Translations under genes and position numbers: made by a program
Origin: a virus
IMG/VR virus record: IMGVR_UViG_3300033153_009093
Location: 1-64,000 of that record
Strand: one strand, 5' to 3'
Length of the DNA stretch: 64,000 nucleotides
Notes under the pieces: model-generated
Databases searched by the model: none
Seen by the model: only the letters and a program-made list of their open reading frames with translations
Told to the model about the DNA's origin: nothing
Part shown: positions 1 through 64,000 of the stretch, piece after piece
How the letters are laid out: each line of letters begins with the position of its first letter
How positions within the stretch are numbered: the first letter of the stretch is position 1

Positions 1-252
1 AAAGGAGGGGTTAATATTAAAATAAATGTTGATTTAATTTTTATATATGTTATTATTTAGTGGAGATGGATTTTAGAAATGTTTAACGTTGAGGGGGCGG
101 GGGTATAATGGATTTGTGGTCTTTGGATCTGAAACGGAATAAAAAGGATATTACCTCATGATTTTTTTGAAACTATAAGTATGGGCGGTATCAAGTTAAT
201 GTATTTTGATATCATGAATGAAAAATAATAGAAATGAAACTGAGTATAAATC

Positions 253-636
253 ATGAGTGTTAGAAAACTACAGAAACTTGTTACTGACAATGAAATTTAT
301 CATTATAATGATAAAGGTAACAAAGTGAACGGGATTCATTTCAAGATCAGGGGGGACGCTTCTCATATAGATGGTAATGTAACTAATATTTGGGGTGATG
401 TTAGTAATATTAAGGGTAATGTAACTGACATTGAAGGGAATGTTAGTTATATTTGGGGAGATGTTACAAAACTTAGAGGGAATGTTAGTTATATTTGGGG
501 AGATGTTTCTTGTATCAGGGGAGATGTAACTAGTATCAGTGGCGATGTCAGTGGTATCAGTGGTGATGTGGATAAATGTGAACTTTCTACAGACGATAGA
601 CTAAATGGTATAAATATTTCTGAATTGATTCAATAA
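253..636 (+). CDS. Heptad-repeat (G-D/N-V-S/T-x-I-x) putative beta-solenoid protein
   Basis: About 10 tandem 7-aa repeats, e.g. GDVSNIK GNVTDIE GNVSYIW GDVTKLR; uses TGG; TAA stop. Confidence 0.7.
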   Translation: MSVRKLQKLVTDNEIYHYNDKGNKVNGIHFKIRGDASHIDGNVTNIWGDVSNIKGNVTDIEGNVSYIWGDVTKLRGNVSYIWGDVSCIRGDVTSISGDVSGISGDVDKCELSTDDRLNGINISELIQ

Positions 637-787
637 TAAATAATATTTAAAAGAAAAAATGCGTTTGGAAAACTTTGACACTCAAAAAAAGACAATATGT
701 AGTGCTTGTAGCGGTTATAAGCGATACAAAGGTAACAGCTGCGAATGTAATGTTAAATGAATACATTACCGTAAGCGGAAGAGAGAA

Positions 788-1633
788 ATGTTGATAGTTA
801 AAAATAGAAATAGGGAAGTTGCCGATTTTGCAAATATAAATTTATTAGGCGAATGTAACGCTAACTGTTTTTTTTGTTTAGGTAAAGATATCTCTGCGGA
901 ATTATATGGAAAAAATCAACTAAATGTTCATTATAATGAATGGAAATCATTTAGTGAGTTTTTATCTATATGTAAAAACAATAATATTAAAAAAATATAT
1001 TTTACAGGACAAACCGCTGATGGGTTGCAATATAAGTATTTACAAGAAGCTATAAATTTTTTACATAGAGAAAACTTTACAGTAGGCGTTAGGACTAATG
1101 GTTTATTAGCTGAACAAAAAATAAATATTATTAAACAATTTTCTGGGGGTATTGGATATTCAATACATTCCCTTAATATAAGATCCAATTATAAAATTAC
1201 TGGATCTTATATTATACCTAACTGGGATAAAATTATTCCATTATCTGGCAATAATGTTAGGGTATCAATAGTATTATGCAAATATAATATAAATGAATTT
1301 TTTGATATTATTAAATATTTATCTAAATTTAATAATGTTAGATATATTCAAGTTAGAAGAATATCGACTGATACCAGATACGAAGAATTAAAGAGTCATA
1401 TAGTTTTATACGAAGAATTATATAAGGAAATAAATAATATTTTTAATTCTTATGGTAATTTTTACGGTGCTCAACAGTTCAATATTTGCGGAAAAGAAGT
1501 GAATTTTTGGAGGACGGTTGAAACTACTGTCAATTCATTTAATTATTTTACCGATGGTACAATATCAAAAGAATATTTTATTGTAGAAGGGTATTTGAAA
1601 CATCGAAAAAATGATATACAACCCGAGGAATAA
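788..1633 (+). CDS. Radical SAM protein
   Basis: CxxxCxxC (CNANCFFC), FTGQ..D and RTNG motifs. Confidence 0.85.
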   Translation: MLIVKNRNREVADFANINLLGECNANCFFCLGKDISAELYGKNQLNVHYNEWKSFSEFLSICKNNNIKKIYFTGQTADGLQYKYLQEAINFLHRENFTVGVRTNGLLAEQKINIIKQFSGGIGYSIHSLNIRSNYKITGSYIIPNWDKIIPLSGNNVRVSIVLCKYNINEFFDIIKYLSKFNNVRYIQVRRISTDTRYEELKSHIVLYEELYKEINNIFNSYGNFYGAQQFNICGKEVNFWRTVETTVNSFNYFTDGTISKEYFIVEGYLKHRKNDIQPEE

Positions 1634-2318
1634 TTATTTAATTATTATGAAGATTTATAGTAAATTCACAGACTATTACGATCATGCAACAGGGTATTAT
1701 TCTAATGATGTAGTATGGAAAAGATGCATCAAAATGGATAACATTAAAGATGGAATATTCAATACTGAATATTCTAATGAAACCAATAGAACCCTTGTAA
1801 ATATTTGGAATGATTCTCCCAATATAAATTCAGATGAATTATTCATTGTCGGTTTTTGTGGTAAAATATATATTGCCATTTCAAAATATACTAATAATGA
1901 GTTAATAGGTTCATATATTAAACCTTTGAAGAAAGAAAATTTTAAGTACTGGGATTATCATAAATATACCGACTGGATGCAAAAATATTCTTATCAAGAC
2001 TTTTCAAATATCTTTATAGATATCAAAAGTCCTATTTTTATTATTAAAAATAGTTATATCGGATATTCATTATCTAAAAGAAATTATTTTGGGTATAATT
2101 TAATTATAAATCCTTGTTTAAGAGATTTTAAATTGCAGAGCGCATTCAATCCTGTTCAGGCTTATCAAGAAATTGAAATGTTTCTCAGTAATCAAATGGT
2201 CATGGTAGATGACCCGGATATTAAAAGGTCTGATGAACTAATTCGGGATTCTAAAGGTTTTAATAATTGGTCATTTAAACAACAAGGCCCGAAGAAAAGA
2301 AAGAGAAGGAAAATATGA
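1611..2318 (+). CDS. Hypothetical phage protein
   Basis: 235-aa ORF, 5 TGG, no TAG; likely start at internal MKIYSKFTDYYD. Confidence 0.6.
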   Translation: MIYNPRNNYLIIMKIYSKFTDYYDHATGYYSNDVVWKRCIKMDNIKDGIFNTEYSNETNRTLVNIWNDSPNINSDELFIVGFCGKIYIAISKYTNNELIGSYIKPLKKENFKYWDYHKYTDWMQKYSYQDFSNIFIDIKSPIFIIKNSYIGYSLSKRNYFGYNLIINPCLRDFKLQSAFNPVQAYQEIEMFLSNQMVMVDDPDIKRSDELIRDSKGFNNWSFKQQGPKKRKRRKI

Positions 2319-2647
2319 TAAAAGTAATGATTCCGAGTGCTCCTGTATATATAGCTTTCGATACTGCAAGTGGATATGATATTATTATAACTGTAACAAG
2401 TGTTCAGTATTTTTTTTCATTTTACAGAGAATTAAATAAGTGCTGTCATGTAATTAAATTCTCTAAACATGTTAATATAGATGAACTGGAAAAAAGATGG
2501 GTAGGTGAATTTTTTGCTTGTGAAATTTACGCTAATGTAAATCATTTGTATAATAAAAGCGATATTTTAAATTTCTTTAATATAATGGCCATTGATACTA
2601 ATTATAATTATATGGGCGAACTTGATAAATTGCGATATAATAGTTGA
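2315..2647 (+). CDS. Hypothetical protein
   Basis: ATGA overlap with upstream gene. Confidence 0.55.
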   Translation: MIKVMIPSAPVYIAFDTASGYDIIITVTSVQYFFSFYRELNKCCHVIKFSKHVNIDELEKRWVGEFFACEIYANVNHLYNKSDILNFFNIMAIDTNYNYMGELDKLRYNS

Positions 2648-2674
2648 CGATATTCAAAAAGGATATTTATTAAA

Positions 2675-2866
2675 ATGAAAATATTAGTAATAAAAATTAT
2701 AGGAAGTCTATTATTAACAATATCATTTATTATCATTTATGATATTATTTTTTATTACACTTATGGTATTAATAATACTTCTATGTGTATATTATTTTTT
2801 ATAAACGGAAGTATTATTTCGGCTCTTATGAATCGATTGATAAAATATAAGGATAAATTTAAATGA
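2675..2866 (+). CDS. Small membrane protein
   Basis: Two hydrophobic segments. Confidence 0.5.
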   Translation: MKILVIKIIGSLLLTISFIIIYDIIFYYTYGINNTSMCILFFINGSIISALMNRLIKYKDKFK

Positions 2867-3090
2867 GTATATCAATTGTTAATATTAATAAAATTGAAAG
2901 GGTAGTTATTCAATGGCCTGCGGATGATCAAAGTGGTTTTAAAAAAGCAAAAACTGAACTAAAATCTATTTATGGAAATAGTATGGAATATATAACTTTT
3001 CTTTTTGGACTGAAAAAAGAAAACGGAAAATTCATTCATGAATGGACTGTAGATATCGTTACTAAAATGTATTGTAGAAATAATAAGTAA
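2863..3090 (+). CDS. Hypothetical protein
   Basis: ATGA overlap with upstream gene. Confidence 0.5.
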   Translation: MSISIVNINKIERVVIQWPADDQSGFKKAKTELKSIYGNSMEYITFLFGLKKENGKFIHEWTVDIVTKMYCRNNK

Positions 3091-3138
3091 AATATACTTA
3101 TCAAATAAATATTATTCAATTTCAATTAAAGGTATTAT

Positions 3139-3945
3139 ATGTTAAATGAAAAATGGACACCTATTGAAGGTTATGACGGAAAATATCATGTTTCTAATAA
3201 AGGAAATATTAAATCTTTAAAAGATTCTGACAATCCTAAACTACTAAAACTTTCCAAAATATCCAGCGGAGAATATAGAGTCAATTTAAGTAATAATGGT
3301 ATGACTACGGTATATAATGTTGGTAGATTGGTAGCTCATTATTTTTGTGGCAATGATGGTAGAAGTGTCAATTGCTGTAAAGCAGTCCATGTCACTAATC
3401 TTCGTTTAGATTATAAAGACAGTGATAAAAGTAATAATTGCTATTCTAATCTTAAATGGACTATCATTAAATTAAAAACAACAAATGATTCTGATGAAAA
3501 AGGGCATTATACCGAAGCCGTTTCATTTAATGAATGTAACGCTTTTATTGAGACGGCAATAAAAGCCCATAAGGTTATTTTATGTTATGTATACAATTCA
3601 TATGACATGCCTAAAACGTGCGAACAAGCTTTTGTAGCGGCATACAACTACACCAACCATAAAAATCAATGTTATATCTGTACAAATGGTTATAGTTACA
3701 AAAATGCCCGACCAATGATAAAATTGTATAAAATGAAATCCCCTCCTAATGTGGTTAACTCGTTAATAAAAAATAAATGGGAAATTAATTCTACTGGCAA
3801 TTGGACAAATTCTGATATTGATTTAATTTTTACAAACAATATGTTTTTGAATTGTCACAAAGATGTTGTTAAAAAGCCTGATGGAAATTTTTACACCGTT
3901 AAAGGTAATCAGAAACTGTTGTCTGATTGGGTAGAAGAGCGATAA
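3139..3945 (+). CDS. NUMOD4 / degenerate HNH protein with unknown C-terminal domain
   Basis: EKWTPIEGYDGKYHVSNKGNIKSL (NUMOD4-like); LDYKDSDKSNNCYSNLKW resembles HNH with His replaced by Tyr. Confidence 0.7.
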   Translation: MLNEKWTPIEGYDGKYHVSNKGNIKSLKDSDNPKLLKLSKISSGEYRVNLSNNGMTTVYNVGRLVAHYFCGNDGRSVNCCKAVHVTNLRLDYKDSDKSNNCYSNLKWTIIKLKTTNDSDEKGHYTEAVSFNECNAFIETAIKAHKVILCYVYNSYDMPKTCEQAFVAAYNYTNHKNQCYICTNGYSYKNARPMIKLYKMKSPPNVVNSLIKNKWEINSTGNWTNSDIDLIFTNNMFLNCHKDVVKKPDGNFYTVKGNQKLLSDWVEER

Positions 3946-4014
3946 TCCATAAATAGAATTGCCGGTAGTTTATAGTTATCAGTAATTCTATTTTTAAAAT
4001 AATTTATATTATAT

Positions 4015-4386
4015 ATGATACATAATATTAAAGCAGACTCATTAATTGATAGCGCAAAACTAAAATATTTGATTATTTGTATTATATCAATTCCAAAAAC
4101 CCCCCATTTTCAAAAAGACTTTACTAATTTATCTCTGGAGGAAATTGAAAAAATATATGGTAAAGAAGATGATCGTATGGTATATTCTTATGCAGCAAGG
4201 GGGCTAGGTGACATGACTATCCCAAAAGTAATTAGTCCCGATCCATTACCAAAACTTCGATTGTTTGATATCGAAATAATATTAAAATCTTATATTTATC
4301 CTCATGAATGTTGGGTATTTTTATATCCTAATAAATATTCTCAATCAAAACAAAAAAGAATTATTATATTTAAGAATTGCAAATAA
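4015..4386 (+). CDS. Hypothetical protein
   Basis: 123-aa ORF in co-oriented gene run. Confidence 0.5.
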   Translation: MIHNIKADSLIDSAKLKYLIICIISIPKTPHFQKDFTNLSLEEIEKIYGKEDDRMVYSYAARGLGDMTIPKVISPDPLPKLRLFDIEIILKSYIYPHECWVFLYPNKYSQSKQKRIIIFKNCK

Positions 4387-4449
4387 TGTCAGTTTAAATT
4401 CTGAATATATCACTAATATTACAATTACAAAATTAAATAATTATTAAAA

Positions 4450-4641
4450 ATGAAATGCAAAAGGGAAATAATAGATCATTCTAAAGCAAAATGCAAATAT
4501 TGTAGAAATAATATAAAAAAAGGGGAAAATGTATTTATCTTAAAACAAGTTCATGTATCCCCAAATTTTGTAAATTTAATATTTCATTATAACTGCTTTA
4601 ATGAAATAACAAGGACTTTCCATAATGGATATTTAACTTAA
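4450..4641 (+). CDS. Small putative zinc-binding protein
   Basis: CKYC...FHYNC (CxxC/HxxC). Confidence 0.55.
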   Translation: MKCKREIIDHSKAKCKYCRNNIKKGENVFILKQVHVSPNFVNLIFHYNCFNEITRTFHNGYLT

Positions 4642-4980
4642 ATGTACACTATAAAAATAACTTACAAAACTGGGAATAGTTTTGGTTCTCATACTGAAAT
4701 AGATTTAATTGGTGCCTGCTGGGAAAATATAAATAAGGCAGGTGAAACGCTAGAAAAAATAAGAATCCATAATAATTATTTTAATGATAAAAATAATTAT
4801 AAAAAAACTTTTCATAAGAACAAAGAACTTGAAAAGCATTCAGAATATTCTATTGCAATAGAATCTGATAATAATGAAAAAATAATTATTACCGCTTTTT
4901 GGCGGGGATATTTCGAACGTTTAATATCTGCCGAAATTGCTTTATATGATCCTGATAATGATTACATTGTTGAATTTTAA
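4642..4980 (+). CDS. Hypothetical protein
   Basis: Abuts previous stop codon. Confidence 0.55.
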   Translation: MYTIKITYKTGNSFGSHTEIDLIGACWENINKAGETLEKIRIHNNYFNDKNNYKKTFHKNKELEKHSEYSIAIESDNNEKIIITAFWRGYFERLISAEIALYDPDNDYIVEF

Positions 4981-4995
4981 AATAATAAAATCGTC

Positions 4996-5472
4996 ATGAA
5001 AATACGAAAATGTAAATCTATTTGTAAAAATTGTATAGGTTCAAAATGTGTCGATTTAATACCATTTAGATTATTTTATAAATGGGAAGGATATAGTGGG
5101 TTTGCATATGATTTTATTACAGACGATGAAATCATAACAGCATTTTCATATATATCATATTGTGACATTGAAAAAGAATGGCAAGATGATATAACTCTAT
5201 ATGAAACAAAAATGGTACCAGATAGCATTAAACACGCTATAAGGATTGCTGCATTAGTTGAAGCTATTCGGGACGGGAAAGGTATAGATCCGGTTGCCTT
5301 TGATACCTACGCTCATCTTTCGCCATCTTGTATTTATGATGGTAATCATAGAATACGAGCATTACAATATCTTAAATTCGATTTTTTTCCAGCAAATTTA
5401 AGTGGATTAGTTACGGAATTAAATAAATTTCGTAGAAAATATTATAGACAGCAGATAAAAATAGTTATTTAA
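4996..5472 (+). CDS. ParB/Srx-like domain protein
   Basis: IYDGNHRIRAL motif. Confidence 0.6.
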   Translation: MKIRKCKSICKNCIGSKCVDLIPFRLFYKWEGYSGFAYDFITDDEIITAFSYISYCDIEKEWQDDITLYETKMVPDSIKHAIRIAALVEAIRDGKGIDPVAFDTYAHLSPSCIYDGNHRIRALQYLKFDFFPANLSGLVTELNKFRRKYYRQQIKIVI

Positions 5473-5488
5473 ATAAGAAAAATTTAAT

Positions 5489-5986
5489 ATGAATAAAATA
5501 CTTTTTACTTTACAAATTCATTCGGTAGTTGACTTAATTACAAATAGTTCCTCTGAATTATTTGTTGGTACATATGATTCAAAAAATACAGTAATTGAAT
5601 TAATTAGATCCGTATATCCTAATTATTTAGAGGAATACGAAGAAGTTAAATCAATTGATGAACTTTCTATTGAAGAATTAGAAGATTATATTCAATATAA
5701 TTATATGTATACTTATAAATACTTTGATTTGAAATTAGATAAATATGTTTATCAGCATACACCGCCTCATATAATTCCGGGGTTTAAACCTGAAGAAATG
5801 TTTGATACCCAATGTTATAGTACTATATATGTTCAAGATTTTTTTGTAGAAGATAATTATGATAGAATTATTAATAATCTTGATCCCGAAAAAAAAATGT
5901 TTTTTCTTTTTTCAAAAGGAGATAATCCTAATTGGGATATTCAGAAAAAATTATCTGAAATAATGTCAAGATATCACTTAGGATAA
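5489..5986 (+). CDS. Hypothetical phage protein (SVVDLITNSSSELF motif)
   Basis: Distinctive N-terminal TNSSSE motif recalled from phage proteins near radical SAM genes. Confidence 0.55.
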   Translation: MNKILFTLQIHSVVDLITNSSSELFVGTYDSKNTVIELIRSVYPNYLEEYEEVKSIDELSIEELEDYIQYNYMYTYKYFDLKLDKYVYQHTPPHIIPGFKPEEMFDTQCYSTIYVQDFFVEDNYDRIINNLDPEKKMFFLFSKGDNPNWDIQKKLSEIMSRYHLG

Positions 5987-6030
5987 AATTAATTTAATAA
6001 ACAATAGGCTATTAAAATGCCAGAAAAATT

Positions 6031-6342
6031 ATGAAAGGTTATTTGGGCGAAATAATTATAAATATTAAAGATAGTAAATTTGCACATTATAAAATTGCAG
6101 ATTGGGCGAAATTTTGGATTGAAAATTATAGTCAAATTGATGGTGATCATCATAAAGCTAGAATATTAGATCAAACTTTACAAATTTTACATAAAACACC
6201 TGTTATTATAACGCTGGCAAAATGGAAAAATGGACACGAAGAATATAGATTTTCGTTAGGTAAAAAAAGTAAATCCTATTTAAATTTTTTAAAATTATAT
6301 GAAGAAGGTATATATGCTTGGTATAATGGATTTGATGAGTAA
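6031..6342 (+). CDS. Hypothetical phage protein (QIDGDHHK motif)
   Basis: 103-aa ORF, several TGG. Confidence 0.55.
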   Translation: MKGYLGEIIINIKDSKFAHYKIADWAKFWIENYSQIDGDHHKARILDQTLQILHKTPVIITLAKWKNGHEEYRFSLGKKSKSYLNFLKLYEEGIYAWYNGFDE

Positions 6343-6407
6343 ATGTCAATTCTTATAAATTTATAGTTTGTAAAACTATCTTACTTAAATTACATAATTT
6401 ATTAACT

Positions 6408-6432
6408 AAAGCGACTATATGTCGCTTTTTTT
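6408..6432 (+). terminator. Intrinsic terminator
   Basis: aaagcgac-tatat-gtcgcttt followed by T run. Confidence 0.75.
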
Positions 6433-6433
6433 A

Positions 6434-6462
6434 TTGACAAATTAAAATTTATAATATATTAT
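6434..6462 (+). promoter_or_regulatory. Sigma70-type early promoter
   Basis: TTGACA-17 nt-TATTAT. Confidence 0.7.
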
Positions 6463-6559
6463 ATTCATATACTATTCAACAATTTTATAGTTCAATCGGG
6501 TCAAATTTTGAATATATAACATCTAATAAACTGCACATCATAGTTAAAAGGATTAAATT

Positions 6560-6772
6560 ATGAGTCTACAACCACCTAAATGCACTCAGCCAAATAGAAG
6601 GGATAGTTTTACAATAGAACCCGGTGCTGATCTATTTATAGAAACATCAAACCATAAAACTATTAGAATTGATGTTCGTGATGATTGTATAGAAATTTAT
6701 CAATCAAATGGAACTAAAATTGAATTGTGTACCTTCGGAGGCATGGCGGGAGTAAGGATTGTGGGAAATTAA
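6560..6772 (+). CDS. Hypothetical protein
   Basis: AAAGGA RBS, downstream of promoter. Confidence 0.6.
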   Translation: MSLQPPKCTQPNRRDSFTIEPGADLFIETSNHKTIRIDVRDDCIEIYQSNGTKIELCTFGGMAGVRIVGN

Positions 6773-6839
6773 ATAGGAGCGCAGAAAAATAATAAAGGAG
6801 GGAGGTAGAATATGCACTCCTTTATTATATCAATCGATT

Positions 6840-7079
6840 TTATTTACAGTCTGGCCGTAATACTTCAATCATTTCAGCTAATGTTACAGGTGAATTCATA
6901 ATACACTCATCATTCTGAAGTAACTTTTCAGAAGTAACACAACTATGTTCTTTCATATATTCGATAAGTAATTTAATTACTTTATTCTTTTTAGCTGCTG
7001 ACAAGTTAATACTAATAGTCATTTCATTATTATAAATTTTAAAATCAACTTCATCATCTTCTATTAAATAGTTTGGCAT
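6840..7079 (-). CDS. Hypothetical protein
   Basis: Abuts the Hen1-Pnk stop codon. Confidence 0.55.
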   Translation of the reverse strand: MPNYLIEDDEVDFKIYNNEMTISINLSAAKKNKVIKLLIEYMKEHSCVTSEKLLQNDECIMNSPVTLAEMIEVLRPDCK

Positions 7080-9209
7080 TTAAAATCTCTCAGCTGCATT
7101 TCCTACATTAATAACATTAACGCCTAGCACATTCCAACAACATTCAATAACTTGTTTTCTATCATCAATTGCCGCCAATACGTCATACTTGTATCTAATA
7201 TGATTATCAAACAATTCAGTTTTAATAAAATAATCCTTTCTTACATCTCCTGTTTTTCGCATGAATAAATCTTCATTTCTTATAGTAGGATTTACAAAAG
7301 ATTGTAACCATTCCAAAGTATCTACTCGACAAGAATCATCTCTGCCTGATAAAAATATTATTTTATAATCATTTAAATATTTCAATCCATTTATAATATT
7401 TATTACATGTTCATTTGGAATATCTGTTAAAACTTTAGAATAATCAAATATGACTCTATGTTTGTTTAAAGCTAATGTACCATCAATATCTACAATGTAA
7501 ACTTTTACGTTACCTTCAATAGGTTCATATTTGCGTACATATTGTCGCTGATAATTAATATATTGTTTAAGTAATACCTCATACCCAACTCCGCCTAAAC
7601 GCTGTCTATCGCGCTTTAAAAGTTCTTCAAACTCTACAGGAAAAGCTTTAATGACTATTTCATATCCACGATCTTTTAATTTTTCAATTAATTTATTTCG
7701 ATAATGTTCATTAAGGTTTGTATCAGATAAAACGACATTCCATTTATCTTTTATAGCTTTATCCAATTGTTTATTCCATTCATTAGTTACTGCGCTTTCG
7801 TTTCGTTTTGTAAATTTATAGTTATTCCAATTCTTTTCAACGCCTTTAAATCTTATATTATCTCTATTAATTTCTACCCATTTATAAGGTCTCTTTCTAC
7901 AAAATGCTTCTGCAAATGTAGATTTGCCGGAAGCCGAACAACCAATAGTAATAATTACTTGAGGCTTAATATTCATATTAGTTATTATTAATCCATGTGT
8001 TGTATATTCATTATTTACAGAATCCCCAATATTAACAAATTCATATGTATAAGAATTATTATCGGAATTTAAAACAGAATTTATCCAGTATCTAAATCTA
8101 TTTGATGACATTTCCCATTTATGATCATCGTCCCTCATTTCCTCACTACTTAATAAATAATTTTTATTAAAATCTTTATTTGGAGTTGTAATGAAAATTT
8201 GATGAAAATTTAATTTTAAAACTTTATTTATTAAATCTTCTGCTTCTATTACTGACATATGTTCTATGACTTCTGTAAGCAATATATCAACTTGGCTTTC
8301 GTTTTTATATTGTTCAATGTCAGTATACGTTTTTACATCTAACTGTCTAATTTCTGCTTTTTTATCAATAACATTTATTACATCTGATTTAATATCAATT
8401 GCATGATATGTAAATTTATTTTTTCTTGTTAAATTAAATACGTATAAACCTTCACCGCAACCGATATCTAAAATACTTCTATCATTAGATAAGTATTTTT
8501 CAATAAATCTTAATCGCTGAAAATTAACTGATCCATTGCAAAGACTTATATTATCGCCTTCTAATAGCTCTTTATGTTCATTGAATTTATTTTTGTCTTG
8601 TAAATAATTTCTTGCAAAGATATATCTTAAAAAGTAAGGCAACTCCAATTTATTAATAATATTAATATACTTAATTAAAAATGCATCATTTATTTTTGCA
8701 ATATAAGAACCTTCCTTACCTGATAAAAATAAACAGGATAACATTGCCATATTAATTATTTCATTTAATGTAGTATTAGGATCATAAAATGAAATTCTAT
8801 ACGTATCAATGTCAATTACTTCATAAGTCATATCAATGTTTAAATGGGCTTTTAATTGTTTTAAAACTCTTGAACTTTTAGTTGTTACATATTCTAAAAC
8901 AATTTGCTGACCGGCTTTTGTATCATATTCGGATACTTCTTTTATAGTACTTCTTAAAAACTCTGAAAGTAAACTAAGATAAACTAAAGGAGAACTAAAC
9001 TTACTTTGCGAAAGGTATTCGAAATTTTCTTTTGAAAATGAATTAGCGTCTTCGCCATCTTTAAAAAATAAATTATATTGATTGTTGTCGCTAAACCAAC
9101 CAATCCCTAACCCTTGACGAATAGGCCTTGTTGAGATTCCTGAGTGAGGATTTTTATAAATCGCCCATGAAAAATTCTCACTATTTGAAAAAATTTTTAA
9201 TAATGCCAT
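7080..9209 (-). CDS. Hen1-like RNA 2'-O-methyltransferase fused to T4-type polynucleotide kinase/3'-phosphatase
   Basis: Hen1-like N-terminus; LDIGCGEG, TEVIEH, TTPNKDFN, DDHKWE; P-loop GCSASGKST; HAD motif IVDIDGT; 10 TGG, no TAG. Confidence 0.85.
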   Translation of the reverse strand: MALLKIFSNSENFSWAIYKNPHSGISTRPIRQGLGIGWFSDNNQYNLFFKDGEDANSFSKENFEYLSQSKFSSPLVYLSLLSEFLRSTIKEVSEYDTKAGQQIVLEYVTTKSSRVLKQLKAHLNIDMTYEVIDIDTYRISFYDPNTTLNEIINMAMLSCLFLSGKEGSYIAKINDAFLIKYINIINKLELPYFLRYIFARNYLQDKNKFNEHKELLEGDNISLCNGSVNFQRLRFIEKYLSNDRSILDIGCGEGLYVFNLTRKNKFTYHAIDIKSDVINVIDKKAEIRQLDVKTYTDIEQYKNESQVDILLTEVIEHMSVIEAEDLINKVLKLNFHQIFITTPNKDFNKNYLLSSEEMRDDDHKWEMSSNRFRYWINSVLNSDNNSYTYEFVNIGDSVNNEYTTHGLIITNMNIKPQVIITIGCSASGKSTFAEAFCRKRPYKWVEINRDNIRFKGVEKNWNNYKFTKRNESAVTNEWNKQLDKAIKDKWNVVLSDTNLNEHYRNKLIEKLKDRGYEIVIKAFPVEFEELLKRDRQRLGGVGYEVLLKQYINYQRQYVRKYEPIEGNVKVYIVDIDGTLALNKHRVIFDYSKVLTDIPNEHVINIINGLKYLNDYKIIFLSGRDDSCRVDTLEWLQSFVNPTIRNEDLFMRKTGDVRKDYFIKTELFDNHIRYKYDVLAAIDDRKQVIECCWNVLGVNVINVGNAAERF

Positions 9210-9219
9210 AATATTTATT

Positions 9220-9414
9220 TTAAGTTAATTGATTGTTGACTATATCAATAAGTGAATTAAGATCTGTAGATTTGTAAGTATTAATATATTGTGGGTCACC
9301 TCCATATTCAGGAATTTCAAATAAAATATAAATATTATATATTCTATAAATTTCTACACTATCAATATTTATAGATTGTCCAGATACTAAATCAGATAAT
9401 TGGTTTAATTGCAT
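9220..9414 (-). CDS. Hypothetical protein
   Basis: Start overlaps ligase stop (TAATG). Confidence 0.55.
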   Translation of the reverse strand: MQLNQLSDLVSGQSINIDSVEIYRIYNIYILFEIPEYGGDPQYINTYKSTDLNSLIDIVNNQLT

Positions 9415-10574
9415 TATAGCCTTGGATCGAGTTCTTTATTTTTTTCAATACTAAGTATTGCTTCTATTATACATTCTTTATAATAAGGATTTTCTTTATT
9501 TAGCATATTAATAGGAATATGTAATAATTTTCTACCTATTTCATATTCTTTAATACTTAATCCTACTTTTTTACCGATAGATTTTTTCCGTACCAACCTT
9601 TCTAATTTTTCAGGATTATCGTAATCGGGGCCGTATACTATTCTTAAATATTCTTTATTTCTTACTTTAATATAAGGAGCACAACACAATTTACGATTGG
9701 GGGTATATTTATATACTGCGGGTTTAACGACAATTCCTTCTAAATTTTTATCAACGATATATTTTTTCAAATACTTCTGTAAAATTATATCATCTTTCCA
9801 TACATTTGTATCAGTGACAATATACGGATCTTTTCCTATATTGAAAAAATTTGATAAATTGTCATCCATTGTTATTTTTTCAACATCATTAGTATAAACA
9901 ATTTTAAGAATATTAAAAGGCATATATTTAATGTCGTCACTTTTGGAATATAACTGCAATTGATGATCAAATTTTTCCAACTTTTTTCTTTCTTCTTTAA
10001 TATGATGTAAAGATGAAAGATTTCTTATATCCTTTTTTCTTTTTTCATCAGATTTAAAAGAATTCATCGTTGAAATGATCTGATCATCAAAATTCAATAA
10101 ATCTAATATTGACAATTCTCTATGATATAAATTTCTATATCTTTTAAACTTTTTATTTATAAGATTTTCGCCTAATGCAGTCCATGGCATTAATTCACCG
10201 TCTTCGATAACTAATTTAATATCACTATTCAGCTTATTTTTAAACCAAAAATTATGACGTTCTTTAAATACCTCTGATAAATCAATATGATTTATTTTAT
10301 AACCTTTTCTTGATATTGCATAACATTTATTTATATCTTGAAAGATATAAATTTGTGCTCTGCTTCCCATATATTTCGGCTGTATGATAACTTCATTTAC
10401 GCCCCGCTTTGAATAATGTTCCATAGCATGTGCAAAATCTTCTATATCATTTGTAGAAGGATTTGATTTTGCGGGGGCTACTGTTCCGCTCAAAAAATTA
10501 ACAGTACAGTTAACTAACCGCCTAACTTGCTTTTCTTGTTTAATATTTAATATATAATTAAATTTCCCTTTCAT
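9414..10574 (-). CDS. RNA ligase, bacterial Pnkp ligase-domain (Rnl) type
   Basis: FLSGTVAP, QPKYMGSR (motif I Lys), EGIVVKP, PYIKVRNKEYLRIVYGPDY. Confidence 0.85.
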   Translation of the reverse strand: MKGKFNYILNIKQEKQVRRLVNCTVNFLSGTVAPAKSNPSTNDIEDFAHAMEHYSKRGVNEVIIQPKYMGSRAQIYIFQDINKCYAISRKGYKINHIDLSEVFKERHNFWFKNKLNSDIKLVIEDGELMPWTALGENLINKKFKRYRNLYHRELSILDLLNFDDQIISTMNSFKSDEKRKKDIRNLSSLHHIKEERKKLEKFDHQLQLYSKSDDIKYMPFNILKIVYTNDVEKITMDDNLSNFFNIGKDPYIVTDTNVWKDDIILQKYLKKYIVDKNLEGIVVKPAVYKYTPNRKLCCAPYIKVRNKEYLRIVYGPDYDNPEKLERLVRKKSIGKKVGLSIKEYEIGRKLLHIPINMLNKENPYYKECIIEAILSIEKNKELDPRL

Positions 10575-10677
10575 GAATATATTTCCAAGTTATTTTTCAT
10601 TTTTGATTACAAATGTTACATATATTTTTATAATTACCCATTCAGAAAATCATATAAATTCATTTCTAAAATAACTG

Positions 10678-11226
10678 TTATCGTTTATTTTTTTTTAAAT
10701 AGATCCTTAATTTCTTTTTATATTGTTCCAAAGGGTTAGCTTTTTTAACGATAGATTTACTTTTTTTAAAACTGTACGGTTTTGCTTTGCAAAAATTTTT
10801 ATCTATACTAGCGTAGTACAAATGTTCATTTTTTTCAAGAATCAATTTCATTTTTGTCGCATCCTATCCAGTATCTTCAAATGTCATCTATTTTGCATGA
10901 AAAAATAATACATCGCTGTTATCAGGCTATGATAATATTGTAAATACATCGGCTAATCTTCTAGCGTATAAATCGACATTATCTTTTTTTATTACTAAAC
11001 ATCTTAATTCTTTTTTCTTATTTTTTGTTTTTTTACAATTCTCATCATTCTAAGGACTATATTGTAATTTCTTTAATAATTCCGTAGAAATGTCAGTATT
11101 GCAAATTGTCGCCCTATTTTTTGCAGATTGATAAATTAAATAAGATTCTTCAATTCTATCAGGATTTTGCTAACTTAATTCGCCAAATAAAGTCATCGTA
11201 AGAATTAAAACCATTTTAAAAAACAT
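10678..11226 (-). CDS. SleB/Hydrolase_2-like cell-wall hydrolase, 182 aa with TAG read through (5 TAG, 0 TGG)
   Basis: Missing from ORF track. MTLFGELS*Q..., LQYSP*ND (family QFSCWN), FFHAK*M, DTG*DATKM...EHLYY; TAA stop; AAAGGG RBS. Confidence 0.75.
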
Positions 11227-11281
11227 TAATATTACCCTTTATTAAATAAATTTTAATTTAACTTTACATCATTGTTCAAGT

Positions 11282-12103
11282 TCACTCTTCTTCTACTCCT
11301 GCTTCGGGATTTATTATCGAATTATCCGACCTATCACTAAAATCATAATATTCTCGTCTTCTATTGTTATTTTCGTAGTAAGTATGCTTATTAGCTTGTC
11401 TAAGTCCAATGGCACCTAAAGTTAATACATCCGCTTTATTAAGTACCGCAGTCACGACATTATTACTTAATCCAAAAACCCCATTCCAAAAACTCTGTAA
11501 ATCGGATTTAGGGGGGATATTTGTTACAATTGGAGCAGGGGTACCTTTTTTCTTTTTTGATGCATTAGAAGTAGCTACTGCTCCCGGAGAGCCTATATTA
11601 ATAGTAATAGCACCGGTTGAACCATTGGCATTTATTGTTATAGGATTTCCATAAGGAGAAGGTAGAGGATCAACATTTATACGATCTTGTTCAGGAACTT
11701 GACTTCTTTCAATTAATTCCGATAATTGTTCAGTTATAATATCCACTCCTTCTAAAACCATATCAGAATCATCATTTAACCTAACAGAGGGTGGGCGTTT
11801 TCCTTTGCCTTTAGTGTTAAAATTATAAGATCTATCCGGAATTTTTCTATTTAATGTTCCTTGTGAATTATGTTCATCCTTTTTGCATTCGTAAAATCCT
11901 TTTCGTTGGTTACTATATGCCCTTGCAGTTTTATTACGTTCTCGAATTTCTACAATTTCAACGGCATTAGTCCCTAATTTTATTTGTTTATCTGAATATA
12001 TTTGTTGAGTTTGAACGTCCTGCCATGCTGTAAATTTTTCCGAAGAACCAGCGCAACCAGAAAATATTAAAGGAACAGTATATAATAATAATCTAATTTT
12101 CAT
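11282..12103 (-). CDS. Predicted lipoprotein
   Basis: Signal peptide with lipobox FSG-C17; uses TGG. Confidence 0.65.
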   Translation of the reverse strand: MKIRLLLYTVPLIFSGCAGSSEKFTAWQDVQTQQIYSDKQIKLGTNAVEIVEIRERNKTARAYSNQRKGFYECKKDEHNSQGTLNRKIPDRSYNFNTKGKGKRPPSVRLNDDSDMVLEGVDIITEQLSELIERSQVPEQDRINVDPLPSPYGNPITINANGSTGAITINIGSPGAVATSNASKKKKGTPAPIVTNIPPKSDLQSFWNGVFGLSNNVVTAVLNKADVLTLGAIGLRQANKHTYYENNNRRREYYDFSDRSDNSIINPEAGVEEE

Positions 12104-12135
12104 TATTTTACCTTTTCAATAATTTTATATTTATT

Positions 12136-12185
12136 TTACATTAATACAATATATAAAACAAACATTATATATTGTATTAATGTAA
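12136..12185. terminator. Long hairpin (21-bp stem, 8-nt loop)
   Basis: ttacattaatacaatatataa / ttatatattgtattaatgtaa. Confidence 0.7.
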
Positions 12186-12188
12186 TGA

Positions 12189-13034
12189 TCAAAAAGTTTT
12201 GATTGGCGTTAAATTAAAAGAAGATGGATATAACATCATTGTTTCTAAATCAATAAATTTACTTAATAATTCAGGAGTATATAAAGATACTTTATATTTT
12301 TTCTCTGTCTTTAAAAATTCGTAAAAGCCAGCACCGAAAGCTAATTTATCATGATTATCAACTTTATCTGTGAGATAATCTAAATCAATACTTCTTTTTA
12401 ACGCCCTACCTTGCGGGATATGAGGAAGCAATACAAAATGATCAACGTCATTTTTAAATTCATTAAAAATATCAATAAAATAATCGATTGATTTTCTATT
12501 ATATATAACATGATGAAAATTAACTTCCGTATTTTCTAGTTTAATAAATTCTTTAACTGCTTTTTTCCAATAATATTCTAAATGATCATGACAACTTACA
12601 GCAACTCCCCCGCAGTATTTTTCTGTCACTTCAAGAATATTATTTTTATAGTACTCTTTTACAAACATTCCATTAGTTGTATAATTAGGTACTATTCCTA
12701 ATTCATCAACGGCTTTTATAAAATCAATAAAATCAGGATGACTTGTCGGTTCCCCTCCGCCTATTGCAATTGTAAACGGCCTTTCATTCTGTGACATGTT
12801 ACCAAAAATATTATTTAGTTTTTCGAGAATATTTTCAGTATGTTTATTACTTGCTCTACTATCCATATAACAATAGCCACATCTACCTTTGCAATATGGA
12901 GTAATTTTAACATCGTAAAATTCAGGAAAGTCCAATTCTTGAATTTCTTTATCATGATTCAAAGCAATCCTGATAGTTTTATTATTAATAAAAATTCCTT
13001 TATAATTCTTGTCTGTAAATACTCGTTGTTTCAT
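12189..13034 (-). CDS. Radical SAM protein
   Basis: CKGRCGYC, GGGEPT, YTTNG. Confidence 0.9.
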   Translation of the reverse strand: MKQRVFTDKNYKGIFINNKTIRIALNHDKEIQELDFPEFYDVKITPYCKGRCGYCYMDSRASNKHTENILEKLNNIFGNMSQNERPFTIAIGGGEPTSHPDFIDFIKAVDELGIVPNYTTNGMFVKEYYKNNILEVTEKYCGGVAVSCHDHLEYYWKKAVKEFIKLENTEVNFHHVIYNRKSIDYFIDIFNEFKNDVDHFVLLPHIPQGRALKRSIDLDYLTDKVDNHDKLAFGAGFYEFLKTEKKYKVSLYTPELLSKFIDLETMMLYPSSFNLTPIKTF

Positions 13035-13056
13035 AGTCTTTTATTATCCCTTATAG

Positions 13057-13842
13057 TTATGATAAACTCGAACAAATGCCAATACATTCGAATTCTTTAT
13101 CATTGTCATTGTCCTTATAATAATATGATGATAATTCTTTTCGTTCAATTCTACCTCTAAACTCTTCTAATGTTTCATCTTTAAAAAAGGATATATCTTT
13201 TTTTAAAAATATTCTCATTTCATTTTCAACTCGCTCTCTTTCGGTATATACTTCTGGTAATTTTTCATAAAGTAATTTCCATTGCTTTTTGCCAGCTCGA
13301 ACGCATCCACCTGAACAATTATTATGTTTAAATCCCATGCGATAAAGTAACGGCTCTTTTATTCCAGTTGATAATAGCCATTGATCAACCTCTTTCGATG
13401 ATATATTTTTAGATATTAAAGGAAATTGTAATTTTGCAGATTTTTTCTTTTTTTTTGCAACTCTATCATAAACCGTTATAAGTCTACTACTTCTATGAAC
13501 TTCATTTATACCTATTCCAAAAATGATAATATCGCCATCTCTATAATAATTTTGTAATCTTTCTGCTTTAAGAATGCGGGAACAAAATGGCATTCTATTA
13601 TTTGCTAATGCGCGATTATCATAAAATAATTCTTCTGGATTTCTTCCATCTGAATCGAATGTTATTTCTTTTTTATAATAATAAGACAATTCATTAAGAA
13701 ATCTATATAAATCCGGATGTTCCCATTTAGTATCATTAAAATATAAAATAACATTTTCTTTTGGAAACCTATGCAATGCATAATTTGCACAATAAGCGGA
13801 GGCTTTTCCTCCGCTAAGTCCTACTATTACTCGTTGTTTCAT
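13057..13842 (-). CDS. PAPS reductase-like (adenine nucleotide alpha-hydrolase) family protein
   Basis: VGLSGGKAS PP-loop, FNDTKWEHPDLYRF, FCSRILK, HNNCSGGCVRAG. Confidence 0.75.
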   Translation of the reverse strand: MKQRVIVGLSGGKASAYCANYALHRFPKENVILYFNDTKWEHPDLYRFLNELSYYYKKEITFDSDGRNPEELFYDNRALANNRMPFCSRILKAERLQNYYRDGDIIIFGIGINEVHRSSRLITVYDRVAKKKKKSAKLQFPLISKNISSKEVDQWLLSTGIKEPLLYRMGFKHNNCSGGCVRAGKKQWKLLYEKLPEVYTERERVENEMRIFLKKDISFFKDETLEEFRGRIERKELSSYYYKDNDNDKEFECIGICSSLS

Positions 13843-13873
13843 ATTTATTAGTAAGTTATTTTTTCATTATTGT

Positions 13874-14062
13874 TTATATAAATTTATTAAATATGTTAAT
13901 AAATAATAAATCTATACTAATTAAATTATCTATAAAATAAATAGATAATAGGCTTCTACTATCTTGTTCTCCAATATCGTCAAAAAAAGTTATATCAAAA
14001 ATCCAAAATCCATAAGCACTTTTGGCCGGTATAAAATCTATACCAAATATATTAAATTCCAT
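13874..14062 (-). CDS. Small hydrophobic protein
   Basis: ORF in co-oriented run. Confidence 0.45.
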   Translation of the reverse strand: MEFNIFGIDFIPAKSAYGFWIFDITFFDDIGEQDSRSLLSIYFIDNLISIDLLFINIFNKFI

Positions 14063-14225
14063 TTTTAGTAAATATCAATAAAAAATGACAACATTATCTG
14101 AACTATCTTCAGTGCAGATATCTTCTTCAGTATATCCTTCTACAATTAGCTTAGGGGTTAATTTTTTTAATTTATTAATTAAATCTTGTACTGTATATCT
14201 ATAAGAATTCTTCATAACTAATTAA

Positions 14226-15188
14226 TTACCTGTTATTATAATATATATTATAACTTTGATTTATTCTATTAATATTTGTATGTCTTTTATTTAAAAATTC
14301 TTCAAAAGTTAATTTTTTAAATAAATTAGGTTGATTACAATATGCCGCAATATCAATATAAAATTGATTATATTTACTATTCCAGCAAGTTATATCTCTC
14401 ATAATATATGGCAAACATTTATTATTTTTTAACCATTCTATTCGTTGTATAGTATCTTCTAAATTCATAGAAGGATGAATATAAACAAAAAATTTTAGCT
14501 GAAAATCTTTCCTCCATGATAGTATTTTTAATTTTTCTTTTATAATATTTTTGCATTTTATATTATCGAAAGCAAAAATATATTCGTTTAAATAATTTAA
14601 TTTTGATAATAAAATACTATTAATATTAGTTATTAATCTAATATCTAATCCTTGATTGAATTGACATTTTATATTTAATTCTATTAACTCTTTTAAAACA
14701 TCTTCATGTTCATCATAAGCTAAAATGTTATTATCTAAAAATTTTACCGTTTTGTGCTTTATGATATCTTTTACATTATTTACTTTATGTATATACCCTT
14801 CCTTTTTAGGAACTTTACAAAAATAACAATTACGAATGCACCCTCTTGTAATAAATCCATAAGAGGTATTATTATCAGGGCATAATGAATAATCACAATC
14901 TAAATTTTCTATATTGTCCGGTAATTTTGTAGACAAATCAATACCTGTACCCCCAAAAATTATATTTTTACCTTTAATATAATTTTTATTACCTTCAAAT
15001 ATTACTGAACAATAAATTCTATCATGCGAATTTATTATATTATATTCTTTTTTCTTTTTATTTGGGAAATATGGAAGATTGAGTTTTAATAACTCGACAT
15101 TATAATTTTTCTTTTTATAATATGTCGATAGTTTCATTAAAGGTATATTAGGTATTTTTGAATCTGCATCTATTAATAATATTTTCAT
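14226..15188 (-). CDS. Radical SAM protein with N-terminal B12-binding-like region
   Basis: MKILLIDADSKIPNIPLMKLS; TRGCIRNCYFC; FLDNNIL; FNQGLDIR. Confidence 0.85.
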   Translation of the reverse strand: MKILLIDADSKIPNIPLMKLSTYYKKKNYNVELLKLNLPYFPNKKKKEYNIINSHDRIYCSVIFEGNKNYIKGKNIIFGGTGIDLSTKLPDNIENLDCDYSLCPDNNTSYGFITRGCIRNCYFCKVPKKEGYIHKVNNVKDIIKHKTVKFLDNNILAYDEHEDVLKELIELNIKCQFNQGLDIRLITNINSILLSKLNYLNEYIFAFDNIKCKNIIKEKLKILSWRKDFQLKFFVYIHPSMNLEDTIQRIEWLKNNKCLPYIMRDITCWNSKYNQFYIDIAAYCNQPNLFKKLTFEEFLNKRHTNINRINQSYNIYYNNR

Positions 15189-15388
15189 TTGCTTATCCTA
15201 AAATAAGCAGGTCGTCCGATATCTTTATTACAGCAATTAAAATCTTTTGTACATTCTCCGGAATAGGTATTATGCCAAGCTATTCCAAAAAAATGTAAAA
15301 TATTTTGAATAAAATGAGTAATAGAATAAATTAGTTTATTATTAAATCTTCGTTTACCTTCTTTTATTTTTCTATAATCGTATATCAT
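15185..15388 (-). CDS. Hypothetical protein
   Basis: Stop overlaps next start (ATGA). Confidence 0.5.
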   Translation of the reverse strand: MIYDYRKIKEGKRRFNNKLIYSITHFIQNILHFFGIAWHNTYSGECTKDFNCCNKDIGRPAYFRISK

Positions 15389-15451
15389 AAATGTTACCTA
15401 TAATTCTTATATTATTCCTTTTTATTAATAATTAAATATTGTTTAATTATT

Positions 15452-15522
15452 AATATATCATATATATAATACCATGTCAAGAAATAAAATCTCTTGCGTT
15501 TATAAAAAATATATGATATAGT
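15452..15522. promoter_or_regulatory. Divergent sigma70-type promoter pair
   Basis: Minus: TTGACA(15480-15475)-17-TATATT; plus: TTGCGT(15494)-17-TATAGT. Confidence 0.65.
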
Positions 15523-15557
15523 CATATCATATATAATATAAAAAGGAATAATAAACT

Positions 15558-15926
15558 ATGTCAAAAACAATTAGAAGAAAAACTAACTATGATATAGATA
15601 AATATATTTATCATTGGGAAAAATTTGTTATTTTAAATAAAAACTTCCATTTTATTTTATTAGAATATTATGAATATAATAAAATATACAACGGTACCTA
15701 TTTTTATAAAAATAATAAAAAATTTATTAAAGAATTAAATAAGTATCATACTGATAATAATACAGAATATAATGCGCCTAAATATTTTAGAAAACAATTA
15801 AATAAAAAATATAGAATTAAATGTAATCGAATAATGGTCAATTTAAATAATGATAGAAAAAATAATAAGTTTGATAATCTAGTTTTTCCTTTACATAAAA
15901 AAACTATGAACTGGGAATGGTTTTAA
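15558..15926 (+). CDS. Basic hypothetical protein
   Basis: MSKTIRRK start, AAGGA RBS, C-terminal WEWF. Confidence 0.6.
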   Translation: MSKTIRRKTNYDIDKYIYHWEKFVILNKNFHFILLEYYEYNKIYNGTYFYKNNKKFIKELNKYHTDNNTEYNAPKYFRKQLNKKYRIKCNRIMVNLNNDRKNNKFDNLVFPLHKKTMNWEWF

Positions 15927-16173
15927 ATACTAACCAAAAGGTATATGATGAAAATTTATTTTCAAAACATAGCATTTATTATAATAATATATTATCATTT
16001 TTTCTGGGAGTTTCAATATAGAATAAAAGCTACTATTATTTATTATAGGATAAAATTATTAAAATATTTAATTTTTTAAATAATATCCATATTGTAGTTT
16101 TATATATTGGCATAAAATACTGAGGAAAATCTATTATGAATAATATAATGAGAAAAAGAAGAATAAAAAAAAT

Positions 16174-17838
16174 ATGAATATTGTTAAACAATTAAAGGAA
16201 AATAATCAAGATTTCGAATGGTACCCTACAACCTTTGAAATGTTAGAAGTAATAAAAATACATTCCCAAAAAAAATTAAAACGGTATCCTGATGATAATT
16301 TTAGTGGGCCATTGAATGTTTTAGATATTGGTTGTGGGGATGGTAGAGGAGCTAAAATATTATCATGTGGCGGCAAAAAATTATTTATTGAAAAAAGCGA
16401 AATATTAAGAAATTCTTTATCCCATGAATTTATTCCTATGGGAACAGATTTTCATATAATCAACTTAATAAGTTTTAATAAAGTCGATGTAGTTTTCTGC
16501 AATCCTCCTTATTCTGAATATGTTAATTGGACAAAAAAAATATTATCACAATCAAATACATCTTATTTATATTTAATAATACCTACTAGATGGAAAGATG
16601 ACGAAGAAATTGAACAAGTAATAAAAATTAGAAATATAGAATATAATATCATTGGAACTTTTGATTTCTTGGATGCAGAAAGAAAGGCAAGAGCGGTTGT
16701 TGATATTGTATGTTTTGATATAGCCCCCCCTAAAAAATATAAAAAAAGAGTCGATTCATTTGATATATGGTTCAATGAAGCATTTCCTACGCATAAGGAT
16801 AATAATAAAAAAGAATATATATCCTTTGATGAAAAGGAAAAAAAGAAGAAGGAAGAAATAGAAAAAAATATATCACAAGAATTAGTTACTGGTAAAAATT
16901 ATCTTGAAGCATTAGTAACTATATATGATAAAGAATTATTAGAATTTTTAAATGTATTCAAGACTTTAAATAATACTTCACCTACTGTATTAAAAGCTCT
17001 GGATATTACACAAGAACAAATGAGCAGCACTTTAAAAACTCATATATCTACATTAAAAAATAAATATTGGTTAGAATTTTTTAATAGATATAAACCTATT
17101 AAAGATAAGCTTACAACTTATGGTAGAAAAATTTTAATAGATGAATTAAATAAAGATATGGTTACATTAGACTTTAATAATTCTAATGCATATGCCGTTA
17201 CTGTTTGGGCAATTAAGCAGGTGAATAATTTATATGATGATCAAATAGTTGATCTTATGAATAAATTAACAACTTATGCAAATATAAAATTATATAAATC
17301 TAATCAAAGAACTTTTGATGATGAAGACTGGAGATATAATAAAAACGATATTAGGCAGACATTAAATAAATATTATTTAAGTTTAGATTTAAGAATAGTT
17401 CTTAAAAATGCGGGGAATATTAGAAGGGTTTCAAGAGAATATGTAATAAATGATTGGGATTATAAAAATAATCTTCATAAAACTAGTCATGATTTAATAG
17501 ATGATATTTTAACTGTAGCTAATAACTTAGGTTTAAAAATAGAATCAGATTCATCTTATGATAGAATATGGTATCCCAGTGAAGAGCAAACTTTTTATTT
17601 TAAAGATGGTTCTATATTATTAAAAACAAGAGCATACTTAAATGGAAATTTTCATTTAAAATTAAATATAGAATTTCTTAAAGCATTCAATATAGAATTT
17701 GGAAGAATTAAAAAATGGTTAAAAAATAAAAAAGATGTTCAACAAGAAATGAATTTATCTAAAGAGGATATTGATAAATTTTTCAATAACAATTATAAAC
17801 TATTACCAGATAAAGAAATTTTGCAAATATGTAATTAA
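16174..17838 (+). CDS. N6-adenine-type DNA methyltransferase with DUF4942-like C-terminal domain
   Basis: FEWYPT, LDIGCGDG, VFCNPPY; C-terminal AYLNGNFHLK. Confidence 0.7.
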   Translation: MNIVKQLKENNQDFEWYPTTFEMLEVIKIHSQKKLKRYPDDNFSGPLNVLDIGCGDGRGAKILSCGGKKLFIEKSEILRNSLSHEFIPMGTDFHIINLISFNKVDVVFCNPPYSEYVNWTKKILSQSNTSYLYLIIPTRWKDDEEIEQVIKIRNIEYNIIGTFDFLDAERKARAVVDIVCFDIAPPKKYKKRVDSFDIWFNEAFPTHKDNNKKEYISFDEKEKKKKEEIEKNISQELVTGKNYLEALVTIYDKELLEFLNVFKTLNNTSPTVLKALDITQEQMSSTLKTHISTLKNKYWLEFFNRYKPIKDKLTTYGRKILIDELNKDMVTLDFNNSNAYAVTVWAIKQVNNLYDDQIVDLMNKLTTYANIKLYKSNQRTFDDEDWRYNKNDIRQTLNKYYLSLDLRIVLKNAGNIRRVSREYVINDWDYKNNLHKTSHDLIDDILTVANNLGLKIESDSSYDRIWYPSEEQTFYFKDGSILLKTRAYLNGNFHLKLNIEFLKAFNIEFGRIKKWLKNKKDVQQEMNLSKEDIDKFFNNNYKLLPDKEILQICN

Positions 17839-17853
17839 ATAAAATAATTTAAA

Positions 17854-18087
17854 ATGATAAAATATATAACTGAAGAAGAGACGGTAAAACGCCAGTATTT
17901 TGAAAAATTTATATGTGATAAATGTAAACGAGAGTTAACTGCCGATGATATTGATTTACAAGAAAGTTATACTATTCAATTTGAAGGCGGTTATAGTTCA
18001 ATGTTTGGAGATAGTGTAAAAGTGACATGTGATTTATGTCAAGATTGTTTATTTAAAATGATAGGAGAAATTTGTAAATATGAATAA
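17854..18087 (+). CDS. Small zinc-ribbon protein
   Basis: CDKC...CDLCQDC. Confidence 0.65.
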   Translation: MIKYITEEETVKRQYFEKFICDKCKRELTADDIDLQESYTIQFEGGYSSMFGDSVKVTCDLCQDCLFKMIGEICKYE

Positions 18088-18361
18088 TCAAGAAATAGAT
18101 ATCAGCATACCGACAGAATCAAGTTATGCTGAGTTATATAAAGATGATATATTTATAGGATGTATAAAATCCGAAATTCAACTATTCTCAATAAGGGCGC
18201 AAATAGCAGAAATGGACTTAGAAGGGTATTATATATTTTGGGTAGATGAAGAAGGTATCTCCTATACTATTAACATTACTGCATGCGGTAGATTATCTGA
18301 TTGGCCGGTGGGCTTTTTTGATTTATTTGATTTTTATTTAGACAAATTACTAATGATATGA
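18080..18361 (+). CDS. Hypothetical protein
   Basis: Overlaps both neighbouring genes in operon fashion. Confidence 0.55.
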   Translation: MNNQEIDISIPTESSYAELYKDDIFIGCIKSEIQLFSIRAQIAEMDLEGYYIFWVDEEGISYTINITACGRLSDWPVGFFDLFDFYLDKLLMI

Positions 18362-19044
18362 AATTTTTAATACAAAATAATAATAATGAGTTACATGATT
18401 TTTCATCTACTTTAATAAATATTATTAAATATCAAAATAAAATTAATAGCGGTGATATACAATATCAAACATTGAGCAATATCGACCTTTATAAATTTTA
18501 TAAAAATCATATTCCTATTGGATCTGTTGAATTTGTTAGTGATTATATAAAATATTGGTTTAATAAAATACCGAAACCAATAAATATACCTAAACAATTA
18601 TTGGATTATGAATTTACAAAAAGGGAAATATTCAATGGTACAAATCATGATATAAATGGTTTATATTTTGTTAAATCCAATGATAAAATAAAATCATTTA
18701 CTGAAATATGCAGTGATGTTCCTTATAAAGGCAATTATCAAATCTCAGAAGTAATAGATATTGTTTCAGAATATAGAGTGTTCGTATTTCATGAAAGAAT
18801 TATAGGATTAAAAAATTATACAGGGGAATTTGATATATTTCCTGACATGGACATTATTAATAAGATGGTTAAGGTTTATACTAAATGTCCTCCTGTATAC
18901 ACTCTGGACGTTGGTATAACAGACGAAAATGATACCGTTATTATAGAAGTGCATGATTTCTTTAGCTGTGGTTTATATGGATTTGAGCATGTAAATTTGC
19001 CATACATGTATTCTCATACTTTTTATAATTTAATAAGGAAATAA
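18358..19044 (+). CDS. ATP-grasp domain protein (R2K/DUF4343-like)
   Basis: FVKS..KIKSF, SEYRVFV, YTLDVG, IIEVHDFFSCGLYG. Confidence 0.75.
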   Translation: MKFLIQNNNNELHDFSSTLINIIKYQNKINSGDIQYQTLSNIDLYKFYKNHIPIGSVEFVSDYIKYWFNKIPKPINIPKQLLDYEFTKREIFNGTNHDINGLYFVKSNDKIKSFTEICSDVPYKGNYQISEVIDIVSEYRVFVFHERIIGLKNYTGEFDIFPDMDIINKMVKVYTKCPPVYTLDVGITDENDTVIIEVHDFFSCGLYGFEHVNLPYMYSHTFYNLIRK

Positions 19045-19050
19045 TTTATT

Positions 19051-20991
19051 ATGACAAATTTTTTACTTCAAAATTTATTTCTTCCTGAATTAAAAGAAAA
19101 TGCAGTATCTTATATCTCAACTTTCTCAGAGGAAAAGTTAGTCAAATTAATTTTAACATTAAAATATTATTATTATGATACTAATTCTCCTTTAATATCT
19201 GATGATATATATGATACTATAGAAGATTATTGCAGAAATAAATATCCAACCAATTTAAATTTTTATAAAGTGGGAAGTTCTATTAAAATAAATAGAATTG
19301 GAAAAACTAAATTGCCTTTTTATATGGGAAGTTTAGATAAAATAAAACCCGGCAATGATTTAATAGAAAAATTTAATAAGAAGTTTTCGGGCAAATATAT
19401 TTTATCTGATAAATTAGATGGACAATCATTAGAACTTCAATATATAAATTCAGAATGGAAAATATACACTAGAGGGGATGGTTCAGTGGGTCAAGACGTT
19501 TCTCATTTAGTAAAATATTTAATATTACCCAAATCTATTTCTGATATATGTATTAGGGCAGAAGTTATTATATCGATTTCAAAATTTAAAACTTTATTTC
19601 CTAATGCAAAAAATGCTAGAAATTCTATAAGCGGAATATTAACAAAAAAATCCGTTGATCCTGTATTAGTTAAAGAAATTGATATCATCGGCACTTCGAT
19701 AATGAATCCTGTAATATCGCCTTTACAGCAATTTTTAAAATTACAACAAATAGGGTTTAAAGTTCCTAAATATAAATTAGTTAATTCTTTAAACGAAGCG
19801 GATTTAATAAGTTATTATAAAAAAAGAAAAGAGAATTCTGAATATGTAATTGATGGTATCGTAATTACACAAAATGAAGTGCATGATAATATAGAATCTG
19901 GGAATCCAAAGCATAGTAAAGCATTTAAATTAGACAATCAAGGTCAATCAAATGATGAATCTGCCGTTGCAGTTGTTAAAAATGTTATTTGGCAACCTTC
20001 GAGATATGGAGTTTTAAAACCTGTCGTCATTATTAAACCTGTAAATGTTTGCGGTGTTACGATATCAAAAGTGACAGGGTTCAATTATAAATTCATAAAA
20101 GAAAATTGTATAGGAAAAGATAGTAAAATATTAGTAATTAGAAGTGGAGATGTTATACCGCATATAATTAGCATTATTAAAAAATCAAACCCGATATTAC
20201 CTGATATAAATTATCATCTTTCTGATAGTAAAATAGATGCTATTGCAGATACCGAAGTAACTGAAACAAAAATTAAAAAAATAAATAATTTTTTTAAAGT
20301 TATCGAAGTTGAATCCTTTAGTATTGGTTTAGTGACAAGATTTTATAATAATAAATTTGATACTATTCAAAAAATTCTTGGCATGTCAATAAATGATATG
20401 ATACTTATTGAAGGTATCAGAGAAAAAAGAGCAACTATTATTTATAATAATATTCATAAATCGTTACAAAATGTTACATTAAAAAAATTAATGACTGCAT
20501 CTGGTAGCTTTGGGAAAGATTTCGGTGAACGTAGAATTTTATCAGTGTTAAATATTGAACCAAATATATTAACTATTGATTCTAAAGATTTGATATATAC
20601 TATAGTTATAAATATTTCAGGATTCAGTGAAAATTTAACTAAAAGATTTATTAAAGGTTTATTAAAATTTAAAATTTTTAAAGAAAGTATAGATAGTTAT
20701 ACTAATATTAAAACTGAACAAACTAAAAAATTAAATAATGATTTTAATATATTAATAAATGAAAGAATACTTTTTACTGGATTTAGAGATTCAGAATTAA
20801 AAGAATTAATTTTAAATAATAGTGGAACAATATCTAAAACTATTTCAAAAAAAGTAACCATTATTATTATTAAAGATAAAAATTATTCTAATACTAAAAT
20901 TAAAAAAGCTAAAAAAATGAATATTAGTGTATTGACAAAAAAAGATTTTGTTAGTAAATATAAACTGATGCATTCTAAGAATAAGGAATGA
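19051..20991 (+). CDS. ligA: NAD-dependent DNA ligase
   Basis: MGSLDK, SDKLDG, TRGDG, IDGIV, AFK, RSGDVIP, C-terminal BRCT (FTGFRD). Confidence 0.93.
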   Translation: MTNFLLQNLFLPELKENAVSYISTFSEEKLVKLILTLKYYYYDTNSPLISDDIYDTIEDYCRNKYPTNLNFYKVGSSIKINRIGKTKLPFYMGSLDKIKPGNDLIEKFNKKFSGKYILSDKLDGQSLELQYINSEWKIYTRGDGSVGQDVSHLVKYLILPKSISDICIRAEVIISISKFKTLFPNAKNARNSISGILTKKSVDPVLVKEIDIIGTSIMNPVISPLQQFLKLQQIGFKVPKYKLVNSLNEADLISYYKKRKENSEYVIDGIVITQNEVHDNIESGNPKHSKAFKLDNQGQSNDESAVAVVKNVIWQPSRYGVLKPVVIIKPVNVCGVTISKVTGFNYKFIKENCIGKDSKILVIRSGDVIPHIISIIKKSNPILPDINYHLSDSKIDAIADTEVTETKIKKINNFFKVIEVESFSIGLVTRFYNNKFDTIQKILGMSINDMILIEGIREKRATIIYNNIHKSLQNVTLKKLMTASGSFGKDFGERRILSVLNIEPNILTIDSKDLIYTIVINISGFSENLTKRFIKGLLKFKIFKESIDSYTNIKTEQTKKLNNDFNILINERILFTGFRDSELKELILNNSGTISKTISKKVTIIIIKDKNYSNTKIKKAKKMNISVLTKKDFVSKYKLMHSKNKE

Positions 20992-21164
20992 AATATAAAT
21001 TAAAAAGGAAATAATTATGTGCGGATATAATTTGTATGATGAAAGATTAGAAAAAAGTAATATGCCTTTATGTAAAAAAGAAGGAGGAACGATTATACTA
21101 TCAGATGAAGAAATAGAAATTCTTCAATTAGAATTAAGGGAATCTTATAAAGCTTTTAAACAAT

Positions 21165-21389
21165 TTGATAAGGATAATAAATAATATTATGAGTCTAACA
21201 AATCAAAGTTATGATGATATTCCAAAAGTTATATGTAAAGAAATAGGAATACTTATTCGTGCTACTGAGTTATTAGCACAAGTACACAATGAAATTTCCG
21301 GGCCGAGGGGCCTTTCGGGAGGAACAATTATTTCAAAAAAAACATCTAAAGAAATTGAAAAATATTTTCAAGAACATATATTCGATTAA
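21165..21389 (+). CDS. Hypothetical protein
   Basis: Short ORF; true start probably ATG at 21189. Confidence 0.45.
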   Translation: MIRIINNIMSLTNQSYDDIPKVICKEIGILIRATELLAQVHNEISGPRGLSGGTIISKKTSKEIEKYFQEHIFD

Positions 21390-21997
21390 ACTAATTTACA
21401 AAATCTAATATTGAATACTTGAGATATTCTATTAATGATACTTTCTTGATTCAATAAACGTTCAGTTTCAGGTATAAACTATAATTCTGTATGTGAAGAT
21501 TTTATAGAATGATATTCGCCCGGAAATTTTCTATAATAATGTAATTTAATAATTGAGTCTATTTCTTTGCTCATAAACCCATAAGTATCATAGTCTGTAA
21601 CATAATCAATCTTTAAATCATAGAAAATACTACCTAAATTACCTTTATTAATTTTTAATATATGAGGTATAATAAAGAATTTTATCTTTGGTAATTCTAC
21701 ACCGGTAGTATTTTCAGTTTTAACAAGCATCGTTCGTATATCTACAAACTGATTATTATATAATACCCTGCCGTTAAAATATTGATCAGGGTATGTTATT
21801 AATAAAACAGGAATAGTATTTGAGTCAGTTATATTATTAGCATCTTCAATATTTATTATAAATTTATATTTAATATTAGTAATTACAGTAGAATCAAATG
21901 AATCCCCGTTCTACATTATAGAAGTAGAATCTTCGTGAATGCCATCAATTAAATATTTTTTTAAATCGTTTACGATTACTTTATATTCGTCTATCAT
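21386..21997 (-). CDS. Putative virion protein, 203 aa with TAG read through (2 TAG)
   Basis: ATG 21997; TAGs at 21911-13 and 21479-81; TAA at 21386. Confidence 0.7.
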
Positions 21998-22017
21998 TTA
22001 ACAGCCTGATTTTTTTA

Positions 22018-22851
22018 TTAAAAAATAAAATTATAAAATACATTCTTTTTTCTTTTAAATTTCTTTAACTATTCATCTTTAAACGTATTCATTTGTTTAG
22101 CAAAATTAGGGTCATTAAAATTGTTAGCTAATGATTTTAAACTATCAGAATAATTGGATAGATCATTATCAAATGAAACACTTAATCCTGATAACGACAC
22201 TTCTTTAATTTTACTAAGTTCATCATTTGTCATATCGCTATTAATGGTATCATATACCAAATTGAATATCTTTTCATTGATATCCATATATTTACCATAT
22301 TGACTATTAATAATAAACTCTATAAATTTATAAAAAGTATACGGCTTTAATACGCTAAAAATGTATTCCACTATATTGTTAGGGTCTAATACTCTATTTG
22401 ACGTATAAACGACCATAGAATCCTTTTGAATATTTATATACTCACCTGTGCTATCTGTTAAAATCATAGGCCTAGAGGGTACATAATATGACGACATGCT
22501 ATTAATATATTGGCTTGTCATCTGTATAGAAAATATTTCATCTACAGATACAAATAAATCAGAAGTATTATAAATATTTTTTATAAATGACGAAGATACA
22601 ACTGACAATTTTTTAACCGGTATCATTAATTTAACTTCTAAAAAATTTTCATCTAATGAATCAAGGTATAATTTATAATTAGTTAAAGAATCTAACTTAT
22701 ATACTCTTGTATTTACTGCTGGAAAATCGTTAGAAAAGTTAGATAATATAAATGCCATTACTGTATTGATATCAGTAATTGATAATGAAGACATAATTGT
22801 CCCGAACTGTAACGAGATTTCATCTTTAATATCATTTAATGTTTTGCTCAT
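22018..22851 (-). CDS. Putative neck/head-completion protein, 277 aa (1 TAG)
   Basis: TAG 22069-71 (KDE*LKK) reads on to TAA 22018; divergent from terminase; function inferred from context only. Confidence 0.55.
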
Positions 22852-22872
22852 ATTATTATTTCCAATATTATT

Positions 22873-22928
22873 TTATTATATTAATTCAAATTTATTCTAT
22901 ATATCAATGCTATTAATTAATATAATAA
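22873..22928. promoter_or_regulatory. Candidate late promoter AATTAATATAATAA, divergent pair
   Basis: Exact copies at 22873-86 (minus) and 22915-28 (plus), 21 and 18 nt before the two ATGs. Confidence 0.55.
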
Positions 22929-22946
22929 ATGTTTATAGGGAAATAA

Positions 22947-24758
22947 ATGAAAACCTCAAGATATGACAACGCCACGTATTCATTAATAAGAAAGTTATTA
23001 TTATTACAAAAAAATAAACCTAGAAATTTTACACCTATGGATGAAAGATTTCTAAAATTATTAATAAATGGAAAGATTGATTATGAATAGATAAAAAGAG
23101 AAAAAGAAAAATGTAAAACTGATATCAATTATTTTATTAATACTTTTATTTATGTAAAAAATAAATTTCAAAATATAGACGAAATTCCTGAAATTTTAAA
23201 AGATAAAGTAGAAGATGATAAAATTAAATTCGTAATGTATGACATTCAACGAAAACTTGTTGATGCAATTATGAATGATGACAAAGTCATTTCTACTAAA
23301 TCAAGACAGATAGGATTTACGACTACTAGTTTAGCATGCGCATTATAGCTTATTACTTTTAATAATAATAAAACGGTATTGTTGTTTTCTAAAAGTGAAA
23401 AAGACGCAAAAGATACTTTAGCGGAATTAAAATTTATGTATAATCAATTACCATTTTTTTTAAGGCGAGCCATTGATAAAAATAATGAAAAGGAATTGAT
23501 ATTAGGTAATAAATTAAATAGTTCAAAAATCATAGTACAAACTACCGGTAAATCAAGTGGTAGATCTCATGCTGCAACTTAGATTCTATTTGATGAAGCT
23601 GATTATATTCAAGGCATATCTGATATATATAGAGCCTCGGCCCCTGCCATTTCGGCAACTAAAGGAAAATTTATAGTTCTTTCTACGCCTAATTTATATG
23701 GATCGTAGTTTCATAAAATGGTTCAAGGTTCAAAAAATAAAAGGAATGGATTTACTTTAATTGAAGGGCATTAGCATACTATACCTTAGAGAACAAAAGA
23801 ATAGTACGCTGAACAATGTGCAATGTTAAATCATGATAAAAAATCAATAGCGACAGAGCTTGATATGAAATAGATATTGCCCTTTGATACTTATTTTGAT
23901 GATAAAAAATTATTAATAATCAAAGGTATTAAGCCAACAGAAATTATTTGCGGAATAGTTAATCAGTATCATAAACCAAAAAAAGATAATATATATATAA
24001 TTTCTGTTGATTGTCAAGAGGAAGGTTCGCATAATAATGCGATAATTGTATATGATATCAATGAAAAAATAATTGTTGCCGAAGTTGCAACTAAAATGAA
24101 TATATATGAAACGTTATTAGAATTATCAACGTTATATAATAATGCTAGAATAATTATTGAAAGAAATAGAGGATTTTATTTAATAAAAAAATTTGAAGAA
24201 AATGATTTAGAAGAATTACTATTACCTAATATTAAATATTTATCTAAAACAGATAAATTTGAATTCGATATAGACGATAGAGGAAGGCCTAATAAATTAG
24301 GATTCGTAACAACAAAGCATACAAGAAATAAATTATTAATACATCTATCATCTTATATATATAAAACAAGAACCTTGCCAATTCCTATACTAGAAGAAGC
24401 CAGAACTTTTATTATTAAAAGAGGAAGGCCAATAGGAATAGTTAGTGACGACTTATTGATCAGTACAGGAATAGTTATATTAACGGCTTATGTTATTAAT
24501 GATTCTAAAAATAATACTTCTTCAAATAAAAAATTAAAATACTTAATTGATAATTATTAGGGAAAGTCATTAAATTTAAAAAATAAAAGTGTAACTCATA
24601 AAGAAAAAATTAAAAAACAAATAAATAAATTAAAAAGATCTTTAATGAGTTCTTCTAGTACAAATTCATATAATACTTTTATTCAAATAGAAGAATTGAA
24701 AAAAATGAATCATACTAATAATTCTAAAATAGGAAAAATTCAATCAATGTTTTTCTGA
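22947..24758 (+). CDS. terL: Terminase large subunit, 603 aa with TAG read through (9 TAG, 0 TGG)
   Basis: KSRQIGFTT (Walker A region), ILFDEA (Walker B), LSTPN, nuclease SVDCQE and IIIERNR, DDLLIS; all fragments in one frame; TGA stop. Confidence 0.92.
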
Positions 24759-24790
24759 TAATAATACCGGAAAAAATCCGGTATTATTAT
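24758..24790. terminator. Bidirectional hairpin between convergent terminase and CCA operons
   Basis: 14-bp stem ataataataccgga / tccggtattattat. Confidence 0.75.
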
Positions 24791-24966
24791 TTATCAATCT
24801 TATTTATCCAACAGCAATTATACCAAAAAAATTCATTAGATGGTAGTTGTATTTTAACATCTCTATTTACATATCTTTTATTTATAATCGTTCCTGTTTT
24901 ATTTTTATTAACATCAGGGTAATCTATAACATATTGTTTACCCACAATAATATCATCAAAATACAT
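24787..24966 (-). CDS. Small hypothetical protein (59 aa)
   Basis: MYFDDIIVGKQY...; two TGG; below ORF-track cutoff. Confidence 0.45.
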   Translation of the reverse strand: MYFDDIIVGKQYVIDYPDVNKNKTGTIINKRYVNRDVKIQLPSNEFFWYNCCWINKIDK

Positions 24967-25021
24967 AGTTATAACCTCTCTAATAATTTATTTAAACAAT
25001 CGATAATATATCTTGGAATAT

Positions 25022-26269
25022 TTATATTAACGTTTTAAAATAATTTACTCTTTTATTGAACAGAGTCTCGCCAAATATTTTTCCTGTTCCTTTATACCCT
25101 TCAGCTATAAGAGCTTTGCCGGTTACATCATTAATAGTTTGTAAATAATGTTTAAAATATACACACCTTTCTTTATGACCCTGCATAGCTTCTTCAATAT
25201 CTCCACCTTCCCTAAATGCTGAATCTATAAAAGATATCCTTGAAACATGTATAAAATCTTTATTTAAGTTATGTAGGAATCTAAAACATTTACCTATTCT
25301 CATTTCATACATTCGTTTAATTACCATATGAAATTGAGAACTTTTAATAGTTAGATTCTTTAATTTAGTAGGAATCTTTAACCGATTACAAAAGTTCTCA
25401 ATTTCAATAATTCCCAATTTATCATGACCGTGATGTTTAGGATGCATATTATTATCTGTAACACCCTTTCCGAAATCATGACATAATATCGATAGTTTAT
25501 CTTCAATAGTATTATTTCCATGATATAATAAATTTAGAGTATGATTTAAAGATGTTCCATCGTGCATATCCTTTACATTCAATGCAGCAACTTCCGGCAT
25601 AAATTTTTTTAATAAATTTATATCGTTTAAATGCCTAAAAAATTTATCAGGAGAATTAGATAACAATGCCTTTTCTGTTTCTTTCCATACCCTTTCATAA
25701 GATATTTCATTTAATTCATTATCATTAGTCATAGATAATAATAATTTAAATAAACTATCAGAAATATTAAAATTTAACTGCGAAGCAAACCTGCATGCTC
25801 TGAAAATTCTTAAATAATCATCTTTAAAATAATTGCTCACATTTCGTAATGTTTTATTTTTTATATCCGATATTCCATTATAAGGATCAATAATTTCTTC
25901 TGTTAATATATTGATAGCAATAGCATTGATTGTTAAATCTCTACGAAATAAATCTTCTTCTATTGTTACTTTATTTGTATAAAAATAAAACCCTGTATGA
26001 CCTGTTCCATGTTTAAATTCTTTTCTTGCCAATGCAACTTCACATGCTTCATTATTAATATTTATAATAAATACAGGAAAAGAAGTACCAACAACTTTTT
26101 CAAAGGGAATATTTTTGAAATCTACTCCGGTAATGACATAATCTCTATCATTAGATTTTCTATTCAGAAATTTATCTCTAACATATCCACCTGTTATATA
26201 TAAAGTACCTTCTAAATTCTTAATATAGTTAGCAAATTCAAGTTCAGAGTTAAATTTTATAGCCGTCAT
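25022..26269 (-). CDS. cca: CCA-adding tRNA nucleotidyltransferase with HD domain
   Basis: TGGYVRD, DRDYV, EVALARKE, DLFRRDLTINAIA, DDYLRIFRACRFA, LCHDFGKG. Confidence 0.92.
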   Translation of the reverse strand: MTAIKFNSELEFANYIKNLEGTLYITGGYVRDKFLNRKSNDRDYVITGVDFKNIPFEKVVGTSFPVFIININNEACEVALARKEFKHGTGHTGFYFYTNKVTIEEDLFRRDLTINAIAINILTEEIIDPYNGISDIKNKTLRNVSNYFKDDYLRIFRACRFASQLNFNISDSLFKLLLSMTNDNELNEISYERVWKETEKALLSNSPDKFFRHLNDINLLKKFMPEVAALNVKDMHDGTSLNHTLNLLYHGNNTIEDKLSILCHDFGKGVTDNNMHPKHHGHDKLGIIEIENFCNRLKIPTKLKNLTIKSSQFHMVIKRMYEMRIGKCFRFLHNLNKDFIHVSRISFIDSAFREGGDIEEAMQGHKERCVYFKHYLQTINDVTGKALIAEGYKGTGKIFGETLFNKRVNYFKTLI

Positions 26270-26304
26270 AATATAATTGCTCCATTAGTATTTAAGATTT
26301 TTTA

Positions 26305-26376
26305 ATAATACAATATAATTTAAATTTTGTCAATGTTTATTTTTAGCTTGACAAAATTTGAATCTTATATTATATT
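26305..26376. promoter_or_regulatory. Divergent sigma70-type promoter pair
   Basis: Minus TTGACA(26333-28)-17-TATTAT; plus TTGACA(26348)-17-TATATT; both begin TTGACAAAATTT. Confidence 0.75.
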
Positions 26377-26412
26377 TATACTATATAAATAATTGAATAT
26401 ATAATAAATAAT

Positions 26413-26694
26413 ATGAAAAAGTATATACAGTATTATATTAATACGACTTTAAACCGAAGAGATAAATTAATAATTCAATCTATTTATAATAAAATAGGAA
26501 TAAATATTAAAGGTGATATTTATAAATATATCAATAGATTAAAAATTATAGAAGGCGTTCAGCCTAATCATAGCTATAAAATATATTCATTTGATAACAT
26601 TGATATAATATTAATAGAAGAACCTGATTTTAATATTATAAAAAAGGAATTAAATGAATATATTAATATAGAATATAAATATATTCTATTATAA
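26413..26694 (+). CDS. Hypothetical protein
   Basis: Downstream of promoter. Confidence 0.5.
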   Translation: MKKYIQYYINTTLNRRDKLIIQSIYNKIGINIKGDIYKYINRLKIIEGVQPNHSYKIYSFDNIDIILIEEPDFNIIKKELNEYINIEYKYILL

Positions 26695-26729
26695 TAGAAT
26701 ATCAACCAACAATTAAATGGATAATTAAA

Positions 26730-27125
26730 ATGAACAAAAAAGAACAATTTACAAAGATGGGGAAGCGTTCTCTTATCGGTATTGCATGTATAGCTGCAAT
26801 TGGTATAGGATTGTATACTTTTAATGAGGCGGCAAATACTAGAATATTCAGCGAAAAACGAGCAAAGAAAAATGCTCAACGGTTTGTGGATACTCATAAA
26901 ATTAATGTCAAAAGATTGACTTGTGCAGGTGATACAGTTGATCCTAAATATAAAGCTAGAGATGGTTATGGATCTTGTGCATTAGTTACTAATGAAGGTG
27001 AAAAAATTATGCTTCAATGTCCTGCTGATTTTTTTGAAAATTTATTAGGAGCAAGAAGTTGTAAAGAGTATTTTATTACTTTAAATTTTACATCATCAAA
27101 TTCCGACCCTGCTCCTACTGAATAA
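26730..27125 (+). CDS. Membrane-anchored Cys-containing protein
   Basis: N-terminal TM helix; CAGD...DGYGSC...LQC...GARSC. Confidence 0.65.
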   Translation: MNKKEQFTKMGKRSLIGIACIAAIGIGLYTFNEAANTRIFSEKRAKKNAQRFVDTHKINVKRLTCAGDTVDPKYKARDGYGSCALVTNEGEKIMLQCPADFFENLLGARSCKEYFITLNFTSSNSDPAPTE

Positions 27126-27193
27126 TTTAATTCTAAGAATGTAAATCTAGCGCAGCCCGATTACGATGGAGCGACTTTTACGCTGCTTGCATC

Positions 27194-27691
27194 ATGAATT
27201 TTCAGGCAACTCGCAGAAGAGAAATACTCACTAACATTAATATACATGAGGCGAATATGTCAAAAGAAGAAATTAATAAACCTACAAATGCGTTCTATAA
27301 TATATTATTTAATGCATTACATTCCGAAGATTTAAATTCATGTATAACATGTGATAAATTTAATACATGTTCCTATACGCAGAATTATTTGGATTATTGT
27401 ATTGAATATAAATACTATATGCCGAAAAATAATAAACCTCCTATACAAAAACCAAGATTAATTAAAAGCGTATATGCAAAGAAAGGCTGTAGGAATAGAG
27501 CTATAAAAATTGAATGCATAGGTGAAAATGCAATTAACTTTATCACTGAATATATCGGTAAATATGGCAAGCTGATAACTCATTCGGTACCGGAACCTAA
27601 TTATAATAATATTAAATACTATACATTAATTGTATCAAATCTATATCATATGAATGATGTATTAAAATATACATTATCTTATACTGATTGA
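27194..27691 (+). CDS. Hypothetical Cys-rich protein
   Basis: CITCDKFNTC...YC; probable start at ATG near 27257 behind GAGG. Confidence 0.55.
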   Translation: MNFQATRRREILTNINIHEANMSKEEINKPTNAFYNILFNALHSEDLNSCITCDKFNTCSYTQNYLDYCIEYKYYMPKNNKPPIQKPRLIKSVYAKKGCRNRAIKIECIGENAINFITEYIGKYGKLITHSVPEPNYNNIKYYTLIVSNLYHMNDVLKYTLSYTD

Positions 27692-27715
27692 TATATTTCA
27701 ATCTATAGAAGTTTT

Positions 27716-27760
27716 AAAAAAGCGATAGGAAGGGATTGATTCTCTTCCTATCGCTTTTTT
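27716..27760 (+). terminator. Intrinsic terminator upstream of the head operon
   Basis: 17-bp stem aaaaaagcgataggaag / cttcctatcgctttttt plus T run. Confidence 0.8.
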
Positions 27761-27800
27761 TTATAATTAATTATTAATAATACAATAAAAAGGAAATGAA

Positions 27801-29249
27801 ATGAAACATAACATTTTTAATATTATTAAATATCCAGATAAAAAAGAATCTGCGAAAGCATTTGATAATAGCGCCTTATTAAATAATGTAAAAATGTAGG
27901 AAACTCATACTCATTTTTACATTAGCAATTTTCCCGGAACCTTCGGAAATGTGCAAAATAAAAATAATAGAATATATGATTAGAATACATTGACTTATGC
28001 AGCTAATTAGTTCAATGATATAAAAGAAAAAAATCCGTATTTTTGTTATATATTTGATGGTCATAAAGATGATGATAGCTATGAATTTATTGCAGGAAGA
28101 GTATTGCAATTAAAAATAGATCATAGAAATAAATGCATTTTAATGGATTTAAAATTAAATAAAGGGGCAAAATCGTAGCCAGCTATCAAAAATATTATAG
28201 AAGATGGTGACCCGGTAGGGGCTAGTATGAGAATTATAACGCCTAACGTTATAACTTCATCAAAAGAAGAATTAAAAAATATAAATAATAACATTACATT
28301 TTTAGAAGATGATAATAGAAACATTGCTAAATTAATGAGCAATGACAGTGAAATAGAATATATTACAGGGGAGGCGTTTATATAGAGATTCGATATTACT
28401 TGGTTTCCGTCTTTTAATTATTCTTTTGTAAATAAACCTTATAAATTTGACCCGATTTATAATAAAAATGAATCTTTAAATTTTAATAATATTAACGATA
28501 AATTCAAAGATATTAAAACTGCCGCAACTAACTTTTCATCAGATGTAATATGTAGTACAAATTCTTGTGAATTCAGAAAGCAAATAAAAAATTTTGTTGA
28601 TTTAATAAATATAGACAATTCTATAAATAATATTAATAATAAAAATTTATATGAAAGTATGTTAAATTTTTCATATATCAACCTTGATTAGTTTGATTTT
28701 AGTAATATAAAAGATGCGGAATATTTAAAAGATGCTTTAGAAGAAAATAATTATACTGATATTAATATTTATAAAGAAGTAATATCAAATATTATAGAAA
28801 ATAACATTATAAATTATATTATAGAAAAAAGTGTTTTTGATGTCGATATAATTAATAAACTACTAATTAATACAATAAACGAAATAGTTGATGAAGATAA
28901 TATATTTTATCAATTAATAACTTTAAATTATTTACATTTTACAATATTATCCACTATATTACTTTCAACAAAAAATAATGATAAAGTTGATAATATAAAT
29001 AATTTAGTTGATGTTATAGCAACTAATATAACAAAGAATGATACTATTGATAGTTTTGTTTTTAAATTATATAATGATTTAAAAAAAGAAATTAATTTAT
29101 ATGATTATATAAATTATATATTTATGTATCTATATAAATATATTAATAATTATGGTGATAAAATATCACCATTATTAATTATAAACGAAGCTGTAAAATT
29201 ATTTACAATTAATAAATCATTGACTATAACAAAATATATTAATAAATAA
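27801..29249 (+). CDS. Prohead protease (T4 gp21-like) with C-terminal extension, 482 aa (6 TAG, 1 TGG)
   Basis: Missing from ORF track. GTFGNVQNKNNRIYD*, DGH, GDPVGASMR (Ser motif), FI*RFDITWFPSF. Confidence 0.8.
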
Positions 29250-29298
29250 AAAATCTAATTAATATAACAAATACATGTTATTAAAAGGGTATAATTAT

Positions 29299-30975
29299 AT
29301 GAGTAAATTACTTACTGTATTAATTAAAAAATTAAATAGTGTTAAAGAATCTTCACAAGATGTCACTCTTGATTTTTCCGAAAATAAAGAGGCGGTGTAC
29401 GAGGATTTGTTAATACCTTTAATGAATTTAACTAAATCATCTGATTTAACGCAATTGCATGATAGTTTAAATGTTATCATTAATGATCCTCAAGATTCTG
29501 AAAAATTTACAGAAATCGGAGATTTATTGGTCAACTATCTTATGGAAGATAATAAAGACGATGATAATGGAGATTTATATGAAGAATTTGATAATCTCAT
29601 GTTAAATTGCATGGCAATATTTAATAGTTTAAAAAAAGCTATTGTCGAGAAAAATATTACAACTATGAATGAAGAATTAACAACTTATATCAATTCTAAA
29701 TTTAAAGTTGACCATGATGATGATGATACAATAAATGATCTTGAAAATGATGATAGTTCAATTGATTCAAAAGAAAATAAAAATAAATTGAAAACCAATG
29801 ACGATGTCGCTGAATCTATAAAAATTATTTCGCCAAAAGATGAAACTGATGATGAAGCTTAGGGGGAAATAAATAAAATAGAATTAAAAAATACTCTTAT
29901 GGATCAATTAGAAGGATCAAAAGGAGAAAAAGAAAAAAATACCATAAAAGAAGTAATAGATGAAACTTTTGCATTAGTGACATCTTATGAAAAAACTGGC
30001 GATTAGAAATAGCCTCATCATGTTATTAAAGATGAAAAATTAATTCTTAATGTCAACGGTTTAAAAACAGCGGCATTATTTTTATTAAAACATAACACTT
30101 CCAGAAATTTATCATCCGATGAACGAATTGAAATTGCAACCCATCTCAGTCGGCATTATGATGAATTGGAATTAGAAAAACCTGAACGATTAATTAAAAT
30201 AGCGGATGATTCTGAAAGTATTATAACTGTTAAAGTACAAGAAGATGAATTAAAAGAATATGCTGAAAATTTTAATACTAATGTCGAAAATGTTTCAATT
30301 TATATTGGATTATTCGAAGCATTAATTACTGATTTAGTAAATAGCGGAATTATAGATATTAAAGACAAGGCGGAAGATTTTGATGAATCTTTAATATCTG
30401 TTCAGCTTTCAAAAGAACAAGTTGAAGAATTTTTAAATTATTTTGACATTATGTCTGATGATATTTTAAATATTTTATCAAATAATTTAAGTTCTATGTC
30501 TTATAAAAAGACTGATATTGATTTAAAAAATAAATTGTTAAAATCGGAAAGTATTATAACTGAATTGCAACAAACAATTATTGAATTGACCGAACAGAAT
30601 AAAAAGAGTGAAACTGATTTAAATAAAGCGACAAATTCCAATTATGATAAAAATTTAGTTGATAATAAATTTGAAGTCATAATTAATTTTGTCAAGTCTT
30701 CAGATATTAAAGATGAAACATTAATCCAGTTTATAAATAATATTATTGAAGCCGAATCTAAAAAGGATATAGGATATCTCACTAAACTTGGTAAATCATT
30801 TATGAAATCAAAGATATCTGATAGTACTCAGTTTATAAAAAAGTCTAAAGTAATAAATAGATTTTCTAATAATGAATTAGACGAATTATTAGATTTTGTA
30901 GGAGATGGAAAAACTGAATCTGCTGATTCTATTATTGACAATGATAGAATCAATAGATTGGCAGAATATTTATAA
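29299..30975 (+). CDS. Putative scaffold/prohead core protein, 558 aa (3 TAG)
   Basis: Joins ORFs 29275 and 30166 via TAGs at 29860, 30004, 30010; acidic coiled-coil; GD*K*PHH...HLSRHY module; lies between protease and capsid genes. Confidence 0.7.
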
Positions 30976-30988
30976 TAAAAACTTAATT

Positions 30989-31002
30989 AATTAATATAAT
31001 AA
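30989..31002 (+). promoter_or_regulatory. Candidate late promoter AATTAATATAATAA
   Basis: Exact copy 25 nt before the capsid ATG. Confidence 0.55.
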
Positions 31003-31027
31003 CAAGAAATATAAAGGTAACATATAT

Positions 31028-32155
31028 ATGTCTAAATTAATCGATATTTCTAAAATTCCACTTGATAAAAAAGAAAGTTTGGAAATTGCAGGATTTACTT
31101 CTAAGGCAAGAGAAAGGTACAAATTGGCACCGGCTAAATCAGATAATTTAAGTATTATGCTAGGGAATATATATAAATATTTTAAAGTATTTAATGAATC
31201 TAATGCGGCAACAGTATCATCTGACATTGAACCATTTAGAGATTTAGCCATCCTAGCGACTACTAAATTTTATACACAAAACATATTAGATCAAATTTGT
31301 TCAGTGCAAACAAGTGATTCTCCTTATGGATTGATTACATATGTTGATTTTCAATATGCAGATGACCATGCACCTGATACAATTGTTGCAGGTGATAGCA
31401 TAGCCAGAAGAAGTAGAACTTATGGCGATCATCCGGGCGAACAAACATTATCCAGAAGAATTAAAACGAAGATTGAACAAAAACCTATTACTGCCGGTGT
31501 TCGGTCTATTGAAGCATCTTATTCTCTTGAATCATTTTTAGCATTAAGCTCTGTCCAAGGGCAAGCAGGAGCAAAGCAGTTTCTTGATAGAACTTACTTA
31601 GATGTAATTGCTAATAAGTTAAGAGATGAAGCAGAATTTGCCGTTGTTGATGCTATGTATTCAAGCGTTTTACCTGCTCATACATTTACATTTGCGCACG
31701 ATACGACCGTTTGCGAAGAAGAAGAATGTCAAGCAAGACGATTCTTGGATAAAATTGAAGAGTCTGCTCAAAGTGTGTATGATAATAGAAAAGTATGGCC
31801 TAATGTTGTAATTGTCGGCTCTGATGCTCTTAAATTAATCAGAAGAGGAGATACTAAGATAATTAATAATTATAAAGCAGGCACTGGAGTACCTTCTTCT
31901 GTCGCCCGAAATTATTTAGGCGTTTTAGATGATAGATATGGACTATTATATGATCCAGAATTAACAGGGGCTATTTTAACTTAGAAAGATAATAGTACAG
32001 ATTATGGAGGGTCAGTAGTTTACACTTCCGTTGTTCCAGTTGCTATTACCCCGGCTATTACTGAAAGAGATTTGGCGACTTATAGAGTAATTTATACAGT
32101 TGATTCAGTAGATGTAATTCATCCTGAAATTATGGCGAGAATTGATATTGTTTAA
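31028..32155 (+). CDS. Major capsid protein, T4 gp23-like, 375 aa (1 TAG, 1 TGG)
   Basis: ICSVQTSDSPYGLI, ITAGVRSIEASYSLE, YLGVLDDRY; ILT*KDN matches gp23 FTVGYKG; TAA at 32153. Confidence 0.85.
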
Positions 32156-32178
32156 TAATTATATCTGAAAGGAATACT

Positions 32179-32210
32179 AAAGGAGGGTTGATTTATTCGC
32201 CCTCCTTTTA
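32179..32210. terminator. Terminator between convergent capsid and APS kinase genes
   Basis: aaaggaggg / ccctccttt stem with T run. Confidence 0.75.
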
Positions 32211-32212
32211 TT

Positions 32213-32725
32213 TTAGATATACTTATTTTCTTTTAAATAATTTATTATATGAGTATTGCATTCATTTAAAGTTAAGGTCTTAGTATTTAATTTAATATCA
32301 AACTTTAATGATGGTTCAAATTTTTGAGAGATGCCAGTAAAATTTTTTATATTTGTATTATATAATTTTTTAGGATTTCTTTTAATGCACGTTTCAATAT
32401 CACAGTCAAGATATATTTCAATAATATTATCAAAGTTATTTCTAAGAATATTTCTTATATTTTCTGTCGGTGTTATAAAAGATATAATAATATTTTGATT
32501 ACTTTTTAATAGCAACTTTGTTACTTCTTTTAATCTTCTAATGTTTTCTGTTCTATCAATTAAAGAATATTCTAAATCTGAAGATACCCCTTTTCTAAAT
32601 TCATCTCCATCTAATTTAATTAAATTAGGCAGTGTATCATTTAAATTATCATATAAATAATTTGCAATGGTAGTTTTCCCAGAACCAGACAATCCGGTTA
32701 AAAATATAATAAAATTTTTTTTCAT
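32213..32725 (-). CDS. cysC: Adenylyl-sulfate (APS) kinase
   Basis: FLTGLSGSGKTT, LDGDEFR, DRTENIRR, ISFITP, RNPKKLY, NFTGISQKFE. Confidence 0.92.
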   Translation of the reverse strand: MKKNFIIFLTGLSGSGKTTIANYLYDNLNDTLPNLIKLDGDEFRKGVSSDLEYSLIDRTENIRRLKEVTKLLLKSNQNIIISFITPTENIRNILRNNFDNIIEIYLDCDIETCIKRNPKKLYNTNIKNFTGISQKFEPSLKFDIKLNTKTLTLNECNTHIINYLKENKYI

Positions 32726-32727
32726 AA

Positions 32728-33060
32728 TTAGCGTTTTGTCAATAATATATCATATCGACCATCGACATTATTAAAATTAAGATTACATTTTTGTTTATAT
32801 TGTGATATTTTTTTATTAATATCATTCATATACTCTATAACTTCTATTTTCATAATTTTTTGATCCTGATATCTATTTTCATAACTCTATAAAATATAAG
32901 TATAGCTATCTATTATAGATTTACAATAATTAATATCAACCATATGAATTTCTAAATTACTAACATCATAACTTTTGTTATTCATATCAACGCTATATAA
33001 TATATTCGGCTAACTTAAAAAAATAATTAATAATAAACAATATAATAATTCTTTATTCAT
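32728..33060 (-). CDS. Secreted/membrane protein, 110 aa (2 TAG)
   Basis: MNKELLYCLLLIIFLS*PNILYS signal-like N-terminus; ATGA overlap with upstream gene; TAA 2 nt before cysC start. Confidence 0.65.
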
Positions 33061-33368
33061 TTAATATACCTACTATTTAAATCTGTTAATTCGGTTTCCA
33101 ACTAACGTAGTTCTCTTTTTATAGATATAGGCATTTCATCATTTTCTGAATATTTGTCACGTAAAGACTATATTCTTTCTTGTATATTTCTAATTTTATA
33201 TAAACTAGCAATAGCATTACATTTTTCTCCGATTTCCATTATCTGGCGTTCTAATAAAATCATCTCTGTTTTTTTTACAAATGATCTATTATAATTTATT
33301 AAATAACCGATAGCGGTAAACGTAAATAGTGTAATTGTAATATAAGATGCAATTTTACCACTATTCAT
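33057..33368 (-). CDS. TM plus coiled-coil protein (holin/spanin-like candidate), 103 aa (2 TAG)
   Basis: N-terminal TM; QERI*SLRDK...ELR*LETE; TGA stop overlaps next ATG. Confidence 0.6.
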
Positions 33369-33417
33369 TATATATAACCTTTAGATTTATATAATTAATT
33401 ATATAAAATTATTATAT

Positions 33418-33597
33418 TTATTCTTTTGAATAAATGCTGCTTGTAGTTCCTAATTTACGATACAGTGGTTGAAAATCATCTTTACTACAAGCAGCATTCT
33501 ATTCAGACGTGCTATCAGTATCACCTACATATATAGGGATATCAAATAATGTCAATGTCGTGCTATCCTAATTACTACTATCTCCATAATAAAACAT
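33418..33597 (-). CDS. Small protein, 59 aa (2 TAG)
   Basis: MFYYGDSSN*DSTT...DSTSE*NAAC; AAAGGG RBS; TAA stop. Confidence 0.55.
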
Positions 33598-33608
33598 TTT
33601 ATTACCCT

Positions 33609-33875
33609 TTAATGAACTGTTTCACTTTCAACAGATATATACATATTATGAAACCAATTTAATAACTCATTTATAAATGATTTTTCTGTTTTTATCTTCT
33701 GTAATAATGCTATTGCAATGTTTGAAGCTAGTAAATTTTTATTTGATATAGCAGTTGGAATAATAATTTTACTGTCAACTTTTGTGTCTGTTACTGGTTC
33801 AAAAATTACAACCGATGCATTTTTATTAATTATTAAATATACTTCATCGTCTTTCAACTTAACTGTTTCTTGCAT
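33609..33875 (-). CDS. Hypothetical protein
   Basis: AGGA RBS; one TGG. Confidence 0.55.
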   Translation of the reverse strand: MQETVKLKDDEVYLIINKNASVVIFEPVTDTKVDSKIIIPTAISNKNLLASNIAIALLQKIKTEKSFINELLNWFHNMYISVESETVH

Positions 33876-33939
33876 GATTTAAATATCCTATTTTTAAATT
33901 AATTAGTTATTACTTAAAATATAATATTGCGAGGGGTCT

Positions 33940-34434
33940 ATGAATAAAGAAAAATTAATAAAAATGCGTATTGCTTTAAAAAAATGGCTAGGAAATCCAC
34001 AAAATAAAAACAACCACATTGAAAAATTAAAAATTCTAAATAAATTAAATAGTATAAAATTAGAACTAAGAAGGATGGGGTATAATAAACGAGCGGGAAT
34101 CAAAGAAAAAAATATTCCTAAATCTAATAATGAATTTCATGAGCATATAGATGAATATAGATATTATTCTATTTTAAAAAGATTAAATGATCAATATATT
34201 AAGTGCAATTGTAAATTTAATCTTAATGATAAAGTTGCTACTACTGATGATAGAATTGGATTTATAAACAATATTATCGTTTATCCTGATAAAGTAACTA
34301 GAGACCAGTCAGGTATATATTTAATATTAAATATGTGCAAAACTGATGGAACAAAAGCAAAAAAATTACTTAGACGATCAAGATTAGATAATAAAGGTTT
34401 TCCGATTGAAGAAATAAATCTTTATATAACTTAA
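33940..34434 (+). CDS. Basic hypothetical protein
   Basis: GAGGGG RBS; uses TGG. Confidence 0.6.
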   Translation: MNKEKLIKMRIALKKWLGNPQNKNNHIEKLKILNKLNSIKLELRRMGYNKRAGIKEKNIPKSNNEFHEHIDEYRYYSILKRLNDQYIKCNCKFNLNDKVATTDDRIGFINNIIVYPDKVTRDQSGIYLILNMCKTDGTKAKKLLRRSRLDNKGFPIEEINLYIT

Positions 34435-34447
34435 TATTTTTAGTATA

Positions 34448-35005
34448 TTATGAACCAAAGGTTAAATAAAGTGCTATACCAATATATCTTTCTAAAACCT
34501 TTTTTACATAATAACTACTACCATTAACATACTCATTCAAACCTGCGGGCAAATTTCCTTCCTTTTTAGTATAATAGGTAATAACATGATTTCCTGCTGT
34601 TATGTTATTACCTATTTTTTTTAGATCATTTATATTATTTATATTATATATTTTTTTTAGTTCCGGCAACCATAGCGGCATTACTTGAGTTAATCCCACC
34701 GCACCTTTTGATGAAACTGCATCTTTATCAAAATTTGATTCAACTGATGTAATAGCCAGCATTAACCAAGGGTCATTGGTATTTTTATAAACGGCTTTAA
34801 TTATATTATCAATATCTGCTTTCGTTGCACTTCTTTTAGCATAAAATTTGCACCATTTAAATAATAATTGTTTTTGTTTGCGAGAAAGTTTAGTATTTTT
34901 AGCAACCTTTAATTTTATCTCATTCGGTTTATAAACAGGTATAATATCTATTGGTTTATAATAAATATTATAACATAATAATGACGTTAATATAACTGTT
35001 AGCAT
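34448..35005 (-). CDS. SLT-family lytic transglycosylase with N-terminal hydrophobic anchor
   Basis: AITSVESNF (catalytic Glu), AVSSKGAVGLTQVMP, NITAG; 3 TGG, 0 TAG. Confidence 0.88.
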   Translation of the reverse strand: MLTVILTSLLCYNIYYKPIDIIPVYKPNEIKLKVAKNTKLSRKQKQLLFKWCKFYAKRSATKADIDNIIKAVYKNTNDPWLMLAITSVESNFDKDAVSSKGAVGLTQVMPLWLPELKKIYNINNINDLKKIGNNITAGNHVITYYTKKEGNLPAGLNEYVNGSSYYVKKVLERYIGIALYLTFGS

Positions 35006-35009
35006 AATA

Positions 35010-35552
35010 TTAATATTGAGTTGATATTAATCTTGTATCATTAAAAATTAATAATTCTTCTAATGAATAATTAGAAATGGACGTTTTTAAAGTTGAATCT
35101 TCTTCCAATTTATCTGCCTTATATTCATTAAATTCATTATATAATAAATTTAATGAATCAATATTATTTAAAGTTATCAAAACTATTCCATTAGTTGTAT
35201 CTTCTGATGCTTTAAAATCTAAAGGAAAAGTTATGGTATCTTTTAATAAATATAAATTAGTTAAATTACTTTGCTAAAATATTGTAGACTATATTTTAAT
35301 ATTAGGATATAAACTAAATGTAAATCCATAATAAATTATTGCAGTTGTAATAGCTGATATCATTTCTGCAATTTCATGTCTTAATAAATTAATAGATGCA
35401 GTGGTCAAATCTCCCTAACTAGGTTTAGTTCTTGTATCATCCTATGCTATATTTGTATATTCTGTAATGGTTTTAAACATACCTGAATATAAAGGATTGG
35501 GGCATAATGAATCTAATCCTTTAGATGGATAATAGTAAAAATTATTGATCAT
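35010..35552 (-). CDS. Putative tail-fibre assembly-like protein, 180 aa (4 TAG)
   Basis: NIA*DDTRTKPS*GDL resembles the W...KP(S/T)W..L motif; ATG overlaps upstream gene end; TAA stop. Confidence 0.65.
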
Positions 35553-36339
35553 TCAATTCCCCTATTTTGTTAATAATAAATTTTGTGCCTCGTAAATCTA
35601 TTTTACAACTTTTTATAGATTTTATTTGTAAATAAAGTTCATCATTAGCATTACAACAAATAGGTAATGAATCCTTAATAGTTCCACAAGTATATTTTTC
35701 TTTATTTCTAATGTTTCGTATATTATACTTAACTTTTTCTAAATAGCAAGTTAATAATGTTCCATTGATAATATTATTATTTTGTTTTATTTGTGTATAA
35801 CAAATATTTTTTTCATTCAATAAATTATATACTAACATATTATATGATATATAATATTTACCTGAATGTAAAATTTTAATTTTACCGATTATACTATCAT
35901 ATTCAAAATAATTAGTATTGTCAAGATTTATTTCAAAATTATTTAAATTATTCTATTTAAAAGATGATAGTATATAATCATCTTTTAAATATCCATATAA
36001 TATATAATTATTCTAAATATCCATTTCTTCTTTTAATTTATACTATTGGGCGCTTTTTCTCACATAAGCTTTAAAATCATTAGGAGCATCACGTAAAGAA
36101 ACGCAATATTTTGATTCTAATGTTAAATGATCAAGTGAATCGGGTTTATTTAATATTACATTATCATAAATAACTCTTATAGAATCATTTATAATCAATG
36201 TTCTTAATTCTTCAGAGTCATATATATCCGATATTGTACAATAATTTGTTAAATCTATAGTACTGTCAACTGATATATATAGCCCAATATCATCTATAAA
36301 TATATCAGTTGAATCAGTATTAGTTATCTAAATATTCAT
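35542..36339 (-). CDS. Putative virion protein, 265 aa (4 TAG)
   Basis: ATG 36339, TAG at codon 4; continuous into ORF 35542..35838. Confidence 0.7.
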
Positions 36340-36342
36340 GTA

Positions 36343-37470
36343 TCAGATAGATCCTCCTGTTTTTGATAAAAATAATACAACGACCGGATTTTCAATATCT
36401 GAACCATCTGCGTATACTTCTATATTATCACCTTCGGAAAAATCTACATTTAATGTAGTATCCCTGTATGTAGTATCATTAATAATATTAATATCTACTA
36501 TATTAGTAAATGATCCATTTTTTCTAATATAAATATTTGAATTAACTATATTCTTTGATGTCATTATAGAAATGCTTACTAAAGTATAATCTGCATCTAA
36601 TAAAATTGATGATTTATTAGAATAAATTTCATTAACTTTTAAATATACTTTATCCGCTTTATCTTTTCTACTATAAATAAAATTTTGTCTCGAAGCTAAC
36701 CATTTTTCTCTAACAGTATCTTTTCCATATACAATACCATCTACTATTGATATATCTTCTAATTCAGTGGCATTAGTTTCTAAATCTAAAATTCTATCAT
36801 TTATATTAACATCACTTAGTTTTAACTATGAAGTTGTATCATATACATAATGAGATTTGAAATTATTACCGTCATCTTCAACAATAACGGCATTATTTTT
36901 TACAGGTACATGTACATTATCAAAATATAAACCATTCTAAATATATACTTTTTGGTCTGTCTACTACGTAGGTATTATTCTATCATTTATTTCTACATCA
37001 GCTAAAAATGCCTAATTAGTGCCATCATATTTATAATACTTTTCATCGGTTGTATTAGCAAATATGTCATTTATGTTTACAGAAGTAGGTTCAGTTGAAT
37101 CAATGTCAATTACTATATATTTTACTGGTTCAATCTAAGGATTTTCTTTTACATTATCATAATGTATTGTAGAATCTCCTGCATTTTGTAATTCAGATTT
37201 AGTATAATGTTGATCTTTTACATTATAAACATTTTCTCTTGATAAATAATCTAATGCATTAGATATATTTAAATCAACTGAACCATTATTAAGTACTAAC
37301 GATGTACCATCTGATATTAATGTTTTTAAATCATCACTATTACATAATTCCGCAAAAGTATATTGATTACTTAATACTATTGTAGCATCCGCTTCAATAT
37401 AATACCCCATATCGTTTATTAAATACGGAGAACTTAATAAATTTTTTATAATTGTCGTCTATTCGCTCAT
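36343..37470 (-). CDS. Putative tail-fibre/decoration protein, 375 aa (7 TAG, 1 TGG)
   Basis: YKYDGTN*, VYI*NG, YVYDTTS*LKL, DTVREKWL; joins ORFs 37135 and 36343. Confidence 0.75.
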
Positions 37471-37490
37471 AATTAAATACCTTAGTATAT

Positions 37491-37504
37491 TTATTATATT
37501 AATT
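37491..37504 (-). promoter_or_regulatory. Candidate late promoter AATTAATATAATAA
   Basis: Exact copy 20 nt before ATG 37470. Confidence 0.5.
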
Positions 37505-37891
37505 TAAAATAATTTTTAATAAAGGATAATCTATTCCTTTATTTGATTTAATAAATATTTTTAATTTTTTATTTTTATTTAATAATATCTAAATATCTTT
37601 TATATAATACTCCTTAACATTTTTAGATATTATAACATCATATATAATATCATTATCATTATATAAAAAAATTGTTGAATCCGATTTGGTATCCTTAGAT
37701 AAAAATAAAATATCTTTTATATATACATCAGTATCTGATACAAATCCTATAATATTTGATGGAATTTCATTCTAATAGAAAAATCTATTCGATGTATTTA
37801 TAGATTTTATATAATATATTAAAATATTATTATTATATAATGATGTTGTTGTATCTGTTATACTATAGTTATCTAAATTATATACTAACAT
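37499..37891 (-). CDS. Hypothetical protein, 130 aa (2 TAG)
   Basis: ATG 37891; FFY*NE, KDI*IL; TAA stop. Confidence 0.6.
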
Positions 37892-37911
37892 TGCCACGCT
37901 CTTTTTATTTT

Positions 37912-37949
37912 ATATCATGGTATAGCGAATATTCGCTATACCATGATAT
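37912..37949. repeat. Perfect 38-bp palindrome
   Basis: atatcatggtatagcgaat|attcgctataccatgatat. Confidence 0.95.
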
Positions 37950-37954
37950 TTTTA

Positions 37955-38284
37955 TTACAACTGTTTTATAATTTCTCCGGCCCATGACGGAACATTTACT
38001 TGTGCAAATTTTGAAGGGTAATTTTTCAATGTTGAAATAATATAAAGTTTGACCGCTTTATAATTCATATTAGTTTCATGGAGCACTGTCATAGAATTAA
38101 CTTTATTTTCCATTCTTCCAGTAATAATTTTATGAGTAACACTTTTTATAAAGCGGTCATTTTTACTACAAAAAGCCACTGAATATAGAAGCTTATCGCC
38201 TTCAAAACGATACCCAATAGAAATGACACCGTTACGAGTTGTATCATTTTGATTTCCAAAATACATATATTTAATTTTGTCCAT
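37955..38284 (-). CDS. Hypothetical phage protein
   Basis: YSVAFCSKNDRFIK motif; uses TGG. Confidence 0.6.
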   Translation of the reverse strand: MDKIKYMYFGNQNDTTRNGVISIGYRFEGDKLLYSVAFCSKNDRFIKSVTHKIITGRMENKVNSMTVLHETNMNYKAVKLYIISTLKNYPSKFAQVNVPSWAGEIIKQL

Positions 38285-38300
38285 ACTTTATCCTTATAAA

Positions 38301-38693
38301 TTAATTAATATAATTAGCTATAATATTTTTTACTTGCCGCCCGTTTACGCTACCATTAGGAAAATGTTTTATAACTTTTCCAATAGCGGCCATAGGGTTA
38401 ATTTTATCGAAGTCAATATTTTTTAAATATGAAATAATATCTTGTTCAGAAATTTGGACAGGAAGATATCCCATTAAAATATCCGTTTCAATATCAGCTT
38501 CAGATTGATCGGTGCAAGATTCTTTTAAAAATTTTAATGTTTTATTAATAACAGATATTATATAATCATCATCATAATTTTTATCTGACTTTCGTTGAAT
38601 ATCGAATATTAATACTCTTAATACTGATATTTTTATTTTATTTTTTAGTTTTAAAGCATTAGTTAAATCTACTTTAATTTTATTATATATCAT
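38301..38693 (-). CDS. GatB/YqeY domain protein
   Basis: IKVDLTNALK...SVLR, EADIETDILMGYLPVQISEQDI, G.VNG. Confidence 0.75.
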   Translation of the reverse strand: MIYNKIKVDLTNALKLKNKIKISVLRVLIFDIQRKSDKNYDDDYIISVINKTLKFLKESCTDQSEADIETDILMGYLPVQISEQDIISYLKNIDFDKINPMAAIGKVIKHFPNGSVNGRQVKNIIANYIN

Positions 38694-39325
38694 ATTTGAT
38701 ACCGGTTATGATAAAAGAAGACACATTCAGGTAATCGTAGAGGAATTTTTGATTGTTTGTATATATCACAATTTAATATTTTCTTAGCATGTTCCATTGA
38801 TTTAAAAAATGAAATGTGTTGTTTTTGTTTACAATTGGGCTGTATTGGTATAGTGCCAAAAAATAAATCCGTTGAATATTTTTTACATTTTAATATCACC
38901 TCCGATGATTTATATAAATGCTCTATGACTTCAAATGCCATAATTATATCATACTTATTATTTAAATTATCTAAATAAATATTAATATCTTCATGTAAAA
39001 ATCGTACATTATTTATAGAATATTTATTTTTTAAATAATTACATCTTTCTATTCTATTCTTTGAAAACTCTATTGATGTAATCTCGCAATTATATTTTTT
39101 TGCTATCAATAAATCTAATATACCATGACCACATCCTAAATTCAATATATTTTTTCCTTCTAAATCAATTTTAAACTTATCAAGAATAAATAAAAAATGA
39201 GTCTAATCTAATGAAGGAGAAATTTTATTACCCGTTTCAAATGAGTTTATACTTTGATTCAATAAATGAATATCATTTTCATATGTATATAGTAATTTTT
39301 CTTCTTCTATATATTTACATTTCAT
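38690..39325 (-). CDS. Class I SAM methyltransferase, 211 aa (1 TAG at codon 41)
   Basis: ATG 39325 in ATGA overlap; LD*THF; ILNLGCGHG, FEVIEH; paralog of 43826..44440. Confidence 0.75.
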
Positions 39326-39525
39326 AATTCTTTTACTCCTTCTTCTTGCTCTTTTAGCATTTTCTGAAATTGTTTTTCTAATTCAATACAATTATAAACT
39401 GCATTTTCCGATTCTTCTATTCTAATTGTCCAATTATCTTTATCGTATCTTGTATAAAAAGAATAGCAACTTTCATCAGTTTCAATAAAATGTATTATAG
39501 CTTCAGTGATTTGTTCTATTATCAT
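39322..39525 (-). CDS. Hypothetical protein
   Basis: Operon overlaps; uses TGG. Confidence 0.55.
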   Translation of the reverse strand: MIIEQITEAIIHFIETDESCYSFYTRYDKDNWTIRIEESENAVYNCIELEKQFQKMLKEQEEGVKEL

Positions 39526-39817
39526 ATTTATTCGATAATCCTTTATAATTTTTTATAAAATTAAACATTTTTAATTGGCGTTCCGTTCTTGTATCGCATG
39601 TATAATACTGTTCGCAATCTATACAAATGATATTTCCTAAATGAATGCAAGGATATTTTTCACTAAACATTTTATAACAATCAAATTCATCGTTATAGTT
39701 TTGCTCAAATAATGAATAATTAATCATTGGTTTATAATTTTTCGCAGCTATTAAATCTAGTGAATCATATTTAGGTAACCTATAAAATAATCTTAATAGA
39801 TATGATAAAAAGCTCAT
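39503..39817 (-). CDS. Hypothetical Cys-rich protein
   Basis: CIHL...CIDC...C; ATGA overlap. Confidence 0.5.
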   Translation of the reverse strand: MSFLSYLLRLFYRLPKYDSLDLIAAKNYKPMINYSLFEQNYNDEFDCYKMFSEKYPCIHLGNIICIDCEQYYTCDTRTERQLKMFNFIKNYKGLSNKYDNRTNH

Positions 39818-41268
39818 ATATTTCCTTTCGTTTTAAATTTTAATTTTCCGCAATCCCATACTCTATCATAACCATTATTCAAACAATTCCGATATTCTGT
39901 CAATTCAGGATTATATGTATTAAATTTTTTCTTCAATATCTTTTTTTGAAAACCTCTTTTATGAAGTAGATATGACTTGCCTCTAAAATAATAATAAGAA
40001 GGATCGACTTCATGAACAAATTTAAATCCATTTTTCAAATAAACCTTACCTTCAAAATATCGAAGGTCTGCGAAAGTATATATTGAATTAAAATTATAAT
40101 TATTAATAAAACATTTCAATAACTTAGAAAAAGCGCCATGAACTAATGTATTCTTTTTATTAACAAATCTTGTCAATTCGTAATCTTCTTTGTTTTTTCT
40201 AAAAGATATTGCGCTAACTAATTGATCTTTATAATATAACCCAAAATGTTTACCTCCAAAAAATCCTTGAATATGATTATTATTAAAGAAATCTTTTGAT
40301 ATTTTAGAATTAATTATTTTTATTTTACATTTCCTTGCACCGATCTTTGTTTCATAAATATTTAATTTTGCGAGAATAATAGATTTTATTATTTCTTTTT
40401 TAAATATCCATTCTGGTTCAAAGATAGATAGTAGTTGATGTCCTTCTTTTTTACAACCTAAATATTTTTCTTGATGATATCTAATAGGATTTTTATTATT
40501 ATTTTTTAATACTTGTTCGGAATGCCAGTAAATGCCGTTAAATTCAATTGCAAGTTTAAAAGAAGGTATCACTATATCTAACTCTTTTCCGTTCAAAATA
40601 GACCTATTAGACTGCTCGTAATCAATAGTTTTAGAATCAAGGAAAGCGCATATTTCTAATTCTGGTTTTGAAATATTTTTTGAACACATATTACAACCAT
40701 TTCCTCTTAAATGACCTTCGGGGGTTTGTTTAAATATTCCATGGATTGGACAAATAATTTTTACATGTTTTTGAGAATGTATATATATAGTAACTGAATA
40801 ATCATACTTATTATTATATATATTATTTGCCCTATGTATAAATTCTTCAATAGTTAATGTTTGATATTTTCCTCTTTTTTCTATTGAACACTTTTTACAT
40901 CCTTGTAATTGATTCAAATGCGCATCTGGAGTTTGTTTAAATATTCCGTGAATTGAACAAATAATTTTTATCTTGGTTCTACAATTCTTATATTCTACTA
41001 ATGAATAATCATACTTATTATTATGAACTTTACTAGCTCGTTCAATAAATTCCTGAATTGAAAATTTTTTATTATTAATTGAACACTTTTTACATCCTTG
41101 TAATTGATTCAAATGTGCATCTGGAGTTTGTTTAAATATTCCATGTTCAGAGCAAATAATTTTTATCTTGGTTCTACAATTCTTATATTCTACTAATGAA
41201 TAATCATACTTATTATTATGAACTTTACTAGCCTTTTCAATGAATTCTTTTGTTGTTAATTTTTTCAT
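39814..41268 (-). CDS. Hef-like homing endonuclease with N-terminal Zn-binding repeats
   Basis: 3 repeats of HNNKYDYS...IIC..HG.F.QTP..HL...GC..C; LDIVIP, AIEFNGIYWH; ARKC, NHIQG, ELTRF, ADLRY, VWDCG. Confidence 0.8.
   Translation of the reverse strand: MKKLTTKEFIEKASKVHNNKYDYSLVEYKNCRTKIKIICSEHGIFKQTPDAHLNQLQGCKKCSINNKKFSIQEFIERASKVHNNKYDYSLVEYKNCRTKIKIICSIHGIFKQTPDAHLNQLQGCKKCSIEKRGKYQTLTIEEFIHRANNIYNNKYDYSVTIYIHSQKHVKIICPIHGIFKQTPEGHLRGNGCNMCSKNISKPELEICAFLDSKTIDYEQSNRSILNGKELDIVIPSFKLAIEFNGIYWHSEQVLKNNNKNPIRYHQEKYLGCKKEGHQLLSIFEPEWIFKKEIIKSIILAKLNIYETKIGARKCKIKIINSKISKDFFNNNHIQGFFGGKHFGLYYKDQLVSAISFRKNKEDYELTRFVNKKNTLVHGAFSKLLKCFINNYNFNSIYTFADLRYFEGKVYLKNGFKFVHEVDPSYYYFRGKSYLLHKRGFQKKILKKKFNTYNPELTEYRNCLNNGYDRVWDCGKLKFKTKGNI
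40883..41232. repeat. Tandem duplication with 195-nt period inside the endonuclease gene
   Basis: Near-identical copies starting at 40883 and 41078. Confidence 0.9.
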
Positions 41269-41271
41269 TTA

Positions 41272-43416
41272 TTATTCTTTTATATTTTCAACAATTTTAC
41301 TAGAATTAATTGCCACATATCGAATCATAAATTGACAGTTCATTGTGATAGTGGTTGCAAGAATTATATTAAAAAGGCGGGAACGCCTAAATCCCAAATA
41401 TCCATAAACACTATTAGCTATAATCTTATCAACCAATTGAGCAATATTTAAATTTAAAATCTCTGGATCATCCGAAAGTAACCCTTGTTCTTTTACTTTC
41501 TTCTTCATTTCTTTTTTAATTGACTGCCTATCAGAAATAGGAAATCTAATTAACTTACGGAAAAATGATTCTTTAATATGAGCAGGCAAAAACACCGCAC
41601 CCGTTTCTGTCAATACTAATTCCTTTTCATACATCTTTTTAAATATCTCGATTATTTCAAAATGTTTAAATTTTTTAAATATATCATTTACAACATCATA
41701 AATTTCTACAACTAGGTTTTCGTTATCAGTTATGAAAGAAATAAAATTATCTCTTTCATATAAATACAATAGAGCTATATTTTCAGGAACTTGATACACC
41801 CAACTATCGCAACCATTATTCGTTGAATAAATACTAGAGGGGTACATACTACTTGCATCAAAGTCTATCACATTTAAATGAATACCTTTTGATGGTGTCT
41901 TGACATATGCTCCCGGATACTTATCATAATTCCAAATGAACGGAAACTGCCCCTTTGTTAATTTGATATTTTTTAAATCTACCGTTTCTAAATCCTTTTC
42001 AGTTAAATCATTGTATATATTATATTTTACTTCATTCAACTCTTCTTCATTTGTAAATAATGAAAAGGTTTTATTATCTTCTCTTAATCTTTGAATAAGT
42101 TCTAATCTACTATCATTTAAAAAATTCAAACGTCTATATATATTCCATATTTTTTGAGTATAAAAACTTTGAACTTTTATTGCGGATGTGACCATTAATT
42201 TATTTTTCTTTGCTTCTGTAGATATATATGCATCAAGGATATTATTAATTGAAAGCGTTGCCGCAGTAAACCCCCTTGTCATCATTTTTTGTTTAAATAA
42301 AATCTTAACAAATAATAATTTATCATCTATCAATTTATTTAAAATAACATCGCCTACATTATATGTAATAAAATTTATAGGATCTGTTAAATATTCCACA
42401 TTTAAATTAGAAATTTCTATTTTTGCTGTAATATTATCTTCTTCTTTTTTTAAAATCTTTTTGGCAATTTTATTTAACGCATAAGATGGGTAATTGGTTC
42501 GGTCATAAAATTTTATTAATTGAATATAATCCAGACTTAATATTTTAGTAGTATAATATGTATAAGAATTCATACCAGTTTTACTATCTACAATATTTAA
42601 TGTCTGATAAATTTCTCCAAATGAATCATTAAAAGCTCCTAATATTTTGATATGTTTACATCTATTATAAGTATACAATGTATCAAAATTTAAACTATTC
42701 CAACCCATCATTACGTCAAAATTTTTTATATATTTTAAAAATTCTATTATTAATTTTTTCTCATTATCAAATTTAAATATTTTATATTTATAACCTTCAC
42801 CGAATTTTTCTTTTAATTTTTTATATAAACCTTCATCAAAATTTTTAATTTTATCATGATGTAAATTATTATATAAAAAATAAACATTTATGTTGTTTTT
42901 TTGTAAATCAATATGAGCAATAGAATTTATTTCATATTTTGCCTGCTCCGCTTCCGGGAATTCTTTATCATCATGTAAAACTTCAATATCAAATATTCCA
43001 ATTTTAATATTATTTAAATAATCATTATCATATTGGAATATTTCTTGTTGTAAAAATTGAGTTTCGATTTTATAATCATCATATATATCAAATTGAAAAG
43101 ATAATATAGATGGAAATTTATTTAATAATTTTAAATTCTTCTTTCCTTCATATGCACTCGTTAATCCTTTCTTTAACGAATTATAATTCCTATATGTTAA
43201 CGTTAAATCCTTTACCTTTTCTTCTAACGGTAATGTATATCTTATTCGCTTTGTAAATTTAGATAGTTTTACTGTATATTTAGGATCATGTTTATGCCCT
43301 GTTATTTTTTTTGAATTACCATTACTATCTATTTCTTTAATTATATAATGTAAATTATTATCTTTATAAGAATAGTAGGCATCTATTGGGTAATATTTCT
43401 TTGTTTCTGTTGTCAT
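41272..43416 (-). CDS. polB: Family B DNA polymerase, N-terminal part (split gene)
   Basis: Exo I FDIEV, Exo II WNSLNFD, Exo III YNVGD, motif A DFDASSMYPS, motif B KIIANSVYG; TAA follows soon after motif B, motif C (DTDS) absent. Confidence 0.88.
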   Translation of the reverse strand: MTTETKKYYPIDAYYSYKDNNLHYIIKEIDSNGNSKKITGHKHDPKYTVKLSKFTKRIRYTLPLEEKVKDLTLTYRNYNSLKKGLTSAYEGKKNLKLLNKFPSILSFQFDIYDDYKIETQFLQQEIFQYDNDYLNNIKIGIFDIEVLHDDKEFPEAEQAKYEINSIAHIDLQKNNINVYFLYNNLHHDKIKNFDEGLYKKLKEKFGEGYKYKIFKFDNEKKLIIEFLKYIKNFDVMMGWNSLNFDTLYTYNRCKHIKILGAFNDSFGEIYQTLNIVDSKTGMNSYTYYTTKILSLDYIQLIKFYDRTNYPSYALNKIAKKILKKEEDNITAKIEISNLNVEYLTDPINFITYNVGDVILNKLIDDKLLFVKILFKQKMMTRGFTAATLSINNILDAYISTEAKKNKLMVTSAIKVQSFYTQKIWNIYRRLNFLNDSRLELIQRLREDNKTFSLFTNEEELNEVKYNIYNDLTEKDLETVDLKNIKLTKGQFPFIWNYDKYPGAYVKTPSKGIHLNVIDFDASSMYPSSIYSTNNGCDSWVYQVPENIALLYLYERDNFISFITDNENLVVEIYDVVNDIFKKFKHFEIIEIFKKMYEKELVLTETGAVFLPAHIKESFFRKLIRFPISDRQSIKKEMKKKVKEQGLLSDDPEILNLNIAQLVDKIIANSVYGYLGFRRSRLFNIILATTITMNCQFMIRYVAINSSKIVENIKE

Positions 43417-43459
43417 AAAAATTGATTAATTTGTTAACATTTTAAATATGAGGTTAATA

Positions 43460-43594
43460 ATGAAAATAACAGCGTTTTGTCCAGTTTGCAAAGAATAGAT
43501 TGAGATGCCTAAAATAGGATGAAGTAAATTAAAAAAATACTTCTGCAAGGTTTGTAGAAAAGCATATCCTATTCATAGATTAAAGAAAAAATAA
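43460..43594 (+). CDS. 44-aa zinc-ribbon ORF containing in-frame TAG and TGA
   Basis: GAGG RBS; MKITAFCPVCKE*IEMPKIG*SKLKKYFCKVCRKAYPIHRLKKK then TAA. Confidence 0.45.
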
Positions 43595-43604
43595 TACTAA
43601 AAGT

Positions 43605-43823
43605 TTATTCCATGAGTTTTAAACTATAAAAAATTAAATCTCTTTGGACACTAATACCAACTACTTCCAAATCAACCGCTTCATATATTGATTTATTTAT
43701 AATTACTAAATATCCATCATCTACTCTACATTTAGGTATAACATTTTGAAAGAATGTTTCAAATGTTTCATCGCATGCATTTCTAACGTAAATTTTATTA
43801 CAATGATTTATTGTTTCTGACAT
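43605..43823 (-). CDS. Hypothetical protein
   Basis: ORF in operon. Confidence 0.5.
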   Translation of the reverse strand: MSETINHCNKIYVRNACDETFETFFQNVIPKCRVDDGYLVIINKSIYEAVDLEVVGISVQRDLIFYSLKLME

Positions 43824-43825
43824 TG

Positions 43826-44440
43826 TTATTTTTTCTCATAATAGAATACTAATTGATTTGGAAATCTTAAAGTGAAGTTATTAAATATTTTTACTTCTAA
43901 TTGTGATTCAATTTCTTTTACTGTTTTGAATGCTGATAAATGTACATTATTTGGCTTATCTTGTAAAGGAATAGTTCCTATAAGTTTACCATTCTTATTT
44001 AATATTTTTTTTAATTGTATGATAGCATTTTCAGGATTTTTCAAATGTTCAATTATTTCAAATGCAATTATAGTATCAAATTTATTTTCTTTATATGAGC
44101 TATTATCAAGAAAATAATTTACATCCATATTTAAAGCTATTAAATTGGTATGATTTTTACTTTTTTCTATTAACTTATCTATTCGGTTTTTTGAATAATC
44201 TATTGCAACTAAACTATTCATAACAAACTTATTTAATAGAAATAAGGAAGTTTCCCCTGTTCCGCAGCCAAAATCTAAAACATTAGAATTTTTATTGAAA
44301 TCTATATTAAAATAAGCTATAATTTCTTTAAATGTTTTTAATGTCATAGATGCATTTAAAAATTTACGTTTATCAAAATATGTTACATTGTTTTGATAAT
44401 GACTTAATGCGTTTTTCTCCGTTTCATATTTACAATTCAT
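43826..44440 (-). CDS. Class I SAM methyltransferase
   Basis: VLDFGCGTG, IDYS, FEIIEHL, GTIP. Confidence 0.85.
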   Translation of the reverse strand: MNCKYETEKNALSHYQNNVTYFDKRKFLNASMTLKTFKEIIAYFNIDFNKNSNVLDFGCGTGETSLFLLNKFVMNSLVAIDYSKNRIDKLIEKSKNHTNLIALNMDVNYFLDNSSYKENKFDTIIAFEIIEHLKNPENAIIQLKKILNKNGKLIGTIPLQDKPNNVHLSAFKTVKEIESQLEVKIFNNFTLRFPNQLVFYYEKK

Positions 44441-44664
44441 ATAGTCTTAACCTTATTTTATTTGTTTTAAAGTTATTTTATTAAAGGGATTCTTAAAAAT
44501 TGTAACTTTTTTATTTGTAATTAAATCAATAAAACTTATTATTTCCATTGATTTATATCTTCTCTGCAATTTTTTATTATTTGTTTCGAAATAAAATTTC
44601 TTATTATTGAAAATGCATTCAATTTTCATAAATTAATATTATTAAAAGTAAAAGGTAAATTTTA

Positions 44665-45135
44665 ATGCCAAAATATAATAACAATACTCCAGCATCGCAA
44701 GGTAATGAATATTTAAAAGTTCCGCCACATACAAAAGATTTTGAAAGTATTTATTTTTATAACATAAATCATGTTAATATATCAGATGAGCCTCCGTATT
44801 ATAATCCTATATTATATAAAGATATAATAAATTTTTCATCCATAAATAATTTTCAAGTAAATTTAACAGATAATATGATAGGTCAAAACACTTTTCTTTT
44901 TATTCAAGTAAATTCAAAAAATTCTACATCATTGACAGATGTAGAAATAATTTTTAATGATATTAATAATTTACCATCATTACCAATATCAAATTCTGTA
45001 TTTACTATTAATAATAATCATAGAATAAAAAAAATTTTTATTAATACTAAAAATTGTAATGGCGAAATTATCATTTTAGTAACGGATAAATTTATACCTT
45101 CTTTTCCGTCAATGTCTTATGACTATAAACCATAA
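44665..45135 (+). CDS. Hypothetical protein (late-type composition, no Trp, no TAG)
   Basis: AAAGG RBS; near-match to the late motif upstream. Confidence 0.55.
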   Translation: MPKYNNNTPASQGNEYLKVPPHTKDFESIYFYNINHVNISDEPPYYNPILYKDIINFSSINNFQVNLTDNMIGQNTFLFIQVNSKNSTSLTDVEIIFNDINNLPSLPISNSVFTINNNHRIKKIFINTKNCNGEIIILVTDKFIPSFPSMSYDYKP

Positions 45136-45193
45136 AAAATTTAATGTCAAGATTATAAAATATCTTGACATTAAATTAATCATATGATAAAAT
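45122..45193. promoter_or_regulatory. Divergent sigma70-type promoter pair whose -35 boxes form an inverted repeat
   Basis: Minus TTGACA(45150-45)-17-TATAGT; plus TTGACA(45165)-17-TAAAAT. Confidence 0.7.
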
Positions 45194-45219
45194 TATTAAT
45201 AACCAATCAAGGATATATT

Positions 45220-45645
45220 ATGAGAATAAATAATAATAAAAATTTATATATGAAAACTGATAACATTAATAAGTGTTATATAGGATTTCATGAGAACAAT
45301 GAAACAACTAATGATATAATATTACATAATAATATACTAAGTTTATATATAAATTATATAAAAAATAAAAAATTATTATCATTAAAATATTTTAAAATAT
45401 TATTACCATTATATTATAAATTTACATTTAATAAAACTATAATTTATAAAAATATAAATTATGATATTACATTAAAAGAAAATTTAATTACTCTATTAAA
45501 TGATTATTCAGTTATTCAATTATATAAAATTATGTTATATTATATTAACGATGATGATATAGATATTAAACAATTAACGGCAATGTTTTATTCAACTTTG
45601 TATTACATTAATAAGGAGATAAGTACAGATAATGGAATTAACTAA
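45220..45645 (+). CDS. Hypothetical protein
   Basis: Start moved from 45184 to 45220 because of the AAGGA RBS and the promoter position. Confidence 0.5.
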   Translation: MRINNNKNLYMKTDNINKCYIGFHENNETTNDIILHNNILSLYINYIKNKKLLSLKYFKILLPLYYKFTFNKTIIYKNINYDITLKENLITLLNDYSVIQLYKIMLYYINDDDIDIKQLTAMFYSTLYYINKEISTDNGIN

Positions 45646-47173
45646 AAATCAAAAAGGTATTATTGAAAGCGCGAAGGAAAATGGATTTATTAAAATTAAT
45701 GCATTCGCTGGAACAGGAAAAACTACAGTATTAGAATATTTAACAAAGACTTACAGTAATCAAAAATTTTTATATTTAGTATTCAATAAAAATATGGCAA
45801 ATGAAGCTAAAAAGAAATTTCCAGATAATACTCATGTTTATACTATAAATGGTTTAGCTTATAGATTCTCTCGATATGAACTTAATTTCGTAACTGTAAA
45901 AAATGGATATAGAGTTATTGAAATAAAAAATTATCTTAATATTACAAAATATGACATTGCATTAATAACAATAAATATATTTAATTCATTTTGTAATTCT
46001 GCTTTCAAAGATATAAATAAAAAAGTTGTATTGGATCTTATCAATACTAATGATGAAATGAAATTAGTATTCGCAAGAAATAAACAACATATCGATGATA
46101 TAGTTAAACATATTTTAACTATATGGAATAATATGTTTAATTCGGAATTAGAAATAACTCATAATTTTTATTTAAAATATTTTCATATTAATATTGATAG
46201 AATGAAAGATTTTATAAATTATGATTTTATTCTATTAGATGAAGCGCAGGATACTAATGATATTACATTGGATATATTTAATAATTTAAATGGTAAAAAA
46301 GTTTTAGTCGGAGACAAGCATCAAGCTATTTATGGCTGGCGGGGAGCTGTCAATGCTATGACAAAACTAAATGATAGTAATGTTAGAGAGTTATATCTTA
46401 CAGAAACTTTTAGATTTAATAATAATATAGCAACCAAAGCAAATTTTTTACTTAACGACTTATTAGGCGAAAACAAAAAAATTATTTCATATTACCCTGA
46501 TAAAGATAATCAAATAAAATCAAGATGTTGTATAACTAGAACTAATGCCGGTGTCATTAAGGTATTCAGTAAAAATTATAATAAAGGTAAAATAATAAAA
46601 ACTATTAGAAATCCTGACGATATATTTAAATTGCCATTATCTTTATATTATTTTTTAAAAAATAAAACTAAATATAGAAATGAAATAAAAGTAAAATGGC
46701 TTTATAATTTTAGATCAAGAGATGATATAAAAAAATATGCTCAAAGTATTAATGATATTGAACTTTTAACTTCTTTAAGTATTGTAGAAGAATTTTGGGA
46801 AGATTTAATTGATATTTATAAAAATGCAAAAGCATTTAGAAGAAAACGAAAAGTGGATTTATTTATCACAACAGCGCATACGTGTAAAGGTTTAGAATGG
46901 GATCATGTGACAATTTATAATGACTTTCCTAATATATTACAAAAAATATCAACTGTGACCGAAGATATAGATCATTTCAAAATGATAATATCAAATTTAA
47001 ATGATAATAGAAATAGTTTTGCTATTCAAAAAATAATTGAAGAAATAAATTTATATTATGTAGCAGTAACAAGAGCTATATATAAATTAGAAACGGATAT
47101 AACAAATTCTGATTTATTTAATCTTAGCAAAGAAACGATAAATAATTTATTAAAAGAATATCAGGATAACTAA
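45632..47173 (+). CDS. SF1 (UvrD/Rep-like) helicase
   Basis: AFAGTGKTT, VFNK, LDEAQD, VGDKHQAIYGWRG, LTETFRF, TAHTCKGLEWD, YVAVTRA; 5 TGG, no TAG. Confidence 0.92.
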   Translation: MELTKNQKGIIESAKENGFIKINAFAGTGKTTVLEYLTKTYSNQKFLYLVFNKNMANEAKKKFPDNTHVYTINGLAYRFSRYELNFVTVKNGYRVIEIKNYLNITKYDIALITINIFNSFCNSAFKDINKKVVLDLINTNDEMKLVFARNKQHIDDIVKHILTIWNNMFNSELEITHNFYLKYFHINIDRMKDFINYDFILLDEAQDTNDITLDIFNNLNGKKVLVGDKHQAIYGWRGAVNAMTKLNDSNVRELYLTETFRFNNNIATKANFLLNDLLGENKKIISYYPDKDNQIKSRCCITRTNAGVIKVFSKNYNKGKIIKTIRNPDDIFKLPLSLYYFLKNKTKYRNEIKVKWLYNFRSRDDIKKYAQSINDIELLTSLSIVEEFWEDLIDIYKNAKAFRRKRKVDLFITTAHTCKGLEWDHVTIYNDFPNILQKISTVTEDIDHFKMIISNLNDNRNSFAIQKIIEEINLYYVAVTRAIYKLETDITNSDLFNLSKETINNLLKEYQDN

Positions 47174-47178
47174 AAAAG

Positions 47179-47220
47179 TAATTAGAAAGGGATTATTATA
47201 TAATAATCCCTTTCTAATTA
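47179..47220. repeat. Perfect 42-bp palindrome, convergent terminator
   Basis: taattagaaagggattattat|ataataatccctttctaatta. Confidence 0.92.
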
Positions 47221-49668
47221 TACTAAATTATGTAAATAATTTAACTTAGTAGTTTTATTTTTCATAATAAATCTTTTTATTTTATAATATTCATTTATCA
47301 TATTAATATCAAAATTTAAAATATTTGTAGAAAATGAAAATTTTGTCTCATATTCATCTTTATATAAAATAATATCTTTAGGATAATTATTTAAATAATC
47401 TGTTTTTTGTGTTAATATAACAATAACTTCTTTTTCTTTCGTCATGTTATTTTCTAATACCTTTATAGAATTAAACCATTCTATATTAATATAATCATAA
47501 GATATAACAGGTTCATATTTATCATCTAATAATTTCTAATTATTTTCCGCGATAATATTATCAGAATCAACCGAAGATATTGTAATAAACTTATCATCAA
47601 TCTTTATAGTTTCTCCGATATTGCTATAATAATTTACTGAATCATTATAATTTAAATAATAATTATTACTATTTAAATCAATCATAGATTTATTATTTTT
47701 ATTATATATACATGAATCTTCATTAAGCTCTATAAATAAAAATGTTTTATCATCTGATAAATGAATATTTTTATAAGGAACTTGAACATCTTCTATTAAG
47801 TTTTCATTATATTTACTCCGAAGAGAATCAACTATAATTTTATAATTATAAATTATTTTATAATTATCCTCTGCAATTTTATCAACTCCTATTCTTGTTA
47901 AATGTACTGAATTATTTTTGGTTGATTTTATGGGATAATATTTCAATCCTGAAATCGAAGTAACGTAATTCAAATTTCCTTGATAAAATATTTTATCATT
48001 TTTTAAATCAATAAATAATGTAAATATTTTATCATTTTTTAATAATTCTATATACTATAATTTATCGCCATAATATACAGCATCATTAACGGTTGTATCT
48101 GTAATATTTATAGGTATATTGATTTCGTTTAATATAGAATAATTTGTACCATCATTGCAGTATAGTTCAACAAAAAGAGTAGTATTATATAATGAATCTG
48201 TTGCATCAGTATTAATAAATTGAACCAAACTATATAAATTATCATTTATTTTATTATACTATCCATGTTCTGAAAATACATGGTCATATACAACTATATC
48301 AGTATATCCAATATCATTATAATTTATTTCCTTTGCTATTGAAATTTCTTTATCTTTAAATAGTTTATTATGATCTAATAAATCATAATATTTTTTATAT
48401 ACTTGTTTTACGTTCAATATATCAAAAGTATCATTATCAACATTTAAATATTTATCAAACATTATACAATTCTAATCACTATTATCTTGTATAATCTCTG
48501 CTATTTTCATATTTATCAAAGGGATATCAGTATCATTATCAAAATATTCCATTTCGATTTCGGTTCCAATAGTACAGTTATTATTATGATACTATAATTC
48601 ATAATATACTTTTGATATATCAAAAGATGCTAATAAATATAAATTAAGATTAACCTATTCAATATTTCCTATAATTACATTTTTAAATAATGTTGTAGTA
48701 TCATAATATATATTACATCTTAAATTTGCTGTAGTGTCTGAAGTAGTAAACAATAAATCTTTTAATACTTTATAATTCTATAATGTATGTTTATTTTTAT
48801 ATGATAATGTAAAATTCTAATTATTTAATTCTATATTATCATATTCATCGAATAATCCTATATTGGCAGTATTATCAATGTCATTTTCGTTAACAGTTAA
48901 TTCTATATTATTATCATTTTCGTTATATACTATCGGATATAACGTATTATTTGATATAGGAACATTGTCAGGCACTTTAAAAATTAAAGAATTTATTTCA
49001 TATTGATCATCAATTATTTCATTATAATTTGCTTTGTAATTAAAATCATTTTCTTGACCATTGTAAATAATAGAAAACTTTTTACCATGCGTAAATAAAT
49101 TTTTATACTTGTTTATATTTTCTACAACAGGAGGCGTACCGCCATCATTAAATGTTAAATAAAATATATTACTTGTGAACTAATTAGATCCATAATATTG
49201 TCTAATTGTTATAAAATATTCTCCCGGTGAAGAAAAATATTGAACGTTATAATTGTTATATGTATTAGTTCCGTATATTGTATCTGATGCGATATATGAA
49301 CCCGGTTGCCCTCCTGATGAATAATGCTAATAAAATTTCAAATTATAATTCGATGAACTTTGTGAAGGTTTAGTTATACTAACATATCCAGGACTGGATA
49401 TTTCGAATTTATACGTTCTATATGTATATGATGTAGAAGGATTATACGGAGGCGTACAAGCTATGGATGGGTCATTTAGATCAATAGTGTATGGTTGATT
49501 GTTAAATATTTGAGAGTAGCAAGGAATAGAATTGTCTAATTGTTTAATAACTTTTATATCGTTTGACATATTATCCAAATATTGTTTAGTTGGACAATTA
49601 ATTTTAAAATAATTTTTATATTCTGAAGTAGTATCACTAATATTTTTTATATAAAATAGACTATTCAT
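47218..49668 (-). CDS. Large putative virion/tail protein, 816 aa (10 TAG, 1 TGG)
   Basis: Joins four ORF-track fragments in one frame; no internal TAA or TGA. Confidence 0.8.
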
Positions 49669-50939
49669 TAATCATTCCTTATTTCTATTGATTTCGTTAC
49701 CTATTTATATTGTAATGGATAAATAGAATTTACGAATTTTAAATTGACATTACAATATTTATTTATTGCATACTTTTCATTGTCTGTAAAAAATATATCT
49801 TTAGTATCAAATAATAAAAGATGTGACTGAATATTTAATATTTTTATATTTATTTTATTTATTAAAGCAGAGGTGTCATATAAGTTTCCTAAATACTAAT
49901 AACTATCAACTGGAATATTATTATTAATAAATAATAATTCTAATTGTGATAAATATAATTTTTCAACATTGCCATATAAACCAACATTCAAATTTACATA
50001 GGGATTAATATCATTTTCTTCTATTTGAGAATTTAAAAAGCTTACATGAATTTTACAAGTTTGATCTTTTGTTAAATAAAAATACTCTTCTGTAGAAAAC
50101 ATATCTCCATTATCTGAACCTATATCGTAACTAGGCAAATCTTTATCTGGATATACAACAACTCTGGAAGAATTTCCCGCCTATGCATTTTCTTCGGTCA
50201 ATTCATCATTTTCATAATCTATATATTCTCCTAATTTTAACTTATACTATCCAGTGAAATTAGGAGTAAATTCTAAAGCTCTATATTTATATGATGATCC
50301 AAAAACTGGGCATACACTCCCAGCTTTATTAAAAGAAAAATCTAATATTAAAACATTTTCTCCTACTAAAGGTTTTTCTAATTGCGGCAACTGTAAAGTT
50401 TGTTCAATAAAAGAACTCTAGGTCTATTCAAATATATTAGATAATTTATTTATATCATTATCAAAAACTATATCAGGTTTTAAATATGATAATGTTATTA
50501 AATTCATAGCATTTTCGGCTATTAAAACGGAATCTACAAATTTTTTATTGATATTTAAAAAATTTTCCGTTAATAATTTATCTTTCTAAGTTGAATTATT
50601 AACCATATTTTTAATATAAGAAAGATCAATTATTCTATTTTCTCTTATAAATGTCGTATTATAATTATTTTTAATATCTAATTCAACTATAATATCATTT
50701 AAATTGTCAAAATTTCCAATAATACTATTATTTATTTTAACATTTGTAGAATCAGAATATAAATAATTAGGATAACAATTGTTAAATAAATAAGATGTAT
50801 CGGAATAGGATATATCTTTTTTATTTTTTATTTTATCAATAAAAATTAAATTAGTGGTAAATTTATCACTAATTTTTAAAGATTCGTATTCTTTTATTCT
50901 ATATTTTTTTATTGAATAATCTAATGTTATATCTTCCAT
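49668..50939 (-). CDS. Putative virion protein, 423 aa (7 TAG)
   Basis: Joins ORFs 50586 and 49896; FTG*YKLKL; TAA overlaps next ATG (TAATG). Confidence 0.78.
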
Positions 50940-51011
50940 AGTTTACCGTAATACTAGATTTCTAAATTAATTTATTAAATTAATTTAAAAATATAAATTA
51001 GGTTGCTATAA

Positions 51012-54000
51012 ATGATACCACATTTATCAAAACTAACCAATATAAATGATCTTAATAATTTTGAACAATTATTTTCTTTCAAAAAATCAACGCAATTATT
51101 TATTATACCAAAAGTATATGATGAAAATAATCCTTATAAAAATGAATATAATGACGAATATTAGTTACTAATTTAGTGCGAATTGATAACTAGTGATACT
51201 GATTATTATAATTTTTTAAATAACTTTTTAACTGACACTGCAATATCTAATAAAGATTCTAACAATTTAGCATTATTTTCTATAGAAAATGATACTCTTA
51301 ATTTTGTAGATATGCATGTTTTAGAAACTGACAATAGAGCTAACTTTTCTATAAATTTAAAAACTGCACAAGATTTAATTATTGATGATATTAATGTTAT
51401 TGGTATATATTATACTCAACCAACATTTGTAACAATAAACGATGATATTATAAATAAAAATTATGGTGATATATTTACAGTATCAGTAAAACAATTAAGT
51501 TACGATGATTATAATAATAAATATACTAATCATTATATGTTTCCAGATTCTTAGGATGATTCTGAAGCGTCTAATCCTACAAATTTTGTATTGCCCCGTG
51601 ATATCAGTGATGATTATTATAAAGGTTCATATAATACAAGAACCACTTTACCAGATGAAAAATCCTAGTTAAGTTATAGCTCTGATAATTTTAATACTAA
51701 AGATAGAATAAAACAATATAGAACAGAGTACTTTGACCATGTAATACCTGATATAAATAATGATCAAAATATTGCAATAGCCTATAAAACAATTCCTATA
51801 GCACCTTATATGAATATAGATATTTATATAAACGGTATTTTGAATGAGTATAAATTAAATAATATAACATCTATTCAGTAGATAGATAATAAAATTTTTC
51901 AAATCGTTAAAGATGGTATACTATATAAATGTAATATGCATTGGGAATCTGGTACATTTTACAATTTAATCGAATTAGAAAACTTAAATATTTATTTAAA
52001 TGGCTTATTAAAATATCACAATAATATAATAAAATACGGCAGTAATATAATAAGCGAAAAATAGTCTTTTGGATATGGCAATAGTACTTATGATGATTGT
52101 AACATTTATATAAATGATCAAGAATTTTCTGAAAGTAATTCGGTATAGGGTACTGGATCTTATTATATAACACATAGTAATATTTATAAATTTGGAATGG
52201 ATATGATACAGCCTGTATTATACGAATTTAAAAATTTTATTATATTTCCTCGAAAACGATCAATATTACCTATAAATATAAAAGATTCTTATTAGAAAAA
52301 AACAGTATATAATGAAAATGATTCAGTTTATGTTGCTAATAGAGAAGAGGATTCTATTATTAAAATAAACAATTTTAATAATATTAAACTATTAGAAAAT
52401 GATGCCAAACTAATATCTGAATCAGGAACTAATGCTTTTTATAAAATGAAATCCAATTTAGCATTTGAACAATTATCCGATGATATTTCTTTAATAACAA
52501 TATATAATAATATCGGAGATGTAAACGGTGCGTTTAAAAATGCAAATGAAGATTCAACTAACAATATATTTTTAAAAATTGATGATTATGATTATGATTT
52601 AACAACAGAAAATATAACCTTAGAGTTAAATATAGATTATTCTGAAATAAAACAATTTTTACAAAATGATAAATTTATTAAATTATTAAATAATAATAAT
52701 AGTTATTATTTAAAATAGAATAATTATCTTTTTAATTCGATAACGGAATTAAAAAATAATTTTATGGATATTCTAAATAATAATTTTAATTTGGATGAGA
52801 TAAATTTGTCAACATAGACAACAGAAAATAGTAATTATATAGATAATATCATAGGTATTCAAGATACTATAGATTCTGATATATTTGCTATTAGCAATAA
52901 TACTGAACAACTTAAATTAGGTTATAATTTTATAGAGTTAAATTCATCTTTAAATTCTATAACGAATTTAACTAATCATAAATCAGAATTTAAAATTGAT
53001 CAATTTATAACTTCAGATGGTACAATATATCAAGAAAATGAGATAAATTATAAACTATATAATATTAATACGGATATATCATTTAAATTAATAATTACTG
53101 CTGAAAAAGAATTAGCGGAAAATTATATCAATGATAAGATTATTAATATTGAATATACTATTGAAGATATTAATCAATGTGAGACATCATATATAGTAAA
53201 TAAAAATTTAGAAGATTTATCAAATATTACACATGATACGACTACTATAAATTTTATAAATGATAATACATCTATTACATTATCAAATATTGATAGCACT
53301 TCAATAACATTTGAAGAAAATATAAATTTAAATGAAGAAATCATTCTTAATAAAGATGAAACTTTAAATATCGATATAACTCTTTCTAATTTTAATTTAG
53401 ATAAAGATATTAATCATTATGATATATTTTCAAGTTATAAATATAATGATTTTATTGATATTCATATTAAAGATGATTATTATAATCATAATATTTACCA
53501 TTTGGATTTAATAGGAAAAACTTTTAACACTTATAAAGTTAATTTATCTAATGAATATAAATTTTATACATTTGGAAATTTACCAAAAAAATGCAAAACA
53601 TAGTTATCAACTTAGTATGATTATGATGAAAATAATACTATAAATGAATTTTATGGTAATTATAATAATGCAATTCTATATAATTTAATGGAACAAAATT
53701 CAGCGAAGTATTTTATAGAAAGATATATAGCAAATGAAGCGTTCACTGAACCCGATAGTAATAATACTCCTTGTGATGCATATTATATAAAACAAAATGA
53801 TACCGATTTAGGCACCCTTCCTACATCGCAATCAATTGATGTATAGCCGGTAGATAAAGAGGCTCATACATTGTTTATTAATGCCGCTGTAAATGATTTA
53901 ATAGATGGTGGTAATACTATGTATACAGATTATGAATAGCGATACTATTTAGCTAAATATGGCGTTAATTATGGTGCTATATTAAATGGAGTATCGTCCA

Positions 54001-54773
54001 CTGAATAGATTGTAGGTAATACTATAAAGCCTATAACATAGTAGGTTGATAACGATGCTCAGTTATTTGATAAAGATAACTGCAATGGTTATAATGTTTA
54101 TAATTATTATGATAATACGACCTCTAACAATTTATGTTTCACTTTTAATAAATATTCCGACTCTACTAATCAAATAGAATCATCTTACATTGATTCCACT
54201 AGTATAGATACAATAGAATATGAAAATAGAATAAATGAATACTTCAGTAATGGTTATCCTATTAATAAAAATTTTGATTACGGCAGTCCATTATTAAATG
54301 ATTATAAAAATAAAACTGGAGTAATATATTTTTGCGATTTTTCTTCTCGTTCAATACATCAATCATATGGTGGTACTTTATAGAATCATATTATTGATTT
54401 TGATTACGAACTTCATTCAAATGAAATAGAATTTTTGTCAAATAATTTAACAGATATATTAACTAAAATATATAATGAAAAAAGAAAAATGGGACAAATT
54501 GTAATAGATAATGATTTCAAATATAAATATATTGAATGCGGGTCGTATATTTATGATATCCCTCGATCCTCTATGAATATTAAATTAGAAAGAAAACATT
54601 CAACTATAACAGTGTATATAAATGATATTATTGTAGATGAAATACTTACTAATGATGATAAATCATACATTTCTAATATTATAAATTAGGGCAATATATA
54701 GGCCGGAAATAAGACTATTAATATGTATAAAACTATAAACATAGTAACAAAAAAATCAGGATTATGGTGTTAA
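51012..54773 (+). CDS. Giant putative virion/tail protein, 1253 aa (20 TAG, 2 TGG)
   Basis: ATG 51012 to TAA 54771 with no TAA/TGA; next ATG at 54775. Confidence 0.82.
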
Positions 54774-54774
54774 T

Positions 54775-55896
54775 ATGATAAAAAGGTCATTTTATGATTT
54801 TAAAAATCAATTTACAAATGAATCTATAGATAATGTAAAAGTGCCTTATAATGTTCTTTTAAAAAGTTTTAATACAGATGTAACCACATATGATGATATA
54901 TTAAATTATTTTGATATAGATATTTCTTCTGATGGTACTAATATATCTTGTGACATTACACAAAAGGAAGATACTAGTTATATATACCCTGAACCAATTA
55001 TTTATGATTTTTCAATACCTAATGAAATTGATTATATATATGATTAGTATCCGGCTTCAGATGATCCTCAATCTCATTAGATAGGGGTAAAATTACCTTC
55101 AGATAATACCTCTGTGTTAATAAATAAACCTTTTAAAGATACTACAATTACATTATCAGAGACAAGAAAGATGCACCCTACGCCATCTATCGAAATGTAG
55201 TATTCTTCATATAATGACCATTTAATATTACCTAAAGAAGAATTGGTATAGGATGAAAATTTTACAGAATTCGCAACTGATATTTATAAATTCGCAAATG
55301 ATACAACAAAAACTGAATATGCTCATAAATATGAATTATATTTATTTAATCCATCTACATTACTTTCATTAAATAAAAATTTTAAGTTTGGGTTTCATTT
55401 TGATTCTAGTTTATTAGGTGTAAAAAATACTAATGATTTTCAATGGAATCCTAATAAAAAATACTAGCCAAATAATACTAATGTCACAAATGATATAATT
55501 GGCAGTTATTATGATTATGATTCTAATTATAAACTAAATGGATAGTTATTAATAAATAGTGATATTACATCTTATATTGGTTCTTATAACTTAAACATAG
55601 ATACTACTGTAATTATAGATAGTGAAAATTATAAAATAAATAGAGCACATGTACCACCTATGAGATATTTAAGTATTGGGGATTTTGATACTGATGAACC
55701 TGAAAACTATTATCAACCAATTATTGCTTTTAATGATAAAAATAATTATAGACATGTTAAAATTGAACACGAAAATCATAGTCAATTTACCGAAACGACT
55801 GGTATAAATGCTATTTTAAATTCATTAAAGAATGAAACTCATAGTGAATTTTTAGTTGAATTTGATGGATATAATGAAGTAATAGAATTAAATTAA
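54775..55896 (+). CDS. Putative virion protein, 373 aa (6 TAG, 1 TGG)
   Basis: Continuous frame to TAA. Confidence 0.78.
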
Positions 55897-55924
55897 TTTT
55901 TAAATAAAGAAGGGTTATATATTC

Positions 55925-58711
55925 ATGTCAAATATAAACTATGATAAAGATATTTTAATTTATCCTATAACAAATAATTTATCAGATATAACTAATACTG
56001 ATATTACAACATCACATGCTATAAACGTTAATATTCTTAGTTTAGTTAATAGTACTGGAATAGCTATTTATAAAGATAATACTTAGGTATTTAAAGATTT
56101 CAATAATGAAATTGAAAACAAATAGATATTTAATGATAGCACAAATACTGACATGACAGTATATTCCTATAATATTTATAATATATTTATTGATGATACA
56201 GAAAATATTAAAGCATATTTATATAACAATAAACGAAAAAAGATCAGTGATATATTTGAAAAAAATATTAATATAGATTATAAAATAACAATAGATATTA
56301 CTGGAATAGATTTATCTGATCCGAAAAATTATGAATTGGATAGTACAATTGTATTGGATACAACTTCATAGATAGATAATACAGTAATAATAAAGCATGT
56401 ATCAGGTATGTATAATAGAAAATATCAAATGGATTCATATACTAATATATATGAGTTTACAACTTCTGATTCGACCAATTTAGTTTATAATTTGTATCAA
56501 GATTCAGATAATAGATTATTTGATTACAATAACAATCTTACTTTATATGTAACAGATTCGACAGGTAATCAAGTTTCAAATAAACTAGAAAAAAATTATT
56601 TAATAAAACATATAAACTGCGAAACTCCTTTAATGTCACCTATTGTGTCGGAATATATTAATTATAATACTTAGAATGCGAGTCCAACTAATTCGAATAC
56701 ATATGAAGGTGATTGGCATAGTTGTTGTGTATATACAAAATATATGAACTTAACAATTCAACCTTATGGTACTTTTCAAAAAAATCTTAAATATTTCGAT
56801 ATTTATAATAATTATAACTCAACCGGAGCAATAAATTTAACATATAATGTCCCTTTATTAATAACTTCATATTTATCGCAAGGTGATAATTGGGATGAAA
56901 ATGTAAGCGGTGAATTAGATACAACCGATACAATTATAGAACATGATATTCATCCTTCTAATATTTATAATAATCATAATCTCATAAACTATAGCGAAAA
57001 TTCTATATTTTTATAGTTTAAATAGAATGATAATATTACGTCATATAATTATGATGATAATATGCATTCTTTAAGAATTAGAAATAATAGAGAAGGAAAT
57101 TTAGATTTGGTATATTTTCCTAATGACTATAATAATACTCCTACTTATTTTGATGATCATACTGACACTGGCGCATATGGTGAGGAAAATATATCTGGGC
57201 CAGAGTAGTATACTACGTCCAATTTTATAGAATAGAGGAAATATAATTTACAGTATAATAACTGGGATAACATAAATGAAGAAGTTATAATTGATTCATC
57301 TTATGAATAGAAATATTCTGAGCAACAATATTATTAGTAGGAAAGTAGAATACCAATAATGTTACGAATTGAAACTAATCACAAGGTAAGATTTAAATTA
57401 GAAATGAATGGAGCGGAAGATTTTGATGATAGAATTAATAATTTAATAGATATTGTAATAAATCCTAATGAACCTTTCGAATTAAGACAATCAGAAGATT
57501 TTTATATTAATCCATATACTTATTATTTTGTAACTTTTTAGTTTGAATTATTAGATACCACTACTATAAGTTTAGAAACCGCTCAAGATATAGAATTTAA
57601 TGTGTAGTTAACTCCTATTAGAGATGATAGATTATATATAATAAAAGATGATATATCTTTTCAACACGGAGATGAAATAGAATAGTTTTCGTTACAAGGT
57701 GAAGTTCACCATGATCCAGAATATATATATAATATATCTAATATAAATAAAATGACAATGGATGATACTATAAAATGTAATGATCCTTATATAAAATTTG
57801 ATAAAGGTACTAATGATTTAAGTATTTTGATGACAGAATTTTCTTCAAATGATACAACTTCTAATGTATCATTAAATTTTAGAACTTATAACATTGATGC
57901 TACATCTATTCCTGATTTTACTAATGTAAACGATTTAAATATTGGTGATATTGTACATGTATATGGATATAATTTAAACGAAACTTATATAGTTGAAAGT
58001 TATATTGTCCCTGATAATACTAATATAACTCAAAGTGAAGTTTATAAAATTTCTTTTAAAACTGCAACAGGTGTATGTTCTACTCCGGTAGTTGTTAGAG
58101 ATGATGAATATGGAGAATAGACTATAACTTGCATTGGGGATTGTAGGCCGTCATATACGTATGTAACGAGCAATTATGCTGATGGTAATACAATGCACCA
58201 TATTACATACCAAGACGGTTTAAATGTCGCTCAAGGCGAACCAGTCGAAGTATTGACAGTTCATCCTAATACTAATAGAGGATGTAATGTATATATGGAT
58301 AACACAGAAGCAATAGTGTGCATGGCACCATATGCAATAAGATATGACACAGAACAAACCGGTGTATTTTTTGCATTTTCTTGTATAGGTGATGATTTAT
58401 CATATGCTTCATCTGAAGTTATAGAAAGTGAAAATTACCCTGATCAAAGTATGTGCCCTGTAGGTAATTTGTATTATTATTATGCAGGTAGAACATCGTA
58501 GAAATGGTATGAGCATAATTATGCGAGAGGAATAGGATCTTATAACGCAACAAGATATTATCGAAAAAATGAAGGCTCTTAGATAAATTCAGGGACAAGC
58601 TCTTATTCATATTTATCGGTAAGTTTAAATGATACAATTGAAGTTATGCAACAAGATACATATTCAAATTATGACCATTCATGGTCAATTAAAAAGAAAC
58701 GATAGGCGTAA
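55925..58711 (+). CDS. Large putative virion/tail protein, 928 aa (18 TAG, 5 TGG)
   Basis: Joins six fragments; YKDNT*VF, RTS*KWY, NEGS*INSG; TAA followed by ATG at 58714. Confidence 0.82.
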
Positions 58712-58713
58712 TA

Positions 58714-61700
58714 ATGGACTCTACTATATTAAACAATACAACAGTATATGCCGTAAATTGTAATGAGATTTATAATTATTCTCCAAAAAGAAAAATCGAA
58801 GTAATTAATGATAATAATAATTTATCTCCTTATGATAAAAACTTCACATATTTAGTAACGTTTCACCCTATAAGTCCATACTCTTAGGATCAAACGGGTA
58901 CCGATCATTTATCACCTAATGATATAAAATGTATAGATACTAATTTTGTAAACGTTGAAGATTATCATTATTTGAATAATGATGCGTTTGAATAGTGGAA
59001 TGATTCAACAGAGTCTTTATATCCTATTTTAAATTATGATACCACATGCAATTACAATAATGCTTCATTAAACACTGGAGATTTTTTAAATTGTTTTTCA
59101 TTATTTATCTATAAAAAGAAACTACATTAGGTGATAAATGATAGTACATCATATCCGGCATTAGTTCATTGTAAAATTGATTTGGATGATATAGAGTTGC
59201 AACATCATAAATATTATCATACAATATTAACCAGAAATGATAATATTTACACTATGCATTTAATTCTCGATAAATATTCTTTGTTTTCCACTTATGACCC
59301 TGAACATATTTATAGATTGCCATATGAAAGACATAATACATCTACAGATAAAATATCTGATGATATAACCACAATAGAAGCTGACACCATTGCTAATGTC
59401 GCAATAGTTAATACAAATGAAGAATATGCTATTGATTTTACATATGATAATAATGAAAGATATATAGAATTTACATTAGATGAAACTTGCGATTTAGTAA
59501 TAGAACTATTACCAGACGAAAGGCATAAACATATGAGCTGTCAGGTAGATGAACATTATAGTCCTATTAACTCTACTTCATATGGAGGTATTGGGTTAGA
59601 TGGTCATAATTAGAGTTCTATAACAAATATCGATACTTTAATTGATGAAGAAACAAATAATATCTCAAAATCTTCCGAAAGTGGCAGATTTACTACATTT
59701 TTAAATTTATCACCCGGTAAATATAAATTTATAATATATGTCCCTTTTAATTATGAAAACTATCCTGATGTAGCATTTTAGGAATATAGTTTTTATAATA
59801 CTAATACTGACTATAATTCATTTTATAATAAGCCCGAAAGTGTATCTTTTAAAATATATAAAGAAAATAAAAAAGAAAATAGCTATTTTAATTGGAATTA
59901 TAATTATAAAACTGATACTGTTATTTTATCAGAAAATATCAATATATCTGAAATAATAAATGATAATAAATTAGTTTATGGTTATTTAGAAAGATATCCT
60001 CAAAATATACTAAATAATAATTTATTATATAAAAATTCTTTTAAAGGTTATATTACTGAAACTTCATATTATAGAGATCAAGTATATTTAAGAAAATTTA
60101 ATAATACTATACCATTTAACAGTTTTCAATATATAACCGATTATACCGCTTCTTATAATGAAAATTTAAATCAATATAATTTAATTAGACCTGATTTTGA
60201 AAATATTATTAATAACCCTGACACCGAAACACCTTTTTCAAATCAAAATAATATGAAAGCTGTAATCAATAATAATAATAAAATACCTTTAAAATCTTAT
60301 TTTAATATTATTGAAAATAGTAATTATTCAACAGAATATAATGTTACTTAGGCAAGGCATATCTACGGGGCGGATGAAGATGAATGTTCAATGCCAAGAG
60401 TCGAATATTTTACAAATTTTATCATTGATGACATTATTTTAATAGATGAAAGTGTAATAGATACTAATATAATAAATAATGCATCTAATAAAATTACACA
60501 TATAGAATATCCCAGAACGATTGATTCAAGTTCAAATATCGAATATACCGGCAATGACATTGTTATTAATAACAAAACATTATTAATATTTACATTTGAT
60601 ATTATGAAAAATTTAATTTCCTCTAATGGTTATACTGTATATGATCAGACAAAATTTTTAATGACATCAAATTATATATTAGAAGAATATGATGAAAATA
60701 AAACATATCAATCGTATATTGATAGTACTGACAATTACATTCAACCGATAGATTTAACTATCAACGGTTTAAAGAAATTAGATATTTTAAATTCTTTAAA
60801 CAATTATATTAATACTGTTAAGGATTCTACAAATAATTTATTTGTAACAAAATTTATTATTCAATGTTTTCGAGATTCAAGATATATGTTTATGTATAAA
60901 ATATCCAATAAAACATTATTAACAGATCGAAATAATTATTATGATTATCAATTAGATGGTAAATGCATTACTTCATCTGATTTGTTTAATCCTGTATTTG
61001 ATAATATTATATCGCCTTATCATACGAATTTTGATTATAGGATGTCATTTTCTCCTTCCTATATATCAGGATATTAGTATACAAAAAAACCTGAAAGATA
61101 GAAAGGTTTTACAGGTAATCATTATGTATATAATGGATTTTATTATTCAACAGAGGTGTAGGAAGGAGAAAAAACTATAGTATTATTATATTCTAATGAT
61201 TTATATGATGAGGATTTTGATCCAGTTCCATTAGATAAAATTTATAAATTAACTACACCTGATTATTTGTCAACCTCTTAGGATGATATTTATTTAAATA
61301 ATTTAAGTTATGATGAAATACATATAACAGATTTAAATAAAACAGTATATCTAAAAATGAAAGTGGATGATTATATTAATAAATATGGAAATTTACTTTC
61401 AAAATATATAGAAAGCGAACTATATGAAGATGGAACAGTATTAGCTAATTTTTCTTATGATCCAAATAAACATTATTATATTGAATTATATGACTCAACT
61501 ATTAATGATAATATTGTAGTAGGTGATTTTTAGCATTTTCAGGGGTCAAAAAAAACTAGAATTCCAAATTATGAAATAACCGAAGTTGATAGCACAACGT
61601 ATAAAGTAGATTATACCAATGTAAATACTAACGATATAAATTTATATATTGCATTAGATTTCACTGATCCTATATCTGATAAAAGTAAATTAAATTAGGC

Positions 61701-62085
61701 ATTAGCGTTATTTGAATATGGTCATAATTTTGAGATGGAAAATGGTTATTGTCATACATTACCTACAATAAAAACTGATGGTAAAAAAGATTTATTTCAA
61801 TTAAAATATGAAGAAGAATTTAATGATTATTAGGCATTTTATTAGTAGTACCCTTTAATAAAGCATGATATTGTTTCAAGGCAAAATGATTATAGTAATT
61901 CATATATGTACAATTTAATAGAATAGTATAATTATGAAATTGGAAATTCTTCTATAGGTTCCTATGATGATACATATAATGAATTTGTGATAACAGCATA
62001 GTCTACTTAGGGTTATATAGATTAGTTTTTTTCTAAAATAAACGTTGTTTATGATAACGATAAACGAATTATTACAGATTTTTAA
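58714..62085 (+). CDS. Giant putative virion/tail protein, 1123 aa (19 TAG, 2 TGG)
   Basis: Continuous frame to TAA; NDY*AFY**YPL. Confidence 0.82.
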
Positions 62086-62107
62086 TAAAAAATTAAATGG
62101 TTTTTAA

Positions 62108-64000
62108 ATGAAAAATTTAAGAAATATTCCTTCAAATATATATTTTTCAAATTTATTATCTGATATAGAAAATAAAGATTGTACCTCTGTATTTAAACTA
62201 AATAATAAAAATTATTTAGATATAACTATTCCTGTTTCCGAATTATTGCAAAATAATAATAAAGCGATAACTAATAGGCATATTCCTATACAAGATGACA
62301 ATACTTATAATGCCTTTTATCAATATTATAATTATACTGACAATGATATAAAAGCAATCCCTGACATAAAAAATGAATATCCGGTCACTTCTTAGTATCC
62401 TGAGAATCATTCTGATTAGGTAGGGTCGGATGGTACTATTGCAATTGATATGAAAGACTATCCGGTTGATAATTTAGAATTGACATTGTATAATAGTTAT
62501 AATACGGTACCTAAAGAATAGTAGGATGATAGTCCACAAAATTATATATCCACATTAAGAAATATATCAGGAGCGGAAACTTTAAATGGTTTTAAAATTG
62601 TAAATGATAGTTCCTTTGATACTCATAGTAAATTAGCAAATTATGATTATTAGGTTAATAAATATTCTTATAGCTATACTTATAATAATATGTATAATCC
62701 AGTAAATCTTTATGAATTAGAACCGGGGTATTTTGATATATCATGTTCTAGTTACGCAATGAAGAATCATATATCAAAGTAGGATGAAGAAGGTTTATAT
62801 ATTTATTATAAACTTATTGACACTAAAGAAATAAGTAAAAATAATGATATTTTTGAATAGGATATTTCTTATAATTTTAATGATAAACAGTAGATAAATA
62901 CTATTCAAGGATTTTTATATAACTTTAAATAGTATGCAGTTGATGAAAGTAGAATTTCTACTCCTGTATATGATAGAAATTATTATGGCACATTTAATTA
63001 TCTCCATTGTGATACTTCGTATTTTTTAAATGATTATAATGAAGATACTGATCATTTTGATGAGGTAATTTTAACAGCATATTCATTTAACGAAACATTA
63101 AATGAATAGATACCTATAGGAAATCGTAGTTTATTTTCCCCTGATGTAATTGATTTAGAAAAATTATTACCAATTAAACCAACATATACAAATAAAATAA
63201 AACTGACTATAACTCAAAAATATACATTTGATGGAGTTGAAACTGACAATACTGCATTACTTGACGATATCGTTTTTAAGAATATAAATGGCGAATTGAT
63301 AAATGAAAAGTATGCGGTAGATAAAATTACCAATACATTACAATATAAAAGATGTGCAGCATGTAGTAAATTTTTACCCGGCTTTAATATTGATTTATTG
63401 AATAATAATAAAAGTGTATTTCATACTCAATATGATAATAAAACATTTGCCCGTTTCAAAGATTATGAAATAGTAGTACCTTTCACCTCTTTTATTACAG
63501 AAAGATTATTTATAAAAGATAATGATTATTATCCCTATTTATATGATGTAAATTATAATGATAATAATTTACAATTTTATGTAAACTCAGATAGTTACAA
63601 ACATAGTGATATTTTATATAAAGGTATTAATAATATAGATGTATTATTAGTAACTTACGATTATAATAATATTATAGATTACAATGATTCAACTATTATA
63701 GAGTCCTACAATTATAATAATATTAATAATAAAATTATTTCTGATTTCACAACAGATATCAGTTCCGTTATTGATAATTATTTTATTAATATTAGATTAA
63801 ATTATCAACAGAGTATAGAAAACATTGTAAATTTTATGACTAAACTAAACTATTATACTGATGTATATAATAATTATGATTATGATTTTAAAATACCTCA
63901 AATAAATAGTATTACGGCAATTAAAAGAATTCTTACATATAAATATGACAATGACTCAACAGTGACAAAAGAAATAACAAAGGAAAATACTAATAATATT
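62108..64000 (+). CDS. Putative virion protein, partial, >630 aa (10 TAG, 0 TGG)
   Basis: Frame open to the window end when TAG is read; LNE*IPIG. Confidence 0.8.

What the first reader, a model, noticed from the sequence alone, without database searches (positions are those of the whole stretch)
253..47173. Two-code genome organisation: early genes are code-neutral and no gene stops at TAG
Every gene end I checked is TAA or TGA; each apparent TAG stop in real genes reads on to a nearby TAA/TGA. Genes associated with TTGACA-17-TAnnnT promoters (6434; divergent pairs at 15452-15522, 26305-26376, 45122-45193) use TGG and lack TAG, apart from the methyltransferase at 38690. They therefore translate identically before and after a code switch, whereas head, packaging and tail genes require it. 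Five TAG-TAG doublets (36961, 54039, 57335, 61843, 62519) and up to 20 TAGs per gene imply near-complete reassignment rather than leaky readthrough. TGG use in early genes suggests a standard-code host.
Basis: partly seen in the sequence, partly recalled or inferred. Interest (0 to 1): 0.75.

Follow-up and report, generated by a model that had tools for sequence, protein, structure and literature searches.

The report
Phage genes split by genetic code
A 180-kb T4-like phage keeps its early and replication genes free of the codon TAG but writes most tryptophans of its packaging, head and large virion genes as TAG. This early/late split is already known from other stop-codon-recoded phages; here TAG means tryptophan and the split follows two promoter types.

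Summary
The window is the first 64 kb of a complete 180,374-bp phage genome. With TAG read as sense the genome is 93% coding. All 217 ORFs end in TAA (179) or TGA (38). Nine apparent near-terminal TAG "stops" continue into residues conserved in relatives.

TAG use is strongly bimodal. There are 150 TAG-free genes (0 in-frame TAG in 28,562 codons, 1,305 off-frame) and 67 TAG-bearing genes (303 TAG against 47 TGG).

- **TAG-free:** DNA polymerase, helicase, ligase, CCA-adding enzyme, radical-SAM enzymes and others.
- **TAG-bearing:** terminase, major capsid protein and the huge ORFs at 47-64 kb.

TAG means Trp, not Gln, judged from terminase columns and TGG depletion.

Sigma-70-like promoters sit at the stated sites and precede TAG-free genes. 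This link is weak in this genome alone (11 of 12) but clear in a 276-kb relative (24 against 0). A second motif, AATTAATT followed by an A/T-rich tail (consensus TATAAA), lies 19-47 nt upstream of TAG-bearing genes in both genomes.

The layout matches the published early-standard/late-recoded model (Borges et al.), so it is a new variant of a known kind. Timing is inferred, not shown. The "TGG implies a standard-code host" argument does not follow. This scan had already reported TAG=Trp for other stretches of this genome.

The parts
253..10574 (.). TAG-free block: small left-end ORFs, HNH endonuclease, Pnk-methyltransferase fusion. No in-frame TAG; TGG used for Trp; all stops are TAA or TGA.
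6434..6462 (+). Sigma-70-like promoter match (TTGACA-17-TATTAT) in an intergenic gap, upstream of the 70-aa ORF 6560-6772.
10678..11226 (-). TAG-rich island (5 TAG, 0 TGG) inside an otherwise TAG-free minus-strand block. Function unknown. Its orthologue in L010 also has 4 TAG.
11282..15388 (-). TAG-free genes: two radical-SAM proteins, a PAPS-reductase-like protein and others.
15452..15522 (.). Divergent promoter-like pair. The minus-strand site is TTGACA-17-TATATT (15480 to 15452). The plus-strand site is imperfect, TTGCGT-17-TATAGT (15494-15522).
15558..20991 (+). TAG-free operon ending in NAD-dependent DNA ligase (18 TGG). The only TAGs are in the doubtful 68-aa ORF 15917-16123.
21386..22851 (-). 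Two TAG-bearing genes. The TAG at 22069-22071 looks like a stop, but the 16 residues after it are conserved in L010 and G001.
22947..24758 (+). Large terminase, T4 gp17-like, with 9 TAG and 0 TGG. The TAGs fall on Trp columns of 117 homologues.
25022..27691 (.). TAG-free genes on either side of a divergent promoter pair: the CCA-adding enzyme (minus strand) and three small ORFs (plus strand).
26305..26376 (.). Back-to-back perfect TTGACA-17-TAnnnT sites on both strands, with the -35 boxes in an inverted repeat.
27765..27772 (+). AATTAATT motif 28 nt upstream of the TAG-bearing gene 27801-29249. Similar sites lie at 30985 (before the MCP gene), 33393, 33897, 50965, 50978 and 55891.
27801..32155 (+). 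TAG-bearing head-region genes with 6, 3 and 1 TAG. The major capsid protein 31028-32155 has one TAG at codon 319, which is conserved in G001.
32728..33368 (-). Two small TAG-bearing genes (2 TAG each).
34448..35005 (-). Lytic transglycosylase or endolysin-like gene. It is TAG-free (3 TGG) although it adjoins TAG-bearing genes on the same strand.
35010..37897 (-). Four TAG-bearing genes of unknown function (4, 4, 7 and 2 TAG), with a TAG-TAG doublet at 36961-36966.
38690..39325 (-). Methyltransferase with a single TAG at residue 60. It is the exception inside the replication operon.
39322..47173 (.). TAG-free replication block: homing endonuclease, DNA polymerase, methyltransferase and DNA helicase.
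45122..45193 (.). Two TTGACA-17-TAnnnT sites whose -35 boxes are the arms of a perfect 16-bp palindrome (45138-45177). The minus-strand site faces the 3' end of the conserved plus-strand gene 44665-45135, so its function as a promoter is doubtful.
47218..64000 (.). Seven large TAG-rich ORFs (10, 7, 20, 6, 18, 19 and 12 TAG; 1-5 TGG each). All are conserved in G001. None matches a PHROG or Pfam family, so 'virion or tail proteins' is a presumption. Doublets at 54039, 57335, 61843 and 62519.

Best explanation
The window is the left third of a complete, very AT-rich (24% GC) T4-like phage genome whose genes fall into two translational classes.

About 150 genes contain no in-frame TAG, write Trp as TGG and end in TAA or TGA. 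These are left- and right-end small ORFs plus replication, nucleotide and RNA-metabolism genes. A standard-code host ribosome can translate them on arrival, and they read the same after the switch.

About 67 genes write roughly 87% of their Trp codons as TAG. These are the terminase, capsid, protease and the large conserved ORFs. They can be completed only once the phage's own tRNA(CUA), presumably charged by its divergent TrpRS-like enzyme, decodes TAG efficiently.

The two classes track two upstream signals:
- Host-type sigma-70 promoters (TTGACA-N17-TAnnnT) lie before TAG-free genes.
- An AATTAATT motif with an A/T-rich tail (consensus TATAAA) lies 19-47 nt before the start codons of TAG-bearing genes. 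It resembles an extended T4 late promoter.

TAG has been removed as a terminator throughout.

Shown: the codon partition, TAG=Trp, absence of TAG stops, the promoter-motif association, and conservation of all this in a 276-kb relative. Inferred: that the classes are expressed early and late, that the motif is a late promoter, and that the host uses the standard code.
For: - **Partition:** 0 in-frame TAG against 1,305 off-frame TAG in 28,562 codons of the TAG-free genes. The TAG/TGG split across genes gives chi-square 283, p = 4e-33.
- **Function:** TAG-free genes include DNA polymerase, helicase, ligase, CCA-adding enzyme, Pnk, radical-SAM enzymes, RNR and a second helicase. TAG-bearing genes include TerL, MCP and the head protease.
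- **TAG=Trp:** TGG is 0.85% of codons in TAG-free genes but 0.17% in TAG-bearing genes, where TAG is 1.11%; Gln and Tyr codons are unchanged. In TerL, TAG columns are W in 87, 114 and 110 of 117 homologues, which were found with a TAG=Gln query.
- **No TAG stops:** nine near-terminal TAGs are followed by conserved residues in orthologues.
- **Full reassignment:** six TAG-TAG doublets and up to 20 TAGs per gene. The base after TAG is distributed as after any sense codon, p = 0.81, whereas real stops are followed by T in 51% of cases.
- **Machinery:** one tRNA, with anticodon CUA. A TrpRS-like gene has no TAG and no TGG, and its best PDB matches are TrpRS.
- **Promoters:** sigma-70-like sites occur 16 times against 5.3 expected in the window. 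Genome-wide, 11 of 12 intergenic sites precede TAG-free genes; in G001 the count is 24 against 0; combined p = 2e-5.
- **Second motif:** ATTAATT is the top discriminating 7-mer (15 of 23 against 7 of 70; 0 of 200 label permutations reach it). As a pre-specified test in G001, AATTAATT is found before 18 of 55 TAG-bearing genes against 6 of 110 TAG-free genes, p = 7.5e-6. Its distance to the ATG is constant.
- **Conservation:** 82 of 102 orthologue pairs keep their class, p = 7e-10.
- **Published model:** the same layout is described in Borges et al., 10.1101/2021.08.26.457843.
Against: - There are no expression or proteomic data, so 'early' and 'late' rest on promoter resemblance and gene function.
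- The sigma-70 association is not significant in this genome alone (9 against 1, p = 0.44).
- The 7-mer form of the second motif also occurs before many TAG-poor units.
- The split is leaky. There is a TAG-rich island at 10678-11226 in an early-looking block. One TAG-bearing gene lies behind a sigma-70-like site (113674-114108). The lysin-like 34448-35005 and some genes in late-looking operons are TAG-free. Eight genes are mixed.
- 53 of the 150 TAG-free genes have no Trp codon at all and so carry no information.
- No release-factor gene was found, so how host RF1 is outcompeted is unknown.
- No gp55-like late sigma factor could be confirmed.
- The host is unknown.
Confidence: 0.75

Rival explanations
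1. Passive ratchet rather than a regulatory design. Once a Trp-inserting tRNA(CUA) exists, AT mutation pressure (TGG to TAG is a G-to-A change) converts Trp codons wherever that is tolerated. Genes that must be translated before the tRNA accumulates simply purge TAG. The two classes then exist but carry no timing or lysis-control function of their own.
For: The genome is 24% GC, and its richer-GC relative G001 (29.5%) has converted fewer Trp codons: TGG is 0.51% in its TAG-bearing genes against 0.17% here. The TAG fraction is graded, not all-or-none. The lysin-like gene is not recoded, unlike the lysis-biased pattern that Borges et al. took as a sign of regulation.
Against: Class membership is conserved over roughly 50% protein divergence and follows promoter class, which a drift process need not produce. 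However, a constraint tied to timing would give the same picture, so sequence alone does not separate this rival well from the main explanation.
Confidence: 0.2
2. A single code throughout infection. The host already reads TAG as Trp, or the decoding machinery is available from the first minute. The TAG/TGG bias then reflects codon-usage tuning to expression level or tRNA supply, not a code switch.
For: No expression data exclude it. The most abundant protein (MCP) has only one TAG, as a codon-optimisation effect would predict.
Against: The phage carries its own tRNA(CUA) as its only tRNA, plus a TrpRS-like gene. This is hard to explain if the host supplies the function. TAG is absolutely absent from 28,562 codons of the TAG-free class; codon bias gives depletion, not zero. 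None of the papers I read reports a bacterium that reads TAG as Trp; I did not search that question directly.
Confidence: 0.05

Closest known systems
Alternatively coded phages with standard-code-compatible early genes (crAss-like, Lak, Agate, Jade, Garnet and others; Borges et al., preprint 10.1101/2021.08.26.457843; Yutin et al. 2021, PMC7886860)
   Same: Low-GC genome. Only a fraction of genes carry in-frame recoded stops (31% here; 26-71% reported). Replication genes are in standard code while structural genes are recoded. The phage encodes a suppressor tRNA. The code-change genes are themselves free of the recoded codon. The model is that early genes use the host code and late genes need the switch.
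   Different: TAG means Trp here, not Gln. No release-factor gene was found. The lysin-like gene is not recoded, whereas lysis genes are the most recoded in crAss-like and Agate phages. The two classes are tied here to two upstream motif classes, a link I did not see in the passages of those papers that I read.
Jade-phage code-change module (TrpRS + tRNA(UCA) + RF1, TGA=Trp)
   Same: A phage TrpRS plus a stop-codon-reading tRNA is proposed to make a stop codon mean Trp. [quoted passage not shown]
   Different: The codon is TAG rather than TGA. The tRNA (108.7 kb) and the TrpRS-like gene (134 kb) are not adjacent. There is no RF gene.
Phage T4 temporal transcription programme (sigma-70 early promoters; late promoter TATAAATA read by gp55). 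From my own knowledge of T4, not tested here.
   Same: The terminase matches T4 gp17. There are TTGACA-N17-TAnnnT sites before early-type genes and an AT-rich single-element motif with a TATAAA tail at a fixed short distance before late-type genes.
   Different: The core of the motif is AATTAATT, which is not part of the T4 late promoter. No gp55 homologue could be confirmed. T4 uses the standard code.
Balanophora plastid code (TAG=Trp)
   Same: The same codon reassignment in an extremely AT-rich genome, with termination almost only at TAA (PMC10268348).
   Different: That is an organelle with one code for all genes. It has no early/late partition and no co-resident standard-code translation system to bridge.

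Membership tests
Stop-codon-recoded phage with partial (late-gene) recoding, Borges et al. model | In-frame recoded stop codons inside conserved, essential genes | tested here: met
   TerL has 9 TAG. MCP has 1 TAG, with the domain match spanning it. Orthologues keep the reading frame.
Stop-codon-recoded phage with partial (late-gene) recoding, Borges et al. model | Only a subset of genes recoded; replication genes free of the recoded codon, structural genes carrying it | tested here: met
   67 of 217 ORFs carry TAG. DNA polymerase, helicases, ligase and RNR have none; TerL, MCP and the head protease carry it.
Stop-codon-recoded phage with partial (late-gene) recoding, Borges et al. model | Lysis genes preferentially recoded | tested here: not met
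   The only lysin-like gene found (34448-35005) has 0 TAG and 3 TGG, and so does its G001 orthologue. No holin was identified.
Stop-codon-recoded phage with partial (late-gene) recoding, Borges et al. model | Phage-encoded suppressor tRNA for the recoded codon, with the code-change genes themselves in standard code | tested here: met
   tRNA(CUA) lies at genome position 108714-108787. The TrpRS-like gene has 0 TAG.
Stop-codon-recoded phage with partial (late-gene) recoding, Borges et al. model | Recoded genes expressed later than unrecoded genes | not testable with these tools
   Only promoter-motif classes are available as a proxy.
Genetic code 15 phages (TAG=Gln) | TAG positions align with Gln in homologues | tested here: not met
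   Pooled over the TerL TAG columns, W is 37% (background 1.8%) and Q is 4.1% (background 3.7%). Gln codon use is equal in both gene classes.
T4-type early/late transcription programme | Sigma-70-like promoters before early genes | tested here: inconclusive
   The sites are enriched (16 against 5.3) and mostly intergenic. The association with TAG-free genes is significant only when G001 is included. No transcription starts have been mapped.
T4-type early/late transcription programme | Late promoter TATAAATA and a gp55-type late sigma factor | tested here: inconclusive
   The motif is AATTAATT with an A/T-rich tail whose consensus is TATAAA; the fifth and sixth bases after the core are A in 35 of 40 sites. 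The candidate gene 137711-138214 gave no PHROG or PDB match.

The most novel reading that the evidence does not exclude
In a clade of large T4-like phages, the switch of genetic code is wired to the transcription programme. Known members are this 180-kb genome, a 276-kb relative and several metagenomic fragments that databases translate as TAG=Gln. Host-type promoters drive only code-neutral genes. A distinct AATTAATT-type late promoter drives genes whose Trp codons are TAG. TAG has been eliminated as a terminator, giving a complete TAG-to-Trp reassignment not yet reported for any phage or bacterium.
Probability: 0.55. Interest if true: 0.7.

Novelty: new variant of a known kind. Interest (0 to 1): 0.55.

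Why it matters
The early-standard/late-recoded layout is the central, still untested, model for why phages change their genetic code. This genome gives a clean case of it:
- one suppressor tRNA and one synthetase;
- no TAG terminators;
- a sharp TAG/TGG contrast that labels each gene's class;
- two upstream motifs that predict the class, reproduced in a relative.

That makes the model directly testable with reporters carrying TAG or TGG behind either promoter type, or with metaproteomics.

There is also a practical point. Database proteins of this clade are translated with TAG=Gln, which puts Gln where Trp belongs.

Tried and rejected
- **Pfam and PHROGs on TAG-rich ORFs** (47-64 kb, 68-104 kb, 35-38 kb) gave no family matches. 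The 'tail' label therefore stays unverified, and a Pfam score comparison of TAG=W against TAG=Q was possible only for TerL (23.1 against 19.7 bits).
- **All-against-all BLAST within the genome**, run without composition correction, gave mostly low-complexity noise. The few true paralogue pairs were uninformative about what TAG encodes.
- **blastn against the phage collection** found no match.
- **The first viral-contig scan**, with a single sequence, found nothing. The scan with an alignment found G001.
- **The genome-contig scan** found no relatives, so there is no host clue.
I did not send those two proteins to any other outside tool afterwards and made no structure predictions.
- **TAG=Tyr** was considered because many TAG positions align with Tyr in G001 and because G001's tRNA(CUA) has a long variable arm. 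I rejected it for three reasons. Where G000 has TAG, G001 has TAG at 83 positions, TGG at 43 and Tyr at 34; the TAG:TGG ratio of about 2:1 fits the share of Trp codons that G001's late genes write as TAG, whereas under TAG=Tyr most partners should be TAT or TAC. The invariant-W columns of TerL are TAG here. TGG is depleted in TAG-bearing genes but Tyr codons are not.
- **TAG as a leaky stop** was rejected on the doublets, the 20 TAGs in one gene and the neutral context after TAG.

Full report
**What the window is.** The window is bases 1-64000 of a complete 180,374-bp IMG/VR virus record with inverted terminal repeats. I found 114 bp of exact repeat, 24.1% GC and no N. Under table 11 the right half of the window breaks into short ORFs. 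With TAG read as sense it becomes a near-gapless set of long ORFs. A simple longest-ORF model (at least 60 aa, stops TAA and TGA only) covers 93% of the genome with 217 ORFs. I corrected one call: at the left end I kept 253-636(+) instead of its antisense shadow. Start codons and the smallest ORFs are not curated.

**Gene ends.** All 217 ORFs end in TAA (179) or TGA (38). This is true by construction, and "reads on to a nearby TAA/TGA" is expected by chance in such AT-rich DNA. I therefore looked for genes whose last TAG lies close to the end and compared them with relatives.

The relatives are L010 (a 12.9-kb Logan contig, 21% GC), L011 and above all G001. G001 is IMGVR_UViG_3300021166_000052, 276,095 bp, with direct terminal repeats and 29.5% GC. 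I found it with a terminase alignment and fetched it whole. It shares 102 reciprocal-best orthologues with this genome.

In the window's only good candidate, 22018-22851, the TAG is followed by 16 residues that are almost identical in L010 (TAG at the same site) and G001 (Tyr at that site). All three genes end at the same point. The same test shows sense reading in the window for the MCP gene 31028-32155, 49668-50939, 55925-58711 (TGG in G001) and 62108-64423. Outside the window it does so for 72806 (TGG in G001), 81531 (TGG in G001), 100663 and 103664. Three small genes outside the window (75767, 168279, 174113) could not be tested. So there is no demonstrated TAG terminator and at most three open cases in 217. 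For comparison, TGA, which is equally likely by composition, ends 38 ORFs.

**What TAG encodes.** In the 150 TAG-free genes TGG is 0.85% of codons. In the 67 TAG-bearing genes TGG drops to 0.17% while TAG is 1.11%. Gln codons (2.3% against 2.1%) and Tyr codons (6.6% against 6.9%) do not change.

I searched the terminase, deliberately translated with TAG=Gln, against 1.8 billion representative proteins and aligned 117 full-length homologues. The TAG columns are W in 87/117 (position 134), 114/117 (position 276) and 110/117 (position 286). W is the commonest residue at position 254, and position 309 is F in 108. Pooled, W is 37% (background 1.8%) and Q is 4.1% (background 3.7%).

The few homologues with Gln in those columns are relatives whose database proteins "translate with TAG=Q". 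That means they were called under code 15.

Against G001, TAG positions here align with TAG (83), TGG (43), Tyr (34) and Phe (9). The roughly 2:1 TAG:TGG ratio fits TAG=Trp. The Tyr excess is what a one-step TAG-to-TAY path would allow; this last point is inference.

The genome's only tRNA has anticodon CUA (Rfam 59 bits). A class-I synthetase gene at 134073-135023 matches PF00579 (85 bits). Its best solved relatives are TrpRS, and it contains neither TAG nor TGG. No release-factor domain was found.

Earlier notes of this scan reached TAG=Trp for other stretches of this genome. The tests above are my own.

**The two classes.**
- *Counts.* In the window 51 ORFs are TAG-free (91 TGG in 10,429 codons) and 22 carry TAG (143 TAG and 15 TGG in 9,819 codons).
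- *Absence of TAG.* Genome-wide the TAG-free genes have 0 in-frame TAG in 28,562 codons against 1,305 in the two other frames.
- *Bimodality.* Among 54 genes with at least four Trp-type codons, 20 use no TAG, 26 use at least 80% TAG and 8 are intermediate (chi-square 283, 53 df, p = 4e-33).
- *TAG-free functions in the window.* PHROG matches place here an HNH endonuclease, a Pnk-methyltransferase fusion, two radical-SAM proteins, a PAPS-reductase-like protein, NAD ligase, CCA-adding enzyme, a kinase, a transglycosylase-like protein, a YqeY/GatB-like protein, a homing endonuclease, DNA polymerase, a methyltransferase and a DNA helicase.
- *TAG-bearing functions.* TerL (9 TAG), MCP (1 TAG) and one methyltransferase (1 TAG).
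- *Outside the window.* RNR and a second helicase are TAG-free, and the head protease has one TAG.
- *Unannotated ORFs.* The seven big ORFs at 47-64 kb (6-20 TAG each) match no family. They are conserved in G001, but "tail" is a presumption.
- *Conservation.* Class membership is conserved: 46 orthologue pairs are TAG-free in both genomes, 36 carry TAG in both and 20 are discordant (Fisher p = 7e-10). TAG fractions correlate (rho 0.63).
- *Distribution in the clade.* More distant TerL relatives (33% identity or less) have no in-frame TAG, apart from a single TAG in L019. The recoding is therefore confined to a subclade.

**Exceptions.** There are others:
- 10678-11226 (5 TAG, 0 TGG) lies in the middle of TAG-free genes. 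Its L010 orthologue also has 4 TAG.
- A doubtful 68-aa ORF at 15917-16123 has 2 TAG.
- Outside the window, 113674-114108 (1 TAG) sits directly behind a sigma-70-like site.
- The lysin-like 34448-35005 is TAG-free in both genomes. This differs from the lysis-biased recoding reported for crAss-like and Agate phages.
- 53 of the 150 TAG-free genes have no Trp codon at all and so say nothing.

**Promoters.** The plus-strand member at 15494-15522 has TTGCGT as its -35 box.

At 26305-26376 and 45122-45193 the two -35 boxes are arms of inverted repeats; at 45138-45177 the stem is a perfect 16 bp. The minus-strand site at 45122 faces the 3' end of the conserved plus-strand gene 44665-45135, so I doubt that it is the promoter of the polymerase operon.

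Genome-wide 28 sites exist. About 12 are intergenic (7% of the genome is intergenic), and 11 of those precede a TAG-free gene. Because 69% of genes are TAG-free, that is not significant on its own. In G001 the same pattern lies before 24 TAG-free and 0 TAG-bearing genes, and TTGACA is among the top k-mers discriminating for the TAG-free class. Combined, p = 2e-5.

**A second motif.** Reading the upstream regions of TAG-bearing genes showed a recurring AATTAATT. An unbiased k-mer scan then ranked ATTAATT first: it is found before 15 of 23 TAG-bearing genes against 7 of 70 TAG-free genes with an upstream gap of at least 30 nt (Fisher p = 5e-7; 0 of 200 label permutations reach this).

The 8-mer is under-represented in coding DNA (25 found against 70 expected) and over-represented between genes (17 against 7.5). 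As a pre-specified test in G001, it is found before 18 of 55 TAG-bearing genes against 6 of 110 TAG-free genes (p = 7.5e-6).

In both genomes it ends 19-47 nt (mode 25-32) before the start codon. It is followed by an A/T-rich tail with consensus TATAAA: the fifth and sixth bases after the core are A in 35 of 40 sites. That recalls the T4 late promoter TATAAATA (my knowledge, not tested).

Several TAG-free genes with the motif are first genes of operons that then carry TAG (33609, 122024). The looser 7-mer is also found before many TAG-poor units, so the motif is not a perfect classifier. G001 is a relative, so this is a replication across about 50% protein divergence, not a fully independent sample. 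A near-match (GATTAATTAAATAT) lies 17 nt before the tRNA(CUA) gene, which is suggestive only. An earlier first-reader note had proposed a similar motif; I saw it after deriving mine.

**Extent of reassignment.**
- All five TAG-TAG doublets are in frame, and there is a sixth at 102206.
- The 1,253-codon gene 51012-54773 has 20 TAGs. A 10% yield of full-length protein would need at least 89% decoding per TAG (simple arithmetic).
- The base after sense TAG has the same distribution as after any codon in those genes (p = 0.81). Real stops are followed by T in 51% of cases.

TAG is therefore treated as an ordinary codon. How host RF1 is dealt with is unknown.

**Host code.** TGG is Trp in every known code, so its use in early genes is not evidence about the host. 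Three facts do bear on it. First, 26 of the 150 TAG-free genes end in TGA, so the host must terminate at TGA, which excludes codes 4 and 25. Second, there are sigma-70-type promoters. Third, the phage supplies its own TAG decoder. A standard-code host is likely but not shown. I found no host clue.

**Comparison with what is known.** Borges et al. (preprint 10.1101/2021.08.26.457843) describe this organisation. In alternatively coded phages of standard-code hosts only 26-71% of genes carry in-frame stops, structural and lysis genes are recoded and replication genes often are not. Code-change genes are in standard code, and the proposed sequence is early standard-code translation, then suppressor tRNA, aaRS and RF, then late genes. 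Phage reassignments in the literature I read are TAG=Gln and TGA=Trp. TAG=Trp appears only for Balanophora plastids, and a phrase search found no phage report.

The finding is therefore a clear new instance of a known layout with three particulars: the Trp meaning of TAG, complete loss of TAG terminators, and a sequence-level tie between coding class and two upstream motif classes.

**Verdict.** Timing, promoter function and host code remain inferences.

Noticed in passing
genome 171981-172339 (-), i.e. L008:7981-8339: The phage encodes a full-length tmRNA (Rfam RF00023, 100.7 bits). Its tag is ADDYAIAMAA and the tag frame ends in TGA. ARAGORN finds none in the 276-kb relative. It might rescue ribosomes that run through host TAG stops once TAG is suppressed; that link is speculation.
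   Followed up: partly
G001 112953-113043 (L030) compared with genome 108714-108787: The syntenic tRNA(CUA) of the 276-kb relative is 91 nt with a long variable arm, while this phage's is 74 nt. Both have a C1-G72 pair, U73 and an encoded CCA. G001 also carries 21 other tRNAs; this genome carries none.
   Followed up: partly
window 7080-9209 (-), 25022-26269 (-), 38301-38693 (-): A set of RNA or tRNA maintenance genes lies in the TAG-free class: a methyltransferase-polynucleotide kinase fusion, a CCA-adding enzyme directly behind a sigma-70-like promoter, and a YqeY/GatB-like protein. They may support or protect the single phage tRNA.
   Followed up: no
genome 122520-123851 (+), L005:18520-19848: A TnpB/Cas12f-like ORF (weak Pfam TNB-domain match, below the cut-off) has 5 TAG and 0 TGG. 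Its G001 orthologue has 6 TAG. This would be a mobile-element-type gene written in the phage's late code.
   Followed up: no
window 39814-41268 (-) compared with genome 116207-117103 (-): Two homing-endonuclease paralogues are 53% identical. The copy beside the DNA polymerase has no TAG; the other has 4.
   Followed up: partly
window 45138-45177 and 26320-26358: The paired TTGACA boxes are arms of inverted repeats (16 bp perfect at 45138-45177). They could be back-to-back promoters, an operator or a hairpin.
   Followed up: partly
P0002 (L011), P0005 (L012), P0006, P0007: Public database terminases of this clade were translated with TAG=Gln. They therefore carry Gln in columns that are Trp in more than 90% of homologues. 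Code-15 gene calling mis-translates these phages.
   Followed up: partly
orthologue pairs between G000 and G001: There is an excess of Trp(TAG)-Tyr exchanges (34 and 43 sites) over Trp-Phe exchanges (9 and 7). This is as expected if TAG=Trp makes Trp-Tyr a single-base change.
   Followed up: partly
window 31028-32155 (+): The major capsid protein is 85% identical to its G001 orthologue and keeps exactly one TAG (codon 319) and one TGG in both genomes. This is a low TAG load for what is usually the most abundant late protein.
   Followed up: partly

Follow-up and report, generated by a model that had tools for sequence, protein, structure and literature searches.

The stretch of DNA analyzed here (the window, 64,000 nucleotides) is best explained as the initial 64 kb of a complete 180-kb T4-like phage genome (180,374 bp, 24% GC) with two coding regimes. 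Genes were called mechanically, with TAA and TGA as stops and TAG as a sense codon. A block free of TAG served as an internal control; it and a further early gene, the helicase, were located as follows.

253..10574, no strand assigned: TAG-free block in the standard code, Trp as TGG, including the next two genes
7080-9209: Hen1-PNKP fusion, 10 TGG
9414-10574: PNKP-ligase protein
45632-47173: UvrD-like helicase, 5 TGG

Both TGG counts, which the first-pass annotation had given for normal TGG use by early genes, were recovered on recounting. Between positions 10678 and 64000, exactly 23 TAG-bearing genes start, the longest of 1253 aa; each is listed with its length and its in-frame TAG and TGG codons.

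10678..11226, minus: gene of unassigned function, no Pfam match, 182 aa, 5 TAG, 0 TGG
15917..16123, plus: small ORF, 68 aa, 2 TAG, 0 TGG
21386..21997, minus: 203 aa, 2 TAG, 0 TGG; adjoins TerL in L002 too
22018..22851, minus: 277 aa, 1 TAG, 0 TGG; orthologues of 275-277 aa in L001 and L002
22947..24758, plus: large terminase of the T4 gp17 type, 603 aa, 9 TAG, 0 TGG
27801..29249, plus: head-module gene, 482 aa, 6 TAG, 1 TGG; L001 and L002 orthologues in the codon table
29275..30975, plus: head-module gene, 566 aa, 3 TAG, 0 TGG
31028..32155, plus: major head protein, gp23-like (PHROG 138, E 1.6e-12), 375 aa, 1 TAG, 1 TGG
32728..33060, minus: 110 aa, 2 TAG, 0 TGG
33057..33368, minus: 103 aa, 2 TAG, 0 TGG
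33418..33597, minus: small ORF, 59 aa, 2 TAG, 0 TGG
35010..35552, minus: 180 aa, 4 TAG, 0 TGG
35542..36339, minus: 265 aa, 4 TAG, 0 TGG
36343..37470, minus: 375 aa, 7 TAG, 1 TGG
37499..37891, minus: 130 aa, 2 TAG, 0 TGG
38690..39325, minus: 211 aa, 1 TAG, 0 TGG
47218..49668, minus: large virion-type gene without Pfam or PHROG match, 816 aa, 10 TAG, 1 TGG
49668..50939, minus: 423 aa, 7 TAG, 0 TGG
51012..54773, plus: largest gene of the window, 1253 aa, 20 TAG, 2 TGG
54775..55896, plus: 373 aa, 6 TAG, 1 TGG
55925..58711, plus: large gene, 928 aa, 18 TAG, 5 TGG
58714..62085, plus: large gene, 1123 aa, 19 TAG, 2 TGG
62108..64000, plus: gene continuing beyond the window to 64423, 771 aa, 12 TAG, 1 TGG

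The first-pass annotation had claimed 23 genes totaling about 9,700 aa, with about 142 TAG and about 14 TGG codons; the mechanical calls gave 23 genes and 9,876 aa (including the last gene as far as 64423), with 145 TAG and 15 TGG. All six TAG contexts it quoted were found in the sequence, and the Gln codons it described as still common amount to 188 CAA plus CAG across the 23 genes. The small ORF at 43460-43594, which had been taken for a gene and described as containing both TAG and TGA, was rejected: this gap downstream of the PolB gene holds only a frame of 40-43 aa, with no evidence for coding.

Pfam and PHROG searches yielded almost no matches for 20 TAG-rich genes, and none for the head-module gene at 27801..29249. 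The major head protein had no sequence match in the PDB, while its orthologues in L001 and L002 gave a weak Gp23 Pfam match. Because Pfam matches were nearly absent, a Codetta-style tally of Pfam columns was impossible on the 20 TAG-rich genes; the terminase, DUF5662, TnpB, and codon exchange within the clade were used in its place.

Codon usage and coding density in two gene classes

With table 11, ORFs of at least 100 aa accounted for 69.7% of the window; making TAG a sense codon raised this share to 90.7%, whereas doing so for TGA gave only 73.8%. The coding-density comparison proposed earlier thus came out for TAG, the only codon credited with a gain. The frames broken under table 11 are interrupted by TAG alone, never by TAA or TGA, and when TAG is read through, the terminase, TnpB, and DUF5662 proteins align over their full length with homologues. 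The recoding of TAG is thereby confirmed: in-frame TAG, and only TAG, breaks conserved genes, and readthrough restores their length. Both remaining stops still terminate, TAA in 181 and TGA in 42 of the gene calls across the genome.

The two classes of genes differ in how they encode Trp. Genome-wide, the 48 genes with at least two TAG codons have TAG at 1.21% and TGG at 0.14% of codons, compared with 0.86% TGG in the 152 TAG-free genes; this depletion of TGG is highly significant (33 of 23,200 versus 245 of 28,515 codons; Fisher p = 1e-32). The share of Gln is 2.1% in the former class versus 2.3% in the latter and that of Tyr 7.1% versus 6.6%, so that where TAG occurs TGG is depleted but TAT/TAC are not. 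In the TAG-free genes, the triplet occurs 1,300 times off frame and not once in frame. The roughly 150 TAG-free genes, with Trp as TGG, include those for replication, nucleotide metabolism, RNA repair, and the phage's own tryptophanyl-tRNA synthetase (TrpRS); host ribosomes are thus able to translate them from the outset. About 70 genes have most of their Trp as TAG, among them the terminase, the major head protein, the large virion genes, TnpB, and DUF5662. The earlier proposal that TAG encodes Trp in the late program therefore holds for Trp but not for strict confinement to late genes, because TnpB and the DUF5662 gene carry TAG too. Gene function is the sole basis for inferring that TAG-bearing genes are "late"; the motif of T4 late promoters, TATAAATA, sought within 60 nt upstream, was not enriched (6 of 71 TAG-bearing versus 12 of 152 TAG-free genes).

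Amino acid specified by TAG

The DUF5662 gene (contig 123991-124443) has five TAG codons, which stand opposite Trp in 91, 117, 120, 120, and 119 of 120 homologues; its W-conserved columns are TAG in five of five cases, while conserved Gln and Tyr columns are occupied by ordinary Gln and Tyr codons (TAT for Tyr). The terminase, which gave a weak Pfam Terminase_6N match, matched gp17 in the PDB, and found 671 phage terminases by tblastn, has TAG at aa 134, 276, and 286, where Trp is present in 6/7, 7/7, and 7/7 distant T4-type terminases, residue 276 being Trp in T4 gp17. None of its nine TAG columns is Gln in the distant homologues. The TAG codons at aa 82 and 97 of TnpB correspond to Trp in 58 and 91 of 100 homologues. 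Comparison with homologue columns, suggested as a way to refute the assignment, thus returned Trp as the dominant residue opposite TAG, at all five sites of DUF5662, three of nine of the terminase, and two of five of TnpB. The window gene at 27194-27691 is not a DUF5662 homologue and is irrelevant to this comparison.

Codon exchange among relatives was examined in four head genes aligned with L001 and L002, which are independent ENA and Logan assemblies, and in two whole relatives, G002 and G003. TAG was kept at 27/38 aligned TAG sites of the window in the head genes, and at 83/236 and 41/167 aligned TAG sites in the two whole relatives; a JGI relative also has TAG sites in common with this genome. 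Because independent assemblies and whole relatives share these TAG positions, an assembly artefact, which had been named as a possible refutation, is excluded. In G002, the partners of this phage's own TAG codons were TAG (83), TGG (46), TAT (33), and TTT (10). CAA or CAG stood opposite TAG at 0/38 sites of the head genes and fell outside the top nine partners in both whole-genome comparisons, and the partners of CAA among relatives were CAA, AAA, GAA, and CAG. When likelihoods were computed for the two comparisons, Trp was the best assignment in each, with lnL above Tyr by 70 and 30 and above Gln by 244 and 148. Altogether, homologue columns, exchange with TGG, and likelihood all support the earlier reading of TAG as Trp rather than Gln, and at the level of selection TAG means Trp.

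Suppressor tRNA, synthetase, and proposed decoding

The genome encodes a single tRNA, with anticodon CUA and an encoded CCA end (contig 108714-108787, minus strand; ARAGORN; Rfam 59 bits). Its acceptor end consists of C1-G72, U2-A71, C3-G70, and U73. According to published identity rules (PMC9976931), bacterial Trp acceptor determinants are G73, A1-U72, G2-C71, and G3-C70, and C1-G72 is a Tyr determinant in archaea and eukaryotes; the phage tRNA(CUA) lacks every listed bacterial tRNA-Trp and tRNA-Gln acceptor determinant and has U35 where tRNA-Trp has C35. No clear sign of descent from tRNA-Trp was found, the molecule being equally near all isoacceptors, and the tRNA(CUA) of two relatives has a long variable arm, as in bacterial tRNA-Tyr, -Leu, and -Ser. 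Although 17 of 22 pairs covary among the four tRNA(CUA) sequences of the clade, all four have C1-G72; position 73 is U in three of them and C in the fourth. Pattern scans returned 1 (IMG/VR) and 72 (metagenome) amber-suppressor tRNAs, none related to the phage tRNA(CUA), so the tRNAs of relatives were reached by walking along a contig.

The TrpRS gene is TAG-free (contig 134073-135023, minus strand). Like the tRNA gene it lies outside the window, and the two agree with the earlier reading of TAG as Trp. Its product contains the motifs HIGH, KMSKS, and YP-LQ--D (the tryptophan pocket), which are invariant across 15 family members. In a PDB profile search, TrpRS made up 13 of the top 14 matches (best, 2g36, E 3.5e-24; best TyrRS, 9e-6), and all Foldseek matches listed for the predicted model (pLDDT 86) were TrpRS; in NCBIfam, tyrS scored marginally above trpS, both far below the cut-off. 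Residues C230, C253, C258, and C261, invariant and located in the C-terminal, anticodon-side domain, align with the Cys residues of 2g36. By sequence and predicted model, the enzyme meets the description of a putative class Ic TrpRS of the Thermotoga Fe-S type; its charging activity is inferred, and metal binding is untested.

TrpRS and tRNA(CUA) occur together in 4/4 clade genomes examined (this one and three relatives). They lie 25 kb apart in this genome and do not form one module, and no release factor gene was found here. In the larger G002 and G003, whose coding density also rises with TAG as sense, RF2 lies close upstream of tRNA(CUA), with TrpRS elsewhere; G002 encodes 21 further tRNAs, tRNA-Trp(CCA) not among them. 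IMG/VR scans with a single TrpRS or terminase protein found no relatives, but an alignment-based scan did. A search for the phage tmRNA gave no match in the one MAG with a clade contig.

We consider it highly probable, without mass spectrometry or aminoacylation data, that this is a two-regime T4-like phage in which TAG encodes Trp through a tRNA(CUA) charged by the phage TrpRS, with TAA and TGA as stops. In this scheme, TAG-free genes would be readable first by host ribosomes; the phage TrpRS would charge tRNA(CUA) with Trp, and the tRNA would decode TAG while TAA and TGA stay stops. Because TAG needs both the tRNA and TrpRS, expression of TAG-bearing genes would depend on their prior expression. 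Since its acceptor end lacks the bacterial Trp and Gln determinants, the tRNA and TrpRS might form a natural orthogonal pair, one escaping the Gln mischarging known for E. coli tRNA-Trp(CUA). Charging of tRNA(CUA) by TrpRS is inferred from co-occurrence and tRNA identity rules; timing and the handling of host RF1 are likewise inferences. With less assurance, we also regard as probable the wider proposal of an A+T-rich, T4-like jumbo-phage clade with TAG as Trp, unreported in viruses, that carries an orthogonal, CUA-accepting Fe-S-type TrpRS with its tRNA (C1-G72, pyrimidine discriminator), in some members with RF2, and whose proteins are mistranslated with Gln in public databases.

Charging of tRNA(CUA) by a host enzyme, with the phage TrpRS a general auxiliary that, like other phage synthetases, boosts the supply of Trp-tRNA, would leave TAG as Trp. 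The 25-kb separation is compatible with it, as are other phage TrpRS loci, none of which has a suppressor tRNA nearby, and Borges et al. (10.1101/2021.08.26.457843) argue that most recoded phages use host synthetases. We find this unlikely, given that the tRNA has U35 rather than C35 and none of the listed bacterial Trp acceptor determinants, that C1-G72 stays invariant amid covariation, that this TrpRS lineage accompanies tRNA(CUA) in every genome examined, and that G002, for all its other tRNAs, offers no tRNA-Trp(CCA) for TrpRS to serve.

The remaining readings deny that TAG is Trp. Tyr as the meaning of TAG, with the class Ic synthetase acting as a TyrRS and tRNA(CUA) descending from tRNA-Tyr through a G34-to-C change, would agree with the long variable arm in two relatives, with C1-G72 as an archaeal and eukaryal Tyr determinant (PMC9976931), with TAT as the second commonest TAG partner, and with the weak tyrS match, and a phage TyrRS:tRNA-CUA pair inserting Tyr is on record (PMC12636597). 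It is nevertheless very improbable: TAG columns are Trp while Tyr-conserved columns of DUF5662 use TAT, TGG and not TAT/TAC falls where TAG appears, the likelihoods place Trp above Tyr, TrpRS comes out far ahead of TyrRS in profile and fold searches, and position 73 is a pyrimidine, not A73. Hardly any credence is left for Gln (NCBI table 15). Although it is the usual assignment in TAG-recoded phages, including crAss-like and Lak phages, and relatives' database proteins have Q at TAG sites, these Q residues merely reflect gene calling with TAG = Q, and the behavior expected under table 15, alignment of TAG with Gln and exchange with CAA/CAG, is not seen: CAA/CAG is never a common partner, Gln is never the consensus opposite TAG, the likelihood is far below that of Trp, and late proteins would contain only 0.14% Trp and 3.3% Gln. 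That the TAGs go undecoded, in pseudogenes, assembly errors, or deliberate truncations, would account for frames broken under table 11 but is virtually untenable when TAG is the sole interruption, essential genes such as those for the terminase and head protein are hit, independent assemblies and whole relatives keep the positions, and the genome encodes a matching tRNA.

Relation to known recoded systems

The first-pass annotation had called TAG = Trp new to phages, and within the literature searched this claim stands: phage recodings described there are TAG = Gln, TGA = Trp, and TGA = Gly, no published phage has TAG = Trp, and that assignment appears only for Balanophoraceae plastids (NCBI table 32). 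The limited range of phage assignments has been explained by the ease of co-opting host GlnRS and TrpRS. If our reading is true, phage recoding is wider, in that phages are able to introduce an assignment not supplied by host enzymes, and it represents a natural solution to the Gln-acceptor identity of tRNA-Trp(CUA) in E. coli. A natural TrpRS:tRNA-CUA pair of unusual acceptor identity is a part sought for genetic-code expansion (PMC12636597). Calling relatives under table 15 puts Q for W and harms homology searches and structure predictions across the clade.

Table 15 phages (crAss-like, Lak; 10.1101/2021.08.26.457843; PMC9523058) likewise place TAG in structural and late genes, keep early genes compatible with the standard code, and encode a tRNA(CUA), and some Lak and Agate phages have RF2, as do G002 and G003. 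Unlike them, the present phage assigns Trp and not Gln, displaces TGG and not CAA/CAG, and has a putatively dedicated synthetase of matching specificity. In the TGA-recoded Jade phages (TrpRS, tRNA-UCA, and RF1) and the AP1/HF2 TrpRS:tRNA-UCA systems (PMC12636597), a suppressor tRNA and TrpRS encoded by the phage likewise insert Trp where a stop codon used to be, and the machinery genes are likewise in the standard code. Here TAG is recoded instead of TGA, and the anticodon therefore departs from CCA at position 35 rather than 34; the discriminator base is U or C instead of G73 or A73; and relatives have RF2, not RF1. This genome lacks the contiguous Jade module of tRNA, synthetase, and release factor.

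The best sequence and fold match of the synthetase is the [4Fe-4S] TrpRS of Thermotoga maritima (PDB 2g36), with the cysteines of C-x22-C-x4/6-C-x2-C aligned; the two enzymes are about 19-20% identical, in the phage lineage the synthetase goes with a CUA anticodon, and cluster binding is untested. E. coli su+7 (supU), a tRNA-Trp with a CUA anticodon, is likewise an amber-reading tRNA of the Trp system. Its U35 is a determinant for GlnRS, so that it mostly receives Gln by mischarging. The acceptor end of the phage tRNA conforms to the rules of neither GlnRS nor bacterial TrpRS. Balanophoraceae plastids have the same assignment in a likewise extremely A+T-rich genome, a composition under which TGG-to-TAG is the expected mutational direction; table 32, however, belongs to an organelle with a single code, whereas the phage has two regimes and its own tRNA and synthetase, within a host whose code is presumably the standard one.

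TAG as a sense codon in a distant T4-like phage

As judged by its sequence, the phage is a distant T4-like virus. The window (bases 1-64000) belongs to a single virus record of 180,374 bp that CheckV rates as complete, with a G+C content of 24%. Its terminase is of the gp17 type, with 671 phage terminases matched by tblastn and gp17 itself as the PDB match, while the major head protein matched PHROG 138 and its orthologues in relatives gave a weak Gp23 Pfam match; the order of rIIB, dUTPase, dNMP kinase, and RNR is conserved in relatives.

Open reading frames (ORFs) were called mechanically with TAG as a sense codon and TAA and TGA as stops, and coverage was counted from ORFs of at least 100 aa. 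Coverage of the window reached 90.7% with TAG as sense, compared to 69.7% under table 11 and 73.8% with TGA as sense. The first-pass annotation had claimed that late genes in 10678-64000 use TAG as tryptophan, and its gene, TAG, and TGG figures agree with the mechanical calls for this interval, i.e., 23 TAG-bearing genes totaling 9,876 aa (the longest 1253 aa) with 145 TAG, 15 TGG, and 188 Gln codons. The six TAG contexts it quoted also agree with the sequence; a tiny ORF that it had included, 43460-43594, was rejected. Across the whole genome, the genes form two classes by TAG content.

Codon content of the two gene classes in the whole genome
Genes with at least 2 TAG: n = 48; 23,200 codons; TAG 1.21%; TGG 0.14%; Gln 2.1%
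Genes without TAG: n = 152; 28,515 codons; TAG 0; TGG 0.86%; Gln 2.3%

The TGG difference between these classes is highly significant (Fisher p = 1e-32). Genes throughout the genome end in TAA (181) or TGA (42) and in no other codon, and the distribution of TAG codons within genes is even. Two minus-strand genes in a TAG-free, TGG-using region (G000:C1:168279-168719 and 174113-174307, G000:C1 being the whole record) carry a single TAG 3-4 codons ahead of TAA; this lone TAG may be a real stop early in infection that is later read through.

Several other genes of the window were identified in passing.
7080-10574, minus: RNA-repair pair, both genes TAG-free, comprising a fusion protein of 709 aa that joins Hen1 (N-terminal domain and methyltransferase) to PNKP kinase and phosphatase and an adjoining 386-aa PNKP ligase-domain protein
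41272-43416, minus: family B DNA polymerase, with matches to the exonuclease domain but, within the polymerase domain, to its first part only
39814-41268, minus: next gene, with weak DUF723 and Vsr endonuclease matches
The arrangement at 39814-43416 suggests a split or interrupted polymerase.

The amino acid at TAG

Three genes with TAG and no TGG were aligned with homologues.
Contig 123991-124443: DUF5662 gene, 5 TAG, 0 TGG
Terminase gene: 9 TAG, 0 TGG
Contig 122520-123851 (L010:18520-19851, L010 being a piece of the same record): TnpB gene, 5 TAG, 0 TGG

The homologue columns bear out the tryptophan reading of the first-pass annotation, with W at 5/5 TAG columns in DUF5662, 3 of 9 in terminase, and 2 of 5 in TnpB. 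Among 120 DUF5662 homologues of 57-71% identity, W occupies the five columns in 91, 117, 120, 120, and 119 sequences; all W-conserved columns are TAG, and conserved Q and Y columns are ordinary Gln and Tyr codons. In seven distant T4-type terminases, W was found opposite TAG at aa 134, 276, and 286 in 6/7, 7/7, and 7/7 sequences, respectively, the residue of T4 gp17 at the aa 276 position also being W; one further TAG column is F in 7/7, and no TAG column is a Q column in this comparison. Two TnpB columns are W in 58/100 and 91/100 homologues, and one is mostly Y. This TnpB/Cas12f-like gene within the phage itself uses TAG, and several of its database homologues are fragments resembling table-11 calls cut at TAG.

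Opposite the terminase TAG sites, close relatives in the public protein set have Q at some positions and W at others. These Q residues are themselves TAG codons, because the relatives' genes match their records only under TAG=Q. For relatives, the public protein records P0002-P0014 and loci L001 and L002 rest on gene calls under TAG=Q and hence carry Gln at TAG sites, where the residue made is most likely Trp; in JGI calls L004 and L005, genes are split into fragments instead. At the codon level, the phage's own TAG is aligned in four head genes of L001/L002 with TAG (27), TGG (9), CAT (1), and TTC (1), in the whole of relative G002 with TAG (83), TGG (46), TAT (33), and TTT (10), and in the whole of relative G003 with TAG (41), TGG (26), TAT (19), and TTT (14); CAA and CAG are never among its common partners in these three sets. 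In the same comparison, CAA is paired with CAA, AAA, GAA, and CAG, and TGG with TGG, TAG, and TAT. The presence of TAT leaves tyrosine to be weighed against tryptophan. When the non-TAG partners of TAG were scored against an empirical substitution profile for each amino acid, W came first, its lnL exceeding that of Y by 70 (G002) and 30 (G003) and that of Q by 244 and 148, respectively. An assembly artefact, which the first-pass annotation had named as a possible refutation, is excluded, because independent assemblies have TAG at the same sites.

The decoding genes and their clade

ARAGORN detected one tRNA in the whole genome, with anticodon CUA and CCA encoded, and Pfam one synthetase (tRNA-synt_1b).
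Contig 108714-108787, minus: tRNA(CUA), Rfam score 59 bits
Contig 134073-135023, minus: TrpRS, 316 aa, 0 TAG, 0 TGG

A single-sequence NCBIfam scan of the synthetase was ambiguous and far under cut-off (tyrS 40 bits, trpS 32 bits). Fifteen family members share HIGH and KMSKS motifs, a YP-LQ--D pocket motif, and four invariant Cys, and a PDB profile search with this family placed TrpRS in 13/14 top places; the best match was Thermotoga maritima 2g36 (E 3.5e-24), with which the Cys motif aligns, the best TyrRS reaching 9e-6. The AlphaFold model (pLDDT 86, pTM 0.88) returned TrpRS in all Foldseek matches listed, 2g36 first. This TrpRS lineage shows conserved synteny on large phage contigs.

Genomes of the clade (coverage under table 11, then with TAG as sense)
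This genome: 180 kb; G+C 24%; coverage 0.70, 0.91 (window only); tRNA(CUA) 74 nt; no RF2
G003: 233 kb; G+C 26%; coverage 0.77, 0.91; tRNA(CUA) 76 nt; RF2 close upstream of tRNA
G002: 276 kb; G+C 29.5%; coverage 0.75, 0.92; tRNA(CUA) 91 nt, long variable arm; RF2 close upstream of tRNA
JGI contig: 166 kb; tRNA(CUA) 91 nt, long variable arm, syntenic position

TAG-rich genes are likewise TGG-poor in G002 and G003. In such genes, 89% of Trp is written as TAG here versus 73% in both relatives, the share being greatest in the most A+T-rich genome. G002 has 21 other tRNAs and no tRNA-Trp(CCA). The JGI contig's tRNA was found by walking along the contig; in the four-tRNA alignment, the cloverleaf is kept with compensatory changes in 17/22 pairs, C1-G72 is constant, and position 73 holds U in three tRNAs and C in one. 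The 91-nt forms (L091:14600-14690, in the JGI contig, and G002:C1:112953-113043) have a covarying long-arm stem and a conserved loop, TTAATT; the tRNAs of this genome and G003 are of the short type. The RF2 genes (G002:C1:111431-112543 and G003:C1:92519-93649) are uninterrupted and TAG-free, with SPF and GGQ motifs. No release factor gene was found in this genome, where the syntenic spot holds a 179-aa gene; the matching gene of the JGI relative (183 aa) has a NUMOD4 domain of the kind seen in homing endonucleases. L179 (JAOZRH010000017.1), a 21.8-kb contig of 29% GC, carries the clade TrpRS and then ORFs matching rIIA/rIIB-like neighbors in size and order. This contig probably comes from a phage and was binned with a Candidatus Neomarinimicrobiota MAG, so that it gives only a faint hint of habitat or host.

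In the proposed mechanism, early genes including TrpRS would be read under the standard code, and Trp-charged tRNA(CUA) would then open the TAG-bearing genes, whose expression timing is inferred from gene function only; the T4 late-promoter motif gave no signal. That the phage TrpRS charges this tRNA is inferred, without aminoacylation data, from the joint presence of both genes throughout the clade and from the failure of the tRNA to fit any of the relevant bacterial identity sets. These sets are G73, A1-U72, G2-C71, G3-C70, and anticodon CCA for Trp, G73, U1-A72, G2-C71, G3-C70, and U35 for Gln, and A73 for Tyr (PMC9976931). The phage tRNA, with C1-G72, U2-A71, C3-G70, and discriminator U73, has none of their acceptor features, and thus host TrpRS, GlnRS, and TyrRS should charge it poorly. 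E. coli su+7 is largely mischarged with Gln, a fate that the phage acceptor end would escape.

Two further features touch on translation.
G000:C1:171981-172339, minus (L013:7981-8339), outside the window: full-length tmRNA (Rfam RF00023, 100.7 bits, E 6e-38), tag peptide ADDYAIAMAA, tag frame stop TGA; none in G002 and G003
25022-26269, minus: CCA-adding or poly(A)-polymerase family nucleotidyltransferase (PolyA_pol head and RNA-binding domains), adjoining terminase
As an untested possibility, the tmRNA would free ribosomes that amber readthrough has stalled or made to run off, and the nucleotidyltransferase represents another tRNA-maturation function in a single-tRNA phage.

Comparison with known recoding

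Stop recoding by phages is an already known general strategy. In phages whose code differs from that of the host, only TAG-to-Gln and TGA-to-Trp have been seen, and Jade phages carry modules of TrpRS, tRNA(UCA), and RF1 (Borges et al.). A 2025 preprint tested phage suppressor tRNAs, with GlnRS and TyrRS pairs for tRNA-CUA, one tRNA converting UAG to Ala, and TrpRS pairs reported only with UCA (PMC12636597). Because the literature searched revealed UAG as Trp only in Balanophoraceae plastids and nothing for phages, TAG=Trp, as inferred here from sequence, is within that literature new for viruses.

Follow-up and report, generated by a model that had tools for sequence, protein, structure and literature searches.

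A T4-like phage with two genetic codes in which TAG probably stands for tryptophan in virion and packaging genes

The T4-like phage described here very probably uses two genetic codes: by sequence comparison, the amber codon TAG would stand for tryptophan (Trp) in its late genes and be decoded by a tRNA(CUA) of its own, with a phage-encoded tryptophanyl-tRNA synthetase (TrpRS) as partner. The stretch of DNA analysed (the window) covers the initial 64 kb of a complete genome of 180,374 bp with a G+C content of 24%. As the best explanation of the data, the standard code applies to the genes for replication, nucleotide metabolism and RNA repair, and TAG is a sense codon in the genes for the virion and for packaging. 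The identity of the residue as Trp holds, and it comes entirely from comparative inference.

TAG is a sense codon in this genome. When it is read as such, coding density reaches 91.5% over the whole genome, and fragments in the window fuse into 61 open reading frames (ORFs) of at least 100 amino acids (aa). Genome-wide, the ORFs stop at TAA (176) or TGA (41), and neither codon occurs internally. The 308 TAGs of the genome are spread evenly along the ORFs (35, 32, 33, 29, 36, 32, 27, 20, 30 and 34 in successive deciles), and six tandem TAG-TAG pairs occur. In related contigs, coding density rises from 0.44-0.82 to 0.94-0.96 when TAG is taken as sense. On our analysis, it is extremely improbable that no tRNA decodes these codons, with the genes being decayed or split, or the mRNA being edited from UAG to UIG and read as UGG. 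Such editing is known from the amber/W site of hepatitis delta virus, and it would also give Trp at TAG and account for the replacement of TGG by TAG. However, the phage has a dedicated tRNA(CUA), which is conserved, and we know of no precedent for near-complete editing at hundreds of unrelated contexts. Decay is ruled out by the even placement of the 308 sites, 89 of them shared with a relative; the intact frames, the essential nature of the genes and the completeness of the genome also stand against it.

The two classes of genes differ sharply in codon use. TAG is absent from the replication, nucleotide-metabolism and RNA-repair genes, which use TGG for Trp. The head module at 27801..32155 (plus strand) has 10 in-frame TAG and 2 TGG in three ORFs; the major head protein is encoded at 31028..32155 on the same strand (phrog_138, E 1.6e-12). 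The large virion-type genes at 47218..50939 (minus strand) and 51012..64000 (plus strand) are dense in TAG: their seven ORFs, 373-1253 aa in length, hold 90 TAG against 11 TGG and are open only with TAG readthrough. A count over 56 read-through ORFs of the window gave 139 TAG and 97 TGG, and a gene with one of these codons almost never has the other. The minus-strand region 7080..10574, which encodes a Hen1-PNKP fusion and a PNKP ligase for RNA repair (Hen1_N 180 bits, HAD_PNKP 127 bits, PNKP_ligase 122 bits), is an example of the standard-code class, with 0 TAG and 13 TGG.

The gene for the large terminase subunit (TerL, T4 gp17 type; 22947..24758, plus strand) is a case in which the residue at TAG can be read against a large family. 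It has 603 codons and ends in TGA. Translation of this interval confirmed the report of an earlier note on this DNA that the gene has nine in-frame TAGs and no TGG. It also has no internal TAA or TGA, 12 CAA and 2 CAG. At the TGG rate of the TAG-free genes (0.86%), about five TGG are expected in 603 codons, and the Poisson chance of finding none is about 0.5%. A phmmer search returned 4138 homologs at E<=0.001. TerL matches 650 phage records, the top one being a Flavobacterium phage TerL with 25.7% identity, and PDB chains of T4 gp17 match at E 1e-12. The alignments to gp17 and other homologs extend through residue 420-540, where a C-terminal RNase H-like nuclease domain would be expected. Walker A (K118, R120, Q121, G123, T125, T126) and Walker B (D216, E217) are intact, and these residues sit on columns that are 76-99% conserved among 136 homologs. 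The Pfam family PF03237 (Terminase_6N, cut-off 22 bits) scores 23.1 bits with TAG as W, 22.2 with F, 21.9 with Y and 19.7 with Q. TerL thus passes the gathering score with W, is marginal with F and falls below it with Q and Y, but this spread is small and does not discriminate between residues.

We compared the nine TAG positions, all on the plus strand, with 150 homologs collected by a query in which TAG was masked as X; 136-150 distant homologs entered each analysis. The earlier note had placed the TAGs at the Trp positions of the family, which is correct for four of the nine (W 78%, 32%, 97% and 95%). Residue 134 (23346..23348) lies in a Trp-conserved column after Walker A (W109, H20, Y5 of 140 homologs; emission 0.78 for W and 0.0002 for Q); the relative P0008 has TAG here, and an in-frame TAG is also present in the matching motif of the ortholog in a 276-kb relative. 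At residue 254 (23706..23708), within STPNLYGS-X-FHK, W has the top emission at 0.32 (W50, F23, L19, Q11, H9), and P0005 and P0008 carry TGG. Residue 276 (23772..23774) falls in a near-invariant Trp column (W139 and Y3 of 142 homologs; W emission 0.97). T4 gp17, the 276-kb relative, P0005 and P0008 all have W here, which is read directly as TGG in the last two. Residue 286 (23802..23804) is in a second near-invariant Trp column (W133, F6, Q3; W emission 0.95), with W in the 276-kb relative and TAG in P0005 and P0008, where the database shows Q.

The remaining columns did not follow the claim: two are hydrophobic or aromatic (L, F) and three are variable or poorly aligned (48, 281 and 538), the last three not being W-like in distant homologs. 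Residue 212 (23580..23582) is the first hydrophobic residue of the Walker B strand (X-I-L-F-D-E; L91, I11, F11, M9, W3; Q emission 0.0009), in agreement with the note, which had put a TAG in that strand; P0005 also has TAG here. Residue 309 (23871..23873) occupies an aromatic column that is F in distant homologs (F129, W4, Q3) and W in the close relatives P0004 and P0008 (TGG in P0008), with TAG in P0005. The column of residue 48 (23088..23090) is variable, gappy and weakly informative (E33, D9, Q6, K5, W4); the close relative P0011 has W and P0005 has TAG. Residue 281 (23787..23789) aligns poorly with E, D or G in distant homologs and is uninformative, with a slight lean of the profile against W; the matching motif of the 276-kb relative contains an in-frame TAG. 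Residue 538 (24558..24560), in the C-terminal tail, faces mostly gaps in distant homologs and W in the close relatives P0010 (NTYWGKT) and P0014 (KEYWSNI). The fragments P0006 and P0012 stop one residue short of this position, which indicates that a TAG at the site was called as a stop.

In the summed score of these columns, W was preferred to Q by 8.7 nats with the default smoothing of HMMER and by 32.1 nats without entropy weighting, and the emission of Q was <=0.0002 at five of the eight scored columns. The remark that Gln fits these columns poorly was therefore borne out. With default smoothing, W (0), L (-0.3) and F (-0.5 nats) tie, and under that setting the terminase by itself does not distinguish W from L or F; it is a weaker single-gene test than the note implied. 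Without entropy weighting, W leads F by 11.7 and Y by 15.4 nats. As a control, Q, Y, F, L, K and E were each recovered from their own codons by the same scoring. TAG occupies three of five W-conserved columns in TerL, none of seven Y-conserved and none of four Q-conserved columns; in the TerL of three phages, it occupies 6 of 15 W-conserved and 0 of 21 Y-conserved columns. The T4-like consensus strings that the note had given do not describe T4 gp17 itself, in which the PDB residues at query positions 134, 212, 254, 276, 281 and 286 are H, I, H, W, E and F, but they fit the wider T4-like family. Four of the closest homologs (P0005, P0007, P0008 and P0009) appear to carry Q at TAG columns, which would have spoken against Trp; in P0005 and P0008, the two that were traced, this Q is a TAG codon translated with code 15 by the database. 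The case for Trp becomes strong only once the genome-wide evidence joins the terminase columns.

Genome-wide, TAG-bearing genes contain 1.12% TAG and 0.17% TGG, and TAG-free genes contain 0.86% TGG. W is the most depleted residue in the TAG-bearing genes (0.19x), followed by Cys (0.48x). The use of Tyr codons (7.03 vs 6.58%) and Gln codons (2.08 vs 2.32%) shows no real difference between TAG-bearing and TAG-free genes. The TAG/(TAG+TGG) ratio in late genes is 0.87, and A/(A+G) at twofold synonymous sites is 0.83-0.92. The late-gene share of TAG thus equals the ordinary synonymous share of A, which shows that mutation pressure captures the codon once it is allowed.

A query of IMG/VR with the TerL protein alone found no close relative, and an alignment query found one, the 276-kb IMGVR_UViG_3300021166_000052. 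The two genomes share 107 reciprocal-best ortholog pairs with a median identity of 46%. The TAGs of the phage are paired in the relative with TAG (89), TGG (45), Tyr (35) and Gln (1), and those of the relative are paired in the phage with TAG (89), Tyr (48), TGG (18) and Gln (1). Pooled over both directions, the 292 non-TAG partners include 83 Tyr, 63 TGG and 2 Gln. Under empirical substitution rows, W is the best residue, followed at -50.7 nats by Y and at -404.6 nats by Q. The excess of Tyr over TGG partners fits the W row once TAG-TAG pairs count as identities, yet it keeps Tyr alive as a reading. Curated families gave one decisive result. The DUF5662 gene (5 TAG, 0 TGG) scores on the independent Pfam family PF18907 114.1 bits with W, 101.6 with F, 98.9 with Y, 96.3 with L, 93.1 with X and 91.6 with Q. 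The other families, DUF4379/DUF723, SLT and Terminase_6N, spread by 1-6 bits among W, Y, F and Q, too little to discriminate; W is slightly disfavored in the weak DUF4379 domain (Q 38.5, Y 37.6, W 32.3 bits), and the SLT domain gives 27.3-28.3 bits with every residue variant. Another 29 TAG-bearing ORFs, scanned against PHROGs and Pfam with TAG masked as X or translated as W, gave almost no family matches, so a broad codon inference from Pfam was not possible. A tblastn search of 50,697 phage records with two late proteins gave no match. Taken together, these comparisons show that TAG, at the level of sequence, behaves like Trp in gene composition, in the columns of homologs and in the substitutions between orthologs.

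The reading of TAG as Gln (NCBI code 15), known from crAss-like and Lak phages, has next to no probability here. It has precedent on its side, as no TAG reassignment other than code 15 has been described for phages (10.1101/2021.08.26.457843; PMC9523058), and 28 of 29 phage tRNA(CUA) tested in E. coli extract inserted Gln (10.1101/2025.10.30.685624). However, Gln is all but absent among the ortholog partners, and it scores far below W in the terminase columns and 22.5 bits below W on DUF5662; TAG occupies none of the Q-conserved columns, and CAA and CAG are used to the same extent in the one class of genes as in the other. The Gln reading is effectively refuted by these sequences. Public databases nevertheless translate the relatives with code 15. 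When the clade is called with this code or split under code 11, the Trp residues of its late proteins appear as Gln or as a break, and such mistranslation degrades homology searches and structure predictions.

The only tRNA of the phage genome is 74 nt long and has the anticodon CUA (ARAGORN; genome positions 108714..108787, minus strand; Rfam tRNA 59.4 bits), and its gene is located among TAG-free genes. ARAGORN labels any CUA tRNA as pyrrolysine; this residue was set aside in favor of Trp, to which the homolog columns point. With C1-G72 and U73, the sequence of the tRNA does not look like that of a bacterial tRNA-Trp, which has G73. The same features are the opposite of what GlnRS of E. coli needs, its identity elements being U1-A72 and G73; the identity of 68% to the tRNA-Gln of the 276-kb relative is weak and tied with that to tRNA-His. 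The relative encodes tRNA(CUA), tRNA-Gln(UUG) and tRNA-Tyr(GUA), and tRNA-Trp(CCA) was found in neither of the two complete genomes. The tRNA(CUA) of the relative has a long variable arm (class II) and that of the phage is class I, whereas C1-G72, U73 and the anticodon arm are shared exactly, a conservation that extends over two genomes. Five CUA tRNAs also came out of a pattern scan of metagenomes, on contigs with 32-50% G+C that may be unrelated to the phage.

These features of the tRNA make Tyr the main rival of Trp as the meaning of TAG, the tRNA(CUA) then being a supF-like derivative of tRNA-Tyr and the TAGs at former Trp sites having arisen by the single TGG-to-TAG mutation that A+T pressure favors. 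The anticodon arm, CAGACUCUAAAUCUG, is presumably identical to that of the E. coli supF tRNA-Tyr, C1-G72 marks tRNA-Tyr in archaea and eukaryotes, and the long variable arm in the relative resembles that of bacterial tRNA-Tyr. To these can be added the 83 TAG-Tyr pairs in orthologs and a TyrRS:tRNA(CUA) pair that was able to insert Tyr at UAG in vitro (10.1101/2025.10.30.685624). On the other hand, the tRNA(CUA) is no nearer to the relative's own tRNA-Tyr than to its other tRNAs. The late proteins would then hold only 0.17% Trp, TGG being down five-fold in their genes with Tyr codons unchanged, and W leads Y in the orthologs, in the TerL columns and on DUF5662 (15.2 bits), with TAG avoiding every Y-conserved TerL column of three phages. 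We therefore regard Tyr as quite improbable, and the synthetase gives further reasons to prefer Trp.

The phage encodes a synthetase of the Thermotoga [4Fe-4S] TrpRS type (316 aa; genome positions 134073..135023, minus strand; PF00579, 84.8 bits). It belongs to an isolated family of 13 members, for which the next database match has 37 bits. The 13-member profile matches T. maritima TrpRS (2g36) over its full length (E 1e-23) with the four Fe-S cysteines aligned, and its best 16 matches in the PDB are all TrpRS; it scores 87 bits against TrpRS and 29.9 bits against the best TyrRS. An AlphaFold model (pLDDT 86) gave TrpRS at Foldseek ranks 1-50 among the matches listed. The HIGH, KMSKS, DQ and YP.LQ..D motifs align to 2g36 and are invariant in all members (H15, G17, H18; K200, S202, K203, S204; D163, Q164; Y138, P139, L141, Q142, D145), and a four-Cys motif, C-x(20-24)-C-x(4-6)-C-x2-C, forms a putative cluster site in 13 of 13. 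The conserved Asp of the family presumably corresponds to the one in bacterial TrpRS that contacts the indole. Two members have F two residues ahead of the first conserved Gly, at what we take to be the position of the Tyr that binds the Tyr hydroxyl in TyrRS. Among NCBIfam models, tyrS was the top match at 40 bits, a point in favor of Tyr, and trpS followed at 31.8; both lie below the equivalog cut-offs, so the synthetase is a divergent member of TrpRS. From its sequence and predicted fold, the phage enzyme is nearer to TrpRS than to TyrRS. The 276-kb relative also encodes a TrpRS, with 50% identity. The TrpRS gene has no TAG, its surroundings are TAG-free genes, and it lies 25 kb from the tRNA(CUA) gene, so that the two do not form one operon.

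Assuming that TAG is Trp, the host TrpRS might charge the tRNA(CUA), and the phage TrpRS might boost the supply of Trp-tRNA or charge the host tRNA-Trp. This differs from our explanation in the charging step only, and we consider it unlikely, with some small chance of being right. It has been proposed that host synthetases serve most recoded phages (Borges et al., 10.1101/2021.08.26.457843). The class I and class II bodies of the two tRNA(CUA) are also odd for one conserved dedicated enzyme. Against this, C1-G72, U73 and the anticodon arm are shared, as would be expected of the recognition elements of such an enzyme. Bacterial TrpRS has the CCA anticodon and G73 as its major identity elements, whereas the phage tRNA has CUA and U73. 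TrpRS and tRNA(CUA) also occur together in both complete genomes, with no tRNA-Trp(CCA) there for the enzyme to serve.

We therefore favor the following mechanism. UAG in late mRNAs would be decoded by the single phage tRNA(CUA), which would be charged by the phage [4Fe-4S]-type TrpRS and not by the host enzyme, in a host that presumably uses the standard code. The location of the tRNA gene among TAG-free genes and the lack of TAG in the TrpRS gene mean that both products can be made before recoding starts, and late genes would become translatable only after the pair has accumulated. This temporal gating would follow the same logic as that proposed for TAG=Gln and TGA=Trp phages. With TAG and TGG synonymous, A+T mutation pressure would convert TGG to TAG. 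We searched the genome for an RF1/RF2 domain and for an anti-RF1 function and found neither.

On balance, we lean towards the view that an A+T-rich T4-like clade evolved a natural orthogonal pair, consisting of a CUA-recognizing [4Fe-4S] TrpRS and a tRNA with C1-G72 and U73, which makes UAG mean Trp in standard-code cells. If true, it would have no reported precedent as an amber-to-tryptophan code, in viruses or in free-living systems. To our knowledge, the stop-codon reassignments reported in phages to date are limited to TAG to Gln, TGA to Trp and TGA to Gly. A full-text literature search for UAG to Trp found the Balanophoraceae plastid only and no earlier report in a virus. Late translation may also be freed from the host tRNA-Trp and TrpRS, for example to escape a host defense that targets tRNA; such an escape would fit the Pnkp/Hen1 RNA-repair genes, CCA-adding enzyme and tmRNA that the phage also carries. 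The TrpRS:tRNA(CUA) pair, with its unusual identity elements, is a candidate orthogonal amber system for genetic code expansion, and it would complement the UGA-reading phage pairs that were tested recently (10.1101/2025.10.30.685624). In the reasoning of Borges et al., TAG to Gln and TGA to Trp are the only changes open to phages, the host GlnRS and TrpRS being the enzymes that can be hijacked (10.1101/2021.08.26.457843); a TAG-to-Trp code with its own synthetase would break this limit.

Among known proteins, T4 gp17 shares the motifs of its fold family with the phage TerL, which is about 25-29% identical to any TerL of a cultured phage; unlike in gp17, every Trp of the phage TerL would be encoded by TAG. 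T. maritima [4Fe-4S] TrpRS (2g36) is the best match of the phage synthetase in sequence and in fold (Foldseek E 3e-14, TM 0.70), with HIGH, KMSKS and the four cluster cysteines aligned, although the identity is only about 19% and the presumed tRNA of the phage enzyme has the anticodon CUA.

Phages that read TAG as Gln (code 15) include crAss-like, Lak and other gut phages (10.1101/2021.08.26.457843; PMC9523058, Peters et al.). As in the phage described here, they confine TAG to late, structural and lysis genes, keep early genes in the standard code and have a phage tRNA(CUA), and a timed onset of late translation is presumed for them. They differ in the amino acid, as TAG would be Trp here and replaces TGG, not CAA or CAG; moreover, this phage encodes a TrpRS, and no RF2 was found in its genome. 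The Jade phages, which read TGA as Trp, carry a 'code change' set of TrpRS, tRNA(UCA) and RF1 (Borges et al., 10.1101/2021.08.26.457843), and TrpRS:tRNA(UCA) pairs are known from AP1 and HF2 (10.1101/2025.10.30.685624). In these phages, as would be the case here, a phage TrpRS and a suppressor tRNA make a stop codon mean Trp, and the machinery genes keep the standard code. Their codon is UGA, whereas that of the present phage is UAG, with the synthetase and tRNA genes 25 kb apart and without a release factor gene. The tRNAs of AP1 and HF2 have G73 or A73, in contrast to the C1-G72 and U73 of the phage tRNA(CUA) (10.1101/2025.10.30.685624). With UAG rather than UGA as the codon, the synthetase must accept U35 instead of C35 (CUA vs CCA), which by our reading is a harder change than that of the wobble position in UCA. 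A change to U35 in E. coli redirects tRNA-Trp to GlnRS. The plastid code of Balanophoraceae (NCBI table 32) has the same reassignment of TAG to Trp, in a genome whose extreme A+T content likewise favors the change from TGG to TAG. It is the single code of a plant organelle, whereas the phage appears to combine two codes with a dedicated synthetase.

The source record (IMGVR_UViG_3300033153_009093) is a single virus of 180,374 bp with 24% G+C, rated as complete and bearing inverted terminal repeats; the window covers its first 64 kb. When TAG is read through, 61 ORFs of at least 100 aa are found within the window, and the genome-wide coding density with TAG as sense is 91.5%. Sixty-eight genes contain 308 TAG and only 46 TGG codons, among them the terminase, the major head protein and very large virion-type ORFs. 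Another 149 genes contain no TAG and 246 TGG. Those that can be named serve replication and the metabolism of RNA or nucleotides. Examples within the window are PolB, a UvrD helicase, an NAD-dependent ligase, the fusion of Hen1 and PNKP, a PNKP ligase and an enzyme of the CCA-adding type, and a DnaB-like helicase adjoins the tRNA gene. Because the TAGs are spread evenly along the ORFs, with six tandem pairs among them, and because all ORFs terminate with TAA or TGA, TAG is a sense codon of the late genes and not a sign of decay. A lone 182-aa ORF (window 10678-11226, -) with five TAG and no TGG, flanked by the PNKP ligase and TAG-free ORFs, is an isolated late-type-code gene inside a standard-code block; it had no PHROG match.

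The T4-type large terminase (TerL; window 22947..24758, +) has 603 codons, ends in TGA and matches the T4 gp17 PDB chains with an E value of 1e-12; near-invariant columns hold its Walker A and Walker B residues. tblastn with this protein matched 650 phage records, the top identity being 25.7%. The nine TAGs located in this ORF by an earlier note, and its lack of TGG, were confirmed to the nucleotide: all nine internal stops are TAG, none is TAA or TGA, and 12 CAA and two CAG codons are present. The same note placed these TAGs on Trp positions of the family. Homologs were searched among 1.84 billion representative proteins, with the TAGs masked as X so that the query was unbiased, and columns were counted in the alignment of the best 150 matches. 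The placement holds at residues 134 (W109, H20), 254 (W50, F23, L19), 276 (W139, Y3) and 286 (W133, F6). The column is hydrophobic at residue 212 in the Walker B strand (L91, then I, F and M) and aromatic at residue 309 (F129), and the columns of residues 48, 281 and 538 are variable or gapped.

Log-emissions from a profile of 136 distant TerL homologs were added over the TAG sites. With no entropy weighting, W scored 0, F -11.7, Y -15.4, L -16.2 and Q -32.1 nats, and in the control, Q, Y, F, L, K and E were each recovered from their own codons in the terminase. With the heavy default smoothing of HMMER, W, L and F tied and Q alone was clearly worse (-8.7). The Pfam Terminase_6N score fell from 23.1 bits to 19.7 when the TAGs were taken as Q and not as W. 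On the conserved TerL columns of this phage and two relatives, TAG occupied 6 of 15 Trp cells, 0 of 21 Tyr cells and 0 of 11 Gln cells. The poor fit of Gln expected at these columns is thus borne out. The terminase had also been put forward as the strongest single-gene test of the amino acid. It is weaker than this implies: because W, L and F tie under default smoothing and only Q is clearly disfavoured, this gene by itself excludes Gln but favours Trp only moderately.

According to the earlier note, Q in the closest homologs would refute Trp, and the nearest full-length TerL relatives (database proteins P0005, P0007, P0008 and P0009) do have Q at the Trp columns. However, contig look-up reproduced P0005 and P0008 only with a TAG=Q translation, and at the codon level their Q residues at these columns are TAG. 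Other TerL relatives are database fragments (code 11, TAG as stop) that end exactly one residue ahead of a TAG site. The relatives therefore have the same recoding, and public databases mistranslate their genes (code 15, TAG as Gln) or split them (code 11). In the TerL genes of two relatives (L008:8610-10673 and L009:10001-11797), the conserved Trp positions read Q because public databases translate TAG as Q. Taking TAG as sense raised the coding density of related contigs from 0.44-0.82 to 0.94-0.96.

No other residue comes near Trp in its depletion from the TAG genes (0.17% vs 0.86% in the TAG-free genes). Trp and TAG (1.12%) together make 1.29%, and Tyr (7.03 vs 6.58%) and Gln (2.08 vs 2.32%) are unchanged. 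The complete genome of a 276-kb relative (IMGVR_UViG_3300021166_000052), whose TerL is 59% identical, gave 107 reciprocal-best protein pairs. TAG in the present genome was partnered in the relative by TAG (89), TGG (45), Tyr (35), Phe (13) and Gln (1) codons, and the relative's TAG by TAG (89), Tyr (48), TGG (18) and Gln (1). This frequent pairing with Tyr codons, together with the atypical tRNA(CUA) described below, is why Tyr remains the one serious rival for the amino acid at TAG; we consider it quite improbable. With empirical substitution rows from the same alignments, Trp scored best, Tyr -50.7 nats and Gln -404.6, and the Tyr share among TAG partners is that of true TGG codons (row W 144, Y 54, F 20). 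TAG in this phage is used as sense and behaves like a Trp codon. An unrelated curated family, Pfam PF18907, was used to score a DUF5662 gene (genome 123991..124443; five TAG, no TGG): W ranked first (114.1 bits), ahead of F (101.6), Y (98.9), L (96.3), X (93.1) and Q (91.6). A TnpB/Cas12f-like gene (genome 122520-123851, L003:18520-19848, +; PF07282, 23.7 bits) contains five TAGs in frame, so a transposon-type nuclease gene has adopted the late-gene code of the phage; of its three database homologs, at least two have W opposite two of these TAGs, and one has W opposite a third. TAG/(TAG+TGG) in the late genes (0.87) equals A/(A+G), which is 0.83-0.92 at ordinary twofold sites; in the less A+T-rich 276-kb relative, TAG/(TAG+TGG) is 0.69. 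Such a balance would be expected if TAG and TGG were synonymous codons under A+T mutation pressure.

The genome encodes a class I synthetase of 316 aa (genome 134073..135023, -; PF00579, 84.8 bits) with no TAG and no TGG. Its family is small and isolated (13 sequences, large phage-like contigs), with HIGH, KMSKS, DQ and YP.LQ..D invariant and a four-Cys motif in all members. The match of the family profile to the [4Fe-4S] TrpRS of T. maritima (2g36; E 1e-23) was full-length and brought the four cysteines into alignment; the first 16 matches in the PDB were TrpRS, and the best TyrRS reached 29.9 bits. All the Foldseek matches listed for the AlphaFold model (pLDDT 86.4), from rank 1 to rank 50, were TrpRS. 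The synthetase gene of relatives neighbours rIIB, dUTPase/dCD, dNMP kinase, RNR and ClpP, and this module is taken to be early. A homolog of Hc1 (PF07432, histone H1-like) adjoins RNR in three relatives (L044:19118-19312, L045:15911-16102 and L047:7162-7359), and the RNR large subunit at L047:3572-7117 contains an intein with a LAGLIDADG endonuclease (1181 aa vs ~818 aa in other relatives). A domain search found no release factor domain in the genome.

The one and only tRNA of the genome is a tRNA(CUA) (genome 108714..108787, -; Rfam tRNA, 59.4 bits), adjoined by an HNH/NUMOD4 homing endonuclease gene with six TGG and no TAG (genome 108840-109379, L003:4840-5376, -). The 276-kb relative encodes the same synthetase (50% identity) and 22 tRNAs, including tRNA(CUA), tRNA-Gln(UUG) and tRNA-Tyr(GUA); tRNA-Trp(CCA) is absent among the 22. 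Both the tRNA and the TrpRS are therefore present and conserved. Despite 50% identity between the synthetases, the body of the relative's tRNA(CUA) (112953-113043, +; 91 nt, long variable arm) is very unlike that of the 74-nt tRNA here, and the two have nothing in common beyond C1-G72, U73 and the AGACUCUAAAUCU arm. These features and the long variable arm of the relative sit uneasily with Trp: the anticodon arm here is presumably the same as in the supF tRNA-Tyr of E. coli, and the tRNA-Trp of bacteria carries G73. On the Trp reading, a dedicated enzyme probably recognises C1-G72, U73 and the anticodon arm as its identity set, and these features may double as anti-determinants against GlnRS, since GlnRS requires U1-A72 and G73.

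At window 7080-10574 (-), a fusion of Hen1 N-terminal, methyltransferase, kinase and PNKP phosphatase domains (709 aa) is followed by the PNKP ligase (386 aa); both are TAG-free and look like a Pnkp/Hen1-type RNA repair system. Such systems mend tRNAs cleaved by ribotoxins, and these genes suggest that the phage is exposed to attack on tRNA. Immediately downstream of the terminase gene and on the opposite strand, a tRNA nucleotidyltransferase/poly(A) polymerase family gene (window 25022-26269, -; PolyA_pol head, 78.7 bits, and an RNA-binding domain) provides a further tRNA-maturation function in a single-tRNA genome. A full-length tmRNA (genome 171981-172339, L006:7981-8339, -; Rfam RF00023, 100.7 bits), with the tag peptide ADDYAIAMAA according to ARAGORN, may be relevant to ribosome rescue at unread UAG or to host identity.

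In the mechanism that we propose, the standard-code genes, including TrpRS and with the tRNA(CUA) gene among them, would be expressed first. With TrpRS and tRNA(CUA) accumulating, UAG would come to be translated as Trp, which would make the late genes translatable. We infer the charging of tRNA(CUA) by the phage TrpRS, the timing of expression and a standard-code host. Temporal gating of this type has been suggested before, in phages that use code 15 or code 4 (Borges et al., 10.1101/2021.08.26.457843).

In phages with a code unlike that of the host, Borges et al. (10.1101/2021.08.26.457843) report no changes in their data other than TAG to Gln and TGA to Trp, and a 2026 jumbo-phage survey simply assumed TAG = Q. 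A full-text literature search for UAG/TAG to Trp returned the Balanophora plastid code only, and nothing relevant came from one that combined TrpRS with amber reassignment in phages. A phage code with UAG as Trp is on this literature a new form of a known recoding: stop-codon recoding by phages with code-change machinery is known already, and what is new here is the pairing of UAG with Trp, along with the requirement that the synthetase tolerate U35. The Balanophora plastid has the same codon-to-amino-acid pairing as this phage. In known phages, TrpRS:tRNA(UCA) pairs read UGA and have been tested (10.1101/2025.10.30.685624), whereas the present phage has TrpRS with tRNA(CUA), for UAG.
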